Positions 1 through 64,000 of a stretch of DNA of 64,000 bases are shown one piece after another (within the stretch, counting starts at the first letter, position 1; each line of letters begins with the position of its first letter). A model generated the notes under the pieces. It made no database searches and was not told the DNA's origin. It saw only the letters and a list, made by a program, of their open reading frames with translations. This DNA is from a virus. The stretch spans positions 34,361 through 98,360 of the IMG/VR virus record IMGVR_UViG_3300023174_000101; one strand, given 5' to 3'. A program made the translations under genes and the position numbers.

Positions 1-121
1 TGGACGGCATCGGCATAGCCGAGCAGCGCATTGAGCAGGTCCGGGGCGGCTTCCAGCAAGCGAGCATGATCCCGCAGTGCGCGCTCACCTACGGCTTGAT
101 CCTCGTTCCATTGTGCGTTGC

Positions 122-364
122 TCATATCGCCGTCGCCTTATCTAGGGCCTTCTCTGCCCTTGCCTTGTCGTCATTAAAAGTGTGGCCACCGCAGCAGCCG
201 CAACCGCTAGAGTTCAACAGCGCCTCTAGCGCTGCCAGTAGTTCCGGTGCAGTCTCAAGCAGCGCGGCCTGCTTGTGGCTAGTGACTTGGATTGTATAAG
301 GCCGAAACCCATCCCTAGCCTTGGTCTTATCGGCACAGTTCGGGCATGTACAAAGGTTAGTCAT
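122..364 (-). CDS. hypothetical phage protein (APELLxAL motif)
   Basis: Start moved to MTNLC, which overlaps the stop of the upstream gene; LLETAPELLAALEALL motif. Confidence 0.55.
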   Translation of the reverse strand: MTNLCTCPNCADKTKARDGFRPYTIQVTSHKQAALLETAPELLAALEALLNSSGCGCCGGHTFNDDKARAEKALDKATAI

Positions 365-599
365 GCTTATCTCCTCTTGCTTTCTTAATTGCGTGCCATG
401 CGTTGCACTCTGAACACGAGTCACAGTCGCAGAATCTCTCGCCACTACCGACAATGTTATCAAGCGCTTCTAAGAGTAGTGGTGCAGCTGCAATCAGAGC
501 TGCGTCTTCGTCTTTAACTACGTCAGCGACAATTACGTTGTTCACGGTCTTGACCGTGTTGCCCCATTCAACATGCCACGGGCCAGGAGTGTGGTTCAT
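357..599 (-). CDS. HTPGPW-motif phage protein
   Basis: MNHTPGPW...IAAAPLLLEAL, a common small phage protein family; ATGA overlap with the upstream gene. Confidence 0.7.
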   Translation of the reverse strand: MNHTPGPWHVEWGNTVKTVNNVIVADVVKDEDAALIAAAPLLLEALDNIVGSGERFCDCDSCSECNAWHAIKKARGDKHD

Positions 600-919
600 G
601 ATCTATCCCTAATTGCCTTTATAGCAGCTTCTTTGGCTTCTTCAATGGAGCTTGCCTTGCCCTCTTTGTAATATGCAGTCTGAGGGAATGCTTGCCACGT
701 TATGCCGATTGGCGTGTTGCCAACCACTATGTAATATCCATCTGCAATGGCGGTGTGGTTCTTAGTGGTGCGACCATTTGGTACAGTCCACTTAATCTCA
801 GGTTCTGCAAGTGCCGCATCAATACGGTCAACGAGACCAGGCACGCTTCTGTCATAATCCTCGCTTATGACGCCTCGAGCTTCCTTGAGCAGTGCGCGCA
901 GCTTTTCATTCTCAGTCAT
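596..919 (-). CDS. hypothetical protein, paralogue of 1880..2230
   Basis: EKLRALLKEAR...HTAIADGYYIVV...EEAKEAA aligns with the 1880..2230 protein. Confidence 0.7.
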   Translation of the reverse strand: MTENEKLRALLKEARGVISEDYDRSVPGLVDRIDAALAEPEIKWTVPNGRTTKNHTAIADGYYIVVGNTPIGITWQAFPQTAYYKEGKASSIEEAKEAAIKAIRDRS

Positions 920-1162
920 GGTGCGTACTCTTCAATCCTATGTATAAAGTCACGGATGAGCTTTGTGTGGCCATGCCCACGGCATTCGCAGTGTGTGTCC
1001 TCACATGGGGACCAGTGTTCGTAATCATACTTGCGCCACACTACTCTGAACGACCTGCCTCCCGGTGGTGCTGGCCATTCACGCACAATATCACCGTCCT
1101 TTGGGAGAACTCCTGGATCACTACTGTGTGCGGTCTTGTCGTCACAATGTGGGCAGGCCAGA

Positions 1163-1390
1163 CTAGAATCCATAATCTGGGTCCGGAATGTTGTTTTTAT
1201 CCTCGAACAGGACTTCTGCGGCGATACGCCCAACTTTCTTGGCCGTCCTGCAGTAGTTACGGAGCCTCTCGTCTGCGTCTTTTTCAAATTCATACAACGC
1301 ATAGGCGCCTAGGGCGTGGCGGTTCATGATTTCTGCATAAATGGTCTGCGCGTACGCTTGGACCATTTTCTTTCTTTCTTCGTCGCTCAT
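1163..1390 (-). CDS. hypothetical protein
   Basis: Fits the tiling of overlapping minus-strand ORFs; GGAG RBS upstream. Confidence 0.55.
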   Translation of the reverse strand: MSDEERKKMVQAYAQTIYAEIMNRHALGAYALYEFEKDADERLRNYCRTAKKVGRIAAEVLFEDKNNIPDPDYGF

Positions 1391-1879
1391 GAGCGCTCCT
1401 CAACGAACAGTATAATGCACAGTGCGGTCATCATTGCAAGTCCTGATGCCCAAGCTTTTGCCTCGTCGTCCCATCGTATGTCTAGTATCGCACAGAAGAC
1501 TCGGACATATAAACCCGCAGCCATAGGAGCAACCACACCAAGAATCCATCGCTTCACGGCGTCCCTCCACCCACGGCGCAGGCGCACTCCACGCGCACAG
1601 GGGAGTTCGCGAACGGGTAGCGACTTGGCCGACAGGCAGTTACCGCGAGCGGTGTGCAGGACGCGACACACTTGGCGCACGTCTCATCTGGAGTGTGGTC
1701 AGACATCACCCAGTTCACCCCATGGGCGAGTGCGACGGAGCCAACAAGCAGAGCAACAGCGATTAGCGGCGGAATGACAACATCCTTCACGCCCCCGGTT
1801 GTGACATCTTTCACCTTTCGGGTTACGGCTTGTCCTTTGGACCGGAAAAGTTGAATGACATTATCCTTCACGTCCCAGT

Positions 1880-2230
1880 TCATGGCTTCCTCCATCCAAC
1901 TGCAGTGAGTGCTGCTTCCTTGGCTTCTTCCAGCGTCTTCTTGGACAAGAACTCCCCCTTGTGCGACTGGTGCTGCGGGTACGCCGCCCACGATACGCCC
2001 GTCGTCGAAGGCTCGACGACGATGTAGTAGCCGTTGACCATCGCCGTGTGCTTCTTGCTGCCGGTGAACTCCGGGGCGTCCCACCGCACGTCGGACTCCG
2101 CGAGCGCCTCCTCGATGCGGTCGATGAGGTCGCCTACGTTCTGGCTCGCCATGTCGTTCGGCACGCTGTACGGAAACAACACCTCTCGCGCCTCTGTGAG
2201 CAGTTCTCGCAGCTTTTCGATTTCACTCAT
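1880..2230 (-). CDS. hypothetical protein, paralogue of 596..919
   Basis: AGGAGG RBS; clear paralogy. Confidence 0.7.
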   Translation of the reverse strand: MSEIEKLRELLTEAREVLFPYSVPNDMASQNVGDLIDRIEEALAESDVRWDAPEFTGSKKHTAMVNGYYIVVEPSTTGVSWAAYPQHQSHKGEFLSKKTLEEAKEAALTAVGWRKP

Positions 2231-2402
2231 TTATCCTCCTTGAATAGACCATCGCCAAGCTTGTGTCCGAGTTGGTGGGCTCGGTAGCCACGCATGTATC
2301 CGTACGCATGGGCGCTTATAGCCTTCCTCTCGTAGTAGTCATAAGTCCAAATTAGGCTACACGCCACACCCAGCAGCCACCCACCGATGAAGACTAAGTA
2401 TA

Positions 2403-3386
2403 TCATTCATTGTCCGTAACTAGTGGGGCCTGGAGCATTTCGTCTGCACCTACCCATGTGGCAGTTGCCTTCTTCTCTTGGAGCTTTTTGTGCAAAAATC
2501 GTGCCGATTCTTCCCGCTGACGAGTCGCAATGTTCACCAGGGACTCGCGGTGTGTAGCCCATGTTGGGCCCTCAGCATAAGCTTGAACACGTCTAAGCTC
2601 TCGCTGTGCCTCATCCCGTTCACGTACCAGCTGTTGCCACATACCGTCTAGTCGTGCGAATTCTGTTTCCACGGGTCGCTCTTTCATGGCCTTGAGTGCT
2701 GCTTCTGCCTCATCAGCACGTTTGACCATTCGGTCCGCATGCTGCACTTCGGCCTCCCACATCTGTGCAGCCTTGGCACGCTCCGCGCGCTCGTGGTCTA
2801 GCATCCACTTCAACGAGCTTATTTCACTCTTAAGTATGTCAACTTCTATTAAGTGGCCAGCCCGCATGTTCTCTTTTAGGAAATCTGCACCAGTCTGTTC
2901 GGACACCATGTTGCTTGCTGTACCCTCGATTTGTTCCTTGAGAAGCCGCTGGGCAGCATCCCGCTGCCACCGCGCATCGTCCCGCTCTTTCACCATACGG
3001 TCACGTAGCACCCATGCCTGTGCGGTTTCGCCAGCAAGCTTATTACATTCCGCTTGCAGGCGATCCGCCCTTGCACGGGCTTCGTCAGTACGCTCCCAGG
3101 CCCTGGAAAGGTGGTCGCGCAACGTCTCACGCTGTTCTTTCAGTACCTCGATGGTGTCCTTCGCTTGGTCTGCTACCGCCCGCGCCTCGTTGCGCTCGCG
3201 CAGGGCTTCGTTGCGCTCATGGATGCATTGGGCGTCGGTGACGATGAACAGGGGCTCCGCATCTACTTGCGACCAATCATGCCCACACGCCGCACAGCCG
3301 TAGATGGGGGTCAGCGGATTCGTCATGAGACTGCCGATACGCTGCGCTTTGGACTTATTACACTTCGGACAGGGGATGTTGCTCAT
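2403..3386 (-). CDS. Zn-ribbon plus coiled-coil protein with C-terminal QRE..PLVT motif
   Basis: CPKC/CAAC at the N-terminus, long heptad region; start MSNIPC follows a GGAG RBS. Confidence 0.7.
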   Translation of the reverse strand: MSNIPCPKCNKSKAQRIGSLMTNPLTPIYGCAACGHDWSQVDAEPLFIVTDAQCIHERNEALRERNEARAVADQAKDTIEVLKEQRETLRDHLSRAWERTDEARARADRLQAECNKLAGETAQAWVLRDRMVKERDDARWQRDAAQRLLKEQIEGTASNMVSEQTGADFLKENMRAGHLIEVDILKSEISSLKWMLDHERAERAKAAQMWEAEVQHADRMVKRADEAEAALKAMKERPVETEFARLDGMWQQLVRERDEAQRELRRVQAYAEGPTWATHRESLVNIATRQREESARFLHKKLQEKKATATWVGADEMLQAPLVTDNE

Positions 3387-3398
3387 CACTTGTTCTCC

Positions 3399-3431
3399 TT
3401 GGGTTGAACTTCCTTGGGTTGAACTTCCTTG
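3399..3431. repeat. 15-bp tandem duplication (CTTGGGTTGAACTTC x2)
   Basis: Seen directly, just upstream of the 3386 start. Confidence 0.8.
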
Positions 3432-3691
3432 CAAGTACGACCTTGGGTGGCGTCACGCCAACACCCTCGCCCAGTGGCGCAGCAGCGCTTGTGCCTGCTT
3501 CACCACTTCACTGCGCGTCTTGCCGCGCACCAGCGGAAACAGCCCCGGCACCGGCTCCCAGCGTGCCCCAGAGAGATACGCACGGTATTGCTCAAGGTGC
3601 GCCTCGTACTCGGAGGCGGGTTCGCTTGCCGCGCCGTCGAAAGCGACGGGCTGCACTTCGTGGACTTGAACGCGCAACCACCGTTCCGTGC

Positions 3692-4222
3692 TCACTTGTC
3701 CCTCTCCGTCACCAGCGGCGTGGCGCGGACGGTATCCGCGTAAGTGCTTGGAGCGTGCCGGTACATATGCGCCGCGCACGCCTCACGCTGTTTCTCCGCC
3801 GCGTCCTTGGCCATTGCCCGCCCATATCCTTCACGCAAGCACTTTTGGCATGTAGCCTGGGGCACGCATCGCTTTGGAGCGCGGGAGCAATCATATCCCC
3901 AATCGATGATGCTCTGCCATGCCTTCAATAGCTCATTCTCCTCCTTGAGCTTCTTGTTCTCTTCCTCAAGCAGCCTGTGTAGCTCGAACTTGGCAACACG
4001 TTCCTCGTACCGCTTGTTCTCCTGCTCAAATACGGCCTGAGCCCGTGCCTCCATAATTTCCTTAGGTGGGCGTTCCGGCACGGGCTCGTCATTCAGCTTA
4101 TGGTACATACATAGGCTACTATCCGAGCATCCGCATTCATCTGTCCAAGGCGTAGTATGAACACTTGGAAAGAACGGTGCACGCCTGGTCATGCCGCATA
4201 CTGGACATTCAGCGCTTTTCAT
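3692..4222 (-). CDS. Cys-rich hypothetical protein with QREACA..TPLVT motif
   Basis: Start moved to MKSAECP; motif shared with two other ORFs. Confidence 0.6.
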   Translation of the reverse strand: MKSAECPVCGMTRRAPFFPSVHTTPWTDECGCSDSSLCMYHKLNDEPVPERPPKEIMEARAQAVFEQENKRYEERVAKFELHRLLEEENKKLKEENELLKAWQSIIDWGYDCSRAPKRCVPQATCQKCLREGYGRAMAKDAAEKQREACAAHMYRHAPSTYADTVRATPLVTERDK

Positions 4223-4523
4223 TCTTGTCTCCAGGCTCTGCGAACACCTTAGGGATGTCGTATACGTGCTTGCCACCGGAGAAGCTAGCTTTCCAGCACA
4301 GGCCGTGTAGCACCAAATTCTTCTCTATAGCCGCAATTACGTCCTCGTTGCCGCTCCAGCCGCCAGTGATGAAGGTATACTTGCGCCCGTATCTGCGTGC
4401 CATACCTGGGTATAACCACAAACTGCGTGCATACTCAAGTGCGCCACGAAGGTCTGAACTGTTCCAAGTTGCAAGCTTACGGAGTTCTGCCCTGGAGGGA
4501 TATTGGCTTAGTGTCACGTTCAT
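4209..4523 (-). CDS. conserved phage hypothetical protein (TGGWSGNE motif)
   Basis: Motif recognised as common in phage proteins; ATGA overlap. Confidence 0.65.
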   Translation of the reverse strand: MNVTLSQYPSRAELRKLATWNSSDLRGALEYARSLWLYPGMARRYGRKYTFITGGWSGNEDVIAAIEKNLVLHGLCWKASFSGGKHVYDIPKVFAEPGDKNEKR

Positions 4524-4954
4524 TTCTTCTTCCCTGTCATGGTGTCTACAATTTCAACTAGACGCTCAAATGTACTACCAGATGCAGCACTTTCCCTGTG
4601 GCTTTGGATGAATTCAACTAGGATTTCTAGTTTATCCGCGTCTGATTGCATCCACGCCATTTCTTGTGCAAAATTCATGCCCATGCCGCCTGTGTCTTCA
4701 TGCGGGTTAATGCCGCGCTCGCACAGTGAGCGATCCCACGAATTCCGCATCTGCTCAGGCTTTGCCCCAAGTATAATGGCTAGGTTCCGGTAGTAGCAGA
4801 CTGCATCCACCCGCATCTGGTCGAGGTCTAGTCTGGACTCGAGCCGTTTGAATTCGTCCCTGAGTCTCTGATTCTCTACACGCAACTCCTTGCACCTGAG
4901 GCGTAGCCCGTGCTCACTAAGCTCGTCGTCGTCGTACGGGGCAATCTCACTCAT
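4520..4954 (-). CDS. hypothetical protein
   Basis: ATGA-coupled ORF. Confidence 0.6.
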   Translation of the reverse strand: MSEIAPYDDDELSEHGLRLRCKELRVENQRLRDEFKRLESRLDLDQMRVDAVCYYRNLAIILGAKPEQMRNSWDRSLCERGINPHEDTGGMGMNFAQEMAWMQSDADKLEILVEFIQSHRESAASGSTFERLVEIVDTMTGKKK

Positions 4955-5736
4955 TCTTCACCCTTCTTAATGGCGGCATCGATACGGCGCAGGAGCAGAA
5001 TAAGTCCATCGGTCTCGGAGTCTACATTTGGATGGAGCGTTAGTGCGTCCAATGTGGACAGCTCTGTGTGCGCCTCCTTAAGTAGGACACGGAGCTGTTT
5101 TATCTCCGACCCAAGACCGCCAACCCTCTCCTGCTCCTTGTAGATTTTCTTCACTGTGCGTCGGAGGTCATTACGTACGCGGCAGCACACACACCTTTGC
5201 CACTCAGGTGGACAATCGCAGTCGCTATCTTCAATCAGTGTCTCGATTGCGCCCTCAATGTCGGCCTCAATCTCCTGGAGCGGCGTCTTGTCACTCATCG
5301 TCGGAGCTCTCGTATTGGCTGACTTCGACCTCATTCAACGGCGCATGGAGTACGTTGCCCTCCGTTAGCGCATCGAAGAATTCCCACTCAACGTCACCCG
5401 CATCAGGGCCGTCGTCATTTATACGCTCCCATGCAAGGTGGCGAGCCTCACTTTCAGACTTTGCCTTGACTTGGATGTGGATCGCACCGGCAATTGGAAC
5501 AGACACTACGTACGTGTGCTTTTTCATGGCCTATCCTTATTTGGTCGGCGTACAATAACAACGCTTGCATCCATGACCAGCGGAGAAGAACGCTGCATTT
5601 GGTATCCACACGCGGTTTTTAGTCCTAGCAGGATTCGACGTAAACTTTAGTCCGCAAATCGTACGGCGCGTTATAGGGTTTAATAAATGATTCGTAGTAA
5701 ACCCAGTATTTACGCAGGTAAGGAGCGATTTTATGT

Positions 5737-6228
5737 TCATGGCTGGTCCTTGTCCTCTTCGTATCTCTCTAGGCAATCGGTGAACTTCATGTCCTGATGC
5801 TGCGGACAGTGGGAGTCATCCTCATATGGGGGTGTGTGCAGGAATGCGCTGATACGCTTACGCAGCGCATCTACAGCATCGATTACGTAGAACCCACCAC
5901 GGGTGGGAGGAGGATACCAAGCCTTTAGCGCCCCAACATGGTCGGTCTCGTCGCGTATGGTGTCAAGCATCCGGTACGATTCGTTCAGTAGTGTTGTTGC
6001 CTGGCGCACTTGGGCCTTTGCGTGGAGGAAGTCTGCATAGTCTAGGCCGTCAAGCAGGCCGTCCTCAGAGTACGCCTTAATGTTCTGGAGCGCGGCCTGC
6101 GTGGCCTCAAGCTGGGACTTTAGTGCACGGTTCTCCTTCTGCACGTCCTCAAGCTTGTCCTGCAGGCGGCGGCGCTCTTCCTGCGAATACATCAGTGCAT
6201 CTCGACTACCTTTCTCTTCGGTCGTCAT
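5737..6228 (-). CDS. hypothetical coiled-coil protein
   Basis: GGAGG RBS; ATGA overlap. Confidence 0.6.
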   Translation of the reverse strand: MTTEEKGSRDALMYSQEERRRLQDKLEDVQKENRALKSQLEATQAALQNIKAYSEDGLLDGLDYADFLHAKAQVRQATTLLNESYRMLDTIRDETDHVGALKAWYPPPTRGGFYVIDAVDALRKRISAFLHTPPYEDDSHCPQHQDMKFTDCLERYEEDKDQP

Positions 6229-6406
6229 GCGCCCTCCTCTGGGGCCTCGACCACCTTCTGCAGGAACACGATCTGCCGCACACAGTCAGCCACCGCCATG
6301 ACCATGGCGACCATGCCTTCCTGCGTCTTGTCCGATGGGTTGAATTCGAACGTGATGGTTACGCGCTCGCTCGTGTCTGTCTTACGGTCACTCTCAAGTA
6401 GAACTC

Positions 6407-9115
6407 TCATACCTTTAACCCCTTTGCAAGGCCCATTAACTGCTCTGGTGTGATGCACTCCGTCCAACGTAGGCTGGTCGTACGGCTGGTGTCCAGGTCC
6501 AAGTCGAACTTAATATCGGACGTACCGCCACGGCGCTTATCCAGGAATGCGATACGGTTGCCCTTGTCCTTGGCCTCGGCCATCTGGTCGGGCGTCTTCT
6601 CTTGGAGCAATAGTACATCGTCTGCGTCCTGTGCAATCTGGTACGAGCCGCCGATGTTCTCAATCTTGCCGGTCTCGCCCGCCACGTAGTTAGACCGGTT
6701 CTGCTGGGCGATACACACGGAGCATATGCCCATGCCCTCTGCGATCTGGTTCTTCATCACCTTGGATGCGCGGCCAATTACCTGCTCACGTGAAGCGCCT
6801 TTATCCTCAGGTCCCGGTGATACCAACTGGATATAGTCCACAAATACGGCCTGAATCCCGTACTTGAAGTGGTATTCGTCTACGATTGCGAAGATTTCGT
6901 CAATGGAGCCAATCTTCGGCTTCTTGATGTAGAACTGCGACGATGCGATGCGTTCCATCGCGAGCTTTACCTTCAAGTACTGCTCGTCGTTGAGTAGACC
7001 TGCCTGTAGCTTCGTGTTGTCGATGCCCGACAGCATCGAAATCTGGCGGAACGAGGTCTCAATCTCGTTCATTTCGAGGGGAATCCAGAGCGTGGGAATC
7101 TGGTCCTGGGGCTGTGGGGAGATAGAAATCGCCGTCGCCATTTGCAGTGCTAGCAGGGACTTACCTACGCCTGAATACGCGGAGATTACGACTTGGTGCC
7201 CCTTCTGCAGTCCGGACAGGCCCAGGGTTAGTCCAGTCAGACACACATTCATCTGGCCGTCCACGTCCCGGAGGGTGGAGAAGTCGAACCCCACGACCGC
7301 GCTCTTGCGGGCCATACGCTCCTCAAGGTCCACGCGTACGCAGTCCATGAGGGAGATTGGATTGCTCTTGTCGTCGCGGCGTATCTCCATGCTGGAGACC
7401 ATTTCACGCCGATACTTGGACAGGATGTCGTTCGTGGGCTTCTTGAGGTCGCCAAGTGTGGCCTGCAGTACACGGGACTGGTCAATGCCCATGCGCCGCC
7501 TGTAGAGGTCTACGATGCGGTGCAGTGCGTCTTGGAACTGATACTTGGCCTCCGCCACAAGCAGCATGTCGATGTACTTGTGGAGGTCTGGGAACTGAGG
7601 GTATGCAATCTTTAGCTGGTCGCGTACCACCTGTACGGTGACCGAATCAGCTAGCCCGTCTTCGCGTGCCCTGCGGTGCACATGCTCAATCGCATTATAT
7701 ACGTACTGATGCCCACCTACCGTGAACACTTTATTGTCGGTGATGGACTGCCGAATGGTAGACCAGGACTTTTGGTTCAGCAGTGCGTGCTGGAGTACTA
7801 CCTGCTCCGCGTCCCGGTTCATCAGGCCCGTGTCGCCAAGTTTAGTCTCCACCACGTACGACTTGATGCTGAGTGGCTCTACCCCGATTGCGCGGGACAA
7901 GTACTCGGCAGTCAGGTCCAGCTGTACGTCCGGGAGCCGAATTAGGTGCTCCTTGAGGTCCTTGACCAGGGAGAACTTATTCTCCGTAGTAAGATTGCCG
8001 TGCGCGTCCCGGCGCATGTCCACATAGAACTGGACTGGGAGTACAGCCGTGGCAAAGATGGTGTCTAGTGCCTCCTTGCCGAACTCGCGCACGATACCAT
8101 CGGGCTGCTTTCCCTCGGGCATCTTTGTGATGAGCACATTGATGTCATGGAACTCATTGATGTAATCCATGAGTCGCACGGAGGCTGCGCGGCCAGCATT
8201 GTCGCCGTCGAATGCGACACGCACTTCCTTGACACCGTACTCACGCAGGAGCTGAATCTGCTCCTCGTGAATCTGCGTACCCATGACCGCCACGCCGCCA
8301 GAGGCAATCGCCGCCTTCTGGCCTTCGCAGATACGCATAACGTACCCGTTCTTACGGAGGTCCTTGCGGGCAACGTTGAATCCGAACAGGAGCTTGTGGC
8401 TGAACAGTGGGTGGCGGTTGCTCGTGCCCACATACTTGCCGCCGAAATCGGGTGGTGGATTCAGCGGCTTATTGTAGAAGCGTGCCACCCGTCCGTTCTG
8501 GTCACGGATTGGGTAGACTAGGGCGTCGCTCCACGCGAGCCGGTTGGTAAACTCGAGCTTGTCGATATCATCCTGGCTGATGCCGGGGAACTTGGCATGC
8601 AGGTGCTGGATTATCTGGTCCGTGGAGATGCAGTACCCAACATCGTACGTCACAATCTGGTCAATGTCGAATCCAGTATCCTGGATGTACCACTCGAGCA
8701 TCTGCTTGTTCGCGAACAGGGCGTTGGTGCAGTACTTCGCCGCCTCTTCGCAGATGTCTTGATATCTGGCCCGCTCAATCTCCTCCGCTGTTGGCGGGCG
8801 GTGATATGCACTGATATCGATGTGATACGTGGCCGCGAGGCGATTAATAGCCTCGGTTACGGTGATACTATGGAAGTTCTGTGCCCAAGCTACTACATCG
8901 CCACCCGCCTGGCACCCGAAGCACTTGTAGAACTGTAACTGGGTGTGAACACCGAATGACGCGCCCTTAGACTCCGAGTGAAACGGGCAGAACCAGAACT
9001 TGTCGTTTCCCGTTTCCTTAGCCGGTGCACCAAGGTCATCCGATACGACTTGGATAATATTCAGCCTTTTACGTAGCTCTGTCCGTGCTGACTTTACGTC
9101 AGTGATATACATCAT
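6407..9115 (-). CDS. DNA primase-helicase fusion (CHC2 Zn finger + TOPRIM + DnaB-like helicase)
   Basis: CPFH..CFGC zinc finger; TOPRIM ICEG and FDGDNAG; DnaB motifs AYSGVGKS, VDYIQL, AQQNR, IAQDAD. Confidence 0.93.
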   Translation of the reverse strand: MMYITDVKSARTELRKRLNIIQVVSDDLGAPAKETGNDKFWFCPFHSESKGASFGVHTQLQFYKCFGCQAGGDVVAWAQNFHSITVTEAINRLAATYHIDISAYHRPPTAEEIERARYQDICEEAAKYCTNALFANKQMLEWYIQDTGFDIDQIVTYDVGYCISTDQIIQHLHAKFPGISQDDIDKLEFTNRLAWSDALVYPIRDQNGRVARFYNKPLNPPPDFGGKYVGTSNRHPLFSHKLLFGFNVARKDLRKNGYVMRICEGQKAAIASGGVAVMGTQIHEEQIQLLREYGVKEVRVAFDGDNAGRAASVRLMDYINEFHDINVLITKMPEGKQPDGIVREFGKEALDTIFATAVLPVQFYVDMRRDAHGNLTTENKFSLVKDLKEHLIRLPDVQLDLTAEYLSRAIGVEPLSIKSYVVETKLGDTGLMNRDAEQVVLQHALLNQKSWSTIRQSITDNKVFTVGGHQYVYNAIEHVHRRAREDGLADSVTVQVVRDQLKIAYPQFPDLHKYIDMLLVAEAKYQFQDALHRIVDLYRRRMGIDQSRVLQATLGDLKKPTNDILSKYRREMVSSMEIRRDDKSNPISLMDCVRVDLEERMARKSAVVGFDFSTLRDVDGQMNVCLTGLTLGLSGLQKGHQVVISAYSGVGKSLLALQMATAISISPQPQDQIPTLWIPLEMNEIETSFRQISMLSGIDNTKLQAGLLNDEQYLKVKLAMERIASSQFYIKKPKIGSIDEIFAIVDEYHFKYGIQAVFVDYIQLVSPGPEDKGASREQVIGRASKVMKNQIAEGMGICSVCIAQQNRSNYVAGETGKIENIGGSYQIAQDADDVLLLQEKTPDQMAEAKDKGNRIAFLDKRRGGTSDIKFDLDLDTSRTTSLRWTECITPEQLMGLAKGLKV

Positions 9116-9157
9116 TTGGTGTTATATCCTTTCGGATACTTGTTATAGTGTTGGCGT

Positions 9158-9910
9158 TTATTCGATTGAGAACTCGCGGCTAAGCTGTGCAAACTGCCGC
9201 TCGCGTTCCCACTTCTCTTTGGTGTCCGCATCGAACTGATGAGGCTTCTTTTCCACGGACTCTGCAGCAAGTGCTCCTAGGGTGGCGAGCTTGTCCACAT
9301 TCAGTCTGTCCGTGATTGAATTCCTATACTGCATGATTTCGTCCCTCGAAGCTACACTGCGGACGATTGCGTACAGGTACGGGACGCTACGCTTTTCCGG
9401 GTCTAGTACTTGAGCGGCCTCACGCCTGATCGCATCGTGTTTGGCGGACCTGCCCATTTCAGCGATTTTATTTAGGTCGTAAATCGAAAAGTCATTAGAC
9501 AGGTAATTATCTACGAGCCAGTTATATACATCCTGCACTTGCAAGATGTCGGCATTGCGGTTACGCCTAGGTATTGGATTTTCATGGACCCACTGGCCAT
9601 CGAGCAGCCTGTCCATCCACATAATGGACAGGACTTCGTGCTTAGTCTTTGGCTTGAGCCCTGGCTTACCCTTTACCCCTGGGACACCGCATACGATTTT
9701 CATGAACTCCACAGTGTCGTATGCCTGCTCCGCAGCCTCGTACTTTACTTGCGTGAATCCGGCAGTGAACTCTGTCATCAGCTGCTTCGGGCTCGTGCCG
9801 AACAGCGGCGTAAACTTCGTGGACCACTCGAGCATGCGCGACAGCGTGTCACGTGCGCCGTTTGACATGGGGCGCTTGAACGTGCCCTGGTCTGGCGCAG
9901 ACATGACCAT
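9158..9910 (-). CDS. hypothetical protein upstream of primase-helicase
   Basis: Long ORF; start moved to MVMSAP to avoid overlap with the upstream gene. Confidence 0.6.
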   Translation of the reverse strand: MVMSAPDQGTFKRPMSNGARDTLSRMLEWSTKFTPLFGTSPKQLMTEFTAGFTQVKYEAAEQAYDTVEFMKIVCGVPGVKGKPGLKPKTKHEVLSIMWMDRLLDGQWVHENPIPRRNRNADILQVQDVYNWLVDNYLSNDFSIYDLNKIAEMGRSAKHDAIRREAAQVLDPEKRSVPYLYAIVRSVASRDEIMQYRNSITDRLNVDKLATLGALAAESVEKKPHQFDADTKEKWERERQFAQLSREFSIE

Positions 9911-9945
9911 GGTTAGTGCTTGGCCAGAAAATAATTTGGTTTGGT

Positions 9946-10485
9946 TCACTTTATCTCTACGTCGTAGCTTGGGTAGTAAGGTTCGTCTAGTACCCTGACC
10001 TTCTGTATCTTTCGAAGATCGAATGAATTGACTCGTCCGCAGATTGAGCATTTGCCGTAAAACATTTCCTTCATGCCTAGGACAACACGTCTCTTGCCAT
10101 CCATAGTAAAATCTTCCATCATTTTGTAACTGTATGCGTCTACTTTTCTAGGAATGCCATTATACTGTAGTTCCAACCTAAGTAAATTGCGGGCCGCATA
10201 TCCTATTACTTGTTTCTTCTTCTCATTATTTTGAGAGTCTGACGTCTCCCTAAGTGGGCCGTCCGTGTCTTGCTGCTCTTGCTCTCTCGGTTCTGCGTCC
10301 TGCCTCTGCATTAGTGTCGGCTGGTCCGACACTGGAGCCTGAGTCGTTGGGGATGGAGGTAGGAATGGCTGTTGCTGTACGGTTGGGACTGTACGCTCCA
10401 TGTTCTGAAGTTGTTGGCGTATGCGCTTATTCTCCTGTGCTGGAGCGTATACGTTCCTCATTATGTCCCAGAAATTCTTAGGCAT
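9946..10485 (-). CDS. WYL-domain protein
   Basis: C-terminal LELQY...RKVDAYSY...FYGKC...NSFDLRKIQKVRVL matches the WYL pattern; GGAG RBS before MPKNFW. Confidence 0.65.
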   Translation of the reverse strand: MPKNFWDIMRNVYAPAQENKRIRQQLQNMERTVPTVQQQPFLPPSPTTQAPVSDQPTLMQRQDAEPREQEQQDTDGPLRETSDSQNNEKKKQVIGYAARNLLRLELQYNGIPRKVDAYSYKMMEDFTMDGKRRVVLGMKEMFYGKCSICGRVNSFDLRKIQKVRVLDEPYYPSYDVEIK

Positions 10486-10504
10486 CGCAACTCCCCACAA
10501 TACG

Positions 10505-10545
10505 CCGCCGCCAGTGGTGCAATACGCATGCCACACTGGCGGCGG
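10505..10545 (-). promoter_or_regulatory. sigma54-type promoter (TGGCATG-N4-TTGCA) forming the loop of a 12-bp inverted repeat
   Basis: CCGCCGCCAGTG (10505-16) and CACTGGCGGCGG (10534-45) flank the 17-nt motif exactly. Confidence 0.65.
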
Positions 10546-10560
10546 TACACTGCTTAAATA

Positions 10561-10842
10561 CTAAATACTGGCTACGCTCTTGGCAGCATTGCGAAGGTAC
10601 TCGTTGCCAGCAAGTTCAATGGCGTCGTCATGCGCCTGACGCTCTGCCGTCTTGACGGCCTCAAGTGCGGCGAGCATCTTCTTCTTATTCTCCTTGATAA
10701 CCTCGTTGGTTGAGGCCACATACTCCTTCTTCTGGTCATCCAGGTCTACGTTCTGCTTCACAATGTCCACGATGACCTTGCGGAGCTGCTCCTGGGTTAG
10801 CTTTCCGAATCCATACGGGTCTTGGTTTGCAGGGTTATTCAT
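10561..10842 (-). CDS. small coiled-coil protein
   Basis: GGAG RBS; helical sequence. Confidence 0.65.
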   Translation of the reverse strand: MNNPANQDPYGFGKLTQEQLRKVIVDIVKQNVDLDDQKKEYVASTNEVIKENKKKMLAALEAVKTAERQAHDDAIELAGNEYLRNAAKSVASI

Positions 10843-10850
10843 ATTGTCTC

Positions 10851-12320
10851 CTATCCTAATACTAAGTGTCCGTCGTTGTCGTACTGGCTTTTACGTGAAT
10901 CGAAGTGCTTAGATAAAAATTGGGTGTTGGTGTGAAAATCGATCAATAGTCCGTACTCCTTGGTCGCATTTGGGGATTTATCTGCACGCTCTACCCGTCC
11001 TTTGAGCTGCCGGATATCCTGCAAGTCTGATGCCAACATGATTGCATTTAGGGATGGTATATCCAGCCCAGTGCCACCTACATCGCTCACCAGTACTAGT
11101 AGATCCTTCCTCCGCATCGCATCGTAGATTTCTCTTCGTCGGAGGCGAGGAGTCTTACCATTAACCAGCATTGAACCTGGAATGCGCTGCTGAATGGATT
11201 CACCGAATTCAATAGAGTGAGCAGCGTGAATGAACACAGAATTACCTGTTGATGCCATTTTAGATGCGTAAGCAGCAACTTCCTCATGATACTGGTCATT
11301 CTTGAGGATTTCATTCTCTAAGCACTCTCTGTAATTGGCCGTATAATCGGGCTCAGTCTTGCCACCCTTGAAGCGGTTCTTCTTGAAGTGGATGTTATAA
11401 TCCTTCTTAACCGGCGCGCGATTCTGGACCTGGACGTAAATGGGCACTTTAAGGCCAAGCTCTACGAAGTTATTCTTCCGCGTGTCGAATACGACCGTAC
11501 CAAAGTGCTGCTCAAGCTCCAGGTTCTCACGCTTCTCACGGTCCCCATCCCATCCGTACGGGGTGGCAGAGAAGCCTATGAACCTATCCGCGTTAGGGAA
11601 TAGGTCCATAATGTTGAGGATGGAAGCCGTGTCGCTCAGGTGGACTTCATCCGAGATTACGGCACCCACCTTGTTTGTGAATGCAATCAGGTCCTTGCGC
11701 TTGTCTGCAGCCGCAATTGACTTTGCTTTCTTGATTGTGTTGAGTGACTGGACGGTTGATACGGTGATGTTTTGTATGTCGAATTCCCCGTCCCCTATTA
11801 TCCCGATGGGTTGATTATATGCGCGTTGTAAAGACTGCTGCATCTGGTCAAGCAGTACCACGTCCGTAACGAGAACGATGGTGTACCGCTTGAGATTATT
11901 CAGCAACATCGCAATCTGCACGCTCTTACCGGTGCCCGTGGGGGACACAATAATCCCACTGGACGTCTCAGTTGCGGCCTCCACCGCCTTGCTCTGGAAC
12001 TCGTACGGGCGGAAGATGTCCTTATGTATGTAGTGGTCCACACGGGGTGGCTCGCGCCCTGTGTATTTGGTGGTTACGTTATGACCAGCGTCTTTAAGAG
12101 CAGCGACCACACGGCTCAGAAGGCCACGCCTGAACGTGTTGTCCTTTATGTTGAATAGGTAATTATATCCATCCCACGTGCCGCTCTTGAAGCTGTACAC
12201 ATGCCTGTATCCATCCGGCCTATAGCGCAGGATGGAACACAGATACCTAAGTATGTCGTCAGGAAGGACAGAGGGCTCAATACGTGCAACTAGATTGTCG
12301 TACTCTATGCTTAGGTTCAT
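10851..12320 (-). CDS. SF2 DNA helicase (UvsW/XPB-like)
   Basis: SPTGTGKS, DEVH, SAT, GTGLDIP, QLKGRVER; start MNLSIE overlaps the upstream stop (ATGA). Confidence 0.9.
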   Translation of the reverse strand: MNLSIEYDNLVARIEPSVLPDDILRYLCSILRYRPDGYRHVYSFKSGTWDGYNYLFNIKDNTFRRGLLSRVVAALKDAGHNVTTKYTGREPPRVDHYIHKDIFRPYEFQSKAVEAATETSSGIIVSPTGTGKSVQIAMLLNNLKRYTIVLVTDVVLLDQMQQSLQRAYNQPIGIIGDGEFDIQNITVSTVQSLNTIKKAKSIAAADKRKDLIAFTNKVGAVISDEVHLSDTASILNIMDLFPNADRFIGFSATPYGWDGDREKRENLELEQHFGTVVFDTRKNNFVELGLKVPIYVQVQNRAPVKKDYNIHFKKNRFKGGKTEPDYTANYRECLENEILKNDQYHEEVAAYASKMASTGNSVFIHAAHSIEFGESIQQRIPGSMLVNGKTPRLRRREIYDAMRRKDLLVLVSDVGGTGLDIPSLNAIMLASDLQDIRQLKGRVERADKSPNATKEYGLLIDFHTNTQFLSKHFDSRKSQYDNDGHLVLG

Positions 12321-12766
12321 GTGCCGTAGCGGTACATCTTGTCCAAGCTGTTCGCGCCAGTGATTAGGCGGCTTGCCGACTCGCGCTGAGACTCTAGGGT
12401 CTGAATTGCACGATACAGGCAGTCCATATGCGAATTCAGCACCGCAAGTGCGTCCTCCGCTGCCTCCTTGGTATCCGGGTTCTTCTTCGCCTTTGTCCAC
12501 CCAGGCTTGGCCCCGGCGCACTGAACATACAGCTCCGTGGCAAAGGAGATGCGGTTGGCGATTGCGGGCAGAATAGGCAGGATTTCGCCCTGCAGATTGA
12601 GCGTGTGGTTCGGCCCTGGGATTGGGAGACGCAGATTGAGCAGGCGTGTGGCTACCCACTTTGCCAGGTCTGCGGGGTCAGTCGCGAGGATGTTGGTGAT
12701 GTTTACGTCGGGTATGCTTGCACCGTAGCTTGGCTGGTGAATACCACTTACTGTATCAATGTCCAT
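12317..12766 (-). CDS. hypothetical protein (possible recombination mediator)
   Basis: Lies between RuvC and the helicase; helical C-terminus; function inferred from position only. Confidence 0.5.
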   Translation of the reverse strand: MDIDTVSGIHQPSYGASIPDVNITNILATDPADLAKWVATRLLNLRLPIPGPNHTLNLQGEILPILPAIANRISFATELYVQCAGAKPGWTKAKKNPDTKEAAEDALAVLNSHMDCLYRAIQTLESQRESASRLITGANSLDKMYRYGT

Positions 12767-13361
12767 CGCAGATTGCCACTCCTCTGGTGTATGCGAGCGC
12801 CATGCAGATTGCGTCTGCGATGTCGTCGTCTTTGGGTCTGAGTTCAAGGTTGAATTCTGCATTTGCCACCCTTATCGCTACGTGTTTCTTCGTGATTTTG
12901 CCGCGAATCCCAAGTTCCTTCTTGTCCAACGCTACGCCATTCTTCTTGGCCTTAGTCTTCGCCTTCGACAACAGGGTGTTCTGCTTCTTCTCGTCCACAT
13001 TCAGTTGTGCACCTACCATCCTGCGCCAGTCGGATGTATTTACATACTTCACACGGTCCATGTACTTATCCTGCGCCAGTAAGGTTAGGATAGACAGATG
13101 CATGAACTCCAGGGCCTTCTGTGTGTATCTATTCTTGCCCTTGTTCGTCTCCTCAATTACAACTACATCCGGGTCTGTCGCCAGTACCTTTTTATACATG
13201 GCCTGTGCCATGTATTCCGCCATCTTGGTGTAGCTGTACGGATACGTGCCGTATTCGTCTATCTTCTTCTTGGATTTAATCGTACCGGCACAAACGAGTA
13301 CGCCGTCACGAAGGACGGCGTACCCTGCGCTAGTAGAGATATCAAGCGCTAGAACGACCAC
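12756..13361 (-). CDS. RuvC-like Holliday junction resolvase
   Basis: LALDISTSAGYAV, VVIEE, DDDIADAIC catalytic pattern. Confidence 0.85.
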   Translation of the reverse strand: MVVLALDISTSAGYAVLRDGVLVCAGTIKSKKKIDEYGTYPYSYTKMAEYMAQAMYKKVLATDPDVVVIEETNKGKNRYTQKALEFMHLSILTLLAQDKYMDRVKYVNTSDWRRMVGAQLNVDEKKQNTLLSKAKTKAKKNGVALDKKELGIRGKITKKHVAIRVANAEFNLELRPKDDDIADAICMALAYTRGVAICDGH

Positions 13362-13955
13362 TTACGGCCACCGGTTGTCCGAATGCTGCATCATCCAGGT
13401 GCCGCCACGAGTCTCCCCGTGAGGCACAGGCTTGTTGCACACATCCTTAAACACTGGCTGGTCGGTCTGCCACGTAGAATCTACGCCCACATAGATGGAA
13501 TTATCTGCGGGGTCTTGAACTACGCAGTACAGCTTGGAAACGGAAACATGGCGATAGCCCTCGTGTCCGTCCACGGTGGTACGCCAACTCCAGGTGCCAC
13601 GCTGGGACTCGTGCAGGTATGGGCGTGAGCTTACTTTTACGTAAACTACGTCCTTAATATTGCCCTTGTACGCAGCGCCCTGCTCGATTACGTTCCACTT
13701 AGCCGGGGCCTCTACCCTCTGCTCTGGCTCCTCGTCGGTGGAACGCACACGGCGCTCGGCTTCTCGCACCATGTCATTCGCCAAATCAAGTAGTCGCTTC
13801 CCTGCCTTGATGTATTCCGCCTTCTGCTCCTCGTTTAGCCTCTGCTTGCCCTTCACCATCACGAGGGTGTCCATCATGTCCGTGGTCGCGTAATTCATCA
13901 CGGCACGGACCTTCTGCTCAAGTACGAACTTCGCCTGCTCTTTGCCGCTATCCAT
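13362..13955 (-). CDS. hypothetical protein
   Basis: AAGGAG RBS; preceded by a mini-tRNA element. Confidence 0.65.
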   Translation of the reverse strand: MDSGKEQAKFVLEQKVRAVMNYATTDMMDTLVMVKGKQRLNEEQKAEYIKAGKRLLDLANDMVREAERRVRSTDEEPEQRVEAPAKWNVIEQGAAYKGNIKDVVYVKVSSRPYLHESQRGTWSWRTTVDGHEGYRHVSVSKLYCVVQDPADNSIYVGVDSTWQTDQPVFKDVCNKPVPHGETRGGTWMMQHSDNRWP

Positions 13956-13999
13956 TTGTGCTACTCCTTTGTGGTTAGTGTACTACTTGGGTACTGCAT

Positions 14000-14054
14000 T
14001 GGCGCCTAGGGAGTCGAACCCTAGCTAACGGTACAAATACAGCCCGCCACGCCC
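14000..14054 (-). ncRNA. mini tRNA-like element (acceptor stem + T-arm)
   Basis: GGCGT...CTAGGG-TTCGACT-CCCTAG-GCGCC-A. Confidence 0.6.
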
Positions 14055-14061
14055 ACCTACT

Positions 14062-15186
14062 TTACTGCTGAGCCTTGCCCTTCAATACTTCGTCACGAAT
14101 CTTCTGTAGGATTGCCTTGTCTGCAGCACGCAGGGCTGCAATGAAGGCATCCTCACCGTTCGCCTTGATGGTGTCGTACGTATACCAGGATGAAGACTTG
14201 CCAATGACGCCAAGCGCCAGGGCGGTCTGCACTACGTCCTTATACACGTCTACGCCAGCATAGTAGACCTGGCCAGAGTCGTCCGTCACGTTCTCGAAGT
14301 AGATATCGTACTGGATTGGCGTTACAGGGATGGCTGCAGTCTTATTCTTGTGCAGCTTCGCCTCTACCGTTACGCCGATACGACGCTCTTCGAACTGGCC
14401 GGTGATGCTGGGCACCTTCTTGATAATGTCGCCCCGCTTCTTAACCTCTATGGAGTAAGTCTCATAGAACTTAAGTGCATTACCGCCAGTGTGTTCCTCG
14501 GGGCTGCCGAACATAACCATGGGCTTTGCACGCTTCTGGTTAATCATCCACACAACCGACCGCTTGAACCCGTTGAGTAGTGCGGTAAGCTGTTGCAGAC
14601 CCTCGGACATCATCACCGATGAAGTCGCCTTCTGTCCCTGGCCAATCGTAGCTGTCATACGAGAGGAGGGGATAAGCGCGGGGATTGAGTCCACGATGAT
14701 GAATTCGATACCGTTCTGTACGAGAATCTTCATGATATCGAAGTAGTCCTCGCCAGACAGAATCTTCTCCGGTGAACTCTGGAACAGGAGGAGCTTGTCC
14801 GTGTCGATGCCTACGGACTTGGCCATTGCGGGTGAATACGTACCCTCTGCGTCGAGGAACGCCACCCGACCCTCTCCATCCGTGTTGCCCACGCATGGGG
14901 TGAACTTTGAGCGCTGGATGTTCGCGGCCACCGTCAGTGCGGTGAGTGTCTTACCAGTGCCCTCCCATCCCCATGCGTTTACTACGCGACCACCAAGGAG
15001 ACCACCCACACCCAAGTACCTATCCATGGACAGAATCCCGGATGGATACAGGTATGTAATGTCCTGTGTCTCTGAAAGGGACGAAGCCACGGAGGCTACA
15101 TCTGCTTTCAGATGCTTGTTAATCGCCGTAGCAAGGGCAACTAAGTCCTTGCCTTTTGGCGTATCCTTAAAACGATCGTCAGCCAT
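14062..15186 (-). CDS. recA: RecA/UvsX-like recombinase
   Basis: GWEGTGKT, FLDAE, IIVDSIPAL, INQKR, TGGNALKFY, KNK. Confidence 0.95.
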   Translation of the reverse strand: MADDRFKDTPKGKDLVALATAINKHLKADVASVASSLSETQDITYLYPSGILSMDRYLGVGGLLGGRVVNAWGWEGTGKTLTALTVAANIQRSKFTPCVGNTDGEGRVAFLDAEGTYSPAMAKSVGIDTDKLLLFQSSPEKILSGEDYFDIMKILVQNGIEFIIVDSIPALIPSSRMTATIGQGQKATSSVMMSEGLQQLTALLNGFKRSVVWMINQKRAKPMVMFGSPEEHTGGNALKFYETYSIEVKKRGDIIKKVPSITGQFEERRIGVTVEAKLHKNKTAAIPVTPIQYDIYFENVTDDSGQVYYAGVDVYKDVVQTALALGVIGKSSSWYTYDTIKANGEDAFIAALRAADKAILQKIRDEVLKGKAQQ

Positions 15187-15189
15187 GGG

Positions 15190-16293
15190 TTAGCCCCGTG
15201 CGCCGCGCATTTCACCGAGCTTAGACTCAAGAGCCATGCGGAGGGTCTCAAGCTGATGCTCGGACAGCTTGTAGTACTCCGCGTGACCTACCTCCTTCTT
15301 GAGGATAGGGAGCAGAGTCTGAATCATTCCCATGCCCTGGAACTCGGGCTGAGAGTTCAGCCATGAGCTGAACGCATCGACCACGTTCTTGGACGCCTGG
15401 TCGCCATTTACGGCCTTAACCTCAACGTTCGGGGTGGCCGCGTTGACGATCGGCAGCTTAGGAGCAGCCACCGGGGTGGGGGCAGCTGCAGCTACCGGTG
15501 CAGTCATGGGGGCTCCAGCCACCGCGTTAGCGATGACGTTGGCGATGCCAGCTGCGCCGTTCATAAAGACTGCAGGATTGTTGGATTGTCGCAGCTGGAA
15601 CTGGGCCTGTCCAGCAGGGAGCCCGTACTGTGCCTGTGTGTTGCCCTCTGGCAGTGCGGTGGAGCCATCGCCGCCACGGATTGCAGCCACGAGCTTGGGC
15701 GTGTCCGTGGGCGCACGGTCCCGCATTGCGACCGTCAGCACGGACTTTGCCTGGTCCTCAAGCTCTGGCGTCACGTCGAACGCAGAGGCATCGAGGCGCA
15801 GGGAGTTATAGCGCGTCATCTTGCGCTCGCCAGTCTTCCACACACGCCAGTCACAGCGGCGGAGGTCCTGCCCGCGAGTGTCCTGTGTGTCGAACCACTT
15901 GTCCATTTCCTGGAAGATCTGGTTACCGCCCTTGAGCACCTCCACCTGCGTGGTGCTGTGGTTGTACACAGGCAGCATGTGGATGGGGGTCTTGGGGAAG
16001 TCAACCCGCTTGCCCTGCCGGTTCGTCTGCTCCTCGCCTGAGAGCATTGACCAGAGGGGGTCGGGAGTGCTGCACAGATAGCAACCTGCGCCGGAACGGT
16101 TAGTCGCAGTGCAGGTCTCGTAAGCGAACTTACGCACCGTCTGCGGCTGGCCGTTAGGCCCAGCAGTCTTTACCTCCTGAATCTTGTGGACCCAGACGGT
16201 CTGCGGCTTTGCGGACAGGGGGCGAAGGGTAACAGGCTCGCCCTTGACTTCAACATAAACGGACTGCTTCGTAGAATCAGCTAGAAAACCCAT
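15190..16293 (-). CDS. probable ssDNA-binding protein (gp32-like)
   Basis: H...C...CYLC zinc motif, OB-like N-terminus, low-complexity linker, adjacent to recA. Confidence 0.55.
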   Translation of the reverse strand: MGFLADSTKQSVYVEVKGEPVTLRPLSAKPQTVWVHKIQEVKTAGPNGQPQTVRKFAYETCTATNRSGAGCYLCSTPDPLWSMLSGEEQTNRQGKRVDFPKTPIHMLPVYNHSTTQVEVLKGGNQIFQEMDKWFDTQDTRGQDLRRCDWRVWKTGERKMTRYNSLRLDASAFDVTPELEDQAKSVLTVAMRDRAPTDTPKLVAAIRGGDGSTALPEGNTQAQYGLPAGQAQFQLRQSNNPAVFMNGAAGIANVIANAVAGAPMTAPVAAAAPTPVAAPKLPIVNAATPNVEVKAVNGDQASKNVVDAFSSWLNSQPEFQGMGMIQTLLPILKKEVGHAEYYKLSEHQLETLRMALESKLGEMRGARG

Positions 16294-16309
16294 GGTAGTG
16301 TATATCCTT

Positions 16310-16459
16310 TTACTTAGAGAAATGAATTGTGAGAATGTCGCCGTCTTTAACTTCGATTGATTTGTCCAGCTCTAGGTTAAACTTTGTACCGTCCATACAG
16401 ACGATCAAAGCCTTTCCTTTAGCTGCTTTAATGACTTGTACTTTATCGCCGTTTTTCAT
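16310..16459 (-). CDS. 49-aa small protein (not in the ORF track)
   Basis: MKNGDKVQVIK...IHFSK; its ATG overlaps the purZ TAA. Confidence 0.5.
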   Translation of the reverse strand: MKNGDKVQVIKAAKGKALIVCMDGTKFNLELDKSIEVKDGDILTIHFSK

Positions 16460-17637
16460 TAATTGACTGTATCACTGTGATTATCTGGATTATAGTATCT
16501 GCCTTCTGAATCAAATGGTAGCGCCATTTGGCCCCCAGCCGCACGAATGGTTTCACCGTTACGAGTAACGATTTCACCGTTCTTTGCGCCCGTTCCGACT
16601 AGCGTTACCGGTACACCTCCCACTTCTTCTACCCTACGAATGAAGTTCTTGCTCTTCTCTGTCAGCGTGGAAAAATCACCCTTCTTGCAATTGTCGTGCC
16701 AGTCGATATACTGGATGAAATTCACTGCAATTTGTGTAGGACCACACACGTTCACGAAGTTACGGAATAGAGCATCCGACCACGTAAACACACGACGCAC
16801 TCGCTTAGTCACAGTAGTCCTCTCGTACAACTCCATTGGACCACCACACTCTGACATTACGTCTGCCCAGGTGACCTCCTTGGCGTCAAAGGGCACTGGA
16901 CCTGACCACCCTACAGTACCGTCTTCGGCTACGAAGTTACCCACCCGGATGGGCCAGGTGCGTACGATACCGATTACCTCGCCCACCGCCTTGGGAGGCA
17001 CACCCATACCGCCTAAGAAGGAACTGGTGTTGGTACCGCCAGACGTGCAGTATGGGAAGTCGATGCCGTGGGAGATATCCAGGCCGAACCCCTGGTGGCC
17101 CTCATGCAGGAAGGTCTCGCCTGCAATAAGTCTGCTGTGAATTAGGTGGGTGGTGTTGCAGGTGAATGGCTTGAGCCACTCAATGTCCTTGGAGAGGCGT
17201 ACACCCTCCTCGCGACGAATACGACGGGCCTTAGCAGCGCCCACACCCTGCATTGTACCACCGATGCGGCCTAGGTGCTGCTTCTCCCACAGGACGTCCT
17301 CTTCCTCTACAACCACTGCACGGTCGGATACGAACAGACGCTCTGGGGTGAGCTTAAACTGCTCAATCTCCTTCTTGAGGATGTCGAGCGAGAGCGTGGA
17401 CTCTGGCCCGATGATGAGCTTGGTTGATGGATTTAGGACACCGGTCGGAATCTGCTTGACGAGAATCTCCGTGCCGTCGTCTAGTACAGTAACGTGGCCC
17501 GCGTTCGCACTGAACGAACAGGTGGCCCACTCAGGCTTGTCCTCTAGTACGATGTACGCAAGCATCTTGCCCTTGCCGCAGGAGCCCACGCCAGCATCTA
17601 AACCAATATTGAACTTGCCCTTCTGTAAGTATCGCAC
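16459..17637 (-). CDS. purZ: PurZ-type N6-succino-2-amino-dAMP synthetase (PurA paralogue)
   Basis: GSCGKG (Ser where PurA has Asp in GDEGKG), NAGH, EGHQG, PYCTS, RTWPIRV, TTVTKRVRR, and VNF instead of the PurA TKLD motif. Confidence 0.82.
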   Translation of the reverse strand: MRYLQKGKFNIGLDAGVGSCGKGKMLAYIVLEDKPEWATCSFSANAGHVTVLDDGTEILVKQIPTGVLNPSTKLIIGPESTLSLDILKKEIEQFKLTPERLFVSDRAVVVEEEDVLWEKQHLGRIGGTMQGVGAAKARRIRREEGVRLSKDIEWLKPFTCNTTHLIHSRLIAGETFLHEGHQGFGLDISHGIDFPYCTSGGTNTSSFLGGMGVPPKAVGEVIGIVRTWPIRVGNFVAEDGTVGWSGPVPFDAKEVTWADVMSECGGPMELYERTTVTKRVRRVFTWSDALFRNFVNVCGPTQIAVNFIQYIDWHDNCKKGDFSTLTEKSKNFIRRVEEVGGVPVTLVGTGAKNGEIVTRNGETIRAAGGQMALPFDSEGRYYNPDNHSDTVN

Positions 17638-17658
17638 TTGTATTGCCTTTCGGTTAGA

Positions 17659-17943
17659 CTACTTTATAAAGGACGACATGGCGTTCTGCAGTATCTCTAC
17701 CATGTCGTCATTCTTTGGTGGATTTACTATTCTGCCTACTACTTTGCTGCCAGACAGTATTAGGAAAGTCGGCACAGGCAATACTCTGTGCTTAGCCACG
17801 ACAGCCAGATCGTCCAGGTCTTGAGTATAAAAGTCAATCATTCTGCCGTCTGGTACTAGCTTTAGCAGATCTTCGAACTCTTTGTTGCGTGGACAATCTG
17901 GTGTCGTTATGCAGACAACTTCAATCGTGCTTTTTCTTGCCAT
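17659..17943 (-). CDS. thioredoxin-fold protein
   Basis: TPDCPRN in the CxxC position; VPTFLIL cis-Pro motif; directly downstream of RNR. Confidence 0.6.
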   Translation of the reverse strand: MARKSTIEVVCITTPDCPRNKEFEDLLKLVPDGRMIDFYTQDLDDLAVVAKHRVLPVPTFLILSGSKVVGRIVNPPKNDDMVEILQNAMSSFIK

Positions 17944-20900
17944 TAAGATATGTGGCAGACGCTAAACCCACATGACTTGCAGGACTCACAGCCGCCACCC
18001 ATTTCTAGAGTGTTTTGATTGCACTCTGGGCATAGCTGTCCTCCTGCATCAGAATAATTAGCCACGATATTCTCTTCCACAGGCGCAACCTCTGCAGCGG
18101 CGGGCACTTCATTGGTCTGCGGCTGTGTGTCGGCTTTCTTCTGGGTGGATAGAGCCTGGTGGGACCTGCACCCGTCACGATACACAGTGATTCCCTTACA
18201 ACCGTTCTGCCAGGCAAGTATGTATGCGTGGCGCACGTCGTCCTCGGTCGCGGAGTTCGGGAGGTTGATGGTCTTCGAGATTGAGTTATCGATGTGCTTC
18301 TGCCATACAGCCTGCATCAGGACGTGGTCCTTGTGCTGGACATCATTAGCCTGCGCAAATAAGAGCTGAATATCCTCAGGGACATCCAGGCAACCCATAA
18401 GGCTATTGTGAGCAAAATAATACTCATATACGCTGTTTCTCTTAGACTCAGAGAGACTGTTGAGCCAGCTTTCGAAGAGCGGATGAGACTCATACATAAT
18501 CATGCCAGCCTGCTCACGGCGTAGCAACAAGCCGAATACGGGCTCAATGCTTGTAGAGCAACCTGCAATCATCGCAGTCGTACCAGTAGGAGCGACTGTT
18601 GTACGGCAAGCGTTACGCATTGCGGACCATCCCTCCTTCTGTACCTCTGAGCCCTCAAAGGACCCGAATGAGCCACGCTCCTTGCCGAGCTTGAACGAGG
18701 CCAAGTCTGCATGCTTACGGTGGAATGATGCGATCTTCTCAGCAGCAACGCGTGCCTTCTCTGATGCATACGGAATGCCAAGCATGATTAGCATGTCAGC
18801 AAAGCCCATGACGCCAAGGCCAATCTTACGATTGGTGTCGCGGTGCATCTTCTCAATCTCTGCAGTTGCGTAATGATTGAGTTCGATCACGTTATCTAGG
18901 AAGCGCACACCCCAGTAAATGTCCTCCTCGTACTGCCTCCAGTCAAAGCGATCTTCCCAATTGGGGGACACAACATCGGTCTTCACGTACATGGCCAGGT
19001 TGTGATGACCAAGAGTACATGCCTCATTTGGGAGTAGCCACTGCTCGCCGCAGTTGGAGATAGTGATACCATTGGCGCACATACGGTGTGTGGGCTCAAT
19101 GGTGAGGCAGAATGTCTCCTCCTCACCGTCGAAGTCGATGGACACAATTTCGTCTAGGCGGCTAGTCTCACGGAGTTTGTGGTTTATTAGAATATTATTC
19201 AGCTTCTCAGTCTTGTAATCCTGGGTGAATCCGATTTCGCTAGCGAAATATCCGACTGCAGACCCAGTTATGCTAAGCTCATAACACCTGCCGTCAGAGC
19301 CATACTTCTGCACTGAACCATCAGGCAGTGTGTGCTTGAATAACTCCTCACGCGGCTCACGTGACCGGTCATACTTGGTGCAGTAGATACCGAACCTAGA
19401 CAGTAGCACCTGTGCGCCACTGATAAGAGCTTCACTCTTGGATGTTAGACGTACACCGTAGTTACCCTTATGAGAGTCGTAGACTACATGGCCGTCCGCA
19501 GAGAATAGACCACGTAGGAATCCTGCCGCCACATCCATGCTGGCATTGTTCACGCATGCGGGCACTTCCTTCTCACCCGCCTTGTGTGGGATGATACCTA
19601 GATCCTTCACAGCCCACGTCCAGATGCGTGACGATAGCAGCTGCGTGGTGTTGAACTGCTCACGCACGTGGGCTGTAGCTGGGACTCCAACGTGCTTTGC
19701 AATTAAGCCGTTAATATGCTCTACGTACGCAAAGTCAGGACCGCCAACTACAATGCCTGCCATCCTAGACTTGGACTCCATGTGGCTAAGGTAGCCGTCG
19801 CCAATGAGCCAACCGACTAACTCGCCAAAGCTGAAATTATCCTGATTGACAGGCTCTCTGTGCATCTTTGGCTGTAGCGTAACTACATCGCCAATGACTA
19901 AGTCACGGGTCTCCTTAACTCCAGCCTCAGTTGGCCACCTGTGATTGTCTGTGGCGCGGACTGAATACCCTCTACGAGTGGTAACCTTATATACCTTCTT
20001 TACCCCGGAGTCAATGTACTGGGTGATATCCTCAAGCTCGCCAGATGGGGATAGCGCCTTCTTTGCAGCATTCTTGCGAACGATATCCACAATTGGCTGT
20101 AGACCATTCTCCGTGGCGATTAAAGTCTCACCCGTCACGCATGGGTTAGTTGCACTTAGGTGGCCCACGTGTGGTGTCGGGTTTGCGCGGTTTGCGGCGT
20201 CGATAAACAGTAGTCCTGGGTCGCCCGTGCTCCAGGCACTCTTCACCAGATGGTTAAATAACTGACGGGCCTTAATGGTCTTTACGGTCTTGCCATCTGC
20301 GCGTGACTTTAGATTCCAATCTAAGTCATTCAGTACTGCATTCATGAACTTGTCAGTTGCGGCTACGGACACGTTGAACGATGCGCATGAACCGTCCTGG
20401 TGCTTGAACGTGATGAACTCCTCGATGTCTGGATGATCGTCCGGTAGAACGCCCATGTTTGCACCATTGCGGATGCCACCTTGGGTGATGAACTCGGACA
20501 TCATGTAGTTCATCAACTTAATGATTGGGATTGGACCCGCTGCGTTATGTCCGGTGGACTTGACGAGAGCGCCGCGTTCGCGGATGTTGCCGAAGTTAAA
20601 TCCAGTGCCGCCGCCTGACTTCTGAACTAATGCCTGATTCTTAAGGGCATCCATGATGCCCTCCATAGAGTCCTGAATCGGCAACACGTAGCAGGCTGCA
20701 AGCTGCCCACGGTCACGACCCGAATTTGCAAGCGTAGGAGTGTTGGGCATCCAACGCAGGGAGCGCATCATTTCATACGCTCGGTCATGCATCTCCTGTG
20801 ACTTCTCGTGCGTGCCGAATTTGAACTCAGCACGCGAGTTAAATATGGCCACACGCTCGAACAGCTCTTCTGGTGTTGACTCTATAAACGAGCCATCTGG

Positions 20901-20972
20901 ATTCTTCCAGTAGTACCGCTTCTGTAGGACCTTCTTTGCGTTTGTGTTGATCTCAGGAAACTTTGAAGACAT
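17943..20972 (-). CDS. nrdJ: class II (B12-dependent) ribonucleotide reductase with intein
   Basis: PNTPTL, LAACYV, GGGTG, RNGANMG, TNP/CGEQ, VAPTGT, SISKTINLP, YRDG, C-terminal Zn ribbon. Confidence 0.92.
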   Translation of the reverse strand: MSSKFPEINTNAKKVLQKRYYWKNPDGSFIESTPEELFERVAIFNSRAEFKFGTHEKSQEMHDRAYEMMRSLRWMPNTPTLANSGRDRGQLAACYVLPIQDSMEGIMDALKNQALVQKSGGGTGFNFGNIRERGALVKSTGHNAAGPIPIIKLMNYMMSEFITQGGIRNGANMGVLPDDHPDIEEFITFKHQDGSCASFNVSVAATDKFMNAVLNDLDWNLKSRADGKTVKTIKARQLFNHLVKSAWSTGDPGLLFIDAANRANPTPHVGHLSATNPCVTGETLIATENGLQPIVDIVRKNAAKKALSPSGELEDITQYIDSGVKKVYKVTTRRGYSVRATDNHRWPTEAGVKETRDLVIGDVVTLQPKMHREPVNQDNFSFGELVGWLIGDGYLSHMESKSRMAGIVVGGPDFAYVEHINGLIAKHVGVPATAHVREQFNTTQLLSSRIWTWAVKDLGIIPHKAGEKEVPACVNNASMDVAAGFLRGLFSADGHVVYDSHKGNYGVRLTSKSEALISGAQVLLSRFGIYCTKYDRSREPREELFKHTLPDGSVQKYGSDGRCYELSITGSAVGYFASEIGFTQDYKTEKLNNILINHKLRETSRLDEIVSIDFDGEEETFCLTIEPTHRMCANGITISNCGEQWLLPNEACTLGHHNLAMYVKTDVVSPNWEDRFDWRQYEEDIYWGVRFLDNVIELNHYATAEIEKMHRDTNRKIGLGVMGFADMLIMLGIPYASEKARVAAEKIASFHRKHADLASFKLGKERGSFGSFEGSEVQKEGWSAMRNACRTTVAPTGTTAMIAGCSTSIEPVFGLLLRREQAGMIMYESHPLFESWLNSLSESKRNSVYEYYFAHNSLMGCLDVPEDIQLLFAQANDVQHKDHVLMQAVWQKHIDNSISKTINLPNSATEDDVRHAYILAWQNGCKGITVYRDGCRSHQALSTQKKADTQPQTNEVPAAAEVAPVEENIVANYSDAGGQLCPECNQNTLEMGGGCESCKSCGFSVCHIS
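19053..20141 (-). mobile_element. 363-aa intein with LAGLIDADG endonuclease
   Basis: CVTGETL...ATDNHRW...LVGWLIGDG...FLRGLFSADG...ANGITISN|C; interrupts the NPCGE active site. Confidence 0.92.
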
Positions 20973-21202
20973 GACGGTTGCGTTCTCCGGAAGAGGTAAT
21001 ATACTACTTAAGCATGCTGTCTGGATTGTTCTACTGTTTGTCTGTCGAACTTATGGCAGGAGGATTGAGGTGTTTGTATGTTTCACAAAGAGGTCTCATG
21101 TTTCTCTCCTGACTCAAGTCGCAAGGACAATTATAGGATGACCCGTTCCTTCCAGAAACCCATTCGCGTGTGTGTGCACTGATATATTGCCAGAAACATT
21201 AC

Positions 21203-21433
21203 TTATGTGCTTTCCTGGCGCGTCCTTCGTGCTCTCTTTGCTCTTGACTGCAGGCGGGCTTCACGCGCATGAACTTTACAGTGACGCACTTGAGTGCGAT
21301 CCTGTGGCTTAATGTAGCGTATCTGTGTGCACGACACGTGCTCGCACACAATCTTAAGCGAGTAGATGTTAGTATCGACCCTTTCATTCTCGCCGCGTTC
21401 GTTCACTTGTGTTGCGAGCTTTGGTTCCGTCAT
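21203..21433 (-). CDS. small Zn-ribbon protein
   Basis: IVCEHVSCTQIRYIKPQDRTQVRHCKVH; ATGA overlap. Confidence 0.6.
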   Translation of the reverse strand: MTEPKLATQVNERGENERVDTNIYSLKIVCEHVSCTQIRYIKPQDRTQVRHCKVHAREARLQSRAKRARRTRQEST

Positions 21434-22668
21434 ACATTCATTTTCTTTAACAGCGCGGCGGCTGCGGCGCAATCTTCTTCTTCTGAATGTTCTTCTATGT
21501 AGCGTTTCACGTATTCACGTACTTTCTTAACCCTACGTGCAGCGAGCGATGCGCTACAATTGTGGTGCTCGCCAATCTTCTTAGAGAAGTTCACACATTT
21601 GCCAATTAAGAAATGATCAGCACCGCACGTATCTGCAGGGTCAAGTGTTTTCTCGTGGCCACACTTGCCCTGGGTCTTAAATAACTTGCACCGCTCTGTG
21701 CAGATGGTGCTTGCGGATGCCACGCACTTCTTGCACATTTCAGCAGATGCTTCTGACTTTACAAGGATATCAAACACTTCCTTGGTCTTAGACACAGCTG
21801 TAGGATCACGCGGGTCGAGCGGCAAGTAGTTGTACAGTTTAGTTATGAGCCCGTCTATGAGTAGATCTTCCTCAAGTTCGGATAATGTAGTTTCCGTGTC
21901 CGCGCCGCTCGAAGTCTGTGCTAGCAGATCATCACCGCCATGAGCGCGTGCGTCTATGCGCACATTCTGCGATTCACAGTGAATACACTTACGGTTAAAC
22001 TGACGCTGCCAGGTATGGCCGCACGTTTTACACATGCGGAATTTCTTAGACCTATACGACGAATTGCCCGTTGGCCAATACTTGCACGTATCGGTGGAAT
22101 TGCATTTTGCACACGCGGACGAGTCCTCCTTGGTAGAGACACTAGACCCACCGCCACAGTCATCACACACCATCATGATGTTGCGCCTGTATGCTTTATT
22201 TAGCATATTGCGCACACCCATTATCCCCATATTCCTCAAGTAGTGAACTGGGTTGCAGTTGGTGTTGCGGTGCGCAAATGTGAGACCGCTCGTAGACTTC
22301 TCGTCGTCAGGGTCGTCCGTGTGTTGACCGTCAACCACGCGAACAGACACGATTTCGCCAGTCATGCTTGCCCTTGGGAGATACTTAAATACCGCCTCCC
22401 AAAAGGTAGACACAACATCTGACATGTCGGTGCCGAAGCTGGCCGAATTGCCAGCCTTACCACCGTTGTGCTTATAGCGTTCGTGTTCGAACGTCTTACG
22501 AATGATGCCTTGCCTGTTTACGTCCCAAATATTATATCCTTCAACTCCGGATATAAGATCCATAGTCGTCTGTAAGGCGTCTTTGTCTACTTCATTCGTG
22601 GCGACTGAGTGTTGCAACTTGGCTACGACTTGATTCGCAGTCTCGTTTTGTACCCACTTTGTACTCAT
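21430..22668 (-). CDS. sigma70-like factor with Cys-rich insertions (putative)
   Basis: Region-2-like DVVSTFWEAVFKY...YLRNMGIMGVRNML; region-4-like KKIGEHHNCSASLAARRVKKVRE; several CxxC pairs. Confidence 0.5.
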   Translation of the reverse strand: MSTKWVQNETANQVVAKLQHSVATNEVDKDALQTTMDLISGVEGYNIWDVNRQGIIRKTFEHERYKHNGGKAGNSASFGTDMSDVVSTFWEAVFKYLPRASMTGEIVSVRVVDGQHTDDPDDEKSTSGLTFAHRNTNCNPVHYLRNMGIMGVRNMLNKAYRRNIMMVCDDCGGGSSVSTKEDSSACAKCNSTDTCKYWPTGNSSYRSKKFRMCKTCGHTWQRQFNRKCIHCESQNVRIDARAHGGDDLLAQTSSGADTETTLSELEEDLLIDGLITKLYNYLPLDPRDPTAVSKTKEVFDILVKSEASAEMCKKCVASASTICTERCKLFKTQGKCGHEKTLDPADTCGADHFLIGKCVNFSKKIGEHHNCSASLAARRVKKVREYVKRYIEEHSEEEDCAAAAALLKKMNV

Positions 22669-22674
22669 GCGCTC

Positions 22675-23346
22675 CTACTTGCTTAGTCTACAGACACTGC
22701 ATAGCTTGACTTGAAAGCAGTCAGCCAGATGGATCGTCCTAGTGCTCAAGCAACCTGGGCCTGACTTTTGACATTTAATATCAAGAATGGTGCCGCCTGG
22801 CTTGTCCGGGTCTGCACGGAACGTGCCAGCGATTGCCCATGAGTACTTTTTTACCACAGCGTCCTGCGACTGTGAATCACTGTATACTGGCACCTTTTGT
22901 TTCTTGGGCTGGCCCGCATGCTTAGGTGGCTGTCCTGACGCCATGCGGGCGACTTCGTTCTTCGTCTTCTCGCGCTCGCGCTTGGCCTTGTTAATCTCCT
23001 TAAGCTTTTCCTTTACGTCTTCTGGCATTGGCGGAGCGTCACTGTCTAGAGGCTTAATTTTGCCTTTAGCCCACGAGCCCAAGTAGTGCTGCTCGAACTT
23101 CTGCCGCGCCTTCTCTAAATACTCTGCTTTCTTTTCTGCGTTGGCCTCAAGTGACGCCAGAAATAAATGCTTCATAGCATAATCTGGAATTTCAAGCTTG
23201 TATGGCTCCAAATACTCAGAATACAACCGTTTCATTTCCTGCACTACATCGTCAGGCATCTCTACATCTACATACGGTGTAAGATCAGTGGTTGGCAGGA
23301 CGTGTGGCACGCTTGCGCTTTGTGTCTTTTTTATGTGCTTTTTCAT
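22675..23346 (-). CDS. Lys-rich protein with C-terminal Zn ribbon (start uncertain)
   Basis: IKCQKSGPGCLSTRTIHLADCFQVKLCSVC. Confidence 0.6.
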   Translation of the reverse strand: MKKHIKKTQSASVPHVLPTTDLTPYVDVEMPDDVVQEMKRLYSEYLEPYKLEIPDYAMKHLFLASLEANAEKKAEYLEKARQKFEQHYLGSWAKGKIKPLDSDAPPMPEDVKEKLKEINKAKREREKTKNEVARMASGQPPKHAGQPKKQKVPVYSDSQSQDAVVKKYSWAIAGTFRADPDKPGGTILDIKCQKSGPGCLSTRTIHLADCFQVKLCSVCRLSK

Positions 23347-23630
23347 CTTCTTGACTCTCAAATGCATATGCTGGTGAGTTTGGATCTTCGTAAACGCCGC
23401 CAGTGCCAGCCAGCACGGACAGTGGTGTGCATCCGAATATGCTATACACGTGTGGCGAGCATATAATACCCCACGCGAGCGCAACTACAGTTAGCCATTT
23501 TGTGAAGTGTAAGGCACCTATAAACAACTTAAACGCAGATTTGATTATGAATATCCAACCCCTTGCTGGTAGGGTCAAATAGACTATCATTCCACCAAGG
23601 ATCAGAATAGTCCATGGGTATCTCATATGT

Positions 23631-25079
23631 TTAGATACAAGCCATAATCGCGTCGTGGTCTTCGTGCATCATGTGTGCCACTTCTGCGGCAATTTCAAGC
23701 GTGAGGTCAGTTGCATTTGTCTTGTCTCCCTTGCAGACTTTGTATGCTACCAGGGCCTGGATTAGAGCGCGGAGGAACGTACTGGACGTTGGAGCTACTC
23801 CATCGAACGCTGCCGAGTTTAGAACAACTACACCACCATCAAGGATCGAAATATGATCACGCTTGAAGACTAGCGTCGGCTTGTACTTGCGGAACTCAAC
23901 CCTTGGCTCGAATCCGGCCAGCCTATTCACAGCAAACGTCAGGAAAGCTGTGATCTGCGCGTTTGGGTCTGCGTTATGCCATTCTATCTCTTCGCCAGCA
24001 TCGGAACGTTCGACTTCCTTGGCAATGGTCTCTGCGTCCGATACCACGCTCTTCACCGCGTCCACTACGGACCTGGCCATATTGTCGGTGTCAATTACCG
24101 TATAGCCGTTGGCAGACAGGGAAGCGTTCGCATCCCGGTTCGTGCTCTTTACTGCGGCCTTGCTTACATCACCGAACATGACCTCTACGTACTTCTTCCG
24201 GCACGAGTGGCTCGCATAGATGAGCGCCTCCTCTACCCACTTGTCCTTGAGGTCCTTCTTGGACCACGTGTTCACGGCCTCCTCAAGGCAGAGTGCGAGC
24301 AGGCAGCGGGTGTAATACCCAGACACGGAGGTACGGTCGTCGGACAGCGGAATGCGCTGCTCTACATTGATGTGGAATGGCGTGTCGATGTTCGTGACCG
24401 GCACTCCCATTTCATACAGGAATGCAGTCTCGTTGGGCTTTGTGTAGTACAACTCCACGTCAGCTGTACGATACTCAGTCGTCTGCACGCCATCCTTAAT
24501 AACCACAGTTTCAAGGTGGGCCCTAGTAGTCATGTTCGGCTTACGGCTACGCACGCGCTTGCCGCTAACCACCAGCGCCTTGCCGTGCTCTACTATAAAA
24601 CCATTGAGATGCTGCTCAATGTCTATGATGTCACGCTCTGTCCAGCCGTCCACTTCGGCGGTCAGCCGCGTGCCCTTTTTGCGGTTGTTCCTCACGACCG
24701 TGCGGCCTTCCTCAAACTGGACCGTGAACCCAATGGTCTCAATCGAAGCCACGCGGGCAGCTGCAATAAGCTCCTTTACGCCACGACCCTTGCGGCCACG
24801 GGACGTGGGGCTGTCCTCCTTACTGGTCATGAACACCGTGGTCACATGTTCAGGACTCTGCACGCCCGTTGGCGAGTTGTCCTCGACCTGCACCCGAACA
24901 CCAGTGTCTGTGCGTTCGAGCTTCACGTTGATTACGTTCGCATCGGCTTGGTCTAGTGCATTGGAGATAGCCTCGCGGACCAAGTGCTTTGGGCCACGAC
25001 CGGCGTTCATCCTGCGCCAGCCTTCATTGGAGAGTTCGAAGCGATTGGAGCTGGTGGACAGTACTAGTTCGTTTGACAT
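23631..25079 (-). CDS. GHKL (HATPase_c) ATPase-domain protein
   Basis: REAISNALD, VEDNSPTG, SRGRKGRGVK, GTRL. Confidence 0.8.
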   Translation of the reverse strand: MSNELVLSTSSNRFELSNEGWRRMNAGRGPKHLVREAISNALDQADANVINVKLERTDTGVRVQVEDNSPTGVQSPEHVTTVFMTSKEDSPTSRGRKGRGVKELIAAARVASIETIGFTVQFEEGRTVVRNNRKKGTRLTAEVDGWTERDIIDIEQHLNGFIVEHGKALVVSGKRVRSRKPNMTTRAHLETVVIKDGVQTTEYRTADVELYYTKPNETAFLYEMGVPVTNIDTPFHINVEQRIPLSDDRTSVSGYYTRCLLALCLEEAVNTWSKKDLKDKWVEEALIYASHSCRKKYVEVMFGDVSKAAVKSTNRDANASLSANGYTVIDTDNMARSVVDAVKSVVSDAETIAKEVERSDAGEEIEWHNADPNAQITAFLTFAVNRLAGFEPRVEFRKYKPTLVFKRDHISILDGGVVVLNSAAFDGVAPTSSTFLRALIQALVAYKVCKGDKTNATDLTLEIAAEVAHMMHEDHDAIMACI

Positions 25080-25136
25080 AGTGGTTTAGTGTTCCGCCTT
25101 TGGGGTCCCGCGCCGCGCCGCGCGCACACGAATATC

Positions 25137-25152
25137 TGCAATGGCCGTGCCA
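25137..25152 (-). promoter_or_regulatory. sigma54 -24/-12 promoter
   Basis: TGGCACG-GCCA-TTGCA, a perfect consensus, intergenic. Confidence 0.8.
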
Positions 25153-25373
25153 GGCCGGGCTCAACTTACAGTACTACGTTATGACCGGAAATCCACTCAG
25201 ACACCACACCGGACACGCTCGCCAGGTCTGCAGCCTCATCCTTTGTGATGTCCGTCTTTACACCAGTTTTGTGGTCTACTATCTGGAACGAACCTACTTG
25301 CGTAACAATAAGTGAAAACCGGCCAATTGTACATATTAACCAGCCGGTCTCACCTAAATTACCTACATTGAAA

Positions 25374-25829
25374 TTACGCTTTTCCATCGTCGTAATTAAT
25401 TGGTGGGTTGAACTTGATGTAGTCTCTGATGTTGCGAGTTGCAGCTCTTGTGAGACGTGCATCCTCCATCTCCTGTTCAACCTTTGGATTCGGCACGATT
25501 CCGAATCCTTCTTTGTTAAAATGACCAACTAGTATCTTACAAGGAAACGCGCAAATCTTGTATCCGTCTATATCAGTAAATGGAGTAGCGTACACATTGC
25601 TTGTTCCATTCTCTATCTCTTCTTCGTATTCTACTTCATCTGATATTATGGTAACGGATGGAGAGTAGAAGCGAGCCATCAGCAGAGAACTCGCATTAGA
25701 AGGATTGTACTCCACCAACAGATCCGAATAAATGTTACGTACGTACAATACCGCATCGAGTAGCTTCTGTTTGTCTTTTACGTCAACTGTTAAATACGCT
25801 ATTGCAGCGTCAGCTTTTAGTATCCCCAT
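25374..25829 (-). CDS. hypothetical protein
   Basis: ORF fits the tiling. Confidence 0.6.
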   Translation of the reverse strand: MGILKADAAIAYLTVDVKDKQKLLDAVLYVRNIYSDLLVEYNPSNASSLLMARFYSPSVTIISDEVEYEEEIENGTSNVYATPFTDIDGYKICAFPCKILVGHFNKEGFGIVPNPKVEQEMEDARLTRAATRNIRDYIKFNPPINYDDGKA

Positions 25830-25903
25830 ACCTTAGCCTTATGAAATTGGCCACACAAAAGTGACATCAAAATCATAGGATCATGAGGCATGGTGGAACT
25901 AAC

Positions 25904-26314
25904 TTATGAATTTTTACTCTGCTTTATGGAGTCGATTTCGGCACGCAGATCTGCATTCTCGGCCTCAAGTTCGAGTGTCCTGGCCTTAAAATGCATGCTT
26001 ACGTTCGCGTGCAGAGCAACTTGGTCATTGGCCTGTCGTACAATTTTCGACATGTGTTGACACCACTGGCACATATCGTTGTGCCTGTGTATGTCCCAAG
26101 CGGTTTGTATGTTAGTCCAGAATTCCTGTGTCGTGCCCAACACAACAGCCAATTTAGATGCTATCTCATCTGTGACTGGCTGAACACCACACATTATTCT
26201 ATGCACTGTGTCTATAGACAAGCCCGCTAGCCTAGCTAGCTTAGACGCATTCATGTCCATGTTCATGAACTTATGAACTAGTATCGAGCCTGGAGACTGT
26301 GTATCTCTACTCAT
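25904..26314 (-). CDS. HigA-like XRE HTH protein with coiled-coil tail
   Basis: PG...LARLAGLSIDTVHRIM.G..PVT.EIA.KLA.VLGTTQEFWTNIQ.AWD. Confidence 0.75.
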   Translation of the reverse strand: MSRDTQSPGSILVHKFMNMDMNASKLARLAGLSIDTVHRIMCGVQPVTDEIASKLAVVLGTTQEFWTNIQTAWDIHRHNDMCQWCQHMSKIVRQANDQVALHANVSMHFKARTLELEAENADLRAEIDSIKQSKNS

Positions 26315-26687
26315 ACTTGGCGTCTTCTGCTTTGCACTTCGCTATGTGCTTCTTGCCGCATGGTTGACATAATGTAATATACCAATTGGCATACCATGCG
26401 CGGTTGTTGCCTTCAGCACCGCATTCTTCGCACGTGCGTGCAGAAGCGCCTTCTGCCTTACGTATGAGTTCATACATCTCATCAGATGCGGATCCAACGT
26501 AGAACCTCAGAGTGCCATACTTTTCTTTTACTTGCTCTAACTGCTTATCCCATCCGGCAGCAATGAGGTCTTCGATTAGTTTTTCTACGATGTGCGTCCA
26601 TCCAGGACCGAACCATGCTCCGCACCTTGGATAATGTATACCGTATTTAGCTAGAAGTGCTTCTGCATTGTCATTGCGGTCTGGCAT
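26307..26687 (-). CDS. conserved phage protein (QVKEKYGTLRFY, CEECG)
   Basis: Motif recognised as common in phage proteins. Confidence 0.7.
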   Translation of the reverse strand: MPDRNDNAEALLAKYGIHYPRCGAWFGPGWTHIVEKLIEDLIAAGWDKQLEQVKEKYGTLRFYVGSASDEMYELIRKAEGASARTCEECGAEGNNRAWYANWYITLCQPCGKKHIAKCKAEDAKYE

Positions 26688-27289
26688 GTCTACACGTCCT
26701 TAACTGTGTCGCGCTCGTATTTTTCCACAGCAAGCCCAATCGCGTCCATAATCTTATCAGAGAACGAACCGCTACGATCCCACAGTTCGTCTATTAAGTT
26801 CATAGCTACATCGTATTCGTCCTGGGACCCGATATCTGGTATGACGATTGGTTTAGATGTATGCACATCGGACACGCTTTTAATGCGCCACTTATATCTG
26901 GACCTGTTTGCCTCGTACGGAAAGAACTCCGCCTGTGACTTTAAATCGCTTACGCAGATAGACATGGACGCGTCGTCTTCCACATCTACTTCGTATATTA
27001 GTGTCACGTAAACATTAGTCTTCATTGGTTAGCGCCTTGCGTGCAATGTCAGAACAAACCACAGTTCCAGGTGCCCCGCAATGGGATGCTATACGCATGA
27101 GAGCCGCACGCAGACGTGTATTTTCTGCCTGCAGCTCGAGCATTGTCTCAGTGACCCTGCTGTTTGCATTTGCTTGAATTGCTAGTCTGCGAATTTCAGA
27201 TCTGCTGTTAACGGGCATGTTCAGTCCTTCCACATCACAAAAGCAGTCAGCCCTATCCCAGCTATAGCACTTCAAGCATAAATTGTACA

Positions 27290-27826
27290 TTACTTCGCCC
27301 AGAGTTTCTCTAGCTGGTAGTTGATACTGTGCATCTCAGTGGCGACCTCATGCAGCATGTCGGAGAAATCAAGCATCGCAGTGGCCAAACTCTCAATGCT
27401 GTCTGCGTCTTCAATGTCAGTAAGCGAACAGTCAGCCTCAGCTGTGCCTGTGATGATTGATACCTTGGCGGCAAGTTCGTCTAGTCGCTTCTCTAGCTTG
27501 GCAGTGATTTGCTTCTTGTTAGGCTTGGGTACCTTCTTTGCTGTCTTAGTGTTTGGCTTCTTCTCTACCTTCTTAGTCTTCTTGCTCATTTTATCCTCCA
27601 GTTTGTATTCGTACTCGTATCCATGCTGTTCAAACGCACGATTCAGTGCATCTAAAGTCAGCTGATTGAACGCTTCGTCCGTCCACTCATCCCATCCCAA
27701 TGCAGCAACAAGCTTATCCTTGAAGTCGTCAGGCACATCAAAAATAATGGTGCACGTGCCGTCTTCGTTGTCTTTAACTTCTACGACCTTAATGCTGCCT
27801 ATGTCTTTGATGTCGCCAGATGACAT
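27290..27826 (-). CDS. hypothetical protein
   Basis: ORF; an internal RBS before MSKKTK suggests a possible second start. Confidence 0.55.
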   Translation of the reverse strand: MSSGDIKDIGSIKVVEVKDNEDGTCTIIFDVPDDFKDKLVAALGWDEWTDEAFNQLTLDALNRAFEQHGYEYEYKLEDKMSKKTKKVEKKPNTKTAKKVPKPNKKQITAKLEKRLDELAAKVSIITGTAEADCSLTDIEDADSIESLATAMLDFSDMLHEVATEMHSINYQLEKLWAK

Positions 27827-28567
27827 TTACTTTACCCTCATGAGTCTTACTACTGCATGAACCCTGGATTTCGCATCTTCTAGGCTTGAAGCAGGACCAC
27901 GAGCAATTACCGCACCTGCAGCCCTACTAACCTGCCAATAATAGTACACAGGTCCACTCGGTGAATCAGTCTCCCTGATTGACCATGAGTACCTACCATC
28001 AAGGCCCCAATGTCTACCGTCAACTATGGTCTTCATTTCGGCTCCGGGGTTGGGATTGAACGTACACGTTGCGCATATTCTGCGCCAACAGTAGTCTTAG
28101 CATTGTACGTGGGTGAAATTTCTACAGTTTGTGCGGCAAGCTCGCGCATAAGCTCCGCCCCACGCTTGAACGCCTCAATCTGTGCCTTGCTCATTTTGCG
28201 CATAATTTACCTATACTCATCACATTCACACTTGGTGCATCCGGTAAGCGGCAGGTGGTATACGATAGAGTGTGTGCAACGGTCACAGTCACCGAATGCG
28301 TTAGTGCACACGTGCGCAGGCTTCTTGTCGTTCTCTTTCATGTCTGATCTCCTGGATCTTTGGGCTGGTCGTTTAGTACAATTGCTGCATATGTCTTAAG
28401 CTCTGACGAATCCGGTAGATGCTTAATTGCCTCGGCAAGTAAACTTGCGAGTAACTTGTTACGCACGTTTAACTGGTCAATCTTGTCGTTACACTTCTTG
28501 GCGAGATCGCACATCAGGCACGGCTTCTTGCCTGGAGAATCATCCTTACACTTTACGCAGTCGCCCA

Positions 28568-29128
28568 TTATTTAGACTTCGCCTCCGGTGGATAACCGCC
28601 AAGGATACGGTCAATATACCACTTCGCCTTCTGCAGGTCCTCAGTCCCGCCCTTCCGCTTCCAGCGCCACAGGTACTTGATAGCATTGCCCGTACAGAAA
28701 GCCTCGATGCCGTCCAGGCTCTCGGTCGCGGCCTCAATGGCGTCAATACACTCAATCTTTCCGCCGTAATGTGCCGGATGGTCCACATTCTCAAATAGTT
28801 CACGAATTTCTTCAGACGTATACTCATTAGCAGGTTCAGATTTTAGCTTGTTATATGCAGCCATAGCCTCCTCCCTTGCAGCTTCAAGTCCACGCACAGT
28901 GCTGCCAGTAGCATGCAACAATTGGCCTTCAACGGTGACCCATGCGTTCCAGATTATCGGATCTAGTTCATTCCCGTATGTGTCAATATCTACATCTACA
29001 GTAAGACTGCTAGCATCATCCGGTGTCATGATCCATCGGGAGTGATTTGCATCAAAATCTACATGCTCTTCCCACTTCGGTCCATCGCTTGTCTTCTTAC
29101 GCTTCGCAGGTGCATTCTTGGTCTTCAT
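28568..29128 (-). CDS. DUF3310 (T7 gp1.7-like nucleotide kinase) domain protein
   Basis: VDHPAHY...ECIDAIE...FCTGNAIKYLWRWKRKGGTEDLQKAKWYIDR. Confidence 0.85.
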   Translation of the reverse strand: MKTKNAPAKRKKTSDGPKWEEHVDFDANHSRWIMTPDDASSLTVDVDIDTYGNELDPIIWNAWVTVEGQLLHATGSTVRGLEAAREEAMAAYNKLKSEPANEYTSEEIRELFENVDHPAHYGGKIECIDAIEAATESLDGIEAFCTGNAIKYLWRWKRKGGTEDLQKAKWYIDRILGGYPPEAKSK

Positions 29129-29675
29129 ATCCGCCCTCGCATTTTGCGCAGTTATACCACTTAGTGCTGTTAAGTGCTTCGCGTAGCTGCTGCCTAACAT
29201 TAGGGTTCTTGTTGAGTGCACGTACAAGCTGGGCAAGCAGTTGCTCGTCTGCCCAATCCTCTACATTCTCTGCATCATTCAGATTAAGTTCACTCTGCTT
29301 CTTGAACTTTGCACTGCCCTTCGGCATAAACCATGATGCCCCACATGGCTCACACTTTACACCAACTTGGTCTGCAAGCCTAGGATTAAACTGGTAAAAC
29401 TGTACAACACCACCGTATGCACGGCAGTGTGGACATGTCATATCTACAAATTCAGGCTCAGGTGCGTATATGTGCAGCTTATCATTACTAATGGTCATGC
29501 CTTGCAAGGTTATACTGTCATTATTCGCCAGCATCGTATTGTCAGATACGGTAATGTTGTACTGATGCGATACTGCGCCAGGTGCACCTGCAGGTGTAAT
29601 ATGCACAGGCGAATTGCAGAAGCATACCGACGAGTACGGCGCACAGTATTTACATGAATTTACTGCAGTTGTCAT
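29097..29675 (-). CDS. Cys-rich hypothetical protein
   Basis: Several CxxC pairs. Confidence 0.55.
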   Translation of the reverse strand: MTTAVNSCKYCAPYSSVCFCNSPVHITPAGAPGAVSHQYNITVSDNTMLANNDSITLQGMTISNDKLHIYAPEPEFVDMTCPHCRAYGGVVQFYQFNPRLADQVGVKCEPCGASWFMPKGSAKFKKQSELNLNDAENVEDWADEQLLAQLVRALNKNPNVRQQLREALNSTKWYNCAKCEGGYEDQECTCEA

Positions 29676-30351
29676 AACTTATCCTCAAGCACACGGCGTG
29701 CCGCCTCTGTATCCCTTTGATGCCAGCCGGGACACGTACATGCTTCATCTACGCATTCATACTTCTCGCATACCTTCAACGCACGCTTCAAATGGATCTC
29801 CATGGCCAACATACGCACACCCAACCTGCGTATCTCAGCCATGGCGTCCTTTAACGTAGTTATGGCTTGTGTCACTCGAGCCCCATTAATTGTGGCTCAA
29901 TTAGTTTCGCCTTTGCTGCTGCAACAGCCCGCTTATGGATAGTGTCTTTACACTTGCCACAAATCATGCCCTTTTCGAGTACGTTGCCGCCGTCGCATGC
30001 GACTTGCGAACTACATACTTCCATCAGCTTCTTTGGTTTGTGCGCCATTGAGCTTTGACTCCAATTCTGCTACCTTCGCGTTCAGCCTGCGTACTTCATT
30101 GACCAACCTCTGCGCGTCGGCAATGGTTGGCCAATCAAATATGACATCCAACTGCTCGTCACTGATTGGTGTTACTCTTATAGCTGTGGGCCCCACAGGA
30201 GCACGCGTGCCAATCAAGAAACCAACCGCAGCCTTTAATGTGCTTAGCATGCTCCACGTCCTTAGAGCTCACTGCGCTGCTGAACACAGCGCAGGAGCAT
30301 TGGGTCCAGTCACGATGCCAGTGACATGCGGCATCGTGTCTTACATCTTGT

Positions 30352-31440
30352 CTATCCACGCAGTAGCCTCCATCCGTTTTTGATGATAACGCCCGCCGCG
30401 CGCTGCAGGGTCTCGCCAGTCTCGATATCAAGGTCGTTGGCAACCGTAGAGATCGCAGCCGCCAAACCAGCACGATTAGGCTGGCCCATAGCCTCGAACG
30501 TCTTGCGGATATCGCCCATGCGAGCGTCGGATAGGTCGAAGGCAGAGGAAATACGCTTCATAAGCTCGTTAAACTCGTCCTCAGTGGAGGGCGTGGGGTC
30601 GTTCTTCGCATCGTTCAGCTTCTCGATGAACGGCGCGGTCTCCTCGGCGGTGCGGAGCAGCGCGTTGGAGAGGCGAGTAGAAGCTTCACCAACATGCCTA
30701 ATCATCACTTCGGTGTCGTTGACGGGGACGATCATGGAGTAGCCTTCGGCCATGTGCACGAGCGGCTCCATCCGGATGGAAGAGACGCCAGTCTCGGAGT
30801 TAACCAGATGCACGGCCACGTTCACGGGGTCGCTCGCATCGATTTTGCCATTTGCGTTCGGCCAGACGATGGTATAGCGAGACTTGAGGTCTCCACGGGC
30901 AACGCGCATACGGGAGCCACCAGGCACCAAGGAGGCGATGCGGTTCATGATGGGAAGGTCGTCCACCGGTACGTAGGTAGTGGAAACCACGCCGCGAATC
31001 ATAGGCGAATTGTCATCGTCCTCGCGGATGCGCATGACGGCCTTATTCTGTCGGTCGTTCACATCTGCCCCGGCGAACTTGGCCTCATGCCAGTAGTTAA
31101 AATTCAGGGAACGAAGCTCAGGCGGGCAGGCGGCAAGGTATCCACCCATGCCGATTACGCCCTGAGGCTTGATGCGGGCTACCATCTGGTTGAGCGCATG
31201 GCGGGTGTACTTGTAGCTGGTGCCACCGTACATCACAAACGAATCGTCGTCCATGGACAGGCTCGGGAGCGCAACCTGCACATCCTGAGGGCTCTCGCGC
31301 TTGATCTGCTCAACCAGTTCGGCCAGGGCATCATTGAACTCTGGGAGCTTTGCAATGTCGCCAAGCTTCGCATTGATGCGGGCCTCGGCATCCTGAGAGA
31401 GTGCAACGCGCTGCAGGGGAATAACGTTCGTAGCGTTCAT
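30352..31440 (-). CDS. DUF932-like phage protein
   Basis: IRGVVSTTY...HLVNSETGVSS pattern; strong codon bias; own sigma54 promoter. Confidence 0.6.
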   Translation of the reverse strand: MNATNVIPLQRVALSQDAEARINAKLGDIAKLPEFNDALAELVEQIKRESPQDVQVALPSLSMDDDSFVMYGGTSYKYTRHALNQMVARIKPQGVIGMGGYLAACPPELRSLNFNYWHEAKFAGADVNDRQNKAVMRIREDDDNSPMIRGVVSTTYVPVDDLPIMNRIASLVPGGSRMRVARGDLKSRYTIVWPNANGKIDASDPVNVAVHLVNSETGVSSIRMEPLVHMAEGYSMIVPVNDTEVMIRHVGEASTRLSNALLRTAEETAPFIEKLNDAKNDPTPSTEDEFNELMKRISSAFDLSDARMGDIRKTFEAMGQPNRAGLAAAISTVANDLDIETGETLQRAAGVIIKNGWRLLRG

Positions 31441-31509
31441 ATTCGGACCTTCTTGGAGTTGGAGTTAAAGTGCTTGGGCGCCCATGCGCCCGCGCACGAC
31501 AGAGAATAC

Positions 31510-31525
31510 TGCACCGGTCGTGCCA
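31510..31525 (-). promoter_or_regulatory. sigma54 -24/-12 promoter
   Basis: TGGCACG-ACCG-GTGCA. Confidence 0.75.
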
Positions 31526-32055
31526 CGGGCGCTTTGGCTAAGACTACTGGCGGCTGTAAAGTACAGTGTACTCTACGCCCGTACCCCAACCAGTCTTGGG
31601 GTCCCAGTAGTCAGCAACAAGGGGCTTGGTTGGTGTGGCCACGATTGCGGCTGTGGCCTTATCCATGTCCTCGCTGTAGAATACCACCTTCCACTTGGCG
31701 GGGTCGGTGCTAGACCCAGAGACGTAGTCAGGCTCGAACTCAGACAGGTGCTTGGATGCGGCCTTAGCCTCTGACTCTGAGTTAAAGAATAAACGGAATG
31801 CAAACGGCTGTGATAGGGCCATACTTTACTCCTTAATTGGTTCTAACTACTTCAACGTCGCCTGGGTATACATTACACATTGCTCCACTAAACCAACGAA
31901 CCATGGGGCCCGCCTTGTCCTTGTATGCGTTAGTCTCCTCAAAAACCACGCCAAGGGTGCCCTTCTGAACATTCGCGCCGATTGGATCCAGGCATTGGCG
32001 CTCACACATCACGAGAGTTCCACGCTTGAGAGACATGACATCCATGTTTTACCTT

Positions 32056-32439
32056 TCATGCTACTTTGTTCCAGAGTATCGTACGATACTTGATACTCAT
32101 TGCTGTAGGTTCTGTTGACTTGGGCAACTTCATAGTCTGGAAATTGCCTTCATTGTCAGTATATACTACTTTACGTACGCCTGCTTGAATCATTCGGTCT
32201 ATGCACATCTGGCAGGGCTTAGAGAGACCAATGGTGCCAGAACGTTTTACCCGAATCACGAACATCGTCGCACCCTCAGTGCCGCTGCGCCAGGCCCTAT
32301 TTAGGGCGGCGTGCTCTGCGTGGACGTGACTATGATTGTGGGCTATGGCTATAATCTTGCCGCCCCTGACTAGGATTGCGGCAAGCTGGTGGTGATGCCT
32401 AGCTTTGGCCGCTTCCTTTATGGCCATTTTCAAATACAT
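32056..32439 (-). CDS. Zn-dependent (d)CMP/cytidine deaminase-like protein
   Basis: HAE...PCQMC. Confidence 0.8.
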   Translation of the reverse strand: MYLKMAIKEAAKARHHHQLAAILVRGGKIIAIAHNHSHVHAEHAALNRAWRSGTEGATMFVIRVKRSGTIGLSKPCQMCIDRMIQAGVRKVVYTDNEGNFQTMKLPKSTEPTAMSIKYRTILWNKVA

Positions 32440-32896
32440 TAGTTAATGTATGTCTTGTCATCTGGCCTGGCCACTTCTGGTGCTGATGTTGGTGGTAGTG
32501 ATGGAGCTAGACCACGCTCGTAATTCTCGGCTGGGCTTGCCAGGATGTGCTTCGCTGCCATTAGGGCAAGCAGCGCAGACGCATCCTTAACGGTACGAGC
32601 AGCAGCCCCATTGATGAAGTTGTATGCATTATCACCGGTAGATGATACGTACATATTGGTTACGCACACCTGCAGGACCTGGTCCTTGTCAACTGATACG
32701 TTAAACCCGAGCAGCATGTTGAGCTTAATGGTTGGGTCCACTTCAGGGCCTACTAGTCTTACATTCTTAGGGAATTCAAGTACGGAGTCATCCCCAGCAA
32801 ATTTAATGGCAGCACGCAGTACTAGCCTACGCAGTCGAGTCATCATTTTGTTAATCATGGCATTCCCATAGCTACTGGTAAGGTTACAATTAATAA

Positions 32897-33169
32897 GTGA
32901 TTAAGCTATCTAAAAAGTGTTGGCGGTGCCCGCCAGAGAAGTCAGAGCAACCCCTAGAGAATTTCTGTAGAGGGGGTAAGGATTCTGTATGCAAAGCATG
33001 CAGGTATCAACTTAACTCCGAGTGGGCGAAGACCAACCGTGATAAGCTACGGCCAAAGCGTGCGCAGTATATGAAGGACTACCGCGCAGCGAAGAAGAGG
33101 GAAAAAGAGGCTCTGGCAGCGAAATCATCCGAAGAAAATAAGCCACCAGAGCCTGGAAGTAGCAATTAA
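32897..33169 (+). CDS. small basic Zn-finger protein, the only convincing plus-strand gene
   Basis: CWRC...CKAC; fills a gap with no minus-strand ORF. Confidence 0.6.
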   Translation: MIKLSKKCWRCPPEKSEQPLENFCRGGKDSVCKACRYQLNSEWAKTNRDKLRPKRAQYMKDYRAAKKREKEALAAKSSEENKPPEPGSSN

Positions 33170-34005
33170 TTACCTGTCTGCTTATCTGTGCCCATCTTAG
33201 CCAAATATTCAGACAGACTCAGACCAGCAAATCCGGGGTGCTTCTCGAACTGCTGAATCGCCTCGTTCACCCATGGCTGAACCCAATAGGTGTACTCCTT
33301 TGGGCGTGGCTGTGCACCTACGTTCGCCTTAATGACCGACCCTAGGTGCTTGTGAATAATGAGCTCTTCATACCCAGAATCACGTACATCACGGCTAGCC
33401 GTGTCAACTAGGCACTGCTGCCCTGCCATATGTCGTGTGATGGAGATTGCCTTAGTATCTTTGCCACAGTTCGGGCACTTATAAAGTACCGACAACTTGC
33501 TGACGTTGAATCCGTCCTCCGAGAACTCGAACAGCATTCGGTCGGTCTTGAGAGTCGGTACGCCCTTGTCGGACTGTAGCTGACGGATTACGTCCGCGTG
33601 GTGCTTCATAATGTCGGCCAGGTCTTCGGTAAACGTCATGAAGTACTCGGGCGAAATCTCGCCTACCGAGTTGTTCGCGCGCTGCTCGGGAAACTTTACT
33701 TTCATCAGTCTTGAGTACGAGCTACGACCCACGCCTGAGTATGCGTTGCGTGTGAGCACAGCAGTCGTGTAGCCTTGGCTCGCGCCATGGATGTTAACGA
33801 CGGCGTATGCCTCCAAGCCACCATTTTGGTCGTTCGTGTACTTCTCTATTGCGTCAATGTTATACTTGATGACGCGCTCCATCTCGCTAACTGACTTGCT
33901 AAAAATATGTGCAAGCTCGTCGGCTGTTGTCTCCCTAACTTCGTGGTCGCCGTTGTCTGAGTTATAATCGTTAATCAAATACTTCGGCGTGAGGTCTGCC
34001 GTCAT
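33166..34005 (-). CDS. GGF-x6-EYL C-terminal domain family, member 1 (with C2HC finger)
   Basis: CPNC...H...C then PWVNEAIQQFEKHPGFAGLSLSEYLAKM. Confidence 0.8.
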   Translation of the reverse strand: MTADLTPKYLINDYNSDNGDHEVRETTADELAHIFSKSVSEMERVIKYNIDAIEKYTNDQNGGLEAYAVVNIHGASQGYTTAVLTRNAYSGVGRSSYSRLMKVKFPEQRANNSVGEISPEYFMTFTEDLADIMKHHADVIRQLQSDKGVPTLKTDRMLFEFSEDGFNVSKLSVLYKCPNCGKDTKAISITRHMAGQQCLVDTASRDVRDSGYEELIIHKHLGSVIKANVGAQPRPKEYTYWVQPWVNEAIQQFEKHPGFAGLSLSEYLAKMGTDKQTGN

Positions 34006-34083
34006 TCTTGGCCTGTCCTAGGGTATGGTTTGGGGAGGATTCGCGGTGCTAAGGCGGCGTTTCGCGTGTTGCACGCCGGACTG

Positions 34084-34099
34084 TGCAATGCGCGTGCCA
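34084..34099 (-). promoter_or_regulatory. sigma54 -24/-12 promoter
   Basis: TGGCACG-CGCA-TTGCA. Confidence 0.8.
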
Positions 34100-34115
34100 C
34101 TATAGTTATACTAAT

Positions 34116-34199
34116 TGGCCAAGGAGGGACTTGAACCCTCATGCCCGTGAAGGCGGCGGATTTTGAGTCCGCTGCGTATACCGATTTCGCCACTCGGCC
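34116..34199 (-). tRNA. tRNA-Leu(CAA)
   Basis: Cloverleaf with long variable arm; anticodon arm GCGGA-CTCAAAA-TCCGC. Confidence 0.92.
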
Positions 34200-34247
34200 C
34201 TAAGTATATCCTATGATAGCAACTGATCGTCACTGGATTAACTGCTT

Positions 34248-35168
34248 CTAGCGTGGATCTCTCTTATGGCGATACATGTGCACATTTACGGTAGGCGCTC
34301 GGCTATTGTCAGACTCAGGTCTCATCTTCTGCAAATAATCATACAAAGACAGACCGGCGAAGCCGCCGTTCTTATTCCATACTTGATATGCACTGTAAAT
34401 CCACTTTGGAACGTATGCGTCATACTTGTACGCTACAAGTTCGGTGTCAATTAGACCGTCGTGACAAAGGTTGTATAGTTCTTTGTTAGAGCGATAGTCA
34501 ACGCGCTCATTGTCGCCGCTGTGAATAACATTGTACATACGGTAGTTAATACACCTGGCAGTCTTCATGTGGCTGGGCAGCTGCTTGGTATTTACTACCG
34601 TACGACAATGTGGACATTCAGACTGGAACGGCACACGGAACGCAGTCAGCTCGATAGCTGGCCAGCTACTATCCGAGCCATCCTGAGACCAATCGCGTAT
34701 TGGCTCTGATGCCATAAAATATGTAGACTTACTGGTGAGCTTGTCATGCTTCGCCTGGAGTAGGAACTTCGCATTATTCTGTCTAAGTTCGTCTATGTAG
34801 CCAATAAACTCTGGCACGGACTCGCGTACGACCTTCTTCGGGGCATATGCAGACCTCCACGAAGAGTTGCCATTCTTGGCCCAGTTTGACATGAAAATTG
34901 TGCCAGTTCCGCACTCCATGGCCATCTTTACAATGTCAGCGTTCTCCTTCATGTACGTAGCCGAATACAACACGTGTATTGGCATGGTGCCACCACCGAA
35001 CATGCTGTAATTGTCGGCCACGCTGGCCGCTAACTTGTCGCGCACATCTGCTAGCCTTTTGTTGGCGATGTCGATGTGTAACTCAATCTCGTCGATCGTA
35101 GGATTAAAAACCACTACGTTACGCCAATTGTCGGTGCCAGCCTGAAGCTCAATTTTTCTTTCGCTCAT
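34248..35168 (-). CDS. GGF-x6-EYL family, member 2 (with C2HC finger)
   Basis: CPHC...H...C then VPKWIYSAYQVWNKNGGFAGLSLYDYLQKM. Confidence 0.8.
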   Translation of the reverse strand: MSERKIELQAGTDNWRNVVVFNPTIDEIELHIDIANKRLADVRDKLAASVADNYSMFGGGTMPIHVLYSATYMKENADIVKMAMECGTGTIFMSNWAKNGNSSWRSAYAPKKVVRESVPEFIGYIDELRQNNAKFLLQAKHDKLTSKSTYFMASEPIRDWSQDGSDSSWPAIELTAFRVPFQSECPHCRTVVNTKQLPSHMKTARCINYRMYNVIHSGDNERVDYRSNKELYNLCHDGLIDTELVAYKYDAYVPKWIYSAYQVWNKNGGFAGLSLYDYLQKMRPESDNSRAPTVNVHMYRHKRDPR

Positions 35169-35507
35169 TTTTATCCAGCCTGCATCCGCAAATATGGTAG
35201 TGTTCGACCTTTACTTCACAATCCTTAGTGCCAGTACATGATACCCACTTGGAGTCGTTACATTTCTTGCATTTTGACATGTTCAAAGTCCACCGATGAG
35301 AATAGTGCGGCAGATAGAATAGAGTGTTGCTCATTCTCCCGCCGTACATTTAGTTTATACGAGTATAACCCCGGCTCTACATCGGTGACTATATATCTTG
35401 CACCAACAGTGGGCTTAAGCTGCTTGGCGAACACGCCCTTACGGCTCACGCAGCGGACTAAATCCCCAACTTTAAACTCTGTAGCGGCCATTGTACTGCA
35501 GTACAAC

Positions 35508-35523
35508 TGCACACGGCGTGCCA
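35508..35523 (-). promoter_or_regulatory. sigma54 -24/-12 promoter
   Basis: TGGCACG-CCGT-GTGCA. Confidence 0.7.
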
Positions 35524-35561
35524 CGGGCCCCTCGTCGGAGCCCGTGGTCGCCAGATGTCAG

Positions 35562-35861
35562 CTACTTGCGAGCGCCGATGGTGCTATCTTGCTCGCGCCC
35601 GCCGAAGTCTCCGGTCTTGGATCGAAGCCCACGTGCGTACTTCTGCACACGTGGGTGTTCAGTGTCCAGACCCTGAGACTCTGCATATCTACGCACCGCG
35701 TCTTCGAACTTGCGGGAGTCTTCATCAATTGGCCTACCCCGCTCATCCGTCATGTGCCCACCCGTTTCGTCCGCGTACTTCTTCACGCGTGGGTCGTCGA
35801 GGGTGAAACCAAGAGACTCTGCCCACTTAATAACGGCCTCAGAATACTGTTTTTCCGGCAT
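35562..35861 (-). CDS. YAxSxGL-repeat protein (2 repeats)
   Basis: AVIKWAESLGFTLDDPRVKKYA and AVRRYAESQGLDTEHPRVQKYA. Confidence 0.7.
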   Translation of the reverse strand: MPEKQYSEAVIKWAESLGFTLDDPRVKKYADETGGHMTDERGRPIDEDSRKFEDAVRRYAESQGLDTEHPRVQKYARGLRSKTGDFGGREQDSTIGARK

Positions 35862-36413
35862 GTTACCCTCTTTGGTTAAGGCGCGCGGCACCACGCCACC
35901 CGCCACAAAAAAGGTAATCACGCCTTCTCGCCGCGACAACTGGTATATCTTATCCGTATAATAGAGTCCAACAGACACAGCAGCGCATTTCAATCTTGTC
36001 GTCTTCCGCGTCTACCATGGTTGTATTATGGTGGTCACATATCGACGCGAGGGTAGACTGTAGGTCTTGAATTTTCTTGTCTAGTACGCCGCGTTGACGT
36101 TCCAAGCGGTCAATCTGCTTCACAAGAGAGTTGATCTTGTTCTGTGCCTTGCTCTTGTTAGCCTTCTCGGCTTTGCGTTTGTGCTGGGGTGTCTTTGCTT
36201 TCTCTGCCTCAAGCTCGGCATCCTTGTCAAGATACCCCTGCGCCTCTTCTGGCCTGGCCACTTTGCTTTCTGCAATGGCCTTACCAGACAAGATGTCTGC
36301 CCTGGAGAAACGACCGACAGTCATCTGTGCAGCAGTTCTCTGACGCATATGTACAACTCTAGCGTAAAGAACGCTCCTAAAGCTATGTACCATGCAGCAG
36401 GTAACTTGTCCAC

Positions 36414-36704
36414 TTAGATCAGTCCTTCGCCCCTTAGGTATGCGAATAATAGAGCTGCAAGTGCTGTATAGGTACCCTCTGTACCAGCATAGTGCTTATC
36501 GAACATCGTACTGAATACATCGTGAAGGACTACACGGGTAGTTTTTATATCCTTCATCTCGTCTATGCGGTACATAGCTGCCTCAATCTCAGACACATAC
36601 TCATCGGGAGGCGCACCCATCTTAATAAGGCCCAGTGGGTCTGCCTCGTTGAAGATGTCGTACAAGTCTGAGAGAAGCTTAGGATTTTGGCGTACGTTTA
36701 TCAT
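36414..36704 (-). CDS. DUF1871-like small protein
   Basis: DPLGL...APPDEY.SEI motif. Confidence 0.6.
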   Translation of the reverse strand: MINVRQNPKLLSDLYDIFNEADPLGLIKMGAPPDEYVSEIEAAMYRIDEMKDIKTTRVVLHDVFSTMFDKHYAGTEGTYTALAALLFAYLRGEGLI

Positions 36705-36708
36705 AGAC

Positions 36709-37232
36709 TCACTTCACATCAAGACCAGACAGTCTGCATCTAGCTTTATATTCTCTAATTCTGGTGTTGTGTGCGGTTTTGCATACTGTACACTTACACT
36801 TGTGGTATCTATACCCAACTGATGTGCCATGTGGTATTTGGTCGTCAGTAAGGGTTGGCCGTAGCTGTCCGCCATTGCTACACTCTTTGGAGCAGAACAG
36901 TCTTCCGGACTTGTTCCTGCTAGAACGCGTTTTAGCCTTGCTTGGCACTAGGCTAAACTGTGTGTTGCAGCGCGCACACGTAAGTTCTAGCCGCTCAGCG
37001 GTACTGTGATGTGAAGCGTGCGCACCTGCAGCCAACATCGAGAGGTTTTCAATCCGATTGCCAGTCTTGTCTTCGTTGACATGATGGACAACGTGCCATC
37101 TGGCACAATCTGCCCAGTGGCTTGCCACCATACTATATGGTGTTCATATGCATAGCGGCCACGGTATAACTTACCAGGGTAGCCAGTTGGAGCCACAACT
37201 AATATGTATGGTCCGTTTCTCATGTTTATCAA
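36709..37232 (-). pseudogene. frameshifted HNH endonuclease
   Basis: YEHHIVWWQATGQIVPDG (36987..37232 frame) continues as HVVHHVNEDKTGNRIENL in another frame; 1 nt is missing near 37095. Confidence 0.75.
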
Positions 37233-37237
37233 CTAAG

Positions 37238-37313
37238 CTCCTTGAGCTGGATTCGAACCAGCGACATCCGAATTAACAGTTCGGCGCTCTACCTAGATCT
37301 GAGCTATCAAGGA
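37238..37313 (-). tRNA. tRNA-Asn(GTT)
   Basis: CCGAA-CTGTTAA-TTCGG; TCCTTGA/TCAAGGA acceptor stem. Confidence 0.92.
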
Positions 37314-37327
37314 ATATAATTGTTGCA

Positions 37328-37398
37328 TGGAGCTAGACAGAATCGAACTGTCAATCTCGCCTTGCAAAGGCGATGTTATCCCGTTTAACTATAGCCCC
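37328..37398 (-). tRNA. tRNA-Ala(TGC)
   Basis: TCGCC-TTTGCAA-GGCGA; G3:U70 identity pair. Confidence 0.88.
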
Positions 37399-37436
37399 TT
37401 GCATTAATAATGCTTACTCATTGCTGCTGGATATAC

Positions 37437-37823
37437 TTAGGAGAAGTAGCCCATACAAAATGCATGGCCCTCTGCATCAATCCAGGAGCGATCATCCTTC
37501 CAAGGCTGCCTAGGTCCACCCGTAGTCTCGGTATGATGATTCTTGCCCTGCTTCTTCTCGTCTACCATCTCCCAGAACTTTTTGGCAGAGATTGGACGTT
37601 TGTACTCGCTCATAATCCTGACCCTTTTGCCATTAATCTTCATGGACATAGCATCGCGCCAATCCTTGGCAGAGTTAATCGGTGCGCCCGTTGGCGACTC
37701 GTACCCTTTGAGCGCCTGAAATGTGAACGACCATCCCATGCTGCTCTTGCCGATGTGATACTGGTTCTCTGGATGCTTGCACGTAGGGCATACGTTTACC
37801 ATCAGATAGTAGTTAGTTCCCAT
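37437..37823 (-). CDS. conserved phage protein (MGTNYY...HIGKSSMGW...FS)
   Basis: Motif recognised as common in phage proteins. Confidence 0.7.
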   Translation of the reverse strand: MGTNYYLMVNVCPTCKHPENQYHIGKSSMGWSFTFQALKGYESPTGAPINSAKDWRDAMSMKINGKRVRIMSEYKRPISAKKFWEMVDEKKQGKNHHTETTGGPRQPWKDDRSWIDAEGHAFCMGYFS

Positions 37824-38127
37824 TCTTGCACCTGTCGCTTACATAAAGAACACGGTCCGCTGGTGAAGTTTCAATCTTCAAGATGCAGTGGTCGAGGATG
37901 CCCTCTCCACCAAACGAGCGCGAGGTCTTGATAAGAAGCGGAATCTTCGTTGGCCCCATGGACCTATTGACCGGGCCGCACATAGGAAGGTCTGGCCAGA
38001 TGTCGCCTGTCTTACTGTCACCGTAATAAATGCGGATTCGCTTGCCGGAAGCGCGAGCGTCTTCAAGGATATTAATCACTGCCTTCGGGGTAGAGTCGTG
38101 GTAAGTCGTGCCGTTCACGATGGGCAT
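37813..38127 (-). CDS. conserved phage protein (RIRIYYGD..TG...GRS-like)
   Basis: Start moved to MPIVNG. Confidence 0.65.
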   Translation of the reverse strand: MPIVNGTTYHDSTPKAVINILEDARASGKRIRIYYGDSKTGDIWPDLPMCGPVNRSMGPTKIPLLIKTSRSFGGEGILDHCILKIETSPADRVLYVSDRCKNGN

Positions 38128-38214
38128 ACAATTGTCCTTGATAAAATGCCACCAGAGGTAAGGTAGTGGCACACTAAATAGCCCCTTACGACTGCATCGG
38201 GAATCTACCCGATG

Positions 38215-38709
38215 CTAGACAGACGCCTCGGTCTCAGCCTTGGTCGGAGACTCGACGCCAGCGCGCGCGCGCGCCTCAGCCAGGCGGGCCTGCAGCTTGG
38301 CACGAATGCTCTCCGCATTGGCAATTACCTGCTCGGGGCTGGGCGTAACCTCAGGCACATCAATTACCTGTGCAGTAGCCTTCTTGGCGGCAGGCTTACG
38401 ACCCGAACCCTTCTTCATTTCTGGGGAGACCGCGCACTGGTGCCAATCGGACTGCTCACGGATGTGGTTCGGACCGCCCTTGATACAGGTCAGCTCCGCA
38501 CGGAGCTTGCCCTTCTCGGAGCGCTCGGAGAGGATGACACCCTTGGAGCCCAACGGCGTGGTAAACTTCATGCCAGCGAGGCCAAGCTTCTTGGCTGCCT
38601 CCATGGTGTAGTGGCCATCCGCATCTGGAGTGAACCCATGCTTGGTGGCTGCGGTCAGGATTGCGGAATCTGCAGAATCAGTAATGGTGGTGTTGGTGTC
38701 GGTGCTCAT
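38215..38709 (-). CDS. Ala/Lys-rich protein, paralogue of 59695..60288
   Basis: KFTTP.G..GV.L.E.S..GK..AELTC...RE.SDWHQC. Confidence 0.75.
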   Translation of the reverse strand: MSTDTNTTITDSADSAILTAATKHGFTPDADGHYTMEAAKKLGLAGMKFTTPLGSKGVILSERSEKGKLRAELTCIKGGPNHIREQSDWHQCAVSPEMKKGSGRKPAAKKATAQVIDVPEVTPSPEQVIANAESIRAKLQARLAEARARAGVESPTKAETEASV

Positions 38710-38762
38710 TGTTTGCCTCTGAGGGTTAAATGCTCAGCGCCACGCTGAGCACTACTACTATA

Positions 38763-38835
38763 TGCGAACGGCGTGCCAGAGGTCTTACCTCTCACACGCC
38801 GCCGCACGACAAAGAATACTGCACTGGCCGTGCCA
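38763..38835 (-). promoter_or_regulatory. tandem sigma54 promoters (38763-38778, 38820-38835)
   Basis: TGGCACG-CCGT-TCGCA and TGGCACG-GCCA-GTGCA. Confidence 0.75.
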
Positions 38836-39028
38836 GTACTATCTATATACAGGGTCTCGGTGAGCGCCGCAGTGGAGGCACTGGCCAGAGCCGCCGAAAA
38901 GATGCTCGGTCCCATTGCAGGCTTGCACTGTTGCCTTAATTAGTGGATTGATGATGAGGTACATGTTCTGTAGGACGTCACGCTGTTCGGATTGCTTGTT
39001 CACGTTTATTTACCCTGCATTTTAAGAG

Positions 39029-39100
39029 TGGACCGGGGTGGAATTGAACCACCGTCACGCACTTATAAGGTGCGGGCCTTAACCATTAGGCGACCAGTCC
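39029..39100 (-). tRNA. tRNA-Ile(TAT)
   Basis: CGCAC-CTTATAA-GTGCG; GGACTGG/CCGGTCC acceptor stem. Confidence 0.85.
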
Positions 39101-39107
39101 TTAATTT

Positions 39108-40427
39108 TTATCGCGGCATTGTCTGTAGTGCTAAGTCGAAAACCTCATCCATGTGTCGAATGTAAAAGCTGTCGTCGAAGCACGATTTAATCTCGTCGCC
39201 AGAAAGTATAGCAGCGATGCTGCCGTGATTAATTGCTGCTGTATACAGTCCAATGTCCGGATTGCCACGTACTTTATTAGATGCTGCCTGCACGAGTGCG
39301 TATGCATCCTGCCTGAGCAGACCCTTGCGTACGAGCATGAGCATAAGGCGCTGACTATAAATCAGGCCACGGGTCTTGAGCATATTGCCTGCCATGGTGT
39401 TCTTGTCGACGGCCAGGTTCTCAATCACGCCGCACATCCTACGTAGCATGTAATCCGCTATACACATGGAGTCTGGGATTATAACCCTCTCTACGGATGA
39501 ATGTGAAATGTCGCGCTCGTGCCATAGCGCCATGTTGTCCATGGCAGTAGACGCATACCCACGCAGCAGACGTGCAAGGCCAGATATGTTCTCAGACGAG
39601 ATTGGATTACGCTTGTGTGGCATTGCAGAGCTGCCCTTTTGGTCAGGCCCGAAGCTTTCAGCGACTTCGCCTACTTCGGTACGGCTCAGATGCCGGATTT
39701 CAATTGCTATGCTCTCAAGGCATCCACCCAGGATGGCAAGCGACGTGATAACCTCTGCATGGATGTCACGCTGCATGACTTGGTTTGACACAATAGACGG
39801 CCTGAGGCCAAGCGTACTTGCTGCATAATGCTCAACGTCTAGGTTCGTGTGTGCAAACGTACCAACTGCACCGGACAGCTTAGCTACGCCTGCACGTAAT
39901 AACGCGTTGACAACACGCGATTCGCAGCGTTCAAGCTCCTTCGCAAATACAAGAATCTTGTGGCCGAATGAGGTCGGCTCTGCGTGGATGCCGTGCGTAC
40001 GTCCGGTGATGTACGTATACTTGTGTTCGTTGGCAAGCTTGAGCATCGCACGCTGCAGGGCGTTGATTTGGTCTACAATAATGCTCAAACTTTTAACTAC
40101 GCCCATGGATAGAGCTGTATCTACAATGTCGGATGAAGTCAGGCCATAGTGCAAGTACCTGGCTGAATCACCGATACGGTTCTCCATAAACGTGATAAAT
40201 GCAATGACGTCATGCTTGGCAAAAGCCTCGATAAGTTCTATCTCTTTAATGTCATCATCTGTGAAGTCGCCTGCTCGAGCCTTGCACTCGTCAGCTGCCT
40301 CTTGCGGTACGAACCCGAATTGGGCCAGGGCGTCTATGACGGCAAGCTCTACGTCACGCCAGCGTCGATACTTCTCGACGTCCGACCAGATGTGTGCCAT
40401 TTCTTCACTGCTATACCTGTTTAGCAT
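39108..40427 (-). CDS. purB: adenylosuccinate lyase
   Basis: KHDV, HYGLTSSD, GRTHGIHAEP, GAVGT, GSSAMPHKRNP, WHERDISHSSVER. Confidence 0.96.
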   Translation of the reverse strand: MLNRYSSEEMAHIWSDVEKYRRWRDVELAVIDALAQFGFVPQEAADECKARAGDFTDDDIKEIELIEAFAKHDVIAFITFMENRIGDSARYLHYGLTSSDIVDTALSMGVVKSLSIIVDQINALQRAMLKLANEHKYTYITGRTHGIHAEPTSFGHKILVFAKELERCESRVVNALLRAGVAKLSGAVGTFAHTNLDVEHYAASTLGLRPSIVSNQVMQRDIHAEVITSLAILGGCLESIAIEIRHLSRTEVGEVAESFGPDQKGSSAMPHKRNPISSENISGLARLLRGYASTAMDNMALWHERDISHSSVERVIIPDSMCIADYMLRRMCGVIENLAVDKNTMAGNMLKTRGLIYSQRLMLMLVRKGLLRQDAYALVQAASNKVRGNPDIGLYTAAINHGSIAAILSGDEIKSCFDDSFYIRHMDEVFDLALQTMPR

Positions 40428-40905
40428 TTAACTCTCGCAAGAACTGCCTGCGCAGCTTACGCGCACGCTTTTTGGACTTTGTCTTATAGAAGCCACGTTT
40501 ACCAAGTGCAGCAAGTGAGTCGGCAAGGTCGTTCATTAGGTGACCGCTATGACCGCGCACCCAGACAAGTTTAACACCAAGACTATTTAACAAAGCCTTG
40601 AATTTATACGCAATCTCTTTATTCTTTTTGGGTGTATACGTGCCATCAGCGATACCTATTGCGTACTGAGAATCAGATACAAGGGTGATACCGTCTGGGT
40701 CTACTATATTCGCAGACAATATCCACTCTACGCCCTTCGTTGCGCCTTCAAGTTCCATTATATTATTTGTAGTGATAGGAGAAGCACCGAATCCCGCTCG
40801 GATTACTTCGTCGCCACTACACACAATCCAACCATAGCCGCCAGGACCAAATCCACCCGACGCAGATCCGTCTGAATATACGTATAGCATATCACCTGCT
40901 GCCAA
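40411..40905 (-). CDS. rnhA: ribonuclease HI
   Basis: YSDGS, TTNNIMELEG, SDSQY, WVRGHSG...NDLADSLA. Confidence 0.92.
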   Translation of the reverse strand: MAAGDMLYVYSDGSASGGFGPGGYGWIVCSGDEVIRAGFGASPITTNNIMELEGATKGVEWILSANIVDPDGITLVSDSQYAIGIADGTYTPKKNKEIAYKFKALLNSLGVKLVWVRGHSGHLMNDLADSLAALGKRGFYKTKSKKRARKLRRQFLRELNAKQV

Positions 40906-41203
40906 AACCAGCGACCATCATGCCAGACATGACCAACATTATGCCCACTGCCTGAGTTCCATTTATCTTGGTGCCATGAAGCATAACGCCAACATACCAT
41001 GAAGTACAGTATAGACCGTCGAATAAAATTGCTGCCATTACTGGACTAAACCTTTGCTTAGTCATGAATGACCACGCTAAAACCGTTACCTGTCCGGACA
41101 AGATAGGCCATACCATGCTACCGCCGCCAAAAGACTTCATGGAAGAGTAACTGCCTAACAAGCCAGCGAATACTATCAATAGGATGGGTGGTATAATGTC
41201 CAT
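40892..41203 (-). CDS. small 4-TM membrane protein (SMR/DMT-like)
   Basis: Four hydrophobic segments. Confidence 0.55.
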   Translation of the reverse strand: MDIIPPILLIVFAGLLGSYSSMKSFGGGSMVWPILSGQVTVLAWSFMTKQRFSPVMAAILFDGLYCTSWYVGVMLHGTKINGTQAVGIMLVMSGMMVAGFGSR

Positions 41204-41222
41204 CCTACAATAATAATTATAA

Positions 41223-41294
41223 CACCGCTGGAGGGAATCGAACCCCCGTGGAACGGATTAGAAATCCGCTGCCTGTCCTCTAGGCTACAGCGGC
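41223..41294 (-). tRNA. tRNA-Arg(TCT)
   Basis: GCGGA-TTTCTAA-TCCGT. Confidence 0.88.
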
Positions 41295-41823
41295 TTAATT
41301 ATAATCGAAATCTTCAGGATTGGGCTGGACCAGAGGCGAATGCGTCTGCTGAAGCATTTCGGACGTCAAGTCCAAACCAAGAGCATCAACCATTTTAACT
41401 GACTCAAGGACAAGGGCCATAGCGCCGTCCCTGTCGTCATTTCGATACTTAGTAGCAGCCGTGGCCATAAGGTCTATGACCTTAACCATCTTCTTTTCCA
41501 CGTCACCGACAGGTGCAGCCAATGCTACTGCGCCCTTAATCTGGTTGAGCTTTTGCCAATTCATGACGTTAGCTTAGAGTCGCGTACCTTTTGAAGAGCC
41601 GTAAAGCAATCACGAAGATCGCCAAGGGTGATTGTCGTGCCGTCGCACTCCAATATGTCCGTATCGTCTGGTGTGTCATCTGACACACCAGACCAGCTTA
41701 CTAGGAGTGAAAGAACGGACTCAACCTTATCTAACTCTTCAACGCTAACCGCCATGATTCGACATGTCCTTTGTTTGGAGGGTTCGCAGATTTTATGACG
41801 CGAGCCCACATCCGGTCAACTTA

Positions 41824-42090
41824 TTAGAATGTATGCTGCGGCTCGTCTGTCTTCTCGTCAGCAACACGGTCCAGGTATTCTGCAGGGCTCATGCCTGCAA
41901 ACCCACCGTTGTCATTGTATGTCTTTAGGGCCTCATTCACCCATTGTGGTACGATATACTCACCTGTAATAGCGGAGATACCCCACTTGACCTTCTCAGT
42001 GTTAAGCATAATTGCGATTGTGTCTTCGTGCGTGAGGCGGGTCCAACCATTTGCAGCGGTATACCAAAGCTTAGGGAGTGGAGTGGTCAT
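41824..42090 (-). CDS. GGF-x6-EYL family, member 3 (stand-alone domain)
   Basis: VPQWVNEALKTYNDNGGFAGMSPAEYLDRV; start moved to MTTPLP. Confidence 0.75.
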   Translation of the reverse strand: MTTPLPKLWYTAANGWTRLTHEDTIAIMLNTEKVKWGISAITGEYIVPQWVNEALKTYNDNGGFAGMSPAEYLDRVADEKTDEPQHTF

Positions 42091-43378
42091 AGTCGTTGGG
42101 ATGCCTAATTGCACGGAAAGTAGGGAGGACAGGTACACCATCATCTGAGAGTCTCTGATACTTGAAGTTAACAGTAGATCCAATTAGCTGCTTGTCGTCC
42201 CACAGCTCTTGCCGCAGGTCCTTGGTCAGGCCCTCGCCCGTGCCTATTTCGAACACGACGCCTGACGGCATCTTGCAAACCATCGTACCAAGCGAGCCCT
42301 CGAGCCAGCCCTTGCCTTCAACCTTGTCGATGACTGTTGCCTCAGCGTCCTCGAATGGCTTTACCTTGGTGATGTCGCTTGTGCGCTTGTTCTTGGGCAC
42401 GGAATCTGCGCGGCGCATGATAAGGCCGTCGCACCCTTGCTCAGCCACGTACTTTACCGCCAGGTCATTAAGCATCTGCTCGGTGGGGTCTTGCACACGC
42501 TCGTACTTTACCAGTTCAAGGTATTTAAGACCCTCTGCAAACGCATTCATCGTAATCATTGCGTTGAGCAGCCGGTCGTCATAGTTAGTCTTAGGCTCGT
42601 CGTACTCTGTACCACGAGCCATGTCGAAGATTACATACTTGAGGTCGCCCTCCGGAGCACGCCCATCCTGGGCGAAGAACAGACGCTGCATGGCCTGGAA
42701 ATCCATGCGCCCATTCTTGTAAACCACAATCTCGCCGTCGAAGTTAATATCGTCGGTCGTGCCCATGCGACCGTAAAGCGTGGCGATCTCGTCTTTGATC
42801 TCTTGGAAGCCCTTCCACTCTTTGCCAGTACGGGAGAGTAGAGTAACTTTGCCGCCCACAATGCGTGCCACGCATCTGCCACCATCAAGCTTAGGCTGTA
42901 AGTACCAATTACCTAGCCTGGACTTTAGCTTTTTGTACTGCTCGGCCAGTGGCACGGCGAACAGAGGAATTGTAGAAGGACCGAAAAGCTTATTGATCTC
43001 TTTAGCACCAACATTCAGCCGTGTGTCACGCAAAAGCATGCGGGATGCCCACTTGTACTGTAGTGGCCCACACCTAGATAGCAGCGTTGATACTGCACGC
43101 TTGGCCGAGTTGCCAGCCATAACACGGTCGCCGTACTCATCCTTGGACAGACAGTAAGCAAGCTCGTTGAGCGCAGACCACCACTCATCATCGTTCCTAT
43201 ACGAAGATGGTGCGTCTGGGTCCGGGTCCACCTTGCGGATGCCAAACGTGACGTCCGGGGAGAGTGCCCAATAGAAGTACTGCTTAAGCTCTTTGGACTC
43301 GTTGTTGCGGATTGATGCGAGCCGGTCATTACCCAGGCTCGCGGACTCGATAAGTTCGAGGCTACGGATTAGACTCAT
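42071..43378 (-). CDS. ATP-dependent DNA ligase
   Basis: QPKLDGGRC (KxDG), FDGEI, IFD, DGLIMR, KVKP, OB-fold FEIGTG...PTF.AIR. Confidence 0.93.
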   Translation of the reverse strand: MSLIRSLELIESASLGNDRLASIRNNESKELKQYFYWALSPDVTFGIRKVDPDPDAPSSYRNDDEWWSALNELAYCLSKDEYGDRVMAGNSAKRAVSTLLSRCGPLQYKWASRMLLRDTRLNVGAKEINKLFGPSTIPLFAVPLAEQYKKLKSRLGNWYLQPKLDGGRCVARIVGGKVTLLSRTGKEWKGFQEIKDEIATLYGRMGTTDDINFDGEIVVYKNGRMDFQAMQRLFFAQDGRAPEGDLKYVIFDMARGTEYDEPKTNYDDRLLNAMITMNAFAEGLKYLELVKYERVQDPTEQMLNDLAVKYVAEQGCDGLIMRRADSVPKNKRTSDITKVKPFEDAEATVIDKVEGKGWLEGSLGTMVCKMPSGVVFEIGTGEGLTKDLRQELWDDKQLIGSTVNFKYQRLSDDGVPVLPTFRAIRHPNDYDHSTP

Positions 43379-43414
43379 GGTATTAATTGTGGTTGATTTG
43401 TGGAGAACCACAGG

Positions 43415-43441
43415 GGGGAGGGAGCCCAATGCTCCCTCCCC
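43415..43441. terminator. 11-bp GC-rich hairpin between genes (terminator or 5' stabiliser)
   Basis: GGGGAGGGAGC-ccaat-GCTCCCTCCCC. Confidence 0.5.
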
Positions 43442-43470
43442 ACCTTGTGGCGTCGTAGGCGGGATGGGGA

Positions 43471-44073
43471 TTACGCCTGCGACTTTGCCGCTTCAAGCAA
43501 ATGCTTAAACGGGCCTGCTCTCATCTTGCTTTCATAACGTACGATGCGATGGTCATAAACTGGTAGTCCGACACCCATTGCATACTTCTCTACTGCGACC
43601 TTGATTTTACGTTCAACTTCATCTACTGCAACTACCTCTGCGCGTCGTTCGACTGAAAAATCGCCGCTAGGCTTGAGTAGCCCCTTAGCATACTTAACTA
43701 CACGACTGTCGTCTACGTCAAGACCTAGCGACTGTGCGTAGTGAAGTACGGCGCACTTGAACTTGTTGTTGTCCACGCTTGCATCAATCGAAACCGAGTC
43801 TACGTCTTCTGGTGCTGTGGCAGACTGTGCGTACTTCCTTACCACCGGGTCTTGCACACTGAGGTTCAGTGATTCGGCGTAGTGTCTGACTGCCTCAGTA
43901 TTGTCTACCTTCGTGTTGTCAACTGCCGTTGCGTCAACATCATCCTCTGTGAGGCCCTGCGATGCTGCGTACCGGACAGCTCTGGGTGAGTCAATCGTAA
44001 TACCCTGGCTTGCTGCATACCTGCGAAGACGCGCCAGTGCTTCGATTTTGGAGACACCAGACCCGCTCAACAT
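43471..44073 (-). CDS. YAxSxGL-repeat protein (4 repeats)
   Basis: AVRHYAESLNLSVQDPVVRKYA, AVLHYAQSLGLDVDDSRVVKYA and two more. Confidence 0.75.
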   Translation of the reverse strand: MLSGSGVSKIEALARLRRYAASQGITIDSPRAVRYAASQGLTEDDVDATAVDNTKVDNTEAVRHYAESLNLSVQDPVVRKYAQSATAPEDVDSVSIDASVDNNKFKCAVLHYAQSLGLDVDDSRVVKYAKGLLKPSGDFSVERRAEVVAVDEVERKIKVAVEKYAMGVGLPVYDHRIVRYESKMRAGPFKHLLEAAKSQA

Positions 44074-44148
44074 TTTAGTTCAGCTCCAGCGTTCGAACTG
44101 CGGTTTGACTGCAATGCGCCCACCCCCCGTGGCCGCATCACAACTAAC

Positions 44149-44164
44149 TGCACAGCGCGTGCCA
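44149..44164 (-). promoter_or_regulatory. sigma54 -24/-12 promoter
   Basis: TGGCACG-CGCT-GTGCA. Confidence 0.75.
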
Positions 44165-44168
44165 GGCG

Positions 44169-44462
44169 CTACTTGGCTTTGGCCTTATGTTCCCCCCACA
44201 TTCGGTTAAGGTATTCACTCAACTGCATGTCACCAAATCCTTCATTTGCGACGAAGGTACGGACCGCATCGCCCACGAACTCGGGCACCACCACCTGACT
44301 GCGTGACGACATCATGGGGTCTTGCTGTACACCGGACCTACGAATGTGATCGATAGCACGGTGGTCGCCTACAATAGTGACCCACTTCTTGCCAAACCTT
44401 ACGATTGGCTTGCCAACAGAGATCTGCTTGAGGATTGCGGCATCTATATCTTGTGTGATCAT
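44169..44462 (-). CDS. GGF-x6-EYL family, member 4
   Basis: VPEFVGDAVRTFVANEGFGDMQLSEYLNRM. Confidence 0.75.
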   Translation of the reverse strand: MITQDIDAAILKQISVGKPIVRFGKKWVTIVGDHRAIDHIRRSGVQQDPMMSSRSQVVVPEFVGDAVRTFVANEGFGDMQLSEYLNRMWGEHKAKAK

Positions 44463-44944
44463 GGCGTGTACATATTAGGGTATGGCCACCAGTCAGGTGG
44501 CTGTGATGGTGGAGTCCAGCAGCCAAAGTAATACTTGTCTGCAATGTAGTACGTCTGATATGCAATAACAGGGTCTGGGTACTTGTACGCAATTGGCATT
44601 GCCTGGGCAAAAGGCGTTAATGCTTGCTGGGGGAAGGCAAGCTTGTATGCATTATCTGCACACCACTCGATTGTAGACTCGCACGCGTGCCTTTTACCGA
44701 ACCGAATGGTGTACTCTGTTGCAAGTGCAATACCATGCATCAACAGCCACTCGTAATTTTCAAACGAGGCCCGCGTCCACTTAGCACACGGATGGTTGTA
44801 ATGCGTACGCCCATACGGAGCCGTGCCTGGGTCATAGACCGCACATAGTAGCTGTGCAGTCTCAAGCACCATTTTACGTACATGCTTATCGTTCTGCTGC
44901 TTGGCAGCAGATACGGGATCCGTAGAGAGTACGAAGATATTCAT
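44459..44944 (-). CDS. pyrimidine-dimer DNA glycosylase family protein
   Basis: MNIFVL...DKHVRKMVLETAQLL...THYNHPCAKW...QAMP. Confidence 0.8.
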   Translation of the reverse strand: MNIFVLSTDPVSAAKQQNDKHVRKMVLETAQLLCAVYDPGTAPYGRTHYNHPCAKWTRASFENYEWLLMHGIALATEYTIRFGKRHACESTIEWCADNAYKLAFPQQALTPFAQAMPIAYKYPDPVIAYQTYYIADKYYFGCWTPPSQPPDWWPYPNMYTP

Positions 44945-45188
44945 CAGTTAAAGTGGTCGCCGTGGAAGTAGTGATTGACACGAACCTTGGTGTCAATCGT
45001 AGACAGCGTGGCGATGCGGTTCATAATGGACGCCACTTCGGTCTCATGCCTGTCAAATACCTCTGACAGCTGCGACGAGAACGTAGTCATTAGGATTTTC
45101 TTTTGGCGGTTGATCTTGCGTTTGTAGTAGTAAGACGTTGCAAACGCAGATAGAATGCCAGACGCCACCGCTACTAGTACATGAGTCA

Positions 45189-45521
45189 TTATACCATCCT
45201 TGCTAAATACTCTTCGATTGTTAGATCTGCGAACCCGCCATCCATCTTGCTGTATTGCTCAATTGCTTCAATTATCCACCTAGGGACTATACAGATGTCG
45301 TAGTCGCCCCATGCGTTCTGCCTGTGTGAAAGTTCGAGACCAACCCTGTCGCACAGCTTCACGACTTCATCTGGCGAAATAAGGAGCGCGTAGTCGTCCT
45401 TGTCACTGAACATCCGACCAATGCGCTCACTTTCCTGGTCGGACATCTCTTTGAGGACGCGTTTGATGTGGAAGATTCTAAACCCAGGCGCATCGCGTGG
45501 AAGTGAATCCACAAGTGCCAT
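45189..45521 (-). CDS. GGF-x6-EYL family, member 5
   Basis: VPRWIIEAIEQYSKMDGGFADLTIEEYLARM; start moved out of the tRNA. Confidence 0.75.
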   Translation of the reverse strand: MALVDSLPRDAPGFRIFHIKRVLKEMSDQESERIGRMFSDKDDYALLISPDEVVKLCDRVGLELSHRQNAWGDYDICIVPRWIIEAIEQYSKMDGGFADLTIEEYLARMV

Positions 45522-45556
45522 ATTAGTGTGGTCCTTATTGGTGGTTTGGTGTAGAG

Positions 45557-45629
45557 TGGGACCGGTGGGGATCGAACCCACGACCATAGGATTAAAAGTC
45601 CTGTGCTCTACCAACTGAGCTACGGTCCC
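45557..45629 (-). tRNA. tRNA-Lys(TTT)
   Basis: Canonical cloverleaf; anticodon loop CTTTTAA. Confidence 0.93.
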
Positions 45630-45637
45630 TGGGCTGC

Positions 45638-46288
45638 TTACTGCTTAATCTCAATTACGACCTTAACGCTGTCGTTGTCGTATCCTACGAGCATCGTCTT
45701 GTCGCCGTTAGGGAAGTCGATAACGTTCAGCACGTTTCCGTAGTTGTGCGCTCCCCTAATTGACGCCCCGTGCTTGGCAAGCTCTTTGTCGATTTGGTCT
45801 ACAATGTAGTTATTGTAATGCGCCAGACCTTTTGGCACTGAGATGGATAGAGCTGCACTGCCGCTTGACGGGGCGGGGATTGCGACTTCAACGTTGAACG
45901 TAACGGTCTGAGGCAGATTGACTGTGTTCGGGTTAACGCCAGCCGCCTGCTGCGTGGGCTGCTGTGCCTGTGCCTGCTGGGCTTGGGGTTGCTGCTGGGC
46001 CGCAATCTTAGCTGCACGCCCGTTAGCCTCGTCCTCAGTGAGAACGGAGGGAGACTGTGCCATGAACTTACCGACCGGGGTCTCAAACCAGTCGCCGTCC
46101 TTGATGCGGTTATCCTCGGAGCGTAGTCCGTGTAGCGCCTTCTTCATGGCGTCTGCAGCGCTGGGGTCGGTCTGCGGACAGCCGATGTCAATCATCACGG
46201 CGCTGTTGAGCAGCGGGACCTTAAGGCCCTGGACCTCATACCAGCCGTCGTTCGCACCTGCGTACAATTCAGATACAGTGTAGTTCAT
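45638..46288 (-). CDS. two-domain protein with Gln-rich linker
   Basis: ORF with its own promoter. Confidence 0.65.
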   Translation of the reverse strand: MNYTVSELYAGANDGWYEVQGLKVPLLNSAVMIDIGCPQTDPSAADAMKKALHGLRSEDNRIKDGDWFETPVGKFMAQSPSVLTEDEANGRAAKIAAQQQPQAQQAQAQQPTQQAAGVNPNTVNLPQTVTFNVEVAIPAPSSGSAALSISVPKGLAHYNNYIVDQIDKELAKHGASIRGAHNYGNVLNVIDFPNGDKTMLVGYDNDSVKVVIEIKQ

Positions 46289-46321
46289 TTCACTCTCATT
46301 GGGGATTGCGCGTGTTGTAAC

Positions 46322-46337
46322 TGCATACGGCGTGCCG
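46322..46337 (-). promoter_or_regulatory. sigma54 -24/-12 promoter
   Basis: CGGCACG-CCGT-ATGCA. Confidence 0.7.
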
Positions 46338-46999
46338 GCGGCCTCTACGGCGAGACCGCAGCCACACCAGCTTCCATATACTTGACGTTGGGTAGGAGCT
46401 TTGCCCCTGTTACTTCGTGTTCAACTACACCCTTCATGTCCGATACCAGCTTATTGATGCACAAGATTGCGTTATTAATGCTTGAATCTGCACCCATCTG
46501 TACGTGTGCTGTGCAAAGCAGGTCGTACTTGTCAGCCCGTACACCGTACGTACTTGAGCTTGGGGTGAAACGTACGCCAACCAAGCCCGACTTTGGCCTA
46601 AAGCAGGCTTTCATGTCGTTAGCGGCTGTAATATAAACGTCTTTCAGCTGCGGCGACACTATGTTGATGCCATACAGCTGGGCGTCGGCCATGACTGATC
46701 GCTCTACTTTAAAATCTACTTCGTATAGCATATAGTCACCTAGTAAATTGAAATGTCGCCGCCACCATCAAGGCCACTGACTGCACCCCAATCGCCCCAC
46801 TCTGGAATCATGCCCATGCAATCGCCATGGTGCTTTATACGAGCAAGAATGGTTAGATTCTTTTCGGAGCGAAGGTGTCCCTCTTCGCCCTTGTATTCTT
46901 TGTAGTACGTGTCTAAGTAAACTACGTTCTTGTCCTTCGTCCTCTGCTTCTTTTTGGGCCAACCAGACATTGTACACTCACTTGCTTGGGGTTTAAAAG

Positions 47000-47071
47000 T
47001 GGGCCGTGCAGGATTCGAACCTGCAACCAATCAGTTATGAGCTGACCGCTCGACCATTGAGCTAACGGCCC
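47000..47071 (-). tRNA. tRNA with CAT anticodon (Ile2-like or elongator Met)
   Basis: TCAG-CTCATAA-CTGA; body resembles tRNA-Ile2; not an initiator. Confidence 0.85.
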
Positions 47072-47426
47072 AATCGACCATCACGCACGCCAGGGAGGTG
47101 GAACATGCGTGATGGAAGGGTCACCAGTGAATCTTACTTCACGAGACCGTACTGCATACAATACTCTTCAAACTTGCTGCGATATTCTTGCTCAGTTGCC
47201 TGGCTCTTGTCAAGCTGCTCGGTCACACGCTCAATTTCTGCAGCGTTGCCAGACTCGATCGCACGCTGGGCCTTGAATAAGAGCTGCTCGATCTTCGCAG
47301 ACTCCTTCTTCATCAAGCTGTGATAAAATTCAAGATTGTAAACTGCCGCCTCAGTGCCACTCATTGGCCTGAGCCCGCTCGTCCGTTGCCGGTTCAGTTC
47401 GTTCATGTCACCCATGTAATTATCCC

Positions 47427-48035
47427 CTAGTACTCACGCGCCATCTTGCGGATCGCATTCCTGACGAACTCGGTAATCTTCTCTTCGATCAGAGTGTCCG
47501 CATCTTCGTGTGTGCTCTTCCCGATAATTGCCTCGGCAACATCGTCCATGCTGATGCTCTCGGCCACCTTCGCCGCCAAGTCATCCAGATCGACTTCACG
47601 TGCGATGTCGCCCACCTCAATGTTGTTTGCAACCTCATTGACGTCCACTTCGCGTGCGATCTTTTCGTGGTCAATGTAGAGACTAAACTCAGTATTGCCC
47701 ATCTGTTGCTTGACTTCGGTCTCAACAGCGAGCACAATCGAGGAGTCGATAGTCTCAGCAACACTGGACATAATCTTGTCTGTGGCGATCTCCTCCAAAT
47801 TGCCATCACTGTTGGTCTTGAGCTTGGTCAGCAGAACGTTGAAAACGCTGTTGATCTGGTGCAACGAGTCCTCGATCGAAGACAGTCGCTGGTCGATGTT
47901 GCGCACCTTCACGGTGAGTGCATCGGGCTGCGTGTCCTTCGACAGAACGATCTGGCCCGCGTCCTGCTTGGTTGCCTCAAGGATAGGCTTGATGCTGTTG
48001 AGGTAGTCGATGATCTGATTGATGTTCACGTCCAT
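47427..48035 (-). CDS. acidic helical protein with 9-aa internal repeats
   Basis: IDHEKIARE-VDVNEVANN-IEVGDIARE-VDLDDLAAK. Confidence 0.65.
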   Translation of the reverse strand: MDVNINQIIDYLNSIKPILEATKQDAGQIVLSKDTQPDALTVKVRNIDQRLSSIEDSLHQINSVFNVLLTKLKTNSDGNLEEIATDKIMSSVAETIDSSIVLAVETEVKQQMGNTEFSLYIDHEKIAREVDVNEVANNIEVGDIAREVDLDDLAAKVAESISMDDVAEAIIGKSTHEDADTLIEEKITEFVRNAIRKMAREY

Positions 48036-48225
48036 TTTGGTGTTCTCCTCTTAAGGTTCAATCACAACAGCATTCACTACGTCGTCGCCAACTTCGATTT
48101 CCTCGACCTGCACTTCTGATTCAATGCTCAAATCAACTACTGTATCCTTATTCTTGCCAATGTAGACCGGCATGTCAAGGTCAAAATCGGCAAGCTTAAG
48201 AAGCAAATCCCTTACGATCATTGGC

Positions 48226-48492
48226 TTAGTCGTCTTCATCGTCGTACTCATCGCGTAACTCCTGCAGCACTAAAGAGTGCAGCTCTTGGATAAAGAGTGA
48301 CGCGAGTTCCTCCATCGTCACCCTGTTTACGAACCCAGGGTTCACGTAGGCGTGGCCTTTGCTGAACATCAAAGTAGGCACGCGGCTGTTCAGCACTAGG
48401 TTGCATCTGCCCGATGATCCATCCCTAATTAGACCAAGGGAAGCGGGGAAAGTGTCGCTCAAAAGAATAACTACGGCCTCTAGCCTCTCCAT
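48226..48492 (-). CDS. truncated, non-catalytic paralogue of the DUF2201-like peptidase N-domain
   Basis: PTLMFSKGHAYVNPGFV...LASLFIQELH aligns with PTMAIAKSGRIHVNSDFV...LKGVLAHEMLH. Confidence 0.55.
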   Translation of the reverse strand: MERLEAVVILLSDTFPASLGLIRDGSSGRCNLVLNSRVPTLMFSKGHAYVNPGFVNRVTMEELASLFIQELHSLVLQELRDEYDDEDD

Positions 48493-48517
48493 CGCCACTT
48501 GTTCCGCCGCATCCATA

Positions 48518-48533
48518 TGCAATTCCCGTGCCA
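48518..48533 (-). promoter_or_regulatory. sigma54 -24/-12 promoter
   Basis: TGGCACG-GGAA-TTGCA. Confidence 0.8.
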
Positions 48534-49245
48534 GGCGCCTTGGCTATTTAACTAGCCGAAGTCCATTCAAGAAGCGAACGTTCTCCGCCCACTTCGTAAT
48601 CTGGGTCGTGCATGTATAGCACGAACCATACTTCTTGAAGCGAGAACTTTCCTTCAAGGTCGTATAATCCATTCGTTCACCTTCGCATCCTTCTTTACCA
48701 CAGCTGCCACCAATATCATCTATGCGGAGTGTGTGCTTTTCCTTGTCCGGGTCATTGCTAAAGTTGAACTCAATCTCCATCCCGACTCTTGGCTGAATCA
48801 TTATCTTTCCTTTCTATGATACGCGGTGGTAGTCCCCACCAATTCCTGCTATCAAGCAGACGGTGAAGTTCGGCTTGAGCCGTTTCAAATTTGTGGAGTA
48901 CCGCCATGGACCTGTATCCATGGCGGCTCCACTTCTGTACTTCGTACTTCCCACTAACGTCTTTTGGCGACGTCTGTGACGAACAGTGACACTGCTCCAT
49001 TCTTCACCTTAGGTGCGTTCTGCGACATGGCATAACGAATTCCTGCGGAAGGTGAACAGGCAAGCATGTACTGTGTGAGGCGCGGGTCCCGGTTAATCTG
49101 AATAGAACCCGCAGTCTTATGTCCGTACACCATGACGCCGGTCAACCGAGCCGGTTCGTCTGATGCACAGTCGATGCATTCATTTACTTTACCAAAATTC
49201 CTGCCCTCAAGCTTCGACTGCTCGGCTTTCTGCTTGGGGCTGAAT

Positions 49246-49584
49246 TCAACGCCGCAGTGTATGCATTCCATTTTCCACCCACGATGGGTTTACCCAAGAT
49301 AGGACTTCGCACGCCTTCTTCAACGACATTCCCTTCTGCTCCGCCTCGTGTAGACGGTTCAACATCGTGTGGCTCAGCTTGACGAGCAGCTCGGAGGACG
49401 TGGTGGCGGGGAGTTCGGTGCAGTATGAACCATCGTCCACGACTTCCCACCCTTCAAATCCAGCACGATAAACGTCAAACCGGATGAGTTCCTTATCGTG
49501 TACATCGTATGGGTCGTATTCTCCATTATATACCTCGCCAAGCGCCACCCAATCAATCATGAACTTGCCAAGTGCGACTCTCAT
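49246..49584 (-). CDS. conserved phage protein (GE.YNGEYDP...D.SYCT)
   Basis: Motif; ATGA overlap. Confidence 0.6.
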   Translation of the reverse strand: MRVALGKFMIDWVALGEVYNGEYDPYDVHDKELIRFDVYRAGFEGWEVVDDGSYCTELPATTSSELLVKLSHTMLNRLHEAEQKGMSLKKACEVLSWVNPSWVENGMHTLRR

Positions 49585-50148
49585 GGGTCAAGCTCCGTGA
49601 CCAGCGGCGTGCCCTTAATCACCTGCACCCAGTCCTCGTCCCCCATCTTGAACGCCATGGCGAGCACGTACTGCTTAACACACGCCTCTCGCTGCATGAT
49701 GGCCACGGCCTTGAGGAGCTCCTCCTTCTTGGCGATCTCCTTATTGAGGGCTTCGACCTCCTTTTGGAGTCGCTCTGCCTCGTTCGAAAGGACAGTTGAG
49801 TACTTATCGTTGCACTGATGACACCTTACATGTTGGCATTCAACCATGGTAGTTCCTCCTATCGGATCGTCAGATCAAACACGCTTGGGTAGAATTCCTG
49901 CTGCCAAACCCCATCGAGCTTTGAACAGCAAATCTTACGTGGGTGATGACAAGCCTCAAACACCCACTCCTCTCCACGGAAACAAACAATCTTGTCTCCA
50001 GGCTGGAGCAGCTCGCCGTCCTTATTGAACACCCCGTATACCGGCCTGGGACCGGTGTGCATCGAATTCTTGATGATAATCTTCTTGCTTCCCATTTGTG
50101 CTTCCTCCCTTTGCTGCAAGTACAACAACCACGGCCAATTGCTGCGCT

Positions 50149-50691
50149 TCACATCGCTTCCATCTTGTTGAGGTATTCCTCGATTGTGAGATCACCGAAC
50201 CCACCTTTCGAGAATATAGACATCGCGGACAGCACCCACTTGGGGACAACGTAGGCGCAAGTCCTCTGACAAAATTTGACCCTTATTCTCTTAGCCTGGA
50301 GCGCAGTCTTCATATGATGAGCGTCAGGGAGCGTGGTCCACACATCGCTGTGGAATTCGAACTCACTGAGGAGCTCGATGTTTGCGAGCCTCCGAGCCAT
50401 CGTATGAGCGGAACCAGAGTGCAAAAACCTCATGGTCTCAGACCCAGCCATTGTACCATAGATTCTTCCACCACCATCGAAGTGCCTGACGGTGTATTCC
50501 CTGCGTGCTCCACGCCTCTGTTCAGAGGTTACGAAGTACGTACTTCGTAACCTCGAGGTTACGAAGTACACGCCGCCAGTGCCCTCATAGACTTTGCTAT
50601 GGACACGGCTCTTGAACCAGCGCATGTGCTCTTTATCGAAGAACTTGCCGCCGAACTCTATGTGTCTCCTCTTGATGTCATCGATAGTCAT
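50149..50691 (-). CDS. GGF-x6-EYL family, member 6 (fused to an unrelated N-domain)
   Basis: VPKWVLSAMSIFSKGGFGDLTIEEYLNKM; GGAGG RBS. Confidence 0.75.
   Translation of the reverse strand: MTIDDIKRRHIEFGGKFFDKEHMRWFKSRVHSKVYEGTGGVYFVTSRLRSTYFVTSEQRRGARREYTVRHFDGGGRIYGTMAGSETMRFLHSGSAHTMARRLANIELLSEFEFHSDVWTTLPDAHHMKTALQAKRIRVKFCQRTCAYVVPKWVLSAMSIFSKGGFGDLTIEEYLNKMEAM
50525..50569. repeat. 15-bp inverted triplication (direct-inverted-direct)
   Basis: GAGGTTACGAAGTAC|GTACTTCGTAACCTC|GAGGTTACGAAGTAC. Confidence 0.9.
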
Positions 50692-50811
50692 ACTGCCTCC
50701 CTTACAGTAAGATTGTGGCCTGCCTCGTCAGTTGGGGTGGGCCAGTTCCCCAAGATCATGCGCCCGTCGCTACTATGCTTACGGCACGCATGATTTCGGC
50801 CAATCCTTGTG

Positions 50812-51387
50812 CTACTTCTTCAAGGACCAGCGGTAGATCGTCACACCCTTGCGATTCTTACCTGCAGGCTCCCTATCAATGAGACCGGAACGCTCGAGCA
50901 CCGTGATTCCACGGTTCACACAGATGGTATCGACGTTGAGCGCATCTGCGATCTCCACGGTCGTTGCAGGACCGGTCTCAAGGATGCCCTGCACCATGCG
51001 TCCCCAGCCTGGGCGAGGGCTTCCATTCTTGACTTCGAATCCAAGCTCCTTCAACTCGGCGCGGATTTCATCGACCGAAGTCCCGAACTTGCGGGCCAGG
51101 CCCAACTCCGTGATAGCCGAATTCTTCTTGAGCATCTTGAGGATACGCTCGCCAAGAACCGTCCTCGAGGTCGTACGGTTCGCAGTCTCGGTGGGAAGCA
51201 CCGCGCTGTTGTTGATGCTCGCAGGCGGCGACGCATTTGCCTCCTGTGCAGGAGCGACAACTTCCACCTGCTGCACCACGCTCTGCATGGCGGCTGCGAT
51301 CTCCGACGCACGGCCCAATTCCTCAACAGGAACGCCGTTGGGGTAAATGACGCGGAGAACGGACTGAATCTTATCGTTAGTGCTCAT
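50812..51387 (-). CDS. winged-helix DNA-binding protein (two HTH)
   Basis: ITELGLARKFGTS...; ATTVEIADALNV...ITVLERSGLIDRE. Confidence 0.7.
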   Translation of the reverse strand: MSTNDKIQSVLRVIYPNGVPVEELGRASEIAAAMQSVVQQVEVVAPAQEANASPPASINNSAVLPTETANRTTSRTVLGERILKMLKKNSAITELGLARKFGTSVDEIRAELKELGFEVKNGSPRPGWGRMVQGILETGPATTVEIADALNVDTICVNRGITVLERSGLIDREPAGKNRKGVTIYRWSLKK

Positions 51388-51623
51388 ATTAGTGTATTCC
51401 TCCTTGGTGGTAAAACGGACTTCTTCTACTACTTCTTAACCTTCGCCTTGTACGTTTCGATAATCTTGTTGCCTTCTTGGACTGTATTGACGGCCACCAT
51501 CATTCCGCCACCAACAACGTACAGGCCGTCGCTTCGGCGCTCAATATGCATTGGACCACTGGTGTTAAACTCCATGCCATCACTGAAACGCAGCATTTCA
51601 CGTCCCTCCTTCTCTTTAGTGTG

Positions 51624-52010
51624 TTAAGCTCCCATCCTGCGCTCAGCTTCCTGCTCCATGCGGTAGTATTGCTCGTCATCCAAGTGCTTCTCGTACAGCC
51701 CCATCAAGTCACGTCCATCTTCGGTCTTGCCCCAGTCTGCCTTCCAATCCGGAGCCATGACAATCTTGTTGCCGTCGCACTCATCACACCGAACATCGAA
51801 CGCGCCAGACATGTACATCTCGCGCTCCTCGTAGTCCCAGTCCCGCTCCCATTCCTCGCCGGAGATTCCGTTGGAGAAAGCGGGGTTGTCATGCACGCCC
51901 TCACCGTCGCAGCGACTGCAGATCTCCTTCACGGAAGGAATCTCAACCGTCACTTCCTCTCCGTTCTCCAGCGTGTAAGTGAACTGAATCGGCTTAAGCT
52001 TGCTCTTCAT
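51624..52010 (-). CDS. DnaJ-type CxxCxGxG Zn-finger phage protein
   Basis: CSRCDGEG, CDECDGNK; GGAGG RBS. Confidence 0.65.
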   Translation of the reverse strand: MKSKLKPIQFTYTLENGEEVTVEIPSVKEICSRCDGEGVHDNPAFSNGISGEEWERDWDYEEREMYMSGAFDVRCDECDGNKIVMAPDWKADWGKTEDGRDLMGLYEKHLDDEQYYRMEQEAERRMGA

Positions 52011-52053
52011 GGTGCTACCTCCCTGTAAAAGCTGTGCGGCATGCACAGCCAAG

Positions 52054-52101
52054 CGGTGCGTCCGGATTCGAACCGGACGTACAGACCTCCTCAGTCGCAC
52101 C
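52054..52101 (-). ncRNA. mini tRNA-like element
   Basis: GGTGCG...TCCGG-TTCGAAT-CCGGA-CGCACC. Confidence 0.7.
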
Positions 52102-52110
52102 TTGCTTCAA

Positions 52111-53253
52111 TTACTGGGTCTCACACGGGATGAACGTCGAGCCAGGCGGCGGCTTCGTGTGCGGGTCCCGTGTAAAGCCTCCTACAATCAGATGCCTGAC
52201 TGAACTTGGCACCTGAGGCCAGCCATCACCAAAGAACTCGCAGTCGGTGAAGTGAACCATCGAGTCGAACTTCCCCTGTTCCCCGATATCAAGGTAAGCG
52301 GGTAGTGGGTCGGTTCCACCACTGAACTGCGTGGCGTCTTCCACCTTGCCAGTCGTGCGGTCAGTAACCCAAGACTTGTAGACTACCTCGGAAGTGTGTG
52401 CGTTGAGATAGCACTTCGTTCCGGGGTACGTCTTGAGCAGGGCCTTCACTTCCGATACGATCTTCTCGACCCATTCCTTCGACATGGAGCCTGAGACGTC
52501 AATCGAAATCGCCACCTTCGGTTCGTGGCCGACCCAGCCGGGGAACTGTGGACCCTCGGCAGGCGACCTCCTAGACTTGCGGGCAAACGTCTGGGAGTCT
52601 CGACCGGGACGTGCTGCAGCCTGCTGGAATCCAGAGCGCAGCACCTTCTTCCAGTCAATCTTAGGAGCGCGTGGGGCAAGCAGCCCTGCGAACCCCGCAG
52701 TTCCCTTCCCCGCCTGCTGCGACATTGCACGCGCTTCAATCGCGGTCTGCCGCCAATCTACGTCCGTGCCGTCGTCCAGCGTGCCGCATCCACCACCTGG
52801 GAGCGGAATCCCCTGTGGCTTCTCTGGTACTTGGTCCGGATTCTTCATCAGCCAATCGTACAGATTCTCTGAGAATAGATCCCCCTTGTAATCCGGAGGA
52901 GGGAATAGACCTCCAGGCGGGAGCGAGATTCCGTCTGTGCGGAGAGCGTTGTTAATGCACATGTCATTCGCAACGTTCCACACCCACTGGTCTCTCCCCT
53001 GCTGTCGGTCGTGGTGGCTGAGGATAAGGTGCAGCATCTCGTGGGCTAACACCCCCTTGAGATGCTCCTTGTCCATGTTCATCACGAAATCCGAATTGAC
53101 GTGGATTCTGCCAGACTTCGCAATCGCCATTGTCGGCTGTGCGTTGTCTTCCACGTACAAATTCGAGATTTTAGCGTGAATCAGGATGAAGTGAGGATAC
53201 TGGAATCCAAGTACCATCACCGCGTTCTTGCATTTCTCAATCGCTTTGCTCAT
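52111..53253 (-). CDS. DUF2201-like metallopeptidase-VWA protein
   Basis: HEMLH, WNVAND, DVSGSM (MIDAS), GGT, FTD. Confidence 0.88.
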   Translation of the reverse strand: MSKAIEKCKNAVMVLGFQYPHFILIHAKISNLYVEDNAQPTMAIAKSGRIHVNSDFVMNMDKEHLKGVLAHEMLHLILSHHDRQQGRDQWVWNVANDMCINNALRTDGISLPPGGLFPPPDYKGDLFSENLYDWLMKNPDQVPEKPQGIPLPGGGCGTLDDGTDVDWRQTAIEARAMSQQAGKGTAGFAGLLAPRAPKIDWKKVLRSGFQQAAARPGRDSQTFARKSRRSPAEGPQFPGWVGHEPKVAISIDVSGSMSKEWVEKIVSEVKALLKTYPGTKCYLNAHTSEVVYKSWVTDRTTGKVEDATQFSGGTDPLPAYLDIGEQGKFDSMVHFTDCEFFGDGWPQVPSSVRHLIVGGFTRDPHTKPPPGSTFIPCETQ

Positions 53254-53794
53254 TCGGCCTCCCTGTTGTTTGTATCCTTACTACTTGATTGCGCTTCTTG
53301 AACTGACAATTCATACAAAGCACCTGCAGGGGAGGGTCGTTAGGATATCCGTTCTTTCTAAGCCATGCATAAAACTGCAAGCCAGCTGATATGCCCAACT
53401 TCCTCCTGTGAGCAGCACCATCATCGTTTACATGGTCGAGCGACAAGCACCTTAAATCTGCCTCGCCGCATGAATTACATCTTGCACCACCATATTGCTC
53501 GAGTACATGCGTCTTTGACCTAATTCTGATGTCTATGTCGCGTCTGCAAAGCTTATCAGCGCATGCGGTACACCTGACAATTCCATCCTCGCGCTTCGCC
53601 TTGCAGCAATCAACGCACAAGTCGTTGGCCTTTGCCTTCTCCATCAAGGCGGCTTTCCTCTTGTCAACCTTAATCGAACAGTCGACGCAGGTAAATGTGC
53701 CTTCGCGTGGCTCACGAACTCCACACTTAACACATTTACCTGCGTCCTTGCGCCTGTAATACCTATCCTTGAACCACTTGTTTTTGTCGAACAT
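53237..53794 (-). CDS. HNH endonuclease with Zn-finger repeats
   Basis: CNSCG...LSLDHVNDDG...LQVLCMNC. Confidence 0.75.
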   Translation of the reverse strand: MFDKNKWFKDRYYRRKDAGKCVKCGVREPREGTFTCVDCSIKVDKRKAALMEKAKANDLCVDCCKAKREDGIVRCTACADKLCRRDIDIRIRSKTHVLEQYGGARCNSCGEADLRCLSLDHVNDDGAAHRRKLGISAGLQFYAWLRKNGYPNDPPLQVLCMNCQFKKRNQVVRIQTTGRPNEQSD

Positions 53795-53832
53795 GCCACG
53801 ACTATAGAAGTCGGGGATGCGACGTGAACGGG

Positions 53833-55011
53833 TCAGCTCCTCATCGCATTCCCAATTCCACGCAGAAGCTCGGTCTGCGCCTTATCGGCCTCCGCGTACC
53901 ACTTGCTCGACTTGTGCTTCTTGATCCCGAAGTCGGGGCGACCAAGCACGTTCAGTGCGGCGACCCGAATCTCACGGTCCTGAATGCGGTTGCTGTAGAC
54001 CCAGGCGGGGCAGGGGTCCTCAGCTGCTACCTGGCCGATGATTCCAAGCACCGCGATGCCGACGTTGATGTTCGCAGGGATCTTGGCCGTGTCGGGGGAG
54101 GCGATAATCTCTCGAACTCCCGGCAGCTGGTGTCGAATCTTGCGAATCGCCATGTAAGCTGCGGCGGGCTGGTCTCCCACGTTGCCTGCCAGACCCGCCA
54201 TGAACACGGGACTGGTGTCAGGCTCGCCAGAGAGGAGAGCCTCGGCAACGAATTCCACCGCACGCTGCCACGAGCGTGGCGCACCCCACGGCTTGCCCTC
54301 TGCCTGGGTGCCAGGCGGCGGCTCAAGCTGCAGCAGGTCGGGCGAGGACTCGAGCGTGGCTGCAAAGTCAATCGCAACCCGACGCTTCATCGCATCAGCC
54401 TGCATCTCGCGGTGGGCCTTCACGACCTCCGGATTCTGCTTATCCTCGTCGCTCAACTCGGGGACTTCACTCGGGTCGATGCCGAACCGATAGAAGTAAT
54501 CCTGAATCTCTGCTCGGGTGGGCATCATCTCAATGTGGGTCATGCGGCCAATCAGGGGAAGTGCCAATTCCCACCCACCCGCAGCTTGGTGACTGGGGTT
54601 GGATGCTGCTACGATGCGACTGCCGGGGTGGAGCTTCCTATCACCAGCCCGACGAGCGTAGATGAGCTGCATGCTCGCACCCTGCACCGCAGGAGGCGTG
54701 CAGGACAATTCATCCAGGAAGAGGAGCACGGGCTCGTTGCATGCCCGCTTGATGGCACCAAGCGGCAGGCGGTCGAGTCCTCCGTTCGACACGACAGGGA
54801 AACCGCCGATATCGGTCGGGTCACACTGCGAGAGGAGCAGAGTCTCAACCGGCATGCCGGTCTCCTCTCCGATTCCCTCAATGATGGCCGACTTGCCAAC
54901 TCCCGGAGGACCGACCAGGTGAATGGGCGTGTTCGACCGAAGTGAGTAGGACAGCGCCTTCTTGCAGTCCGTGAGAGAAAGGCGATTGATGGACAAAGAC
55001 GGATTGGACAT
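53833..55011 (-). CDS. MoxR-like AAA+ ATPase
   Basis: GPPGVGKS, LFLDEL, AASNP, RM, PRSW. Confidence 0.9.
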   Translation of the reverse strand: MSNPSLSINRLSLTDCKKALSYSLRSNTPIHLVGPPGVGKSAIIEGIGEETGMPVETLLLSQCDPTDIGGFPVVSNGGLDRLPLGAIKRACNEPVLLFLDELSCTPPAVQGASMQLIYARRAGDRKLHPGSRIVAASNPSHQAAGGWELALPLIGRMTHIEMMPTRAEIQDYFYRFGIDPSEVPELSDEDKQNPEVVKAHREMQADAMKRRVAIDFAATLESSPDLLQLEPPPGTQAEGKPWGAPRSWQRAVEFVAEALLSGEPDTSPVFMAGLAGNVGDQPAAAYMAIRKIRHQLPGVREIIASPDTAKIPANINVGIAVLGIIGQVAAEDPCPAWVYSNRIQDREIRVAALNVLGRPDFGIKKHKSSKWYAEADKAQTELLRGIGNAMRS

Positions 55012-55077
55012 AAATTCCTTGGTTTAGTGTGAGACTGCGGGGTTGGGGGTTTGACTGCGGGGACTGCCGCCAGAAAA

Positions 55078-55142
55078 AGCAAGGGCCGTGCCAGCTCTAC
55101 TACACTCTCCCACCGTCTTCGGCGGGTGCACGGCCCGTGCCA
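55078..55142 (-). promoter_or_regulatory. tandem sigma54 promoters (55078-55093, 55127-55142)
   Basis: TGGCACG-GCCC-TTGCT and TGGCACG-GGCC-GTGCA. Confidence 0.78.
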
Positions 55143-55150
55143 GTCCAGGC

Positions 55151-56122
55151 TTACTCTTCACTGTTACCATCATACTCATCGTTCGGCAACTGCATCTGCT
55201 CTGCATCTGCGGGTCGCATCTTGTCGAGGTACTCGTCAAGGCTCATGCCCGCGAATCCTCCACCATCATTGTACTTCTTGATGGCTGCTGCAACCCAGTC
55301 TGGAGCCCAATACTCAATGGACTTCGGGCGGGCAACAACACCAACATCTGCTTTCAGAACCCTTCCAATTCCGCGAATATGCGTGATGTTGACGTAGCCT
55401 GCTTCCCGCACGTCCTTAGATGTGGATTCTGCCTGGCACGTGCGGCTCGATTTGTGGCGTGAGAGGCTGTGGTGCGGAATCCACCTTCCACACTTCTCAC
55501 ACATTGCATTCGACACGATACGCTCGAACTTGATCGCTCCATACGGTAGACTCTGCTCTCTCACGAACGTGGCGATGTATTCACTAATCTTGCCCGTTGT
55601 CTTGAGTGTCGACAGCGCGACCTCATTTATCTCGAGCGCTTGCGTGTACATGTCCGCGAGCGAGTAAAAGTACTCAATCGGAGAGCCAGGCGGATTGAAC
55701 GGTCGGCCCATGAACTTAGCGCCACCTTGATACATACTTGCCGCGCTCATGTCGAACATTAGCGCCTTGGATTTATGTGTCCTATACTCTGCATAAGCTA
55801 CGAACTGTACTGGCAGATGCTTCTTCAAGATTATGTGGATTGGCACTACTGCATACTTAATCCACGACCTTCGTCCAACCTCACCAAGTGGGAGCGACAA
55901 CTCAACGTTCTCATTGGAGAGGATTTGGCCGTAGCCTCCCCAATTGGATGCGTGAAGGAAATGGGTGTCAAACTCCGGTGTGTCACTGCCAAACGACTCC
56001 AAAGCGGAGACTGCCTCACCTGCTAGGCGTTCAATGTCTGTGGTATGATTCTCGATGAAACGCGCAACCTCGTCACGGTCGAACGTCTCATATCTGTCGT
56101 ACTCGTACTTGATTTTGCTCAT
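55151..56122 (-). CDS. GGF-x6-EYL family, member 7 (with C2HC finger)
   Basis: CEKC...H...C then APDWVAAAIKKYNDGGGFAGMSLDEYLDKM. Confidence 0.8.
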   Translation of the reverse strand: MSKIKYEYDRYETFDRDEVARFIENHTTDIERLAGEAVSALESFGSDTPEFDTHFLHASNWGGYGQILSNENVELSLPLGEVGRRSWIKYAVVPIHIILKKHLPVQFVAYAEYRTHKSKALMFDMSAASMYQGGAKFMGRPFNPPGSPIEYFYSLADMYTQALEINEVALSTLKTTGKISEYIATFVREQSLPYGAIKFERIVSNAMCEKCGRWIPHHSLSRHKSSRTCQAESTSKDVREAGYVNITHIRGIGRVLKADVGVVARPKSIEYWAPDWVAAAIKKYNDGGGFAGMSLDEYLDKMRPADAEQMQLPNDEYDGNSEE

Positions 56123-56484
56123 GCTACCTCCCTGTTAGTACTTGTCGTATGGGTCCCACAGCCTATCACAAACGTCGTAATCCGGAGGGTCCTCGGCAGA
56201 GGTGTCATAATCGTCATCCCTGCTGCTTGCCGATTCATTGATTGCTTCGAGAACCTCGGCCTCAATCCAATTCATCTCTTTCTCGGTGATGTCCTTTAGA
56301 GCGGAGATGGTACGATCACCGTCCTCGTCCAGGTACCAAACCCCGGTGATTTCGAACTCGGGTCCCTCGCCGGGGTCGTCATCCTCCGGATACTTGCCAC
56401 GGCGGGCAGGATAACCGTAACTGTGAACCTTGTAATCAACGTCAACTTCAACTTCCGCATCACCGCGAACAATCATCGTCTTCA

Positions 56485-56988
56485 TCACTTACCTCCCTTG
56501 TATGCGCCGCTTGAGCGCACGCGATTGTACTTCTGAGCGTACCAATCCAGGTCCACCAGCCTTGCAACCTCAACCAGAGTGGAGTCGAACGTGGCTTGAA
56601 CCGCCACGGCCCGTGCCTTCACTCTTTCCACAAAGCTCTTCTTGGCGTGCTCTGCATAATCGGAGTCATCATATGCAAGCAGAGCATCGAGCGTGACTTC
56701 GATGTCTCGCACACGAGAAACAGACAAGAGCCGCACGAAATTCCCGAACTGGCGAGTGACCGAGCCACGTTCGCTCTCTATACGAGCGACCGACTTCTCC
56801 TCAACGCCCAATAGCCTTGCCCATTCATACTGGGAGAATCCCAGTCCAAGGCGAAGTGTGCGAGATAGAGCCTTCATGTCTCGTGCCGTGAACGCAGGCT
56901 CGATGGCCTTGTCTCCGATTCTTTTCGCCCGAACCAAAACTGCTGGCTCGTCAATGACTAACTTCTTAGCCACAGGCTTCTCATTCAT
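56485..56988 (-). CDS. XRE-family HTH regulator
   Basis: LRLGLGFSQYEWARLLGVEEKSVARIE. Confidence 0.75.
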   Translation of the reverse strand: MNEKPVAKKLVIDEPAVLVRAKRIGDKAIEPAFTARDMKALSRTLRLGLGFSQYEWARLLGVEEKSVARIESERGSVTRQFGNFVRLLSVSRVRDIEVTLDALLAYDDSDYAEHAKKSFVERVKARAVAVQATFDSTLVEVARLVDLDWYAQKYNRVRSSGAYKGGK

Positions 56989-57059
56989 TGCTACCTCTTT
57001 GGGTTGGGGGTTGAGGGGTCCGGTGTGGGGGCCTTGCCCGCGCCACACACAGAAAAGGG

Positions 57060-57075
57060 TGCAAGCGGCGTGCCA
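57060..57075 (-). promoter_or_regulatory. sigma54 -24/-12 promoter
   Basis: TGGCACG-CCGC-TTGCA. Confidence 0.8.
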
Positions 57076-58703
57076 CTTAGGGCTCCGCTTGCGGGGGACA
57101 ACGTTTGATTCTACTTCAACAGGCCGTTCGCCCTGAGCAGGGTTTCATACTGCTCGAGCAGCTTCTTCTTGTCCTTGACCGGTGCAATGCCTGCGTTCAT
57201 CAGCACGCCCTTAATCATCGGCACCACTGACCCGTGCTTTGAGTGCTTCATTCCGGTAAATGCCTCAAGCTTCAAGGCGGTGCGCATCACCAACAAATTC
57301 CACGCCGGAATCTGCTCAGCAGAGATTTCAATCATTTTGTCTTGCATAGTCAAGTCCTCAAGATACCACGGATAAGAGTAACTGCCGCACCAAGGAACGG
57401 AACCGCCATCATCACCGCAACCACTTCATCCATACAGAAATGCATGTCGCTACTCCATCACTTTCTTGGCTGTGGGAGCCACAGCCTTGACCAAAAGCTT
57501 CTTCTCGCATTCGACTCTGTGTCTGTTGCCCGCAGCGTACGCTTCATTCCATGTACCAAACTTCGCCCACTTTCCACTTGTTGGCTCATCCGGGACGACC
57601 CAGAATCCTCCATCTGATTGCATGATGCAATACCAATATGAGACGTCATCTATCATAGTTCCTCCTCAAGGCATTTCAACTACGATCATCACCTTGCCAA
57701 GCTGGATTTCGATGTATTCATCCTCGTCCAGCTTCGCCTCTTCCTCGTCAGTCAGTTCAACGTTGTACAGGCCGTCAAGCTCAGACACAACCTCATACTC
57801 CCTGTGCTGTGCAACGTTCACATCCATGTCTGCAACGACAGCAGGCACACCACCGACAAAACACTGTGCGTAGTACATTGCGTACCTCCCTGTCTGCTGC
57901 GTTTAGAAAATCGTGGACTGAATCTCCCGGCGCTGCTCATCCAGGAGTCCCGCAATCTCTGCCATAACACCGATTGCTTGCTTCTCGTCCTTAGCGCCTT
58001 CACGCTCTAGAATCTTGGCGATCTCATCATCCTGCATTGCCTCCACCACGAAGTCCCATCCGCCCTCTTCGTAATGAGCAAGAGCGTGTGCCTTGACCTT
58101 CTCTACAAGCTCATTCATTGTTGCTCTCCTTTCCTCTTTGTGGGGAATGGCGACCAGTATTCCGGGTCGTTTTCGTCCATCTGCAGTACAAGCGTCTCAA
58201 CCGGCAAGCCCTTCTCCTTGGCGATCTGCAGAATCCGCTCCGAACGGAGATAGCTCGTCGGAACGAAGTGCTCGCACTTGCCCTCTTTGTCTGGGGCAAA
58301 GCTTGCGTACGACTGACGTTGAGACGGCGTGGCCTGGAATCTGTAGCAGTAGGTGCTGGCCTTGCACCCACTGTTCCTGCACATCGAAATGTCTGGCATG
58401 TCTACTTCTTCCTTTCTGCCTCCAAAGCCTGGAGGTCTGGGTGAAGGGGCACCGGCTCGTGAGACAAGCTAGTGACCCGATGAAGCGAGTACTCCAAAAT
58501 TCCCTGCCAAAGGACCTTGGCAATTGAGCCCAGTGGCGAGTCCTCAACCGAGACTACAACACCTGGCCCCTTAAACAGGGGATGGAAAACTATTGAGCCT
58601 GCTTGCATGACTACCTCCCTGTGGCGGGCACGAACCGGGATTGGCTCATGCACACTATACGAAGGGGGAGGATACGACGCCTCCTCCCCTGGGCGTTACT
58701 GCA

Positions 58704-59171
58704 CTACAGGCGGTTCGGCTTCAGCAGGTTGTACTCAACTTCGGGGATGCAGGCCTTGACCTCAGCTTCAGTCAAGGCTCCGTTTGCAACGAGAATCTTG
58801 AGCGCTGCCTCGTTGACGCTGTACGAAATCTTCGGCGTCATGTACACGTTCAACTCCAGACCCTTCGACTCAAGTAGGGCCTGAACCAACTTGGCATCGG
58901 GCCCGAGCTTGCGGGGTCGAGCCAGGACTTCGAACTCGCCCACGTTCAGCTTCAGCGAGTTGCCGTCCTGTTCGCCGTCATTCTTGACCAACTCCATCAC
59001 CCGCTCACGGGCGACCTTCACCACCTCTCCGATTCCGCCCTCGACGACTTTCAGATTGTCGAATACTTCAACCAGCTCCTCGTTGGTCAAGCGCGGGTCC
59101 TGCAGGGTGCGGCTAGCAGAGGAAAGGTAGTCAGCTCCACTGTGAATCATTCCGATCAAACTCATTTTCAC
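58704..59171 (-). CDS. hypothetical phage protein
   Basis: AAGGAG RBS with GTG start. Confidence 0.65.
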   Translation of the reverse strand: MKMSLIGMIHSGADYLSSASRTLQDPRLTNEELVEVFDNLKVVEGGIGEVVKVARERVMELVKNDGEQDGNSLKLNVGEFEVLARPRKLGPDAKLVQALLESKGLELNVYMTPKISYSVNEAALKILVANGALTEAEVKACIPEVEYNLLKPNRL

Positions 59172-59191
59172 TCCTTGGTGTTGGGGTTGTA

Positions 59192-59518
59192 CTACTTCGC
59201 TGCGAAAATCATGATGTTGCTTTCATCTACCACAATCTGCTCGCCGCAGATGTTTACCTTGCTCTCGCCCTCGCCAGGCGTGAGAACCAAGCGCACGGGC
59301 AGCGTGTATGTCTCTCCACGGTGCACCACGGTCAGCTTCTCCGGGTCTGACGACCCAGAGTAAAAGTCCTCAATCGGCACTTCCATGTCGATGGAGGAGA
59401 TGTCACCTTGGGAGAAAGACCAGCCAGTGTCGGTCTCCTCGTAGGAGAATTCCTTCACCCGCTTGCCGTCCACCCACAACTTCATACCACGGCCAACGAT
59501 GATTTCAATTAGATTCAT
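59192..59518 (-). CDS. hypothetical protein, paralogue of 62875..63228
   Basis: IVGR...VDG...GW.F...F..G..P..L. Confidence 0.7.
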   Translation of the reverse strand: MNLIEIIVGRGMKLWVDGKRVKEFSYEETDTGWSFSQGDISSIDMEVPIEDFYSGSSDPEKLTVVHRGETYTLPVRLVLTPGEGESKVNICGEQIVVDESNIMIFAAK

Positions 59519-59694
59519 GACTACCTCCCTGAGAGGGTGCCCGACATGAGTGCCGGGGAGACGCCTCCCCAATCAACACAAGTGCTTGAACTTGGATGCG
59601 GATTGGGGAGACGTACAGCGGCCTAACCCGCTGTACACTCCCTACTACAGGAGGGGTGGTGGCCGAACCCACCACCCCTCCTCACCACACTGCA

Positions 59695-60288
59695 TCAGCC
59701 CTCGGCCTCAACCTCGGTCTTGGCCGAGACCTCGATGCCCTTCTCCGCCGCCACCTGGCGGATCTTGGCGAGGCGGGCCTTCAGCGCATCGGCTGCCTTG
59801 GCCTTGCGCTGCTCCTCGGCTGCGGCCTTCTGCGCCTCCTGCTGAGCCTTGCGGGCCTCAGCGGCCTGCGCCTTCTCCGCCTCCTTCTTGGCCTTCTCGG
59901 CCTCGCGCACCTTCAGCAGGACCTCGTTCGCCTCCTGCTTCATGGCGCGGACCTCGTCGCTGTCCGTGTCGAGGATCTTCATCAGACCCTGGACGGAGGA
60001 GCCGCCACCGGAGGAGGACTTGCTGCCTCCGCCAGACCCGCCCTTCTTCTTGGCGTGCGTGCGGCACTTGCCGCACTGGTGCCAATCCGAGACCTCACGG
60101 ACGTGGAGCTCGGTGCACCCAGGCTCGGTGCACGTCAGCTCCGCCTGGGGCTTGCCCCGGACGGAGGGCTCAGCGAGGACGACACCCAACGCGCCGGTCG
60201 GGGTGGTGAACTTCACGCCCGCCGCCTCGGTGAGGGACTTCTTCGCTGCGGCCTTGGCGTCGTTCATCTCAACGGTGTTGGTGTTCAT
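59695..60288 (-). CDS. Ala/Lys-rich Zn-ribbon protein, paralogue of 38215..38709
   Basis: ELTCTEPGCTELHVREVSDWHQCGKCRTH; strong GC3 codon bias. Confidence 0.8.
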   Translation of the reverse strand: MNTNTVEMNDAKAAAKKSLTEAAGVKFTTPTGALGVVLAEPSVRGKPQAELTCTEPGCTELHVREVSDWHQCGKCRTHAKKKGGSGGGSKSSSGGGSSVQGLMKILDTDSDEVRAMKQEANEVLLKVREAEKAKKEAEKAQAAEARKAQQEAQKAAAEEQRKAKAADALKARLAKIRQVAAEKGIEVSAKTEVEAEG

Positions 60289-60436
60289 ATTGCTGTACTT
60301 CTCCTGCTAACCGGACGAAATTGTCCGGTTTCTCCCTGCCTCTTTGGGTCAGGGAAATCTTCGGCAGCACCGCTACTGCCTATTGAGGGCCAAGGACTCG
60401 AACCTTGCCGCGCGCCGCCTGACAAATTCTCTTTTC

Positions 60437-60512
60437 TGCAGAGCGCGTGCCAGAAACCCTCCACCCTTCATCGCCCGCCGCGCCGCCCGCGAGTGAAGCA
60501 AGCGGCGTGCCA
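60437..60512 (-). promoter_or_regulatory. tandem sigma54 promoters (60437-60452, 60497-60512)
   Basis: TGGCACG-CGCT-CTGCA and TGGCACG-CCGC-TTGCT. Confidence 0.78.
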
Positions 60513-61342
60513 GGCGCTCAGCGCCTAGAAACCATAGACGTCTGAGTAGTCGTAATCCCCCTCCTCGATTGCACGCCTCTTCCATTCGGGGACACCATCA
60601 TCCGGCTCGATGTCCTCGTCTGCCTCGTAGCTGGGGTTGTTGAGGACCTCAGGCCGATACTTCGCCAGCTTCTCATCCTTGCAGTTCGAACAGACCCTAC
60701 AGAGCGGGATGCCCTTGGCGTCATGTACCCAGTACGAGTTCTGCTTCGTGTGCTCACAGCTCATGCGTCCTCCTTCTCTGTGTCGAACTTCAACGTCTCA
60801 ACCAGCCCCTCATATGAGGGGCCTGTGTGCTTGTGGTTCCCGGTCCTGTCTTCCAGGAACTTCTTCCACTCGTGCTTCACGATGTTGCCACCCTCGGTGG
60901 TGAGGTACTCCAGCAGTTTCTCCGCAGTGTACGTGTTGACCCCAAGGTGGGCATCGATCCCACCACCGTGGAACACGTGCAGCACCCTCCACTCGTCCTG
61001 CTCGGTTGATGCAAGCACGATGCAGCCCTGCGATTTGTAGTCCGAATCGCCCGCACTGAACACCACGCGCCCATCATACTTCTTGCCGATCTCTTCAATC
61101 TGCCCCTTGCTGAGGAACGGAATCTCTCCCGAAATCATTACTTCCCCTCCTGGTAAATGAAACGGTGCAGGCCCTTCGGGGTCTTGACGACCACCCCACC
61201 CTGCGGCAGGATGTCAACCCACTCCACCACCAGCCCATTCTTCTGGGCCAGCTCGTCCATGACGCCGTTGTTCAGCGCATTGAAGATGTGCAGCGACAGC
61301 TTGGACACGTCCATTGTATTACCTCCCTGTGGTTGAACTACA

Positions 61343-61392
61343 TGGGCGTGAGGGGAATCGAACCCCGTGCTCATCCTACATCTATCACGCCT
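61343..61392 (-). ncRNA. mini tRNA-like element
   Basis: A-GGCGTGA...GGGG-TTCGATT-CCCC-TCACGCC-CA. Confidence 0.75.
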
Positions 61393-61437
61393 ACCCCTCA
61401 CTTCACCTCTATCACGCCTACCCCTCACTTCACCTCT
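61381..61437. repeat. 27-bp tandem duplication
   Basis: TCTATCACGCCTACCCCTCACTTCACC x2. Confidence 0.9.
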
Positions 61438-61766
61438 TCACCGAACTTGTTCGGCTCGTACACAACCCACTCCTCACACCTCCAGAACGCCCACATGTCG
61501 AGGATGTTCCGGTGGCGGAACCAGACCAGCTTCCGGTTGTCTTGCTCCACGGGCTTGCCATCCAGCGGCACAATGAAGCGAACGCTTGTGGGGTCTTCGG
61601 GCCTGTCCGACACCAGCGCACCTCCCGCGTACGGGGCGGAGTAGACTTCACCACCGTAGCTCCTGCCCATGGTGGCGAATTCGTTCACCACGTCCCCCCA
61701 CTTGTACAGCTCCCTGTCCAGATTGAAGTAAAACATGCACGCTCCTTTCATACCGGTTTAACTACA

Positions 61767-61817
61767 TGGGCACGAGGGGCATCGAACCCCGTACACATCC
61801 TACATCCTATCGTGCCT
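61767..61817 (-). ncRNA. mini tRNA-like element
   Basis: A-GGCACGA...GGGG-TTCGATG-CCCC-TCGTGCC-CA. Confidence 0.75.
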
Positions 61818-61824
61818 GCCTTCC

Positions 61825-62262
61825 CTACTGAGTCACCACACGGTGCTGCCACCAGGGCATCAGCTGTGCCTCAACCAGCCGCTTGTGCATCGCCAGCACC
61901 CCTCCCTCCGGCACCCCGTGGATGTTCCGCGCTGCCGCCACCTTCGGGTCGCACTCCAGCGTTACCACTTCCAGCTCACACCCAAACGCCAGGGCAATCG
62001 CCGCGTACGGGGCGATCTCCACCGCCGTAGTATTGGTGTTGTCCACCACCACGGTGTCGTCCAGGTATCCCAACATCACGTGCCCCATGTACTCCCTCAG
62101 GCATGCTGCGTGTGCGTTTGGGAGATTGGTCGGGTTAAACTTGTACTCCCCGTCCACCATGAAGAATTTATCCGCCGAGACAACCTTCGCCTCGGGCAGA
62201 TTCTTCGCCACATACGTGGACTTCCCAGAACCCGGAACACCGCGCAGAACCACAACGTTCAT
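61825..62262 (-). CDS. AAA_33 / N4BP2-like P-loop (poly)nucleotide kinase
   Basis: LRGVPGSGKST, SADKFF, VVDNTN, RNIHGVP. Confidence 0.85.
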   Translation of the reverse strand: MNVVVLRGVPGSGKSTYVAKNLPEAKVVSADKFFMVDGEYKFNPTNLPNAHAACLREYMGHVMLGYLDDTVVVDNTNTTAVEIAPYAAIALAFGCELEVVTLECDPKVAAARNIHGVPEGGVLAMHKRLVEAQLMPWWQHRVVTQ

Positions 62263-62874
62263 ACATCACCATCCTTGTGTATCGTGGGTGGCTTAATACC
62301 ACCTGAGGACCCTCAATCCTTACCTTGATGGAGTACCCTCAGCTGGCATCCAGCTCCCTATCCTACCTTCACGTACAACCTTCTCAAGATGGTCACGCCA
62401 GCAAGCCGGGGCCGGGACCCCTCAATACTCCTACATCTATCGGTCCAGACCCCCTCCCGCCTTGAAGCCCGCCTTATGTAGTATGCGGACTTTCATAGTA
62501 TCACCAGCACCAACATCCTTCCTTCCACATGTTAATGATTGCTCGGAGGAGTACATTTTCCTTCCGGAGCCTTTCATTCTCACTCTTCAGCCGATCAATC
62601 TCTTCCATGACTACCTCCATCTGTACTACGGGTTAAAGTCGTGTCCGGGGAGGCCAATCACCACAAAAAGGGGACCTCAACCCGCAAAAAGTTCAAGGCG
62701 AGCATGTATAGGGAATTCCCCATACGTATGCCATTCACGCCTGGTTAAGCTACCAAAACGATTCCGAACATCAAGGCGGACGCGGCCAGCACAGGAAATC
62801 CGCGACAATCTGCAAAAACCATGCTGGCCGTGCCTTAATCTTACCCCCTAACCTGGATTCCTAACCTGGGCCCA

Positions 62875-63228
62875 TTACCCTAGCTTGAGCTTATTATCTG
62901 GGCTACCCTGCCCATGGGCACTGATGAGGGTCTCATCCCCACCGATGGTCACTTGATTCCCATGTAGGAAAACACACACGGTCCCATTGGGGGAGAATAC
63001 CACGTCCACAACCAGGTGGTGTGTGCCCCCATTGGATTCGATTATCAACTCGTCGGGATTATCGCCCTCGAAGAACTCGAGGACGGTGAATGGTAGACAA
63101 ACATGAGAGACCGTGGGGTTGTCGAATCTCCATCCATTGGTCTCTTCGGTGACGTTACCTAGCTGGATGGGGGCTCCATCCACCCGTACTTGGATGGAAC
63201 GTCCTACAATCATTGCGAATGACTTCAT
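62875..63228 (-). CDS. hypothetical protein, paralogue of 59192..59518
   Basis: AAGGAGGT RBS. Confidence 0.7.
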   Translation of the reverse strand: MKSFAMIVGRSIQVRVDGAPIQLGNVTEETNGWRFDNPTVSHVCLPFTVLEFFEGDNPDELIIESNGGTHHLVVDVVFSPNGTVCVFLHGNQVTIGGDETLISAHGQGSPDNKLKLG

Positions 63229-63255
63229 TTTGTATTACCTCCTTGCGATACAACA

Positions 63256-63313
63256 TGGGCACGCCGGGAGTCGAACCGGAATTCACTAGGGATGAAGCCC
63301 ACCTAGCGTGCCT
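63256..63313 (-). ncRNA. mini tRNA-like element
   Basis: A-GGCACGC...CCGG-TTCGACT-CCCG-GCGTGCC-CA. Confidence 0.7.
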
Positions 63314-63321
63314 AATACTAC

Positions 63322-63717
63322 TTACTTCGGGGGAACCACGTACAGGGAAACCCCATGTCCCTGGGGGTAAGCATCCCCTGGGTCTCGATGTAGGAGCTTG
63401 GGTGGCCTCCCATCGAATGCAACAACTACACCCTCGGGGTGCTCAACCTCCAGAAACCGGTACTTCTCCCCAAGCTCGATGGTCTTGTCCACCTCGAGCT
63501 GGATGGGCTGGTCACACACCGAGAGGGTCTTCTTGCCCTCGTAATGCGTGGACAATTCGTCCGGGTCCATGTCCACCACCCGCGCCCAGCCGTGGATGGC
63601 CTGGAGGAGGGTGGGGGCTCGGACGAGGACGATTCCGCCGTCCCCATTGGGGAACTGATGGAGGTCCTCAATCATCTGCACCTCACGGTCGAAGAACACC
63701 TTCAGATATTCTGCCAT
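63322..63717 (-). CDS. hypothetical protein
   Basis: Start moved to MAEYLK, downstream of the mini-tRNA element. Confidence 0.65.
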   Translation of the reverse strand: MAEYLKVFFDREVQMIEDLHQFPNGDGGIVLVRAPTLLQAIHGWARVVDMDPDELSTHYEGKKTLSVCDQPIQLEVDKTIELGEKYRFLEVEHPEGVVVAFDGRPPKLLHRDPGDAYPQGHGVSLYVVPPK

Positions 63718-63754
63718 TCTTGCCTCTGTGTAACACCGGACGGGATGTCCGGAT

Positions 63755-63798
63755 TGGGCGGGTGGGGATTCGAACCCCAAACATCTCCAGACCCGCCT
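63755..63798 (-). ncRNA. mini tRNA-like element
   Basis: A-GGCGGGT...GGGG-TTCGAAT-CCCC-ACCCGCC-CA. Confidence 0.75.
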
Positions 63799-64000
63799 AC
63801 CTACTACTGGTCCAGCTCCACATCCCGCCCATCCGGGGTATACCCGGACAGACGGAAGTAGGTGATGCAGCCTACCCGCTTGACGCAGATTTTAGCGCCT
63901 CGGCGGGTAAGTCCCACCTCCTCCCACTTTGGCCACCTTCCACGGTACGCGCGGAGGATGTTCTCCCTCACGGCGTCGGGGTGGTTGGTGGTGGCCAGGG

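What the first reader, a model, noticed from the sequence alone, without database searches (positions are those of the whole stretch)
10517..60512. A phage regulon of about 15 sigma54 (-24/-12) promoters
Seen: YGGCAYG-N4-NNGCW (GG-N10-GC) on the minus strand at 10518, 25137, 31510, 34084, 35508, 38763, 38820, 44149, 46322, 48518, 55078, 55127, 57060, 60437 and 60497. All lie at gene junctions and point toward the downstream gene. Minus-strand TGGCACG hits I noticed inside genes (about 392, 8481, 30206, 39518, 40639, 42864) lack the GC at the right spacing, which serves as an internal control. The sites at 31510 and 38820 also share the downstream GTATTCT.TGTCGTGCG. Known: this is the RpoN consensus, and sigma54 holoenzyme needs an AAA+ enhancer-binding protein. 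Inference: the phage runs much of its accessory programme on sigma54, using a host EBP or an unseen phage activator. This is unusual for phages and suggests a sigma54-rich host such as Myxococcota.
Basis: partly seen in the sequence, partly recalled or inferred. Interest (0 to 1): 0.85.

Follow-up and report, generated by a model that had tools for sequence, protein, structure and literature searches.

The report
Phage regulon of sigma-54-type promoters
An uncultured large phage puts most of its non-structural genes, including one of its own sigma-factor genes, behind about 18 near-perfect copies of the bacterial sigma-54 (-24/-12) promoter, a transcription strategy reported only in passing for cultured phages.

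Summary
YGGCAYG-N6-GCW occurs 21 times in the window, all on the gene-coding minus strand (1.9 expected). A 17-nt matrix gives 18 sites of at least 16 bits on that strand of the 98-kb contig and none on the other. About 15 of the 18 lie in short intergenic gaps, 22-140 nt before the next start codon.

The conserved block, (C/G)TGGCACG-N5-TGCA, is the sigma-54 consensus with invariant GG-N10-GC spacing. A syntenic relative (contig C128, proteins 34-61% identical) and two further contigs from the same metagenome bin carry the same one-strand regulon. At least five junctions are positionally conserved. One site lies inside a coding region in different reading frames in the two phages. More distant relatives have sigma-70 promoters in the same slot.

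No sigma-54, no enhancer-binding ATPase and no shared upstream enhancer site was found in the phage DNA at hand.

The main rival is real. The phage encodes two sigma-70-family factors. One, a zinc-ribbon-bearing sigma (P0002), co-occurs with the motif and sits behind one of the sites. The motif's geometry does not fit sigma-70-type reading.

The host is unknown, and the Myxococcota guess is equivocal. Earlier AI notes from this scan flag similar regulons in at least 11 other phage genomes.

The parts
60497..60512 (-). -24/-12 element, upstream member of a tandem pair before gene 59695-60288
   Evidence: (23.6 bits); a tandem array also precedes the orthologue on C254 (x4) and C351 (x1)
60437..60452 (-). 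-24/-12 element, downstream member of the tandem pair; its leader contains a T-arm-like minihelix
   Evidence: (23.8 bits)
57060..57075 (-). -24/-12 element before an HTH-like 167-aa gene (ATG at 56988)
   Evidence: (25.3 bits)
55127..55142 (-). -24/-12 element, upstream member of a tandem pair before the AAA_5 ATPase gene 53833-55011
   Evidence: (24.8 bits); relatives L084/L085 have a sigma-70 promoter in this slot
55078..55093 (-). -24/-12 element, downstream member of the tandem pair, 56 nt from predicted start site to the ATG at 55011
   Evidence: (23.5 bits)
48518..48533 (-). -24/-12 element at the junction after gene 48544-48801
   Evidence: (23.1 bits)
46322..46337 (-). -24/-12 element (CGGCACG variant) before gene 45638-46288
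   Evidence: (20.1 bits)
44149..44164 (-). -24/-12 element before gene 43471-44073
   Evidence: (26.0 bits)
38820..38835 (-). -24/-12 element, upstream member of a tandem pair before gene 38215-38709; followed by the GTATTCTTTGTCGTGCG box
   Evidence: 25.7 bits
38763..38778 (-). -24/-12 element (CGCA at -12), downstream member of the tandem pair
   Evidence: (22.9 bits)
35508..35523 (-). -24/-12 element with a near-leaderless ATG about 20 nt after the motif
   Evidence: (24.9 bits)
34084..34099 (-). -24/-12 element directly after tRNA-Leu, before gene 33166-34005
   Evidence: (25.8 bits)
31510..31525 (-). -24/-12 element before gene 30352-31440; position conserved in relative C128
   Evidence: (20.4 bits)
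29688..29703 (-). weaker element (CGGCACG...TGCT); the predicted start site is 2 nt before the ATG at 29675, so either a leaderless message or a false site
   Evidence: (18.6 bits)
25137..25152 (-). best-scoring -24/-12 element, before the GHKL-ATPase gene 23631-25079
   Evidence: (26.5 bits)
22813..22828 (-). intragenic -24/-12 element 134 nt upstream of the P0002 sigma gene; conserved in C128 in a different reading frame
   Evidence: (13.9 bits)
21430..22668 (-). P0002, a zinc-ribbon-bearing sigma-70-family factor: a target of the regulon and the main rival reader of the motif
   Evidence: pLDDT 86.6; sigma region 2, Z 8.6; region 4, Z 6.4
16686..16701 (-). consensus-grade element inside the PurZ-like gene; possibly an internal promoter, not conserved in C128
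   Evidence: (21.6 bits)
10518..10533 (-). -24/-12 element (TGGCATG variant) in the loop of an 11-bp inverted repeat, before the ATG at 10485; position conserved in C128
   Evidence: (19.4 bits)

Best explanation
These are promoters read by the host RNA polymerase carrying sigma-54 (RpoN). Each 17-nt block supplies the -24 element (TGGCACG) and the -12 element (TGCA) on one face of the helix. Transcription would start about 12 nt downstream of the GC and run leftward through co-directional genes. About 15-18 such promoters, several in tandem pairs, would then drive the phage's whole non-structural module: small early-type genes, tRNAs, the AAA+/VWA pair, a GHKL ATPase, nucleotide and replication genes, and the gene for a phage sigma-70-family factor (P0002). 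P0002 and the second phage sigma presumably then take over later genes.

Shown: the motif, its statistics, strand and position, its conservation in relatives, and the absence of sigma-54 and EBP genes in the DNA at hand.

Inferred: that sigma-54 holoenzyme binds the sites, where transcription starts, and that an AAA+ activator opens the complexes. That activator would be a host protein, or a phage protein encoded in the missing ~39% of the genome. With no shared upstream site detected, it would probably act without a conserved enhancer.
For: The motif equals the published consensus TGGCAC-N5-TTGCW (PMC12316311) at every conserved position, with invariant GG-N10-GC spacing. In relative C128 even the -15 T is conserved (TTGCA).

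The conserved block is exactly 17 nt. No other column within 30 nt upstream or 40 nt downstream exceeds about 1 bit.

All 18 strong sites are on the coding strand, and about 15 of 18 are intergenic with room for a leader and SD.

It is conserved as a one-strand regulon in syntenic relative C128 (13 vs 1), in C351 (13 vs 1) and in C254. There are 30 pattern hits in that bin against 1 for the reversed control.

At least five junctions are positionally conserved while the flanks have diverged. The site before the P0002 gene lies in different reading frames in the two phages, so selection acts on the DNA.

In L084/L085 the orthologous AAA+ gene is preceded by a sigma-70 promoter (TTGACATC...CCGCGGTAATAC) and those whole records lack the motif. 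This contig has no TTGACA-N16-18-TAnnnT at all and no excess of sigma-70-like sites.

Controls: 1.4 Mb of other phage loci give 10 scattered hits. Bacterial genomes carry roughly one site per 100-250 kb.

Precedent: Pseudomonas phage YuA uses sigma-70 and a sigma-54-like promoter (bioRxiv 10.1101/2023.10.13.562163).
Against: No EBP (PF00158) or sigma-54 DNA-binding domain (PF04552) was found in the 98-kb contig, nor on the related phage contigs C128, C351 and C254.

No shared upstream activator site was found, although sigma-54 strictly needs an AAA+ activator.

The host is unknown, so the presence of rpoN in it is not shown. The only binned relative sits in a MAG labelled Actinomycetes, a group that effectively lacks RpoN. 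That bin is mixed, however, since it holds a genuine EBP.

The phage has two sigma-70-family factors of its own. The P0002 type is present in both motif-bearing phages and was not found in five motif-less relatives.

There are no RNA data.
Confidence: 0.66

Rival explanations
1. The motif is the promoter of a phage-encoded sigma factor, most likely the zinc-ribbon-bearing sigma-70-family protein P0002 (or the second sigma at contig 24903-25739). Its likeness to the sigma-54 consensus would be convergent. No enhancer-binding ATPase would then be needed.
For: P0002 folds as sigma region 2 plus region 4 with a zinc-ribbon insert. A second canonical sigma-70-family gene is present. Both motif-bearing phages (this one and C128) encode P0002. 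Five motif-less relatives gave no P0002 match. No EBP, sigma-54 or UAS was found. Highly uniform, many-copy promoters are typical of phage-specific factors. One relative was binned with an Actinomycetes MAG.
Against: An unrelated factor would have to match the sigma-54 consensus at 11-12 positions, which is about 4^-11 by chance.

The two blocks are only 5 nt apart, about 11.5 bp centre to centre. Regions 4 and 2 of sigma-70-family factors on core polymerase read elements about 22-23 bp apart. No conserved element lies 16-18 bp from either block.

P0002's own gene sits behind the motif in both phages, which fits a cascade better than pure autoregulation.

P0002 shows no similarity to sigma-54.

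The co-occurrence rests on two phages against five partly incomplete records. The Actinomycetes bin is mixed.
Confidence: 0.2
2. The motif is a binding site or RNA-level signal for some other phage factor (repressor or operator, antiterminator loading site, processing site) and not a promoter core.
For: Several copies are embedded in inverted repeats (10518 lies in the loop of an 11-bp stem; 57060, 31510 and 38820 pair with flanking sequence). The block is weakly palindromic (TGGCA...TGCA). No start-site data exist.
Against: Strict one-strand orientation (18 to 0) argues against a symmetric operator. The variable distance to the start codon (2-140 nt) argues against a translational operator. 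The flanking hairpins are not conserved between sites or between phages. There is no Rfam match. It occupies the slot where relatives have sigma-70 promoters. It would again require coincidence with the sigma-54 consensus.
Confidence: 0.08
3. The copies are a dispersed repeat or chance matches without regulatory function.
For: Three matches are explained by coding constraint. The copy at contig 30401 and C128 copies 39618 and 33212 encode G-M-T-F-A-E-F-L, a conserved C-terminal protein motif. The weak CGGCACG hits at 2491 and 3745 are inside genes.
Against: Only the 17-nt core is shared and the flanks are unrelated, so this is not a mobile repeat. Enrichment, strand bias, intergenic placement and cross-phage positional conservation are each far beyond chance.
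Confidence: 0.02

Closest known systems
Bacterial sigma-54 (RpoN) enhancer-dependent -24/-12 promoters (glnAp2, pspA, nifH type; consensus TGGCAC-N5-TTGCW)
   Same: Identical conserved bases and GG-N10-GC spacing. Directional and placed upstream of genes. Sometimes followed by CT-rich tracts.
   Different: Density is about 1 per 3-4 kb here against roughly 1 per 100-250 kb in bacterial genomes. No shared upstream activator site, no cognate EBP gene nearby, compact intergenic context, frequent tandem pairs. The -15 T is only weakly conserved in this phage.
Pseudomonas phage YuA (Ceyssens et al. 2008; ONT-cappable-seq in bioRxiv 10.1101/2023.10.13.562163)
   Same: A virulent phage reported to depend on host sigma-54 as well as sigma-70, with a sigma-54-like promoter region identified by start-site mapping and consistent with an earlier promoter-trap assay.
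   Different: In YuA only one sigma-54-like promoter region was mapped, and most of its promoters are of other kinds. Here the sigma-54-type element is the only enriched promoter signal over at least 60 kb and is conserved across a phage clade.
Phage sigma cascades (T4 gp55/gp33 late promoters, SPO1 gp28 then gp33/34)
   Same: The phage encodes its own sigma-70-family factors, and one sigma gene is itself driven by the preceding promoter class. Many uniform promoter copies.
   Different: In those systems the early class uses host sigma-70. Here the pre-late class looks like sigma-54, which would need ATP-dependent activation. P0002 carries a zinc-ribbon module between regions 2 and 4.
Small EBP plus sigma-54 promoter modules on viral or prophage contigs
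   Same: Viral contigs that encode an EBP with a -24/-12 site next to it (L342, L344, L346).
   Different: Those have 1-3 sites and an EBP gene. This phage has about 18 sites and no EBP gene in the DNA available.

Membership tests
sigma-54 (RpoN) -24/-12 promoter | Invariant GG and GC dinucleotides exactly 10 nt apart | tested here: met
   All 21 pattern matches and all 18 PWM sites have this spacing, with no +/-1 variants among the strong sites. The same holds in C128, C351 and C254.
sigma-54 (RpoN) -24/-12 promoter | Extended consensus TGGCAC(G)-N4-(T)TGCW | tested here: met
   TGGCACG in 13 of the 15 core sites; TGC at the -12 element in 14/15; A at -11 in 13/15. TTGCA in most C128 sites. 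Compared with the consensus string in PMC12316311. The published matrix itself could not be retrieved.
sigma-54 (RpoN) -24/-12 promoter | Sense orientation upstream of genes, with the start site about 12 nt after the GC and upstream of the RBS | tested here: met
   18/18 on the coding strand; predicted leaders of 22-140 nt for most sites; two near-leaderless cases (29688, 35508). Start sites are predicted, not measured.
sigma-54 (RpoN) -24/-12 promoter | A sigma-54 protein available in the cell | not testable with these tools
   The host is unknown. No PF04552 in the phage contig or in bin G009. The candidate Myxococcaceae genomes do have rpoN.
sigma-54 (RpoN) -24/-12 promoter | A cognate AAA+ enhancer-binding protein (GAFTGA type) and upstream activator sites | tested here: inconclusive
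   No PF00158 in the contig. The only AAA+ candidate, P0001, is MoxR/midasin-like and also occurs in sigma-70-promoter relatives. No shared upstream motif. A host EBP, or one in the missing ~39% of the genome, cannot be excluded. An orphan EBP sits on a 1.9-kb contig of the relative's bin.
sigma-54 (RpoN) -24/-12 promoter | Transcription dependent on rpoN and ATP hydrolysis by the activator | not testable with these tools
   Needs experiments.
sigma-70-family (including phage sigma) -35/-10 promoter | Two elements separated by a 15-19 nt spacer, with the -10 element as the essential conserved block | tested here: not met
   The blocks are 5 nt apart, and no conserved column lies 16-18 nt from either block. 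No TTGACA-N16-18-TAnnnT on the contig. Generic sigma-70 scan not enriched.
sigma-70 family of sigma factors (for P0002) | Region 2 and region 4 folds | tested here: met
   AF2 model pLDDT 86.6. VIA-align: residues 1-160 match RpoS, SigA, gp55 and ECF region 2 (Z 8.6-6.3). Residues 257-405 match region 4 of SigL, SigH, SigR and SigE (Z 6.4-4.5). Z values are modest but nearly all top rows are sigma factors. No Pfam hit.

The most novel reading that the evidence does not exclude
The zinc-ribbon-bearing sigma-70-family factor P0002 (a family of about 39 cluster representatives known only from metagenomes) is what reads the TGGCACG-N5-TGCA element. A sigma-70-type protein would then have converged on sigma-54's -24/-12 promoter architecture, giving the phage enhancer-independent transcription from sites that may also trap or compete with host sigma-54 holoenzyme.
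Probability: 0.17. Interest if true: 0.92.

Novelty: new variant of a known kind. Interest (0 to 1): 0.72.

Why it matters
Phages are textbook users of host sigma-70, their own sigmas or their own polymerases. Sigma-54 is unusual because it forms a closed complex that stays silent until an ATPase opens it. A phage clade that wires its whole pre-late programme, and the gene for its own sigma factor, to this switch would tie infection timing to a host signalling ATPase or to an unidentified phage activator. That would be a new way of coupling phage development to host physiology. It would also supply a compact, uniform set of natural sigma-54 promoters with no detectable enhancer.

The contrast with sister phages that carry sigma-70 promoters in the same slots gives a natural experiment in promoter-class replacement. 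If the phage's own zinc-ribbon sigma reads the sites instead, that would be a new promoter-recognition mode for the sigma-70 family.

AI notes from this scan suggest that such regulons recur in many uncultured phages. A search of open-access literature found only phage YuA as a precedent.

Tried and rejected
1. **Z-genome link.** The idea was that a PurZ-type 2-aminoadenine genome forces sigma-54 use because sigma-70 must flip out A at -11. Rejected as a general rule. phiVC8, an Acinetobacter PurZ phage and Burkholderia BCSR129 lack the motif. Most PurZ phages in the collection infect Actinobacteria, which effectively lack RpoN. It remains true that both motif-bearing phages have a PurZ homologue and the sigma-70-promoter relatives showed none.

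2. **P0002 as a phage sigma-54.** Its ARRVKKVRE and YLR..G....RN motifs recalled the RpoN box. BLASTP and hhalign were insignificant, and the fold is sigma-70 region 2 plus region 4. Rejected.

3. **P0001 (AAA_5) as a hidden EBP.** It is MoxR/midasin-like, paired with a DUF2201/VWA protein, and conserved in sigma-70-promoter relatives. Unlikely.

4. **Upstream activator sites.** The shared k-mers were traced to coding sequence.

5. **Second promoter class.** The GTAGTA word is not enriched and reflects tandem stop codons. Sigma-70-like and terminator scans were at chance level.

6. **Relatives.** Single-protein scans with P0001 and PurZ in IMG/VR found nothing. The metagenome scan gave only distant hits.

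7. **Host.** The trigger-factor scan was empty. The PurB tree gives a weak Myxococcaceae signal that promoter-form counts contradict. The 'Actinomycetes' bin label is unreliable.

8. **Foldseek** on P0002 gave only zinc-ribbon noise.

9. **Published sigma-54 matrix.** The held supplement file contained EBP protein motifs instead.

Full report
**What the window is.** The window is bases 34361-98360 of a 98,360-nt IMG/VR viral contig estimated 61% complete. Nearly all its genes run on the minus strand. They include:
- seven tRNAs;
- a class II ribonucleotide reductase;
- a primase-helicase, a UvsW-like helicase, RecA, a PurZ-like adenylosuccinate-synthetase relative and a DNA ligase;
- RNase H and a MarR-type protein;
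- an AAA_5 ATPase (P0001) paired with a DUF2201/VWA protein;
- PurB.

The 34 kb upstream of the window holds tail and baseplate genes on the plus strand. It also holds DnaE, ThyX, SbcCD-like genes, a dUTPase-family gene and a canonical sigma-70-family sigma gene on the minus strand. No cultured phage is close.

**The observation.** YGGCAYG-N6-GCW has 21 matches in the window, all on the minus strand, against 1.89 expected. The whole contig has 23 minus and 0 plus. Nothing above about 1 bit is conserved within 30 nt upstream or 40 nt downstream.

A matrix from these sites splits the contig cleanly. There are 18 sites of 16 bits or more on the minus strand and none on the plus strand, with under 0.5 expected at the lower 14-bit threshold. 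CTGGCACG is the most over-represented 8-mer on the contig.

**Geometry.** At the intergenic sites the preceding gene stops 4-57 nt before the motif. A Shine-Dalgarno plus start codon follows 22-140 nt after the point 12 nt downstream of the GC. Two sites (29688, 35508) would give near-leaderless messages. Four loci have tandem pairs 49-60 nt apart. About 15 of the 18 strong sites are intergenic in a genome that is roughly 90% coding (P about 9e-12).

Generic sigma-70-like sites and intrinsic terminators are at chance level across 24-64 kb. The contig has no TTGACA-N16-18-TAnnnT at all. These elements are therefore the only recognisable promoter signal for the whole minus-strand module, not only for accessory genes.

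**Comparative evidence.** In 80 other viral loci that share the AAA_5 gene (1.4 Mb), only 10 matrix hits of 14 bits or more occur, scattered over both strands.

The nearest IMG/VR relatives are L084 and L085 (AAA protein 48-49% identical). Their whole records lack the motif. Directly upstream of the orthologous AAA gene they carry a recurrent sigma-70-type promoter, TTGACATC...CCGCGGTAATAC. The same slot is thus filled by a different promoter class.

A closer, syntenic relative came to light through the P0002 family. It is contig C128 (65.6 kb) of a MAG labelled Actinomycetes. It shares these proteins with this phage:

| Protein | Identity |
|---|---|
| primase-helicase | 57% |
| RecA | 61% |
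| PurZ homologue | 34% |
| P0002 | 38% |
| AAA_5 (P0001) | 53% |
| DNA ligase | 53% |

In that bin the pattern occurs 30 times against 1 for the reversed control. The hits concentrate on C128 (11, all one strand), C351 (9, all one strand) and C254. By matrix, C128 has 13 against 1 and C351 has 13 against 1. The C351 sites lie 45-75 nt before SD+ATG.

Positions conserved between this phage and its relatives:
- before the 30352-31440 orthologue;
- after the 10561-10842 orthologue;
- before the AAA gene, where C128 has a degenerate TGGCATA-N5-TGCA;
- before the 59695-60288 orthologue, with two, four and one tandem copies in the three contigs;
- about 130 nt upstream of the P0002 gene, inside the preceding gene, where the motif lies in different reading frames in the two phages.

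The last case shows that the DNA element itself is under selection, not a protein motif. Junctions without a site here (ligase, primase-helicase, RecA) also lack one in C128.

**Who reads it.** The block equals the sigma-54 consensus TGGCAC-N5-TTGCW (PMC12316311). Its spacing, about 11.5 bp centre to centre, is that of -24/-12 promoters. It is not that of -35/-10 promoters, whose elements lie about 22-23 bp apart.

Neither sigma-54 nor an EBP is encoded in the 98-kb contig or on the related phage contigs. No shared upstream activator site exists. The recurrent upstream words were traced to coding sequence. P0001 is a MoxR/midasin-like AAA+ protein that also occurs in the sigma-70-promoter relatives, so it is an unlikely activator.

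The best reading is therefore host sigma-54 holoenzyme, activated either by a host EBP or by a phage protein in the missing part of the genome. The only published precedent I found is Pseudomonas phage YuA, which is reported to use sigma-70 plus a sigma-54-like promoter. A search for phage-encoded enhancer-binding proteins together with sigma-54 returned nothing.

**The main rival.** P0002 (21430-22668) has no Pfam match. It belongs to a small metagenomic family and folds with high confidence (pLDDT 86.6). Residues 1-160 match sigma region 2 (RpoS, SigA, T4 gp55, ECF sigmas; Z up to 8.6). Residues 257-405 match sigma region 4 (Z up to 6.4). Zinc ribbons lie between them. Its C-terminal KIAEYH.CSASL.ARRVKK is a region 4.2 helix-turn-helix.

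With the canonical sigma upstream, the phage has two sigma-70-family factors. P0002 is present in both motif-bearing phages and was not found in five motif-less relatives, two of which are 90% or more complete. A phage sigma reading the motif therefore cannot be dismissed.

Four things count against it:
- the coincidence it requires with the sigma-54 consensus;
- the incompatible element spacing;
- the lack of any conserved block at -35/-10 distance;
- the P0002 gene itself lying behind the motif in both phages, which reads naturally as a cascade from sigma-54 to phage sigma to later genes.

I put this rival at about 0.2.

**Host.** PurB groups with three Myxococcaceae sequences (50-51% identity; SH-aLRT 92 on a long branch in a quick tree, with four mis-extracted rows left in). 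Those genomes have rpoN. However, they contain the strict phage form TGGCACG-N5-TGCA only 0-1 times each, below the reversed control. Archangium uses TGCT at -12 almost exclusively. The phage is 51% G+C.

The Actinomycetes label of the relative's bin is unreliable, because the bin holds a genuine though orphan EBP on a 1.9-kb contig. The host stays open.

**Side hypothesis tested.** A link between a PurZ (2-aminoadenine) genome and sigma-54 use was considered. It was rejected as a general rule.

**Limits.** There are no RNA or binding data. The co-occurrence argument rests on few genomes.

Earlier AI notes from this scan report sigma-54-type regulons in at least 11 other uncultured phage genomes. 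One of these also has a phage sigma gene behind such a promoter, and one is attributed to a myxobacterial host. I did not test those claims and do not count them as evidence.

**Verdict.** The finding is a new variant of a known kind: sigma-54-type promoters used as the dominant promoter class of a phage clade.

Noticed in passing
window 21430-22668 (-): P0002 is a sigma-70-family factor with a roughly 90-residue zinc-ribbon module between regions 2 and 4. It has no Pfam hit, and its family of about 39 cluster representatives is known only from metagenomes. The flanking genes also encode Cys-rich proteins.
   Followed up: yes
contig 24903-25739 (L002:4903-5739, -): A second, canonical sigma-70-family gene (Sigma70_r2 plus r4) lies directly downstream of the intein-bearing dnaE. 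Its promoter class was not identified.
   Followed up: partly
It also scores as a -24/-12 site about 80 nt before dnaE. A weaker form occurs at about 41881. This could be dual use or mere coding constraint.
   Followed up: partly
window 10500-10560 (-): Site 10518 sits in the loop of an 11-bp inverted repeat (CGCCGCCAGTG...CACTGGCGGCG). Sites 31510 and 38820 are followed by GTATTCTYTGTCGTGCG, whose GTCGTGC is complementary to the GCACGRC of the -24 element. CT-rich tracts follow several -12 elements.
   Followed up: no
window 16459-17637 and 39108-40427; C128 12190-13167: The PurZ-like protein falls in the short archaeal-PurA/PurZ clade (PDB 2d7u, 5k7x, then PurZ 7odx and 6fm1). The phage also carries PurB. 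Relative C128 has the PurZ homologue, while the sigma-70-promoter relatives showed none.
   Followed up: partly
L084:9587-9616 and 9908-9937; L085:4591 and 9886: Related IMG/VR phages use a recurrent sigma-70-type promoter, TTGACATC-N10-12-CCGCGGTAATAC, including a tandem pair before the AAA_5 gene.
   Followed up: partly
window 52025, 56134, 57892, 58621, 59531, 61329 (-): Six genes share the identical ribosome-binding word CAGGGAGGTA 3-6 nt before the ATG.
   Followed up: no
Rfam and ARAGORN do not call them.
   Followed up: no
G009 (JANXME01...), contigs C128, C351, C254, C263: A GTDB representative MAG labelled Actinomycetes contains at least 108 kb of phage contigs, plus an orphan sigma-54 EBP whose N-terminal 170 residues match nothing and whose AAA+ core is at most 48% identical to any genome representative. 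The EBP may be phage-borne.
   Followed up: partly
L004 (BNCN01000011.1): The record titled Comamonas sp. KCTC 72670 has a PurB almost identical to Corallococcus and a myxobacterial-type rpoN. The name looks wrong.
   Followed up: no
window 48150-48178 and 47184-47213 (-): Two TTGACA-N17/18-AAGAAT matches on the coding strand, the first of them in the gap before gene 47427-48035. They may be rare sigma-70-type promoters.
   Followed up: no

Follow-up and report, generated by a model that had tools for sequence, protein, structure and literature searches.

To date, two sets of genes for making DNA that contains 2-aminoadenine (Z) have been published. One comprises PurZ, DatZ, MazZ and DpoZ-2; the other, comprising PurZ0, DutZ, DmtZ and DpoZ-1, is that of actinophages Ghobes and Wayne (PMC12884076). 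The PurZ enzymes of phiVC8, S-2L and SH-Ab 15497 are ATP-dependent (PDB 6fm1, 7odx) and carry Ser in place of the catalytic Asp of adenylosuccinate synthetase (PurA). In the phosphate-donor site, F295 and Y298 (phiVC8 PurZ numbering, used for the PurZ residue comparisons) stack on adenine, and an Asp reads guanine (bioRxiv 10.1101/2025.10.22.683976).

The locus compared here lies in a window of 64,000 nucleotides, positions 34,361 to 98,360 of IMG/VR record IMGVR_UViG_3300023174_000101. The record has 98,360 bp and seven tRNAs at an estimated completeness of ~61%, in agreement with the large, tRNA-bearing phage described in the first-pass annotation. That annotation placed a PurZ gene at 16459–17637; the ORF is real but belongs to the minus strand, the plus strand being interrupted by stops throughout. 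In an alignment, its start codon agrees with that of P0001, the nearest homologue, which shares 59% identity and lies on a 73.6 kb contig. The product matches PF00709 (2e-38) and PHROG 1211, '2-aminooxy adenylosuccinate synthetase' (1e-55); thus, its motifs did not arise by chance. The features of the locus are listed in Table 1.

Table 1. Features of the purZ locus and of the associated nucleotide and replication genes; positions are those of the window except where prefixed L004.
Feature	Position	Strand	Details
Fused DnaG primase/DnaB helicase	6407–9115	minus	902 aa; Zn_ribbon_DnaG, Toprim, DnaB_C
UvsW-like superfamily-2 helicase	10851–12659	minus	ResIII, DEAD, Helicase_C; matches vB_BpsS-140 helicase
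RecA-family recombinase	14062–15186	minus	PF00154 3e-44; syntenic with vB_BpsS-140 recA
367-aa protein between purZ and recA	15190–16293	minus	ORF
purZ, Ser-type adenylosuccinate-synthetase homologue	16459–17637	minus	392 aa, GTG start; predicted dSMP synthetase
94-aa protein between RNR gene and purZ	17659–17943	minus	ORF
Ribonucleotide reductase (RNR) large subunit, nrdJ-like, with LAGLIDADG intein	17943–20972	minus	Ribonuc_red_lgC 2e-115, Ribonuc_red_lgN, LAGLIDADG_3, Intein_splicing
purB, adenylosuccinate lyase	39108–40427	minus	439 aa; Lyase_1 1.4e-45, ADSL_C 8e-15
RNase H	40411–40905	minus	PF00075 8e-19
ATP-dependent DNA ligase	42071–43429	minus	DNA_ligase_A_M, DNA_ligase_OB_2
Dut-like (DutZ-like) gene	L004:14215–14940	minus	Adjoins DmtZ-like gene
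NDT-like (DmtZ-like) gene	L004:14933–15415	minus	8 nt overlap with start of Dut-like gene

The translation bears out the residues on which the PurZ assignment had been based: the P-loop GSCGKG begins at residue 18, with Ser19 at the position of the catalytic Asp in the GDEGKG of PurA, and RTWPIRV and VNFIQY occupy residues 226–232 and 305–310. The PurZ-type residues S14, P233, W252, T262, F295 and Y298 are all present, and a Gln in VNFIQY stands where PurA and PurZ0 have the Asp that specifies guanine, so that the donor site is of the ATP type at each of its diagnostic positions. Like the PurZ of phiVC8, S-2L and SH-Ab 15497, the protein has the TTVT, WPIRV and NF..Y motifs and an insertion after the PIRVG segment; unlike them, it has Val for F12, at which A, V, Y and F all occur within the clade. 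Ser is found in 128 of the 129 readable P-loops among the best 150 homologues from 1.84 billion representatives, the remaining one having Gly and none Asp. Asp occupies this position in 18/18 PurA sequences taken from phage and prokaryotic loci and in every true PurA retrieved in a scan of prokaryotic genomes.

A phylogeny of PurA, PurZ and PurZ0, which the first-pass annotation had proposed as a check, places the protein with characterised PurZ. In the main tree (IQ-TREE, 65 rows), it falls within a Ser-type clade (SH-aLRT 99) and, inside this, within a 42-row clade (SH-aLRT 99) that also holds the PurZ of phiVC8, ZP6, SH-Ab 15497 and Bm1. The actinophage PurZ0 form a separate clade (SH-aLRT 100), and the protein lies outside both these and PurA; a second tree of 270 rows (FastTree) gives the same picture. 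Within the PurZ clade, it forms with P0001 a deep, separate sub-lineage; it is 30–35% identical to the phiVC8, S-2L and SH-Ab 15497 enzymes, whose fold it also has (TM-score to target 0.82–0.85). Its AlphaFold model (pLDDT 83) has the adenylosuccinate-synthetase fold, with TM-scores to target of 0.82–0.90 against PurA and PurZ structures; by Foldseek, the values normalised to the target are 0.90 for Pyrococcus PurA, 0.85 for phiVC8 PurZ and 0.77 for PurZ0. The best PDB sequence match is an archaeal GTP-using PurA (3e-39), and the PurZ0 structure 7vf6 (5.5e-16) matches far more weakly than phiVC8 or S-2L PurZ. The short PurA of Pyrococcus horikoshii (PDB 2d7u/5k7x) is similar in overall length and C-terminal region, and the phage protein, unlike the three PurZ above, keeps a C-terminal segment alignable with archaeal PurA as far as residue 360. 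The archaeal enzyme differs, however, in its GDEGKG P-loop, which contains the catalytic Asp, in the Asp that reads GTP and in a GTVTGR motif where the phage protein has TTVTKR; it has no PurZ insertion and branches outside the Ser clade.

The first-pass annotation did not mention PurB, encoded within the window, nor genes situated 0.4–8.6 kb before the window start, those of Adk, the DmtZ-like and DutZ-like proteins and DnaE. The PurB signature SSAMPHKRNP is intact from residue 266. The operon of adk, the dmtZ-like gene and the dutZ-like gene has overlaps of 11 and 8 nt between its members. Of 50,697 phage records, the DmtZ-like protein matches only 9, each from an actinophage with PurZ0, and its only phage matches are DmtZ genes. 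It shares 39.5% identity with Ghobes DmtZ (E = 1.6e-11), and five Ghobes residues with reported roles (Y6, D12, P57, N77 and E103), including the catalytic triad Tyr6/Asn77/Glu103 (PMC12884076), are aligned and conserved; the region of the lid Trp124 falls in an alignment gap, with a Trp nearby but out of register. The top phage matches of the DutZ-like protein are the DutZ of PurZ0 phages (87–105 bits vs at most 72 for other dUTPases). In a tree, it joins a clade of 15 PurZ-associated Duts, including the DutZ of Ghobes, Wayne and Goodman, on a long branch and with an SH-aLRT of 94, below the threshold of 95; 10 Duts from non-Z phages and cells lie outside.

The accessory genes resemble the Ghobes and Wayne system, where a dUTPase-family dATP/dGTP diphosphatase stands by an NDT-family dAMP hydrolase/transferase, activities that are predicted here. 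The two genes are adjacent in this phage and fused in Wayne, and an own PurB is common to this phage and Ghobes. Yet, several differences are present: the synthetase falls outside the PurZ0 clade and has no guanine-reading Asp, the polymerase is DnaE and not PolA, the Dut-like protein is extended at its N terminus by ~110 aa, and the genome, which has tRNAs, is at least double the size of those of the PurZ0 actinophages.

The phages of the characterised PurZ differ in turn from this record, in which DatZ, MazZ, DUF550, DpoZ and PrimPol are absent at ~61% completeness and DutZ/DmtZ-like enzymes, an own PurB and DnaE are found. The lack of DatZ, MazZ and DpoZ noticed earlier in the window extends to the whole 98,360 bp: PF01966, PF03819 and PF00476 (HD dATPase, MazG-type dGTPase and PolA) gave no match in the record, nor did the phiVC8 and ZP6 DatZ/MazZ and three DpoZ as tblastn queries (E ≤ 0.01) or the putative DUF5664 proteins of Ghobes and Wayne, although at ~61% completeness DpoZ, DatZ or MazZ could sit in the missing part. 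The polymerase encoded just upstream of the window is a DnaE-type (C-family) enzyme with an intein. A classical cluster of PurZ, DatZ, MazZ/DUF550 and DpoZ was rejected for this ~61% complete record, since DatZ, MazZ and a family-A polymerase are missing from its 98 kb. Their absence is probably explained by clearance of the DutZ/DmtZ type (PMC12884076) in place of DatZ and MazZ, and by DnaE in place of DpoZ. A full-text literature search found no paper joining DnaE with Z-DNA, and nothing relevant for PurZ together with 'polymerase III' or 'jumbo'.

The earlier description of purZ as embedded among nrdJ, SSB and recA stands for the nrdJ-like RNR and RecA; the SSB label, given to the 367-aa protein, is not supported, as this protein has no Pfam, PHROG or PDB match. 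The RNR gene is immediately upstream of purZ, and 13 of the fetched IMG/VR loci likewise carry an RNR homologue no more than 10 kb from purZ. The 94-aa protein has no match in Pfam or PHROG; in Bacillus phage vB_BpsS-140, an unannotated protein occupies the position equivalent to that of the 367-aa protein. Pfam and PHROGs gave no explanation for two further purZ-neighbour proteins of 412 and 269 aa. The primase/helicase shares 27% identity over its full length with the vB_BpsS-140 primase, and RNase H and ligase are predicted to process the lagging strand for the phage's own replisome. At the start of the record, the first ORF (576 aa) has Virus Rctr197k as its only match in the phage collection; this virus has no PF00709 gene and is thus uninformative about Z.

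The pattern of restriction-site avoidance is like that in known Z-phages and offers indirect support for Z-DNA in this phage. G/C-only 6-bp palindromes are strongly avoided (47 observed vs 140 expected, O/E 0.34), whereas those containing A/T are essentially unavoided (O/E 0.91; p = 4e-6) and non-palindromic G/C 6-mers have an O/E of 0.99. The corresponding G/C-only and A/T-containing values are 0.35 and 0.88 for phiVC8 and 0.28 and 0.72 for Wayne. The ratio of the two is 0.37 here, below that of all seven non-Z controls (0.60–1.8), a small set in which the T5-like IME260 (0.49 vs 0.81) shows that the contrast is not unique to Z-phages.

The Ser P-loop of the nearest relatives, the tree position, the PurZ residues and the pathway genes all favour the PurZ identity first proposed, and purZ probably encodes a PurZ-type enzyme performing one step of a route to dZTP for which the phage itself would supply nearly every enzyme. 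The substrates and steps of this route are all assigned by homology. The DutZ-like enzyme would convert dATP and dGTP to dAMP and dGMP, and the DmtZ-like enzyme would split dAMP into adenine and deoxyribose 5-phosphate. PurZ would join dGMP and aspartate to form N6-succino-2-amino-2'-deoxyadenylate (dSMP), most likely with ATP as phosphate donor. The phage PurB is predicted to release fumarate from dSMP to give dZMP, which could be raised to dZTP by host Ndk acting with either the Adk-like kinase or one from the host. The DnaE-type replicase, with the primase-helicase, RecA, UvsW, RNase H and ligase, would then place Z opposite T. Depletion of dATP, rather than Z-selectivity of the polymerase, would be the main means of keeping adenine out, and the Z:T pairs would shield restriction sites containing A or T. 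Collectively, the PurZ clade and residues, PurB, the DmtZ- and DutZ-like genes and the site avoidance support the earlier suggestion that Z replaces A, and a Z genome is very probable for this phage.

Different functions for the enzyme have to be weighed against this reading. A GTP-dependent enzyme of the PurZ0 type, with unchanged dGMP chemistry and another phosphate donor, would fit the DutZ/DmtZ accessory set, which has so far been reported only from PurZ0 phages: dutZ is in 98/98 PurZ0 genomes, and PurZ phages use DatZ with MazZ or DUF550 (PMC12884076). The archaeal GTP-using PurA is also the best PDB match by both sequence and fold. Nevertheless, the protein groups with ATP-using PurZ and not with PurZ0, has Gln for the guanine-reading Asp, retains F295 and Y298 and matches 7vf6 poorly; PurZ0 membership was rejected, and a PurZ0-type donor preference is improbable. 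Nucleotide-metabolism genes are common in large phages, and homologues of the enzymes for two consecutive steps of AMP synthesis are both present, as would be expected of an ordinary auxiliary PurA/PurB pair that raises AMP synthesis from IMP during infection and leaves DNA unmodified. Such a role is highly improbable, given that the Asp13 equivalent is Ser, with no Asp among the nearest homologues and an invariant Asp in true PurA, and that AMP supply has no use for the DmtZ-like and DutZ-like genes; membership in PurA was rejected on Ser19 and tree position. GSEGKG-type homologues also occur in cellular genomes, on contigs as long as 2.2 Mb and on complete chromosomes (Paenibacillus, Sorangium, Bryobacterales and proteobacterial MAGs) and on a 172-kb Tissierella contig, and a Ser-type enzyme might act on a different substrate, as these possibly do. 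However, the cellular forms branch basally among the Ser-type proteins and not within the 42-row PurZ clade; the exception, a Sorangium copy within it, adjoins a PurZ-type Dut and may be a prophage. Since the gene context here fits the Z pathway point by point, a different substrate is extremely improbable.

A genuine pathway could also achieve partial substitution, or an unselective DnaE could leave a mixed A/Z genome. No homologue of the Z-selective DpoZ was found in the 98-kb, ~61% complete record, the activity of C-family polymerases with dZTP is putative in view of the literature search above, and DNA of the relative vB_BpsS-140 is reported to be EcoRI-sensitive (PMC6483233). On the other hand, cyanophage S-2L is, according to PMC8065100, fully substituted with an unselective PrimPol because DatZ removes dATP. 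In the proposed model, A would likewise be kept out by dATP removal, here through the DutZ/DmtZ-like enzymes. Two predicted dATP/dAMP-removing enzymes share one operon, and the O/E of A/T-containing palindromes fits effective protection. Incomplete replacement is therefore unlikely, and full replacement of A by Z is the preferred reading.

No near-identical DNA was found in the phage collection. The best PurZ match from a cultured phage is that of vB_BpsS-140 (MH884512; DSM 29700; 38.5% identity over 96% of the query), which has the same gene order as this phage, plus DnaE (cf. PMC6375668). G156, from IMG/VR, is a complete 68 kb genome with direct terminal repeats that encodes PurZ, DnaE, Dut and an NDT-like gene, and in which neither PolA nor PurB was found. 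The three share a module of purZ, a gene of unassigned product, recA, UvsW helicase and primase-helicase, together with adk, dut, DnaE and the NDT-like gene. The two relatives differ in their siphovirus-size genomes of 55–68 kb, and their PurZ form a neighbouring sub-clade. Neither was found described as a Z-phage in the searched literature, and vB_BpsS-140 does not figure in the PMC12884076 supplement. Its DNA is reported to be uncut by DraI (PMC6483233), whose site, TTTAAA, occurs 14 times in 31 kb of the genome. The reported cutting by EcoRI speaks against Z, as dZ-substituted PCR DNA is listed as 'resistant or partially resistant' to this enzyme (PMC12944874, in which DraI was not found). 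These restriction data are a lead rather than a test.

The phage appears to mix the published kits, combining an ATP-type synthetase of the PurZ clade with DutZ/DmtZ-like dATP clearance. With its own PurB and nucleoside monophosphate kinase added, almost nothing would be left to the host, and its replicase, an intein-bearing DnaE, is not among the polymerases known from Z-phages. If Z is present in its DNA, Z-DNA reaches large, tRNA-bearing, myovirus-like phages, the accessory enzymes are exchangeable modules, and a C-family replicase works on Z-DNA, which would be relevant to making Z-DNA in cells. The cultured vB_BpsS-140, with the same module, makes the idea directly testable. Tentatively, a broad, undescribed lineage that keeps Z-DNA and replicates with DnaE may extend from 55–68 kb siphoviruses through this ~160 kb phage to contigs of 180–436 kb. 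Were this so, DnaE would join DpoZ and PrimPol as a third, independent polymerase solution and may have evolved a preference for dZTP, and Z-DNA would not be confined to small phages.

The open reading frame proposed as purZ in the first-pass annotation stands, with a product of 392 residues whose GTG start agrees with that of its closest database homologue, P0001, in an alignment of PurZ homologues (A3). The coding strand is, however, the minus strand, and the plus-strand translation of this interval contains many stops. The protein matches PF00709 (2e-38, Pfam) and PHROG 1211, “2-aminooxy adenylosuccinate synthetase” (1e-55). All motifs read by the first-pass annotation are present: GSCGKG from residue 18 (Ser19), RTWPIRV (residues 226–232), and VNF within VNFIQY (residues 305–310). 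In addition, TTVTKRVRR is located at residue 274. Among solved structures, the top match by sequence is a short archaeal PurA from Pyrococcus (3e-39), followed by the PurZ of S-2L (1e-32) and phiVC8 (1e-30); 7vf6, named “crystal structure of PurZ0” in the fold search, is a much weaker match (5.5e-16). The AlphaFold model computed from A3, of high confidence outside a disordered tail at 361–392 (pLDDT 83, pTM 0.84), gave TM-scores, normalised to the target, of 0.90 for Pyrococcus PurA, 0.85 for phiVC8 PurZ, 0.82 for S-2L PurZ, and 0.77 for PurZ0.

A full HMMER search against 1.84 billion cluster representatives yielded 381 proteins below 1e-30. The P-loop was readable in 129 of the best 150 and contains Ser in 128, Gly in one, and Asp in none. 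All true PurA sequences retrieved from a scan of prokaryotic genomes, which are long and bacterial-type except for two short archaeal ones, have GDEGKG. A 270-row FastTree and a 65-row IQ-TREE (LG+C20, quick search, support by SH-aLRT only) are concordant: long PurA forms the outgroup, followed by short archaeal PurA and then by a Ser-type clade (SH-aLRT 99). Early-diverging within the latter are the cellular GSEGKG forms and the PurZ0 clade of actinophages (100), and a nested clade of 42 rows (99) unites the phage protein with the PurZ of phiVC8, ZP6, SH-Ab 15497, and Bm1, and the protein pairs with P0001 (100; 59% identity). By this placement, obtained with the kind of phylogeny suggested in the first-pass annotation, its sequence is that of a deep sub-lineage of PurZ proper. 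Identity as PurZ0 was ruled out by the IQ-TREE position outside the PurZ0 clade, and identity as PurA by nesting in the Ser-type clade, with PurA outside.

The residues S14, P233, W252, T262, F295, and Y298 (phiVC8 numbering), reported as PurZ-discriminating in a metaGPA study (bioRxiv 10.1101/2025.10.22.683976), are all found in the phage protein, as in characterised PurZ enzymes. The TKLD-equivalent segment has Gln where PurA and PurZ0 retain Asp, and F12 is replaced by Val at a position that varies across the clade. We infer an ATP-type donor site. Several homologues have roughly double the usual length (P0002, 734 aa; P0035, P0036, P0066, P0079, 751–798 aa; P0138, 893 aa), and their alignment to the query breaks into two or three segments, which suggests inteins or other insertions within some purZ genes.

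Features of the phage record (L004 coordinates, genes lying before the window; other coordinates, window)
Feature	Coordinates	Strand	Remarks
DnaE	L004:7732-12321		1,529 aa; PHP, DNA_pol3_alpha, finger, HhH, OB domains; interrupted by intein (intein splicing domain)
dUTPase-family (DutZ-like) gene	L004:14215-14940	minus	~1.4-2.1 kb before window start
NDT-family (DmtZ-like) gene	L004:14933-15415	minus	just before window
Adenylate-kinase-like gene	L004:15405-15968	minus	just before window
purZ	16459-17637	minus	392 aa, GTG start; PF00709, PHROG 1211
Ribonucleotide reductase	17943-20972		interrupted by intein (LAGLIDADG)
Seven tRNA genes	34116-47071	minus	Leu-CAA, Asn, Ala, Ile-TAT, Arg-TCT, Lys, Met; among small genes
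purB	39108-40427		full adenylosuccinate lyase; SSAMPHKRNP signature
Weak Pyr_excise match	44459-44944		pyrimidine-dimer DNA glycosylase; 6e-4, below Pfam cut-off
DUF2201 protein	52111-53253		metallopeptidase and VWA-like domains; near MoxR-like gene
MoxR-like AAA ATPase	53833-55011

The window makes up the right-hand 64 kb of a single linear 98,360-bp IMG/VR record, the completeness of which CheckV estimates at 61%; the full genome would therefore be ~160 kb. Its baseplate is myovirus-like. The pairing of MoxR-like ATPases with DUF2201-type proteins is known from cellular genomes. The adenylate-kinase-like, NDT-family, and dUTPase-family genes overlap and lie on the same strand as purZ; DnaE follows, and then a sigma factor, ThyX, and SbcCD. 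In PurZ0 actinophages, the Dut-like DutZ hydrolyses dATP and dGTP, and the NDT-like DmtZ cleaves dAMP and can move deoxyribose 5-phosphate onto the Z base, the two genes being adjacent or fused (PMC12884076, 2026). The NDT-like protein matched 9 of 50,697 phage-collection records, all PurZ0 actinophages; Tyr6, Asp12, Pro57, Asn77, and Glu103 of Ghobes DmtZ are conserved in it, and no alignable counterpart of Trp124 could be placed. The Dut-like protein scores 87–105 bits against DutZ versus at most 72 against other phage dUTPases and falls, on a long branch, in an all-PurZ-associated Dut clade (SH-aLRT 94) that leaves out six Duts of non-Z phages and four of cellular origin. Its N-terminal ~110 residues (1–110) form an extra segment that is missing from Ghobes DutZ and has no Pfam match; an NDT domain, fused there in Wayne, was ruled out.

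The absence of DatZ, MazZ, and DpoZ, noted by the first-pass annotation for the window, extends to the entire record (~61% complete), in which neither HD, MazG, or family-A polymerase domains (Pfam) nor homologues of phiVC8/ZP6 DatZ/MazZ and three DpoZ proteins were detected. The polymerase returned by the wider search it had proposed is, within this record, a C-family DnaE. A DNA_pol3_alpha domain is also present in all five IMG/VR relatives searched as whole records. The complete 68 kb genome G156, with terminal repeats, encodes PurZ, DnaE, a Dut, and an NDT-like protein; neither PolA (above the Pfam cut-off) nor PurB was found in it.

The nearest cultured match of PurZ is in Bacillus phage vB_BpsS-140 (38.5% identity across 96% of the query), which has the gene order purZ, unknown gene, recA, two small genes, UvsW helicase, two genes, primase-helicase, adk, and dut in common with the phage. 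It also has an NDT-like gene and a DnaE lacking annotation in its record: ~3.6 kb of MH884512 is without CDS though clearly DnaE-coding. This region (~49.0–51.4 kb; L002:26976-29293) is 34% identical to the phage DnaE. Two dnaE pieces are listed in the published description (PMC6375668), so the gene may be in two parts or carry a frameshift.

DraI was reported to cut all phage DNAs except that of vB_BpsS-140 (PMC6483233), although 31 kb of its genome contains 14 TTTAAA sites. EcoRI did cut this DNA (PMC6483233), which does not fit neatly with Z substitution. If Z:T pairs protect A/T-containing sites, only G/C-only sites would stay under restriction-enzyme selection. In the 98 kb, G/C-only 6-bp palindromes number 47 against 140 expected (CCGCGG, 0 vs. 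17.8; CGGCCG, 0 vs. 15.9; CCCGGG, 0 vs. 6.5; GCCGGC, 1 vs. 11.3), whereas the 56 A/T-containing palindromes reach 0.91 times their expected number (Mann-Whitney p = 4e-6) and non-palindromic G/C 6-mers 0.99 times. Established Z-phages, analysed as whole genomes, gave observed/expected values, G/C-only versus A/T-containing, of 0.35 vs. 0.88 (phiVC8), 0.28 vs. 0.72 (Wayne), and 0.69 vs. 0.92 (Ghobes); in vB_BpsS-140 the contrast appears at 4-mers (0.16 vs. 0.94). Seven control phages without any PF00709 gene avoid both classes, avoid neither, or show a less marked contrast; dividing the G/C-only by the A/T-containing value gives 0.37 for the record and 0.60–1.8 for the controls. With so few controls, one of which, T5-like, tends in the same direction as the Z-phages, the pattern is supportive of Z-substituted DNA but weak.

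More than 542 relatives occur in IMG/VR, many on 100–436 kb contigs. Ser-type homologues on contigs of jumbo-phage size (178–436 kb; loci L025, L027, L028, L032, L034, L035, L038, L041, L048, L049, L051, L053, L062, L069, and L072) form their own clade adjoining the phage PurZ, and their pooled flanks show values of 0.66 for G/C-only versus 0.95 for A/T-containing 6-mer palindromes. Of 80 IMG/VR loci examined, 13 have a ribonucleotide reductase homologue within 10 kb of the PurZ homologue, and seven of those 13 belong to these large contigs. Short GSEGKG homologues that diverge basally within the Ser clade occur in Paenibacillus (L105/L145), Tissierella (L107), Bryobacterales (L111-L114), proteobacterial chromosomes (L119-L121), and Nanoarchaeota MAGs (L098/L103). 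Paenibacillus has a second, true PurA ~15 kb from this copy; no Asp-type PurA was found in the Tissierella assembly or the two Nanoarchaeota MAGs. In the 14-Mb chromosome of the myxobacterium Sorangium sp. So ce131 (L116/L176, 9.767–9.769 Mb), the gene for a PurZ homologue whose P-loop reads GSSGKA stands immediately before one for a dUTPase grouping with the PurZ-associated Duts, and this locus may be a Z-type prophage remnant.

The phage probably possesses a functional PurZ within a nearly self-sufficient Z-DNA pathway, and its virion DNA is probably Z-substituted. No paper in the searchable literature library was found to connect PurZ to DnaE or jumbo phages. Unlike described Z systems, the phage combines a synthetase of the PurZ clade and predicted pool clearance of the DutZ/DmtZ type, adds its own PurB, NMP kinase, and C-family replicase, and has a large genome with seven tRNAs and a myovirus-like baseplate. 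Its novelty relative to those systems is the combination of these parts.
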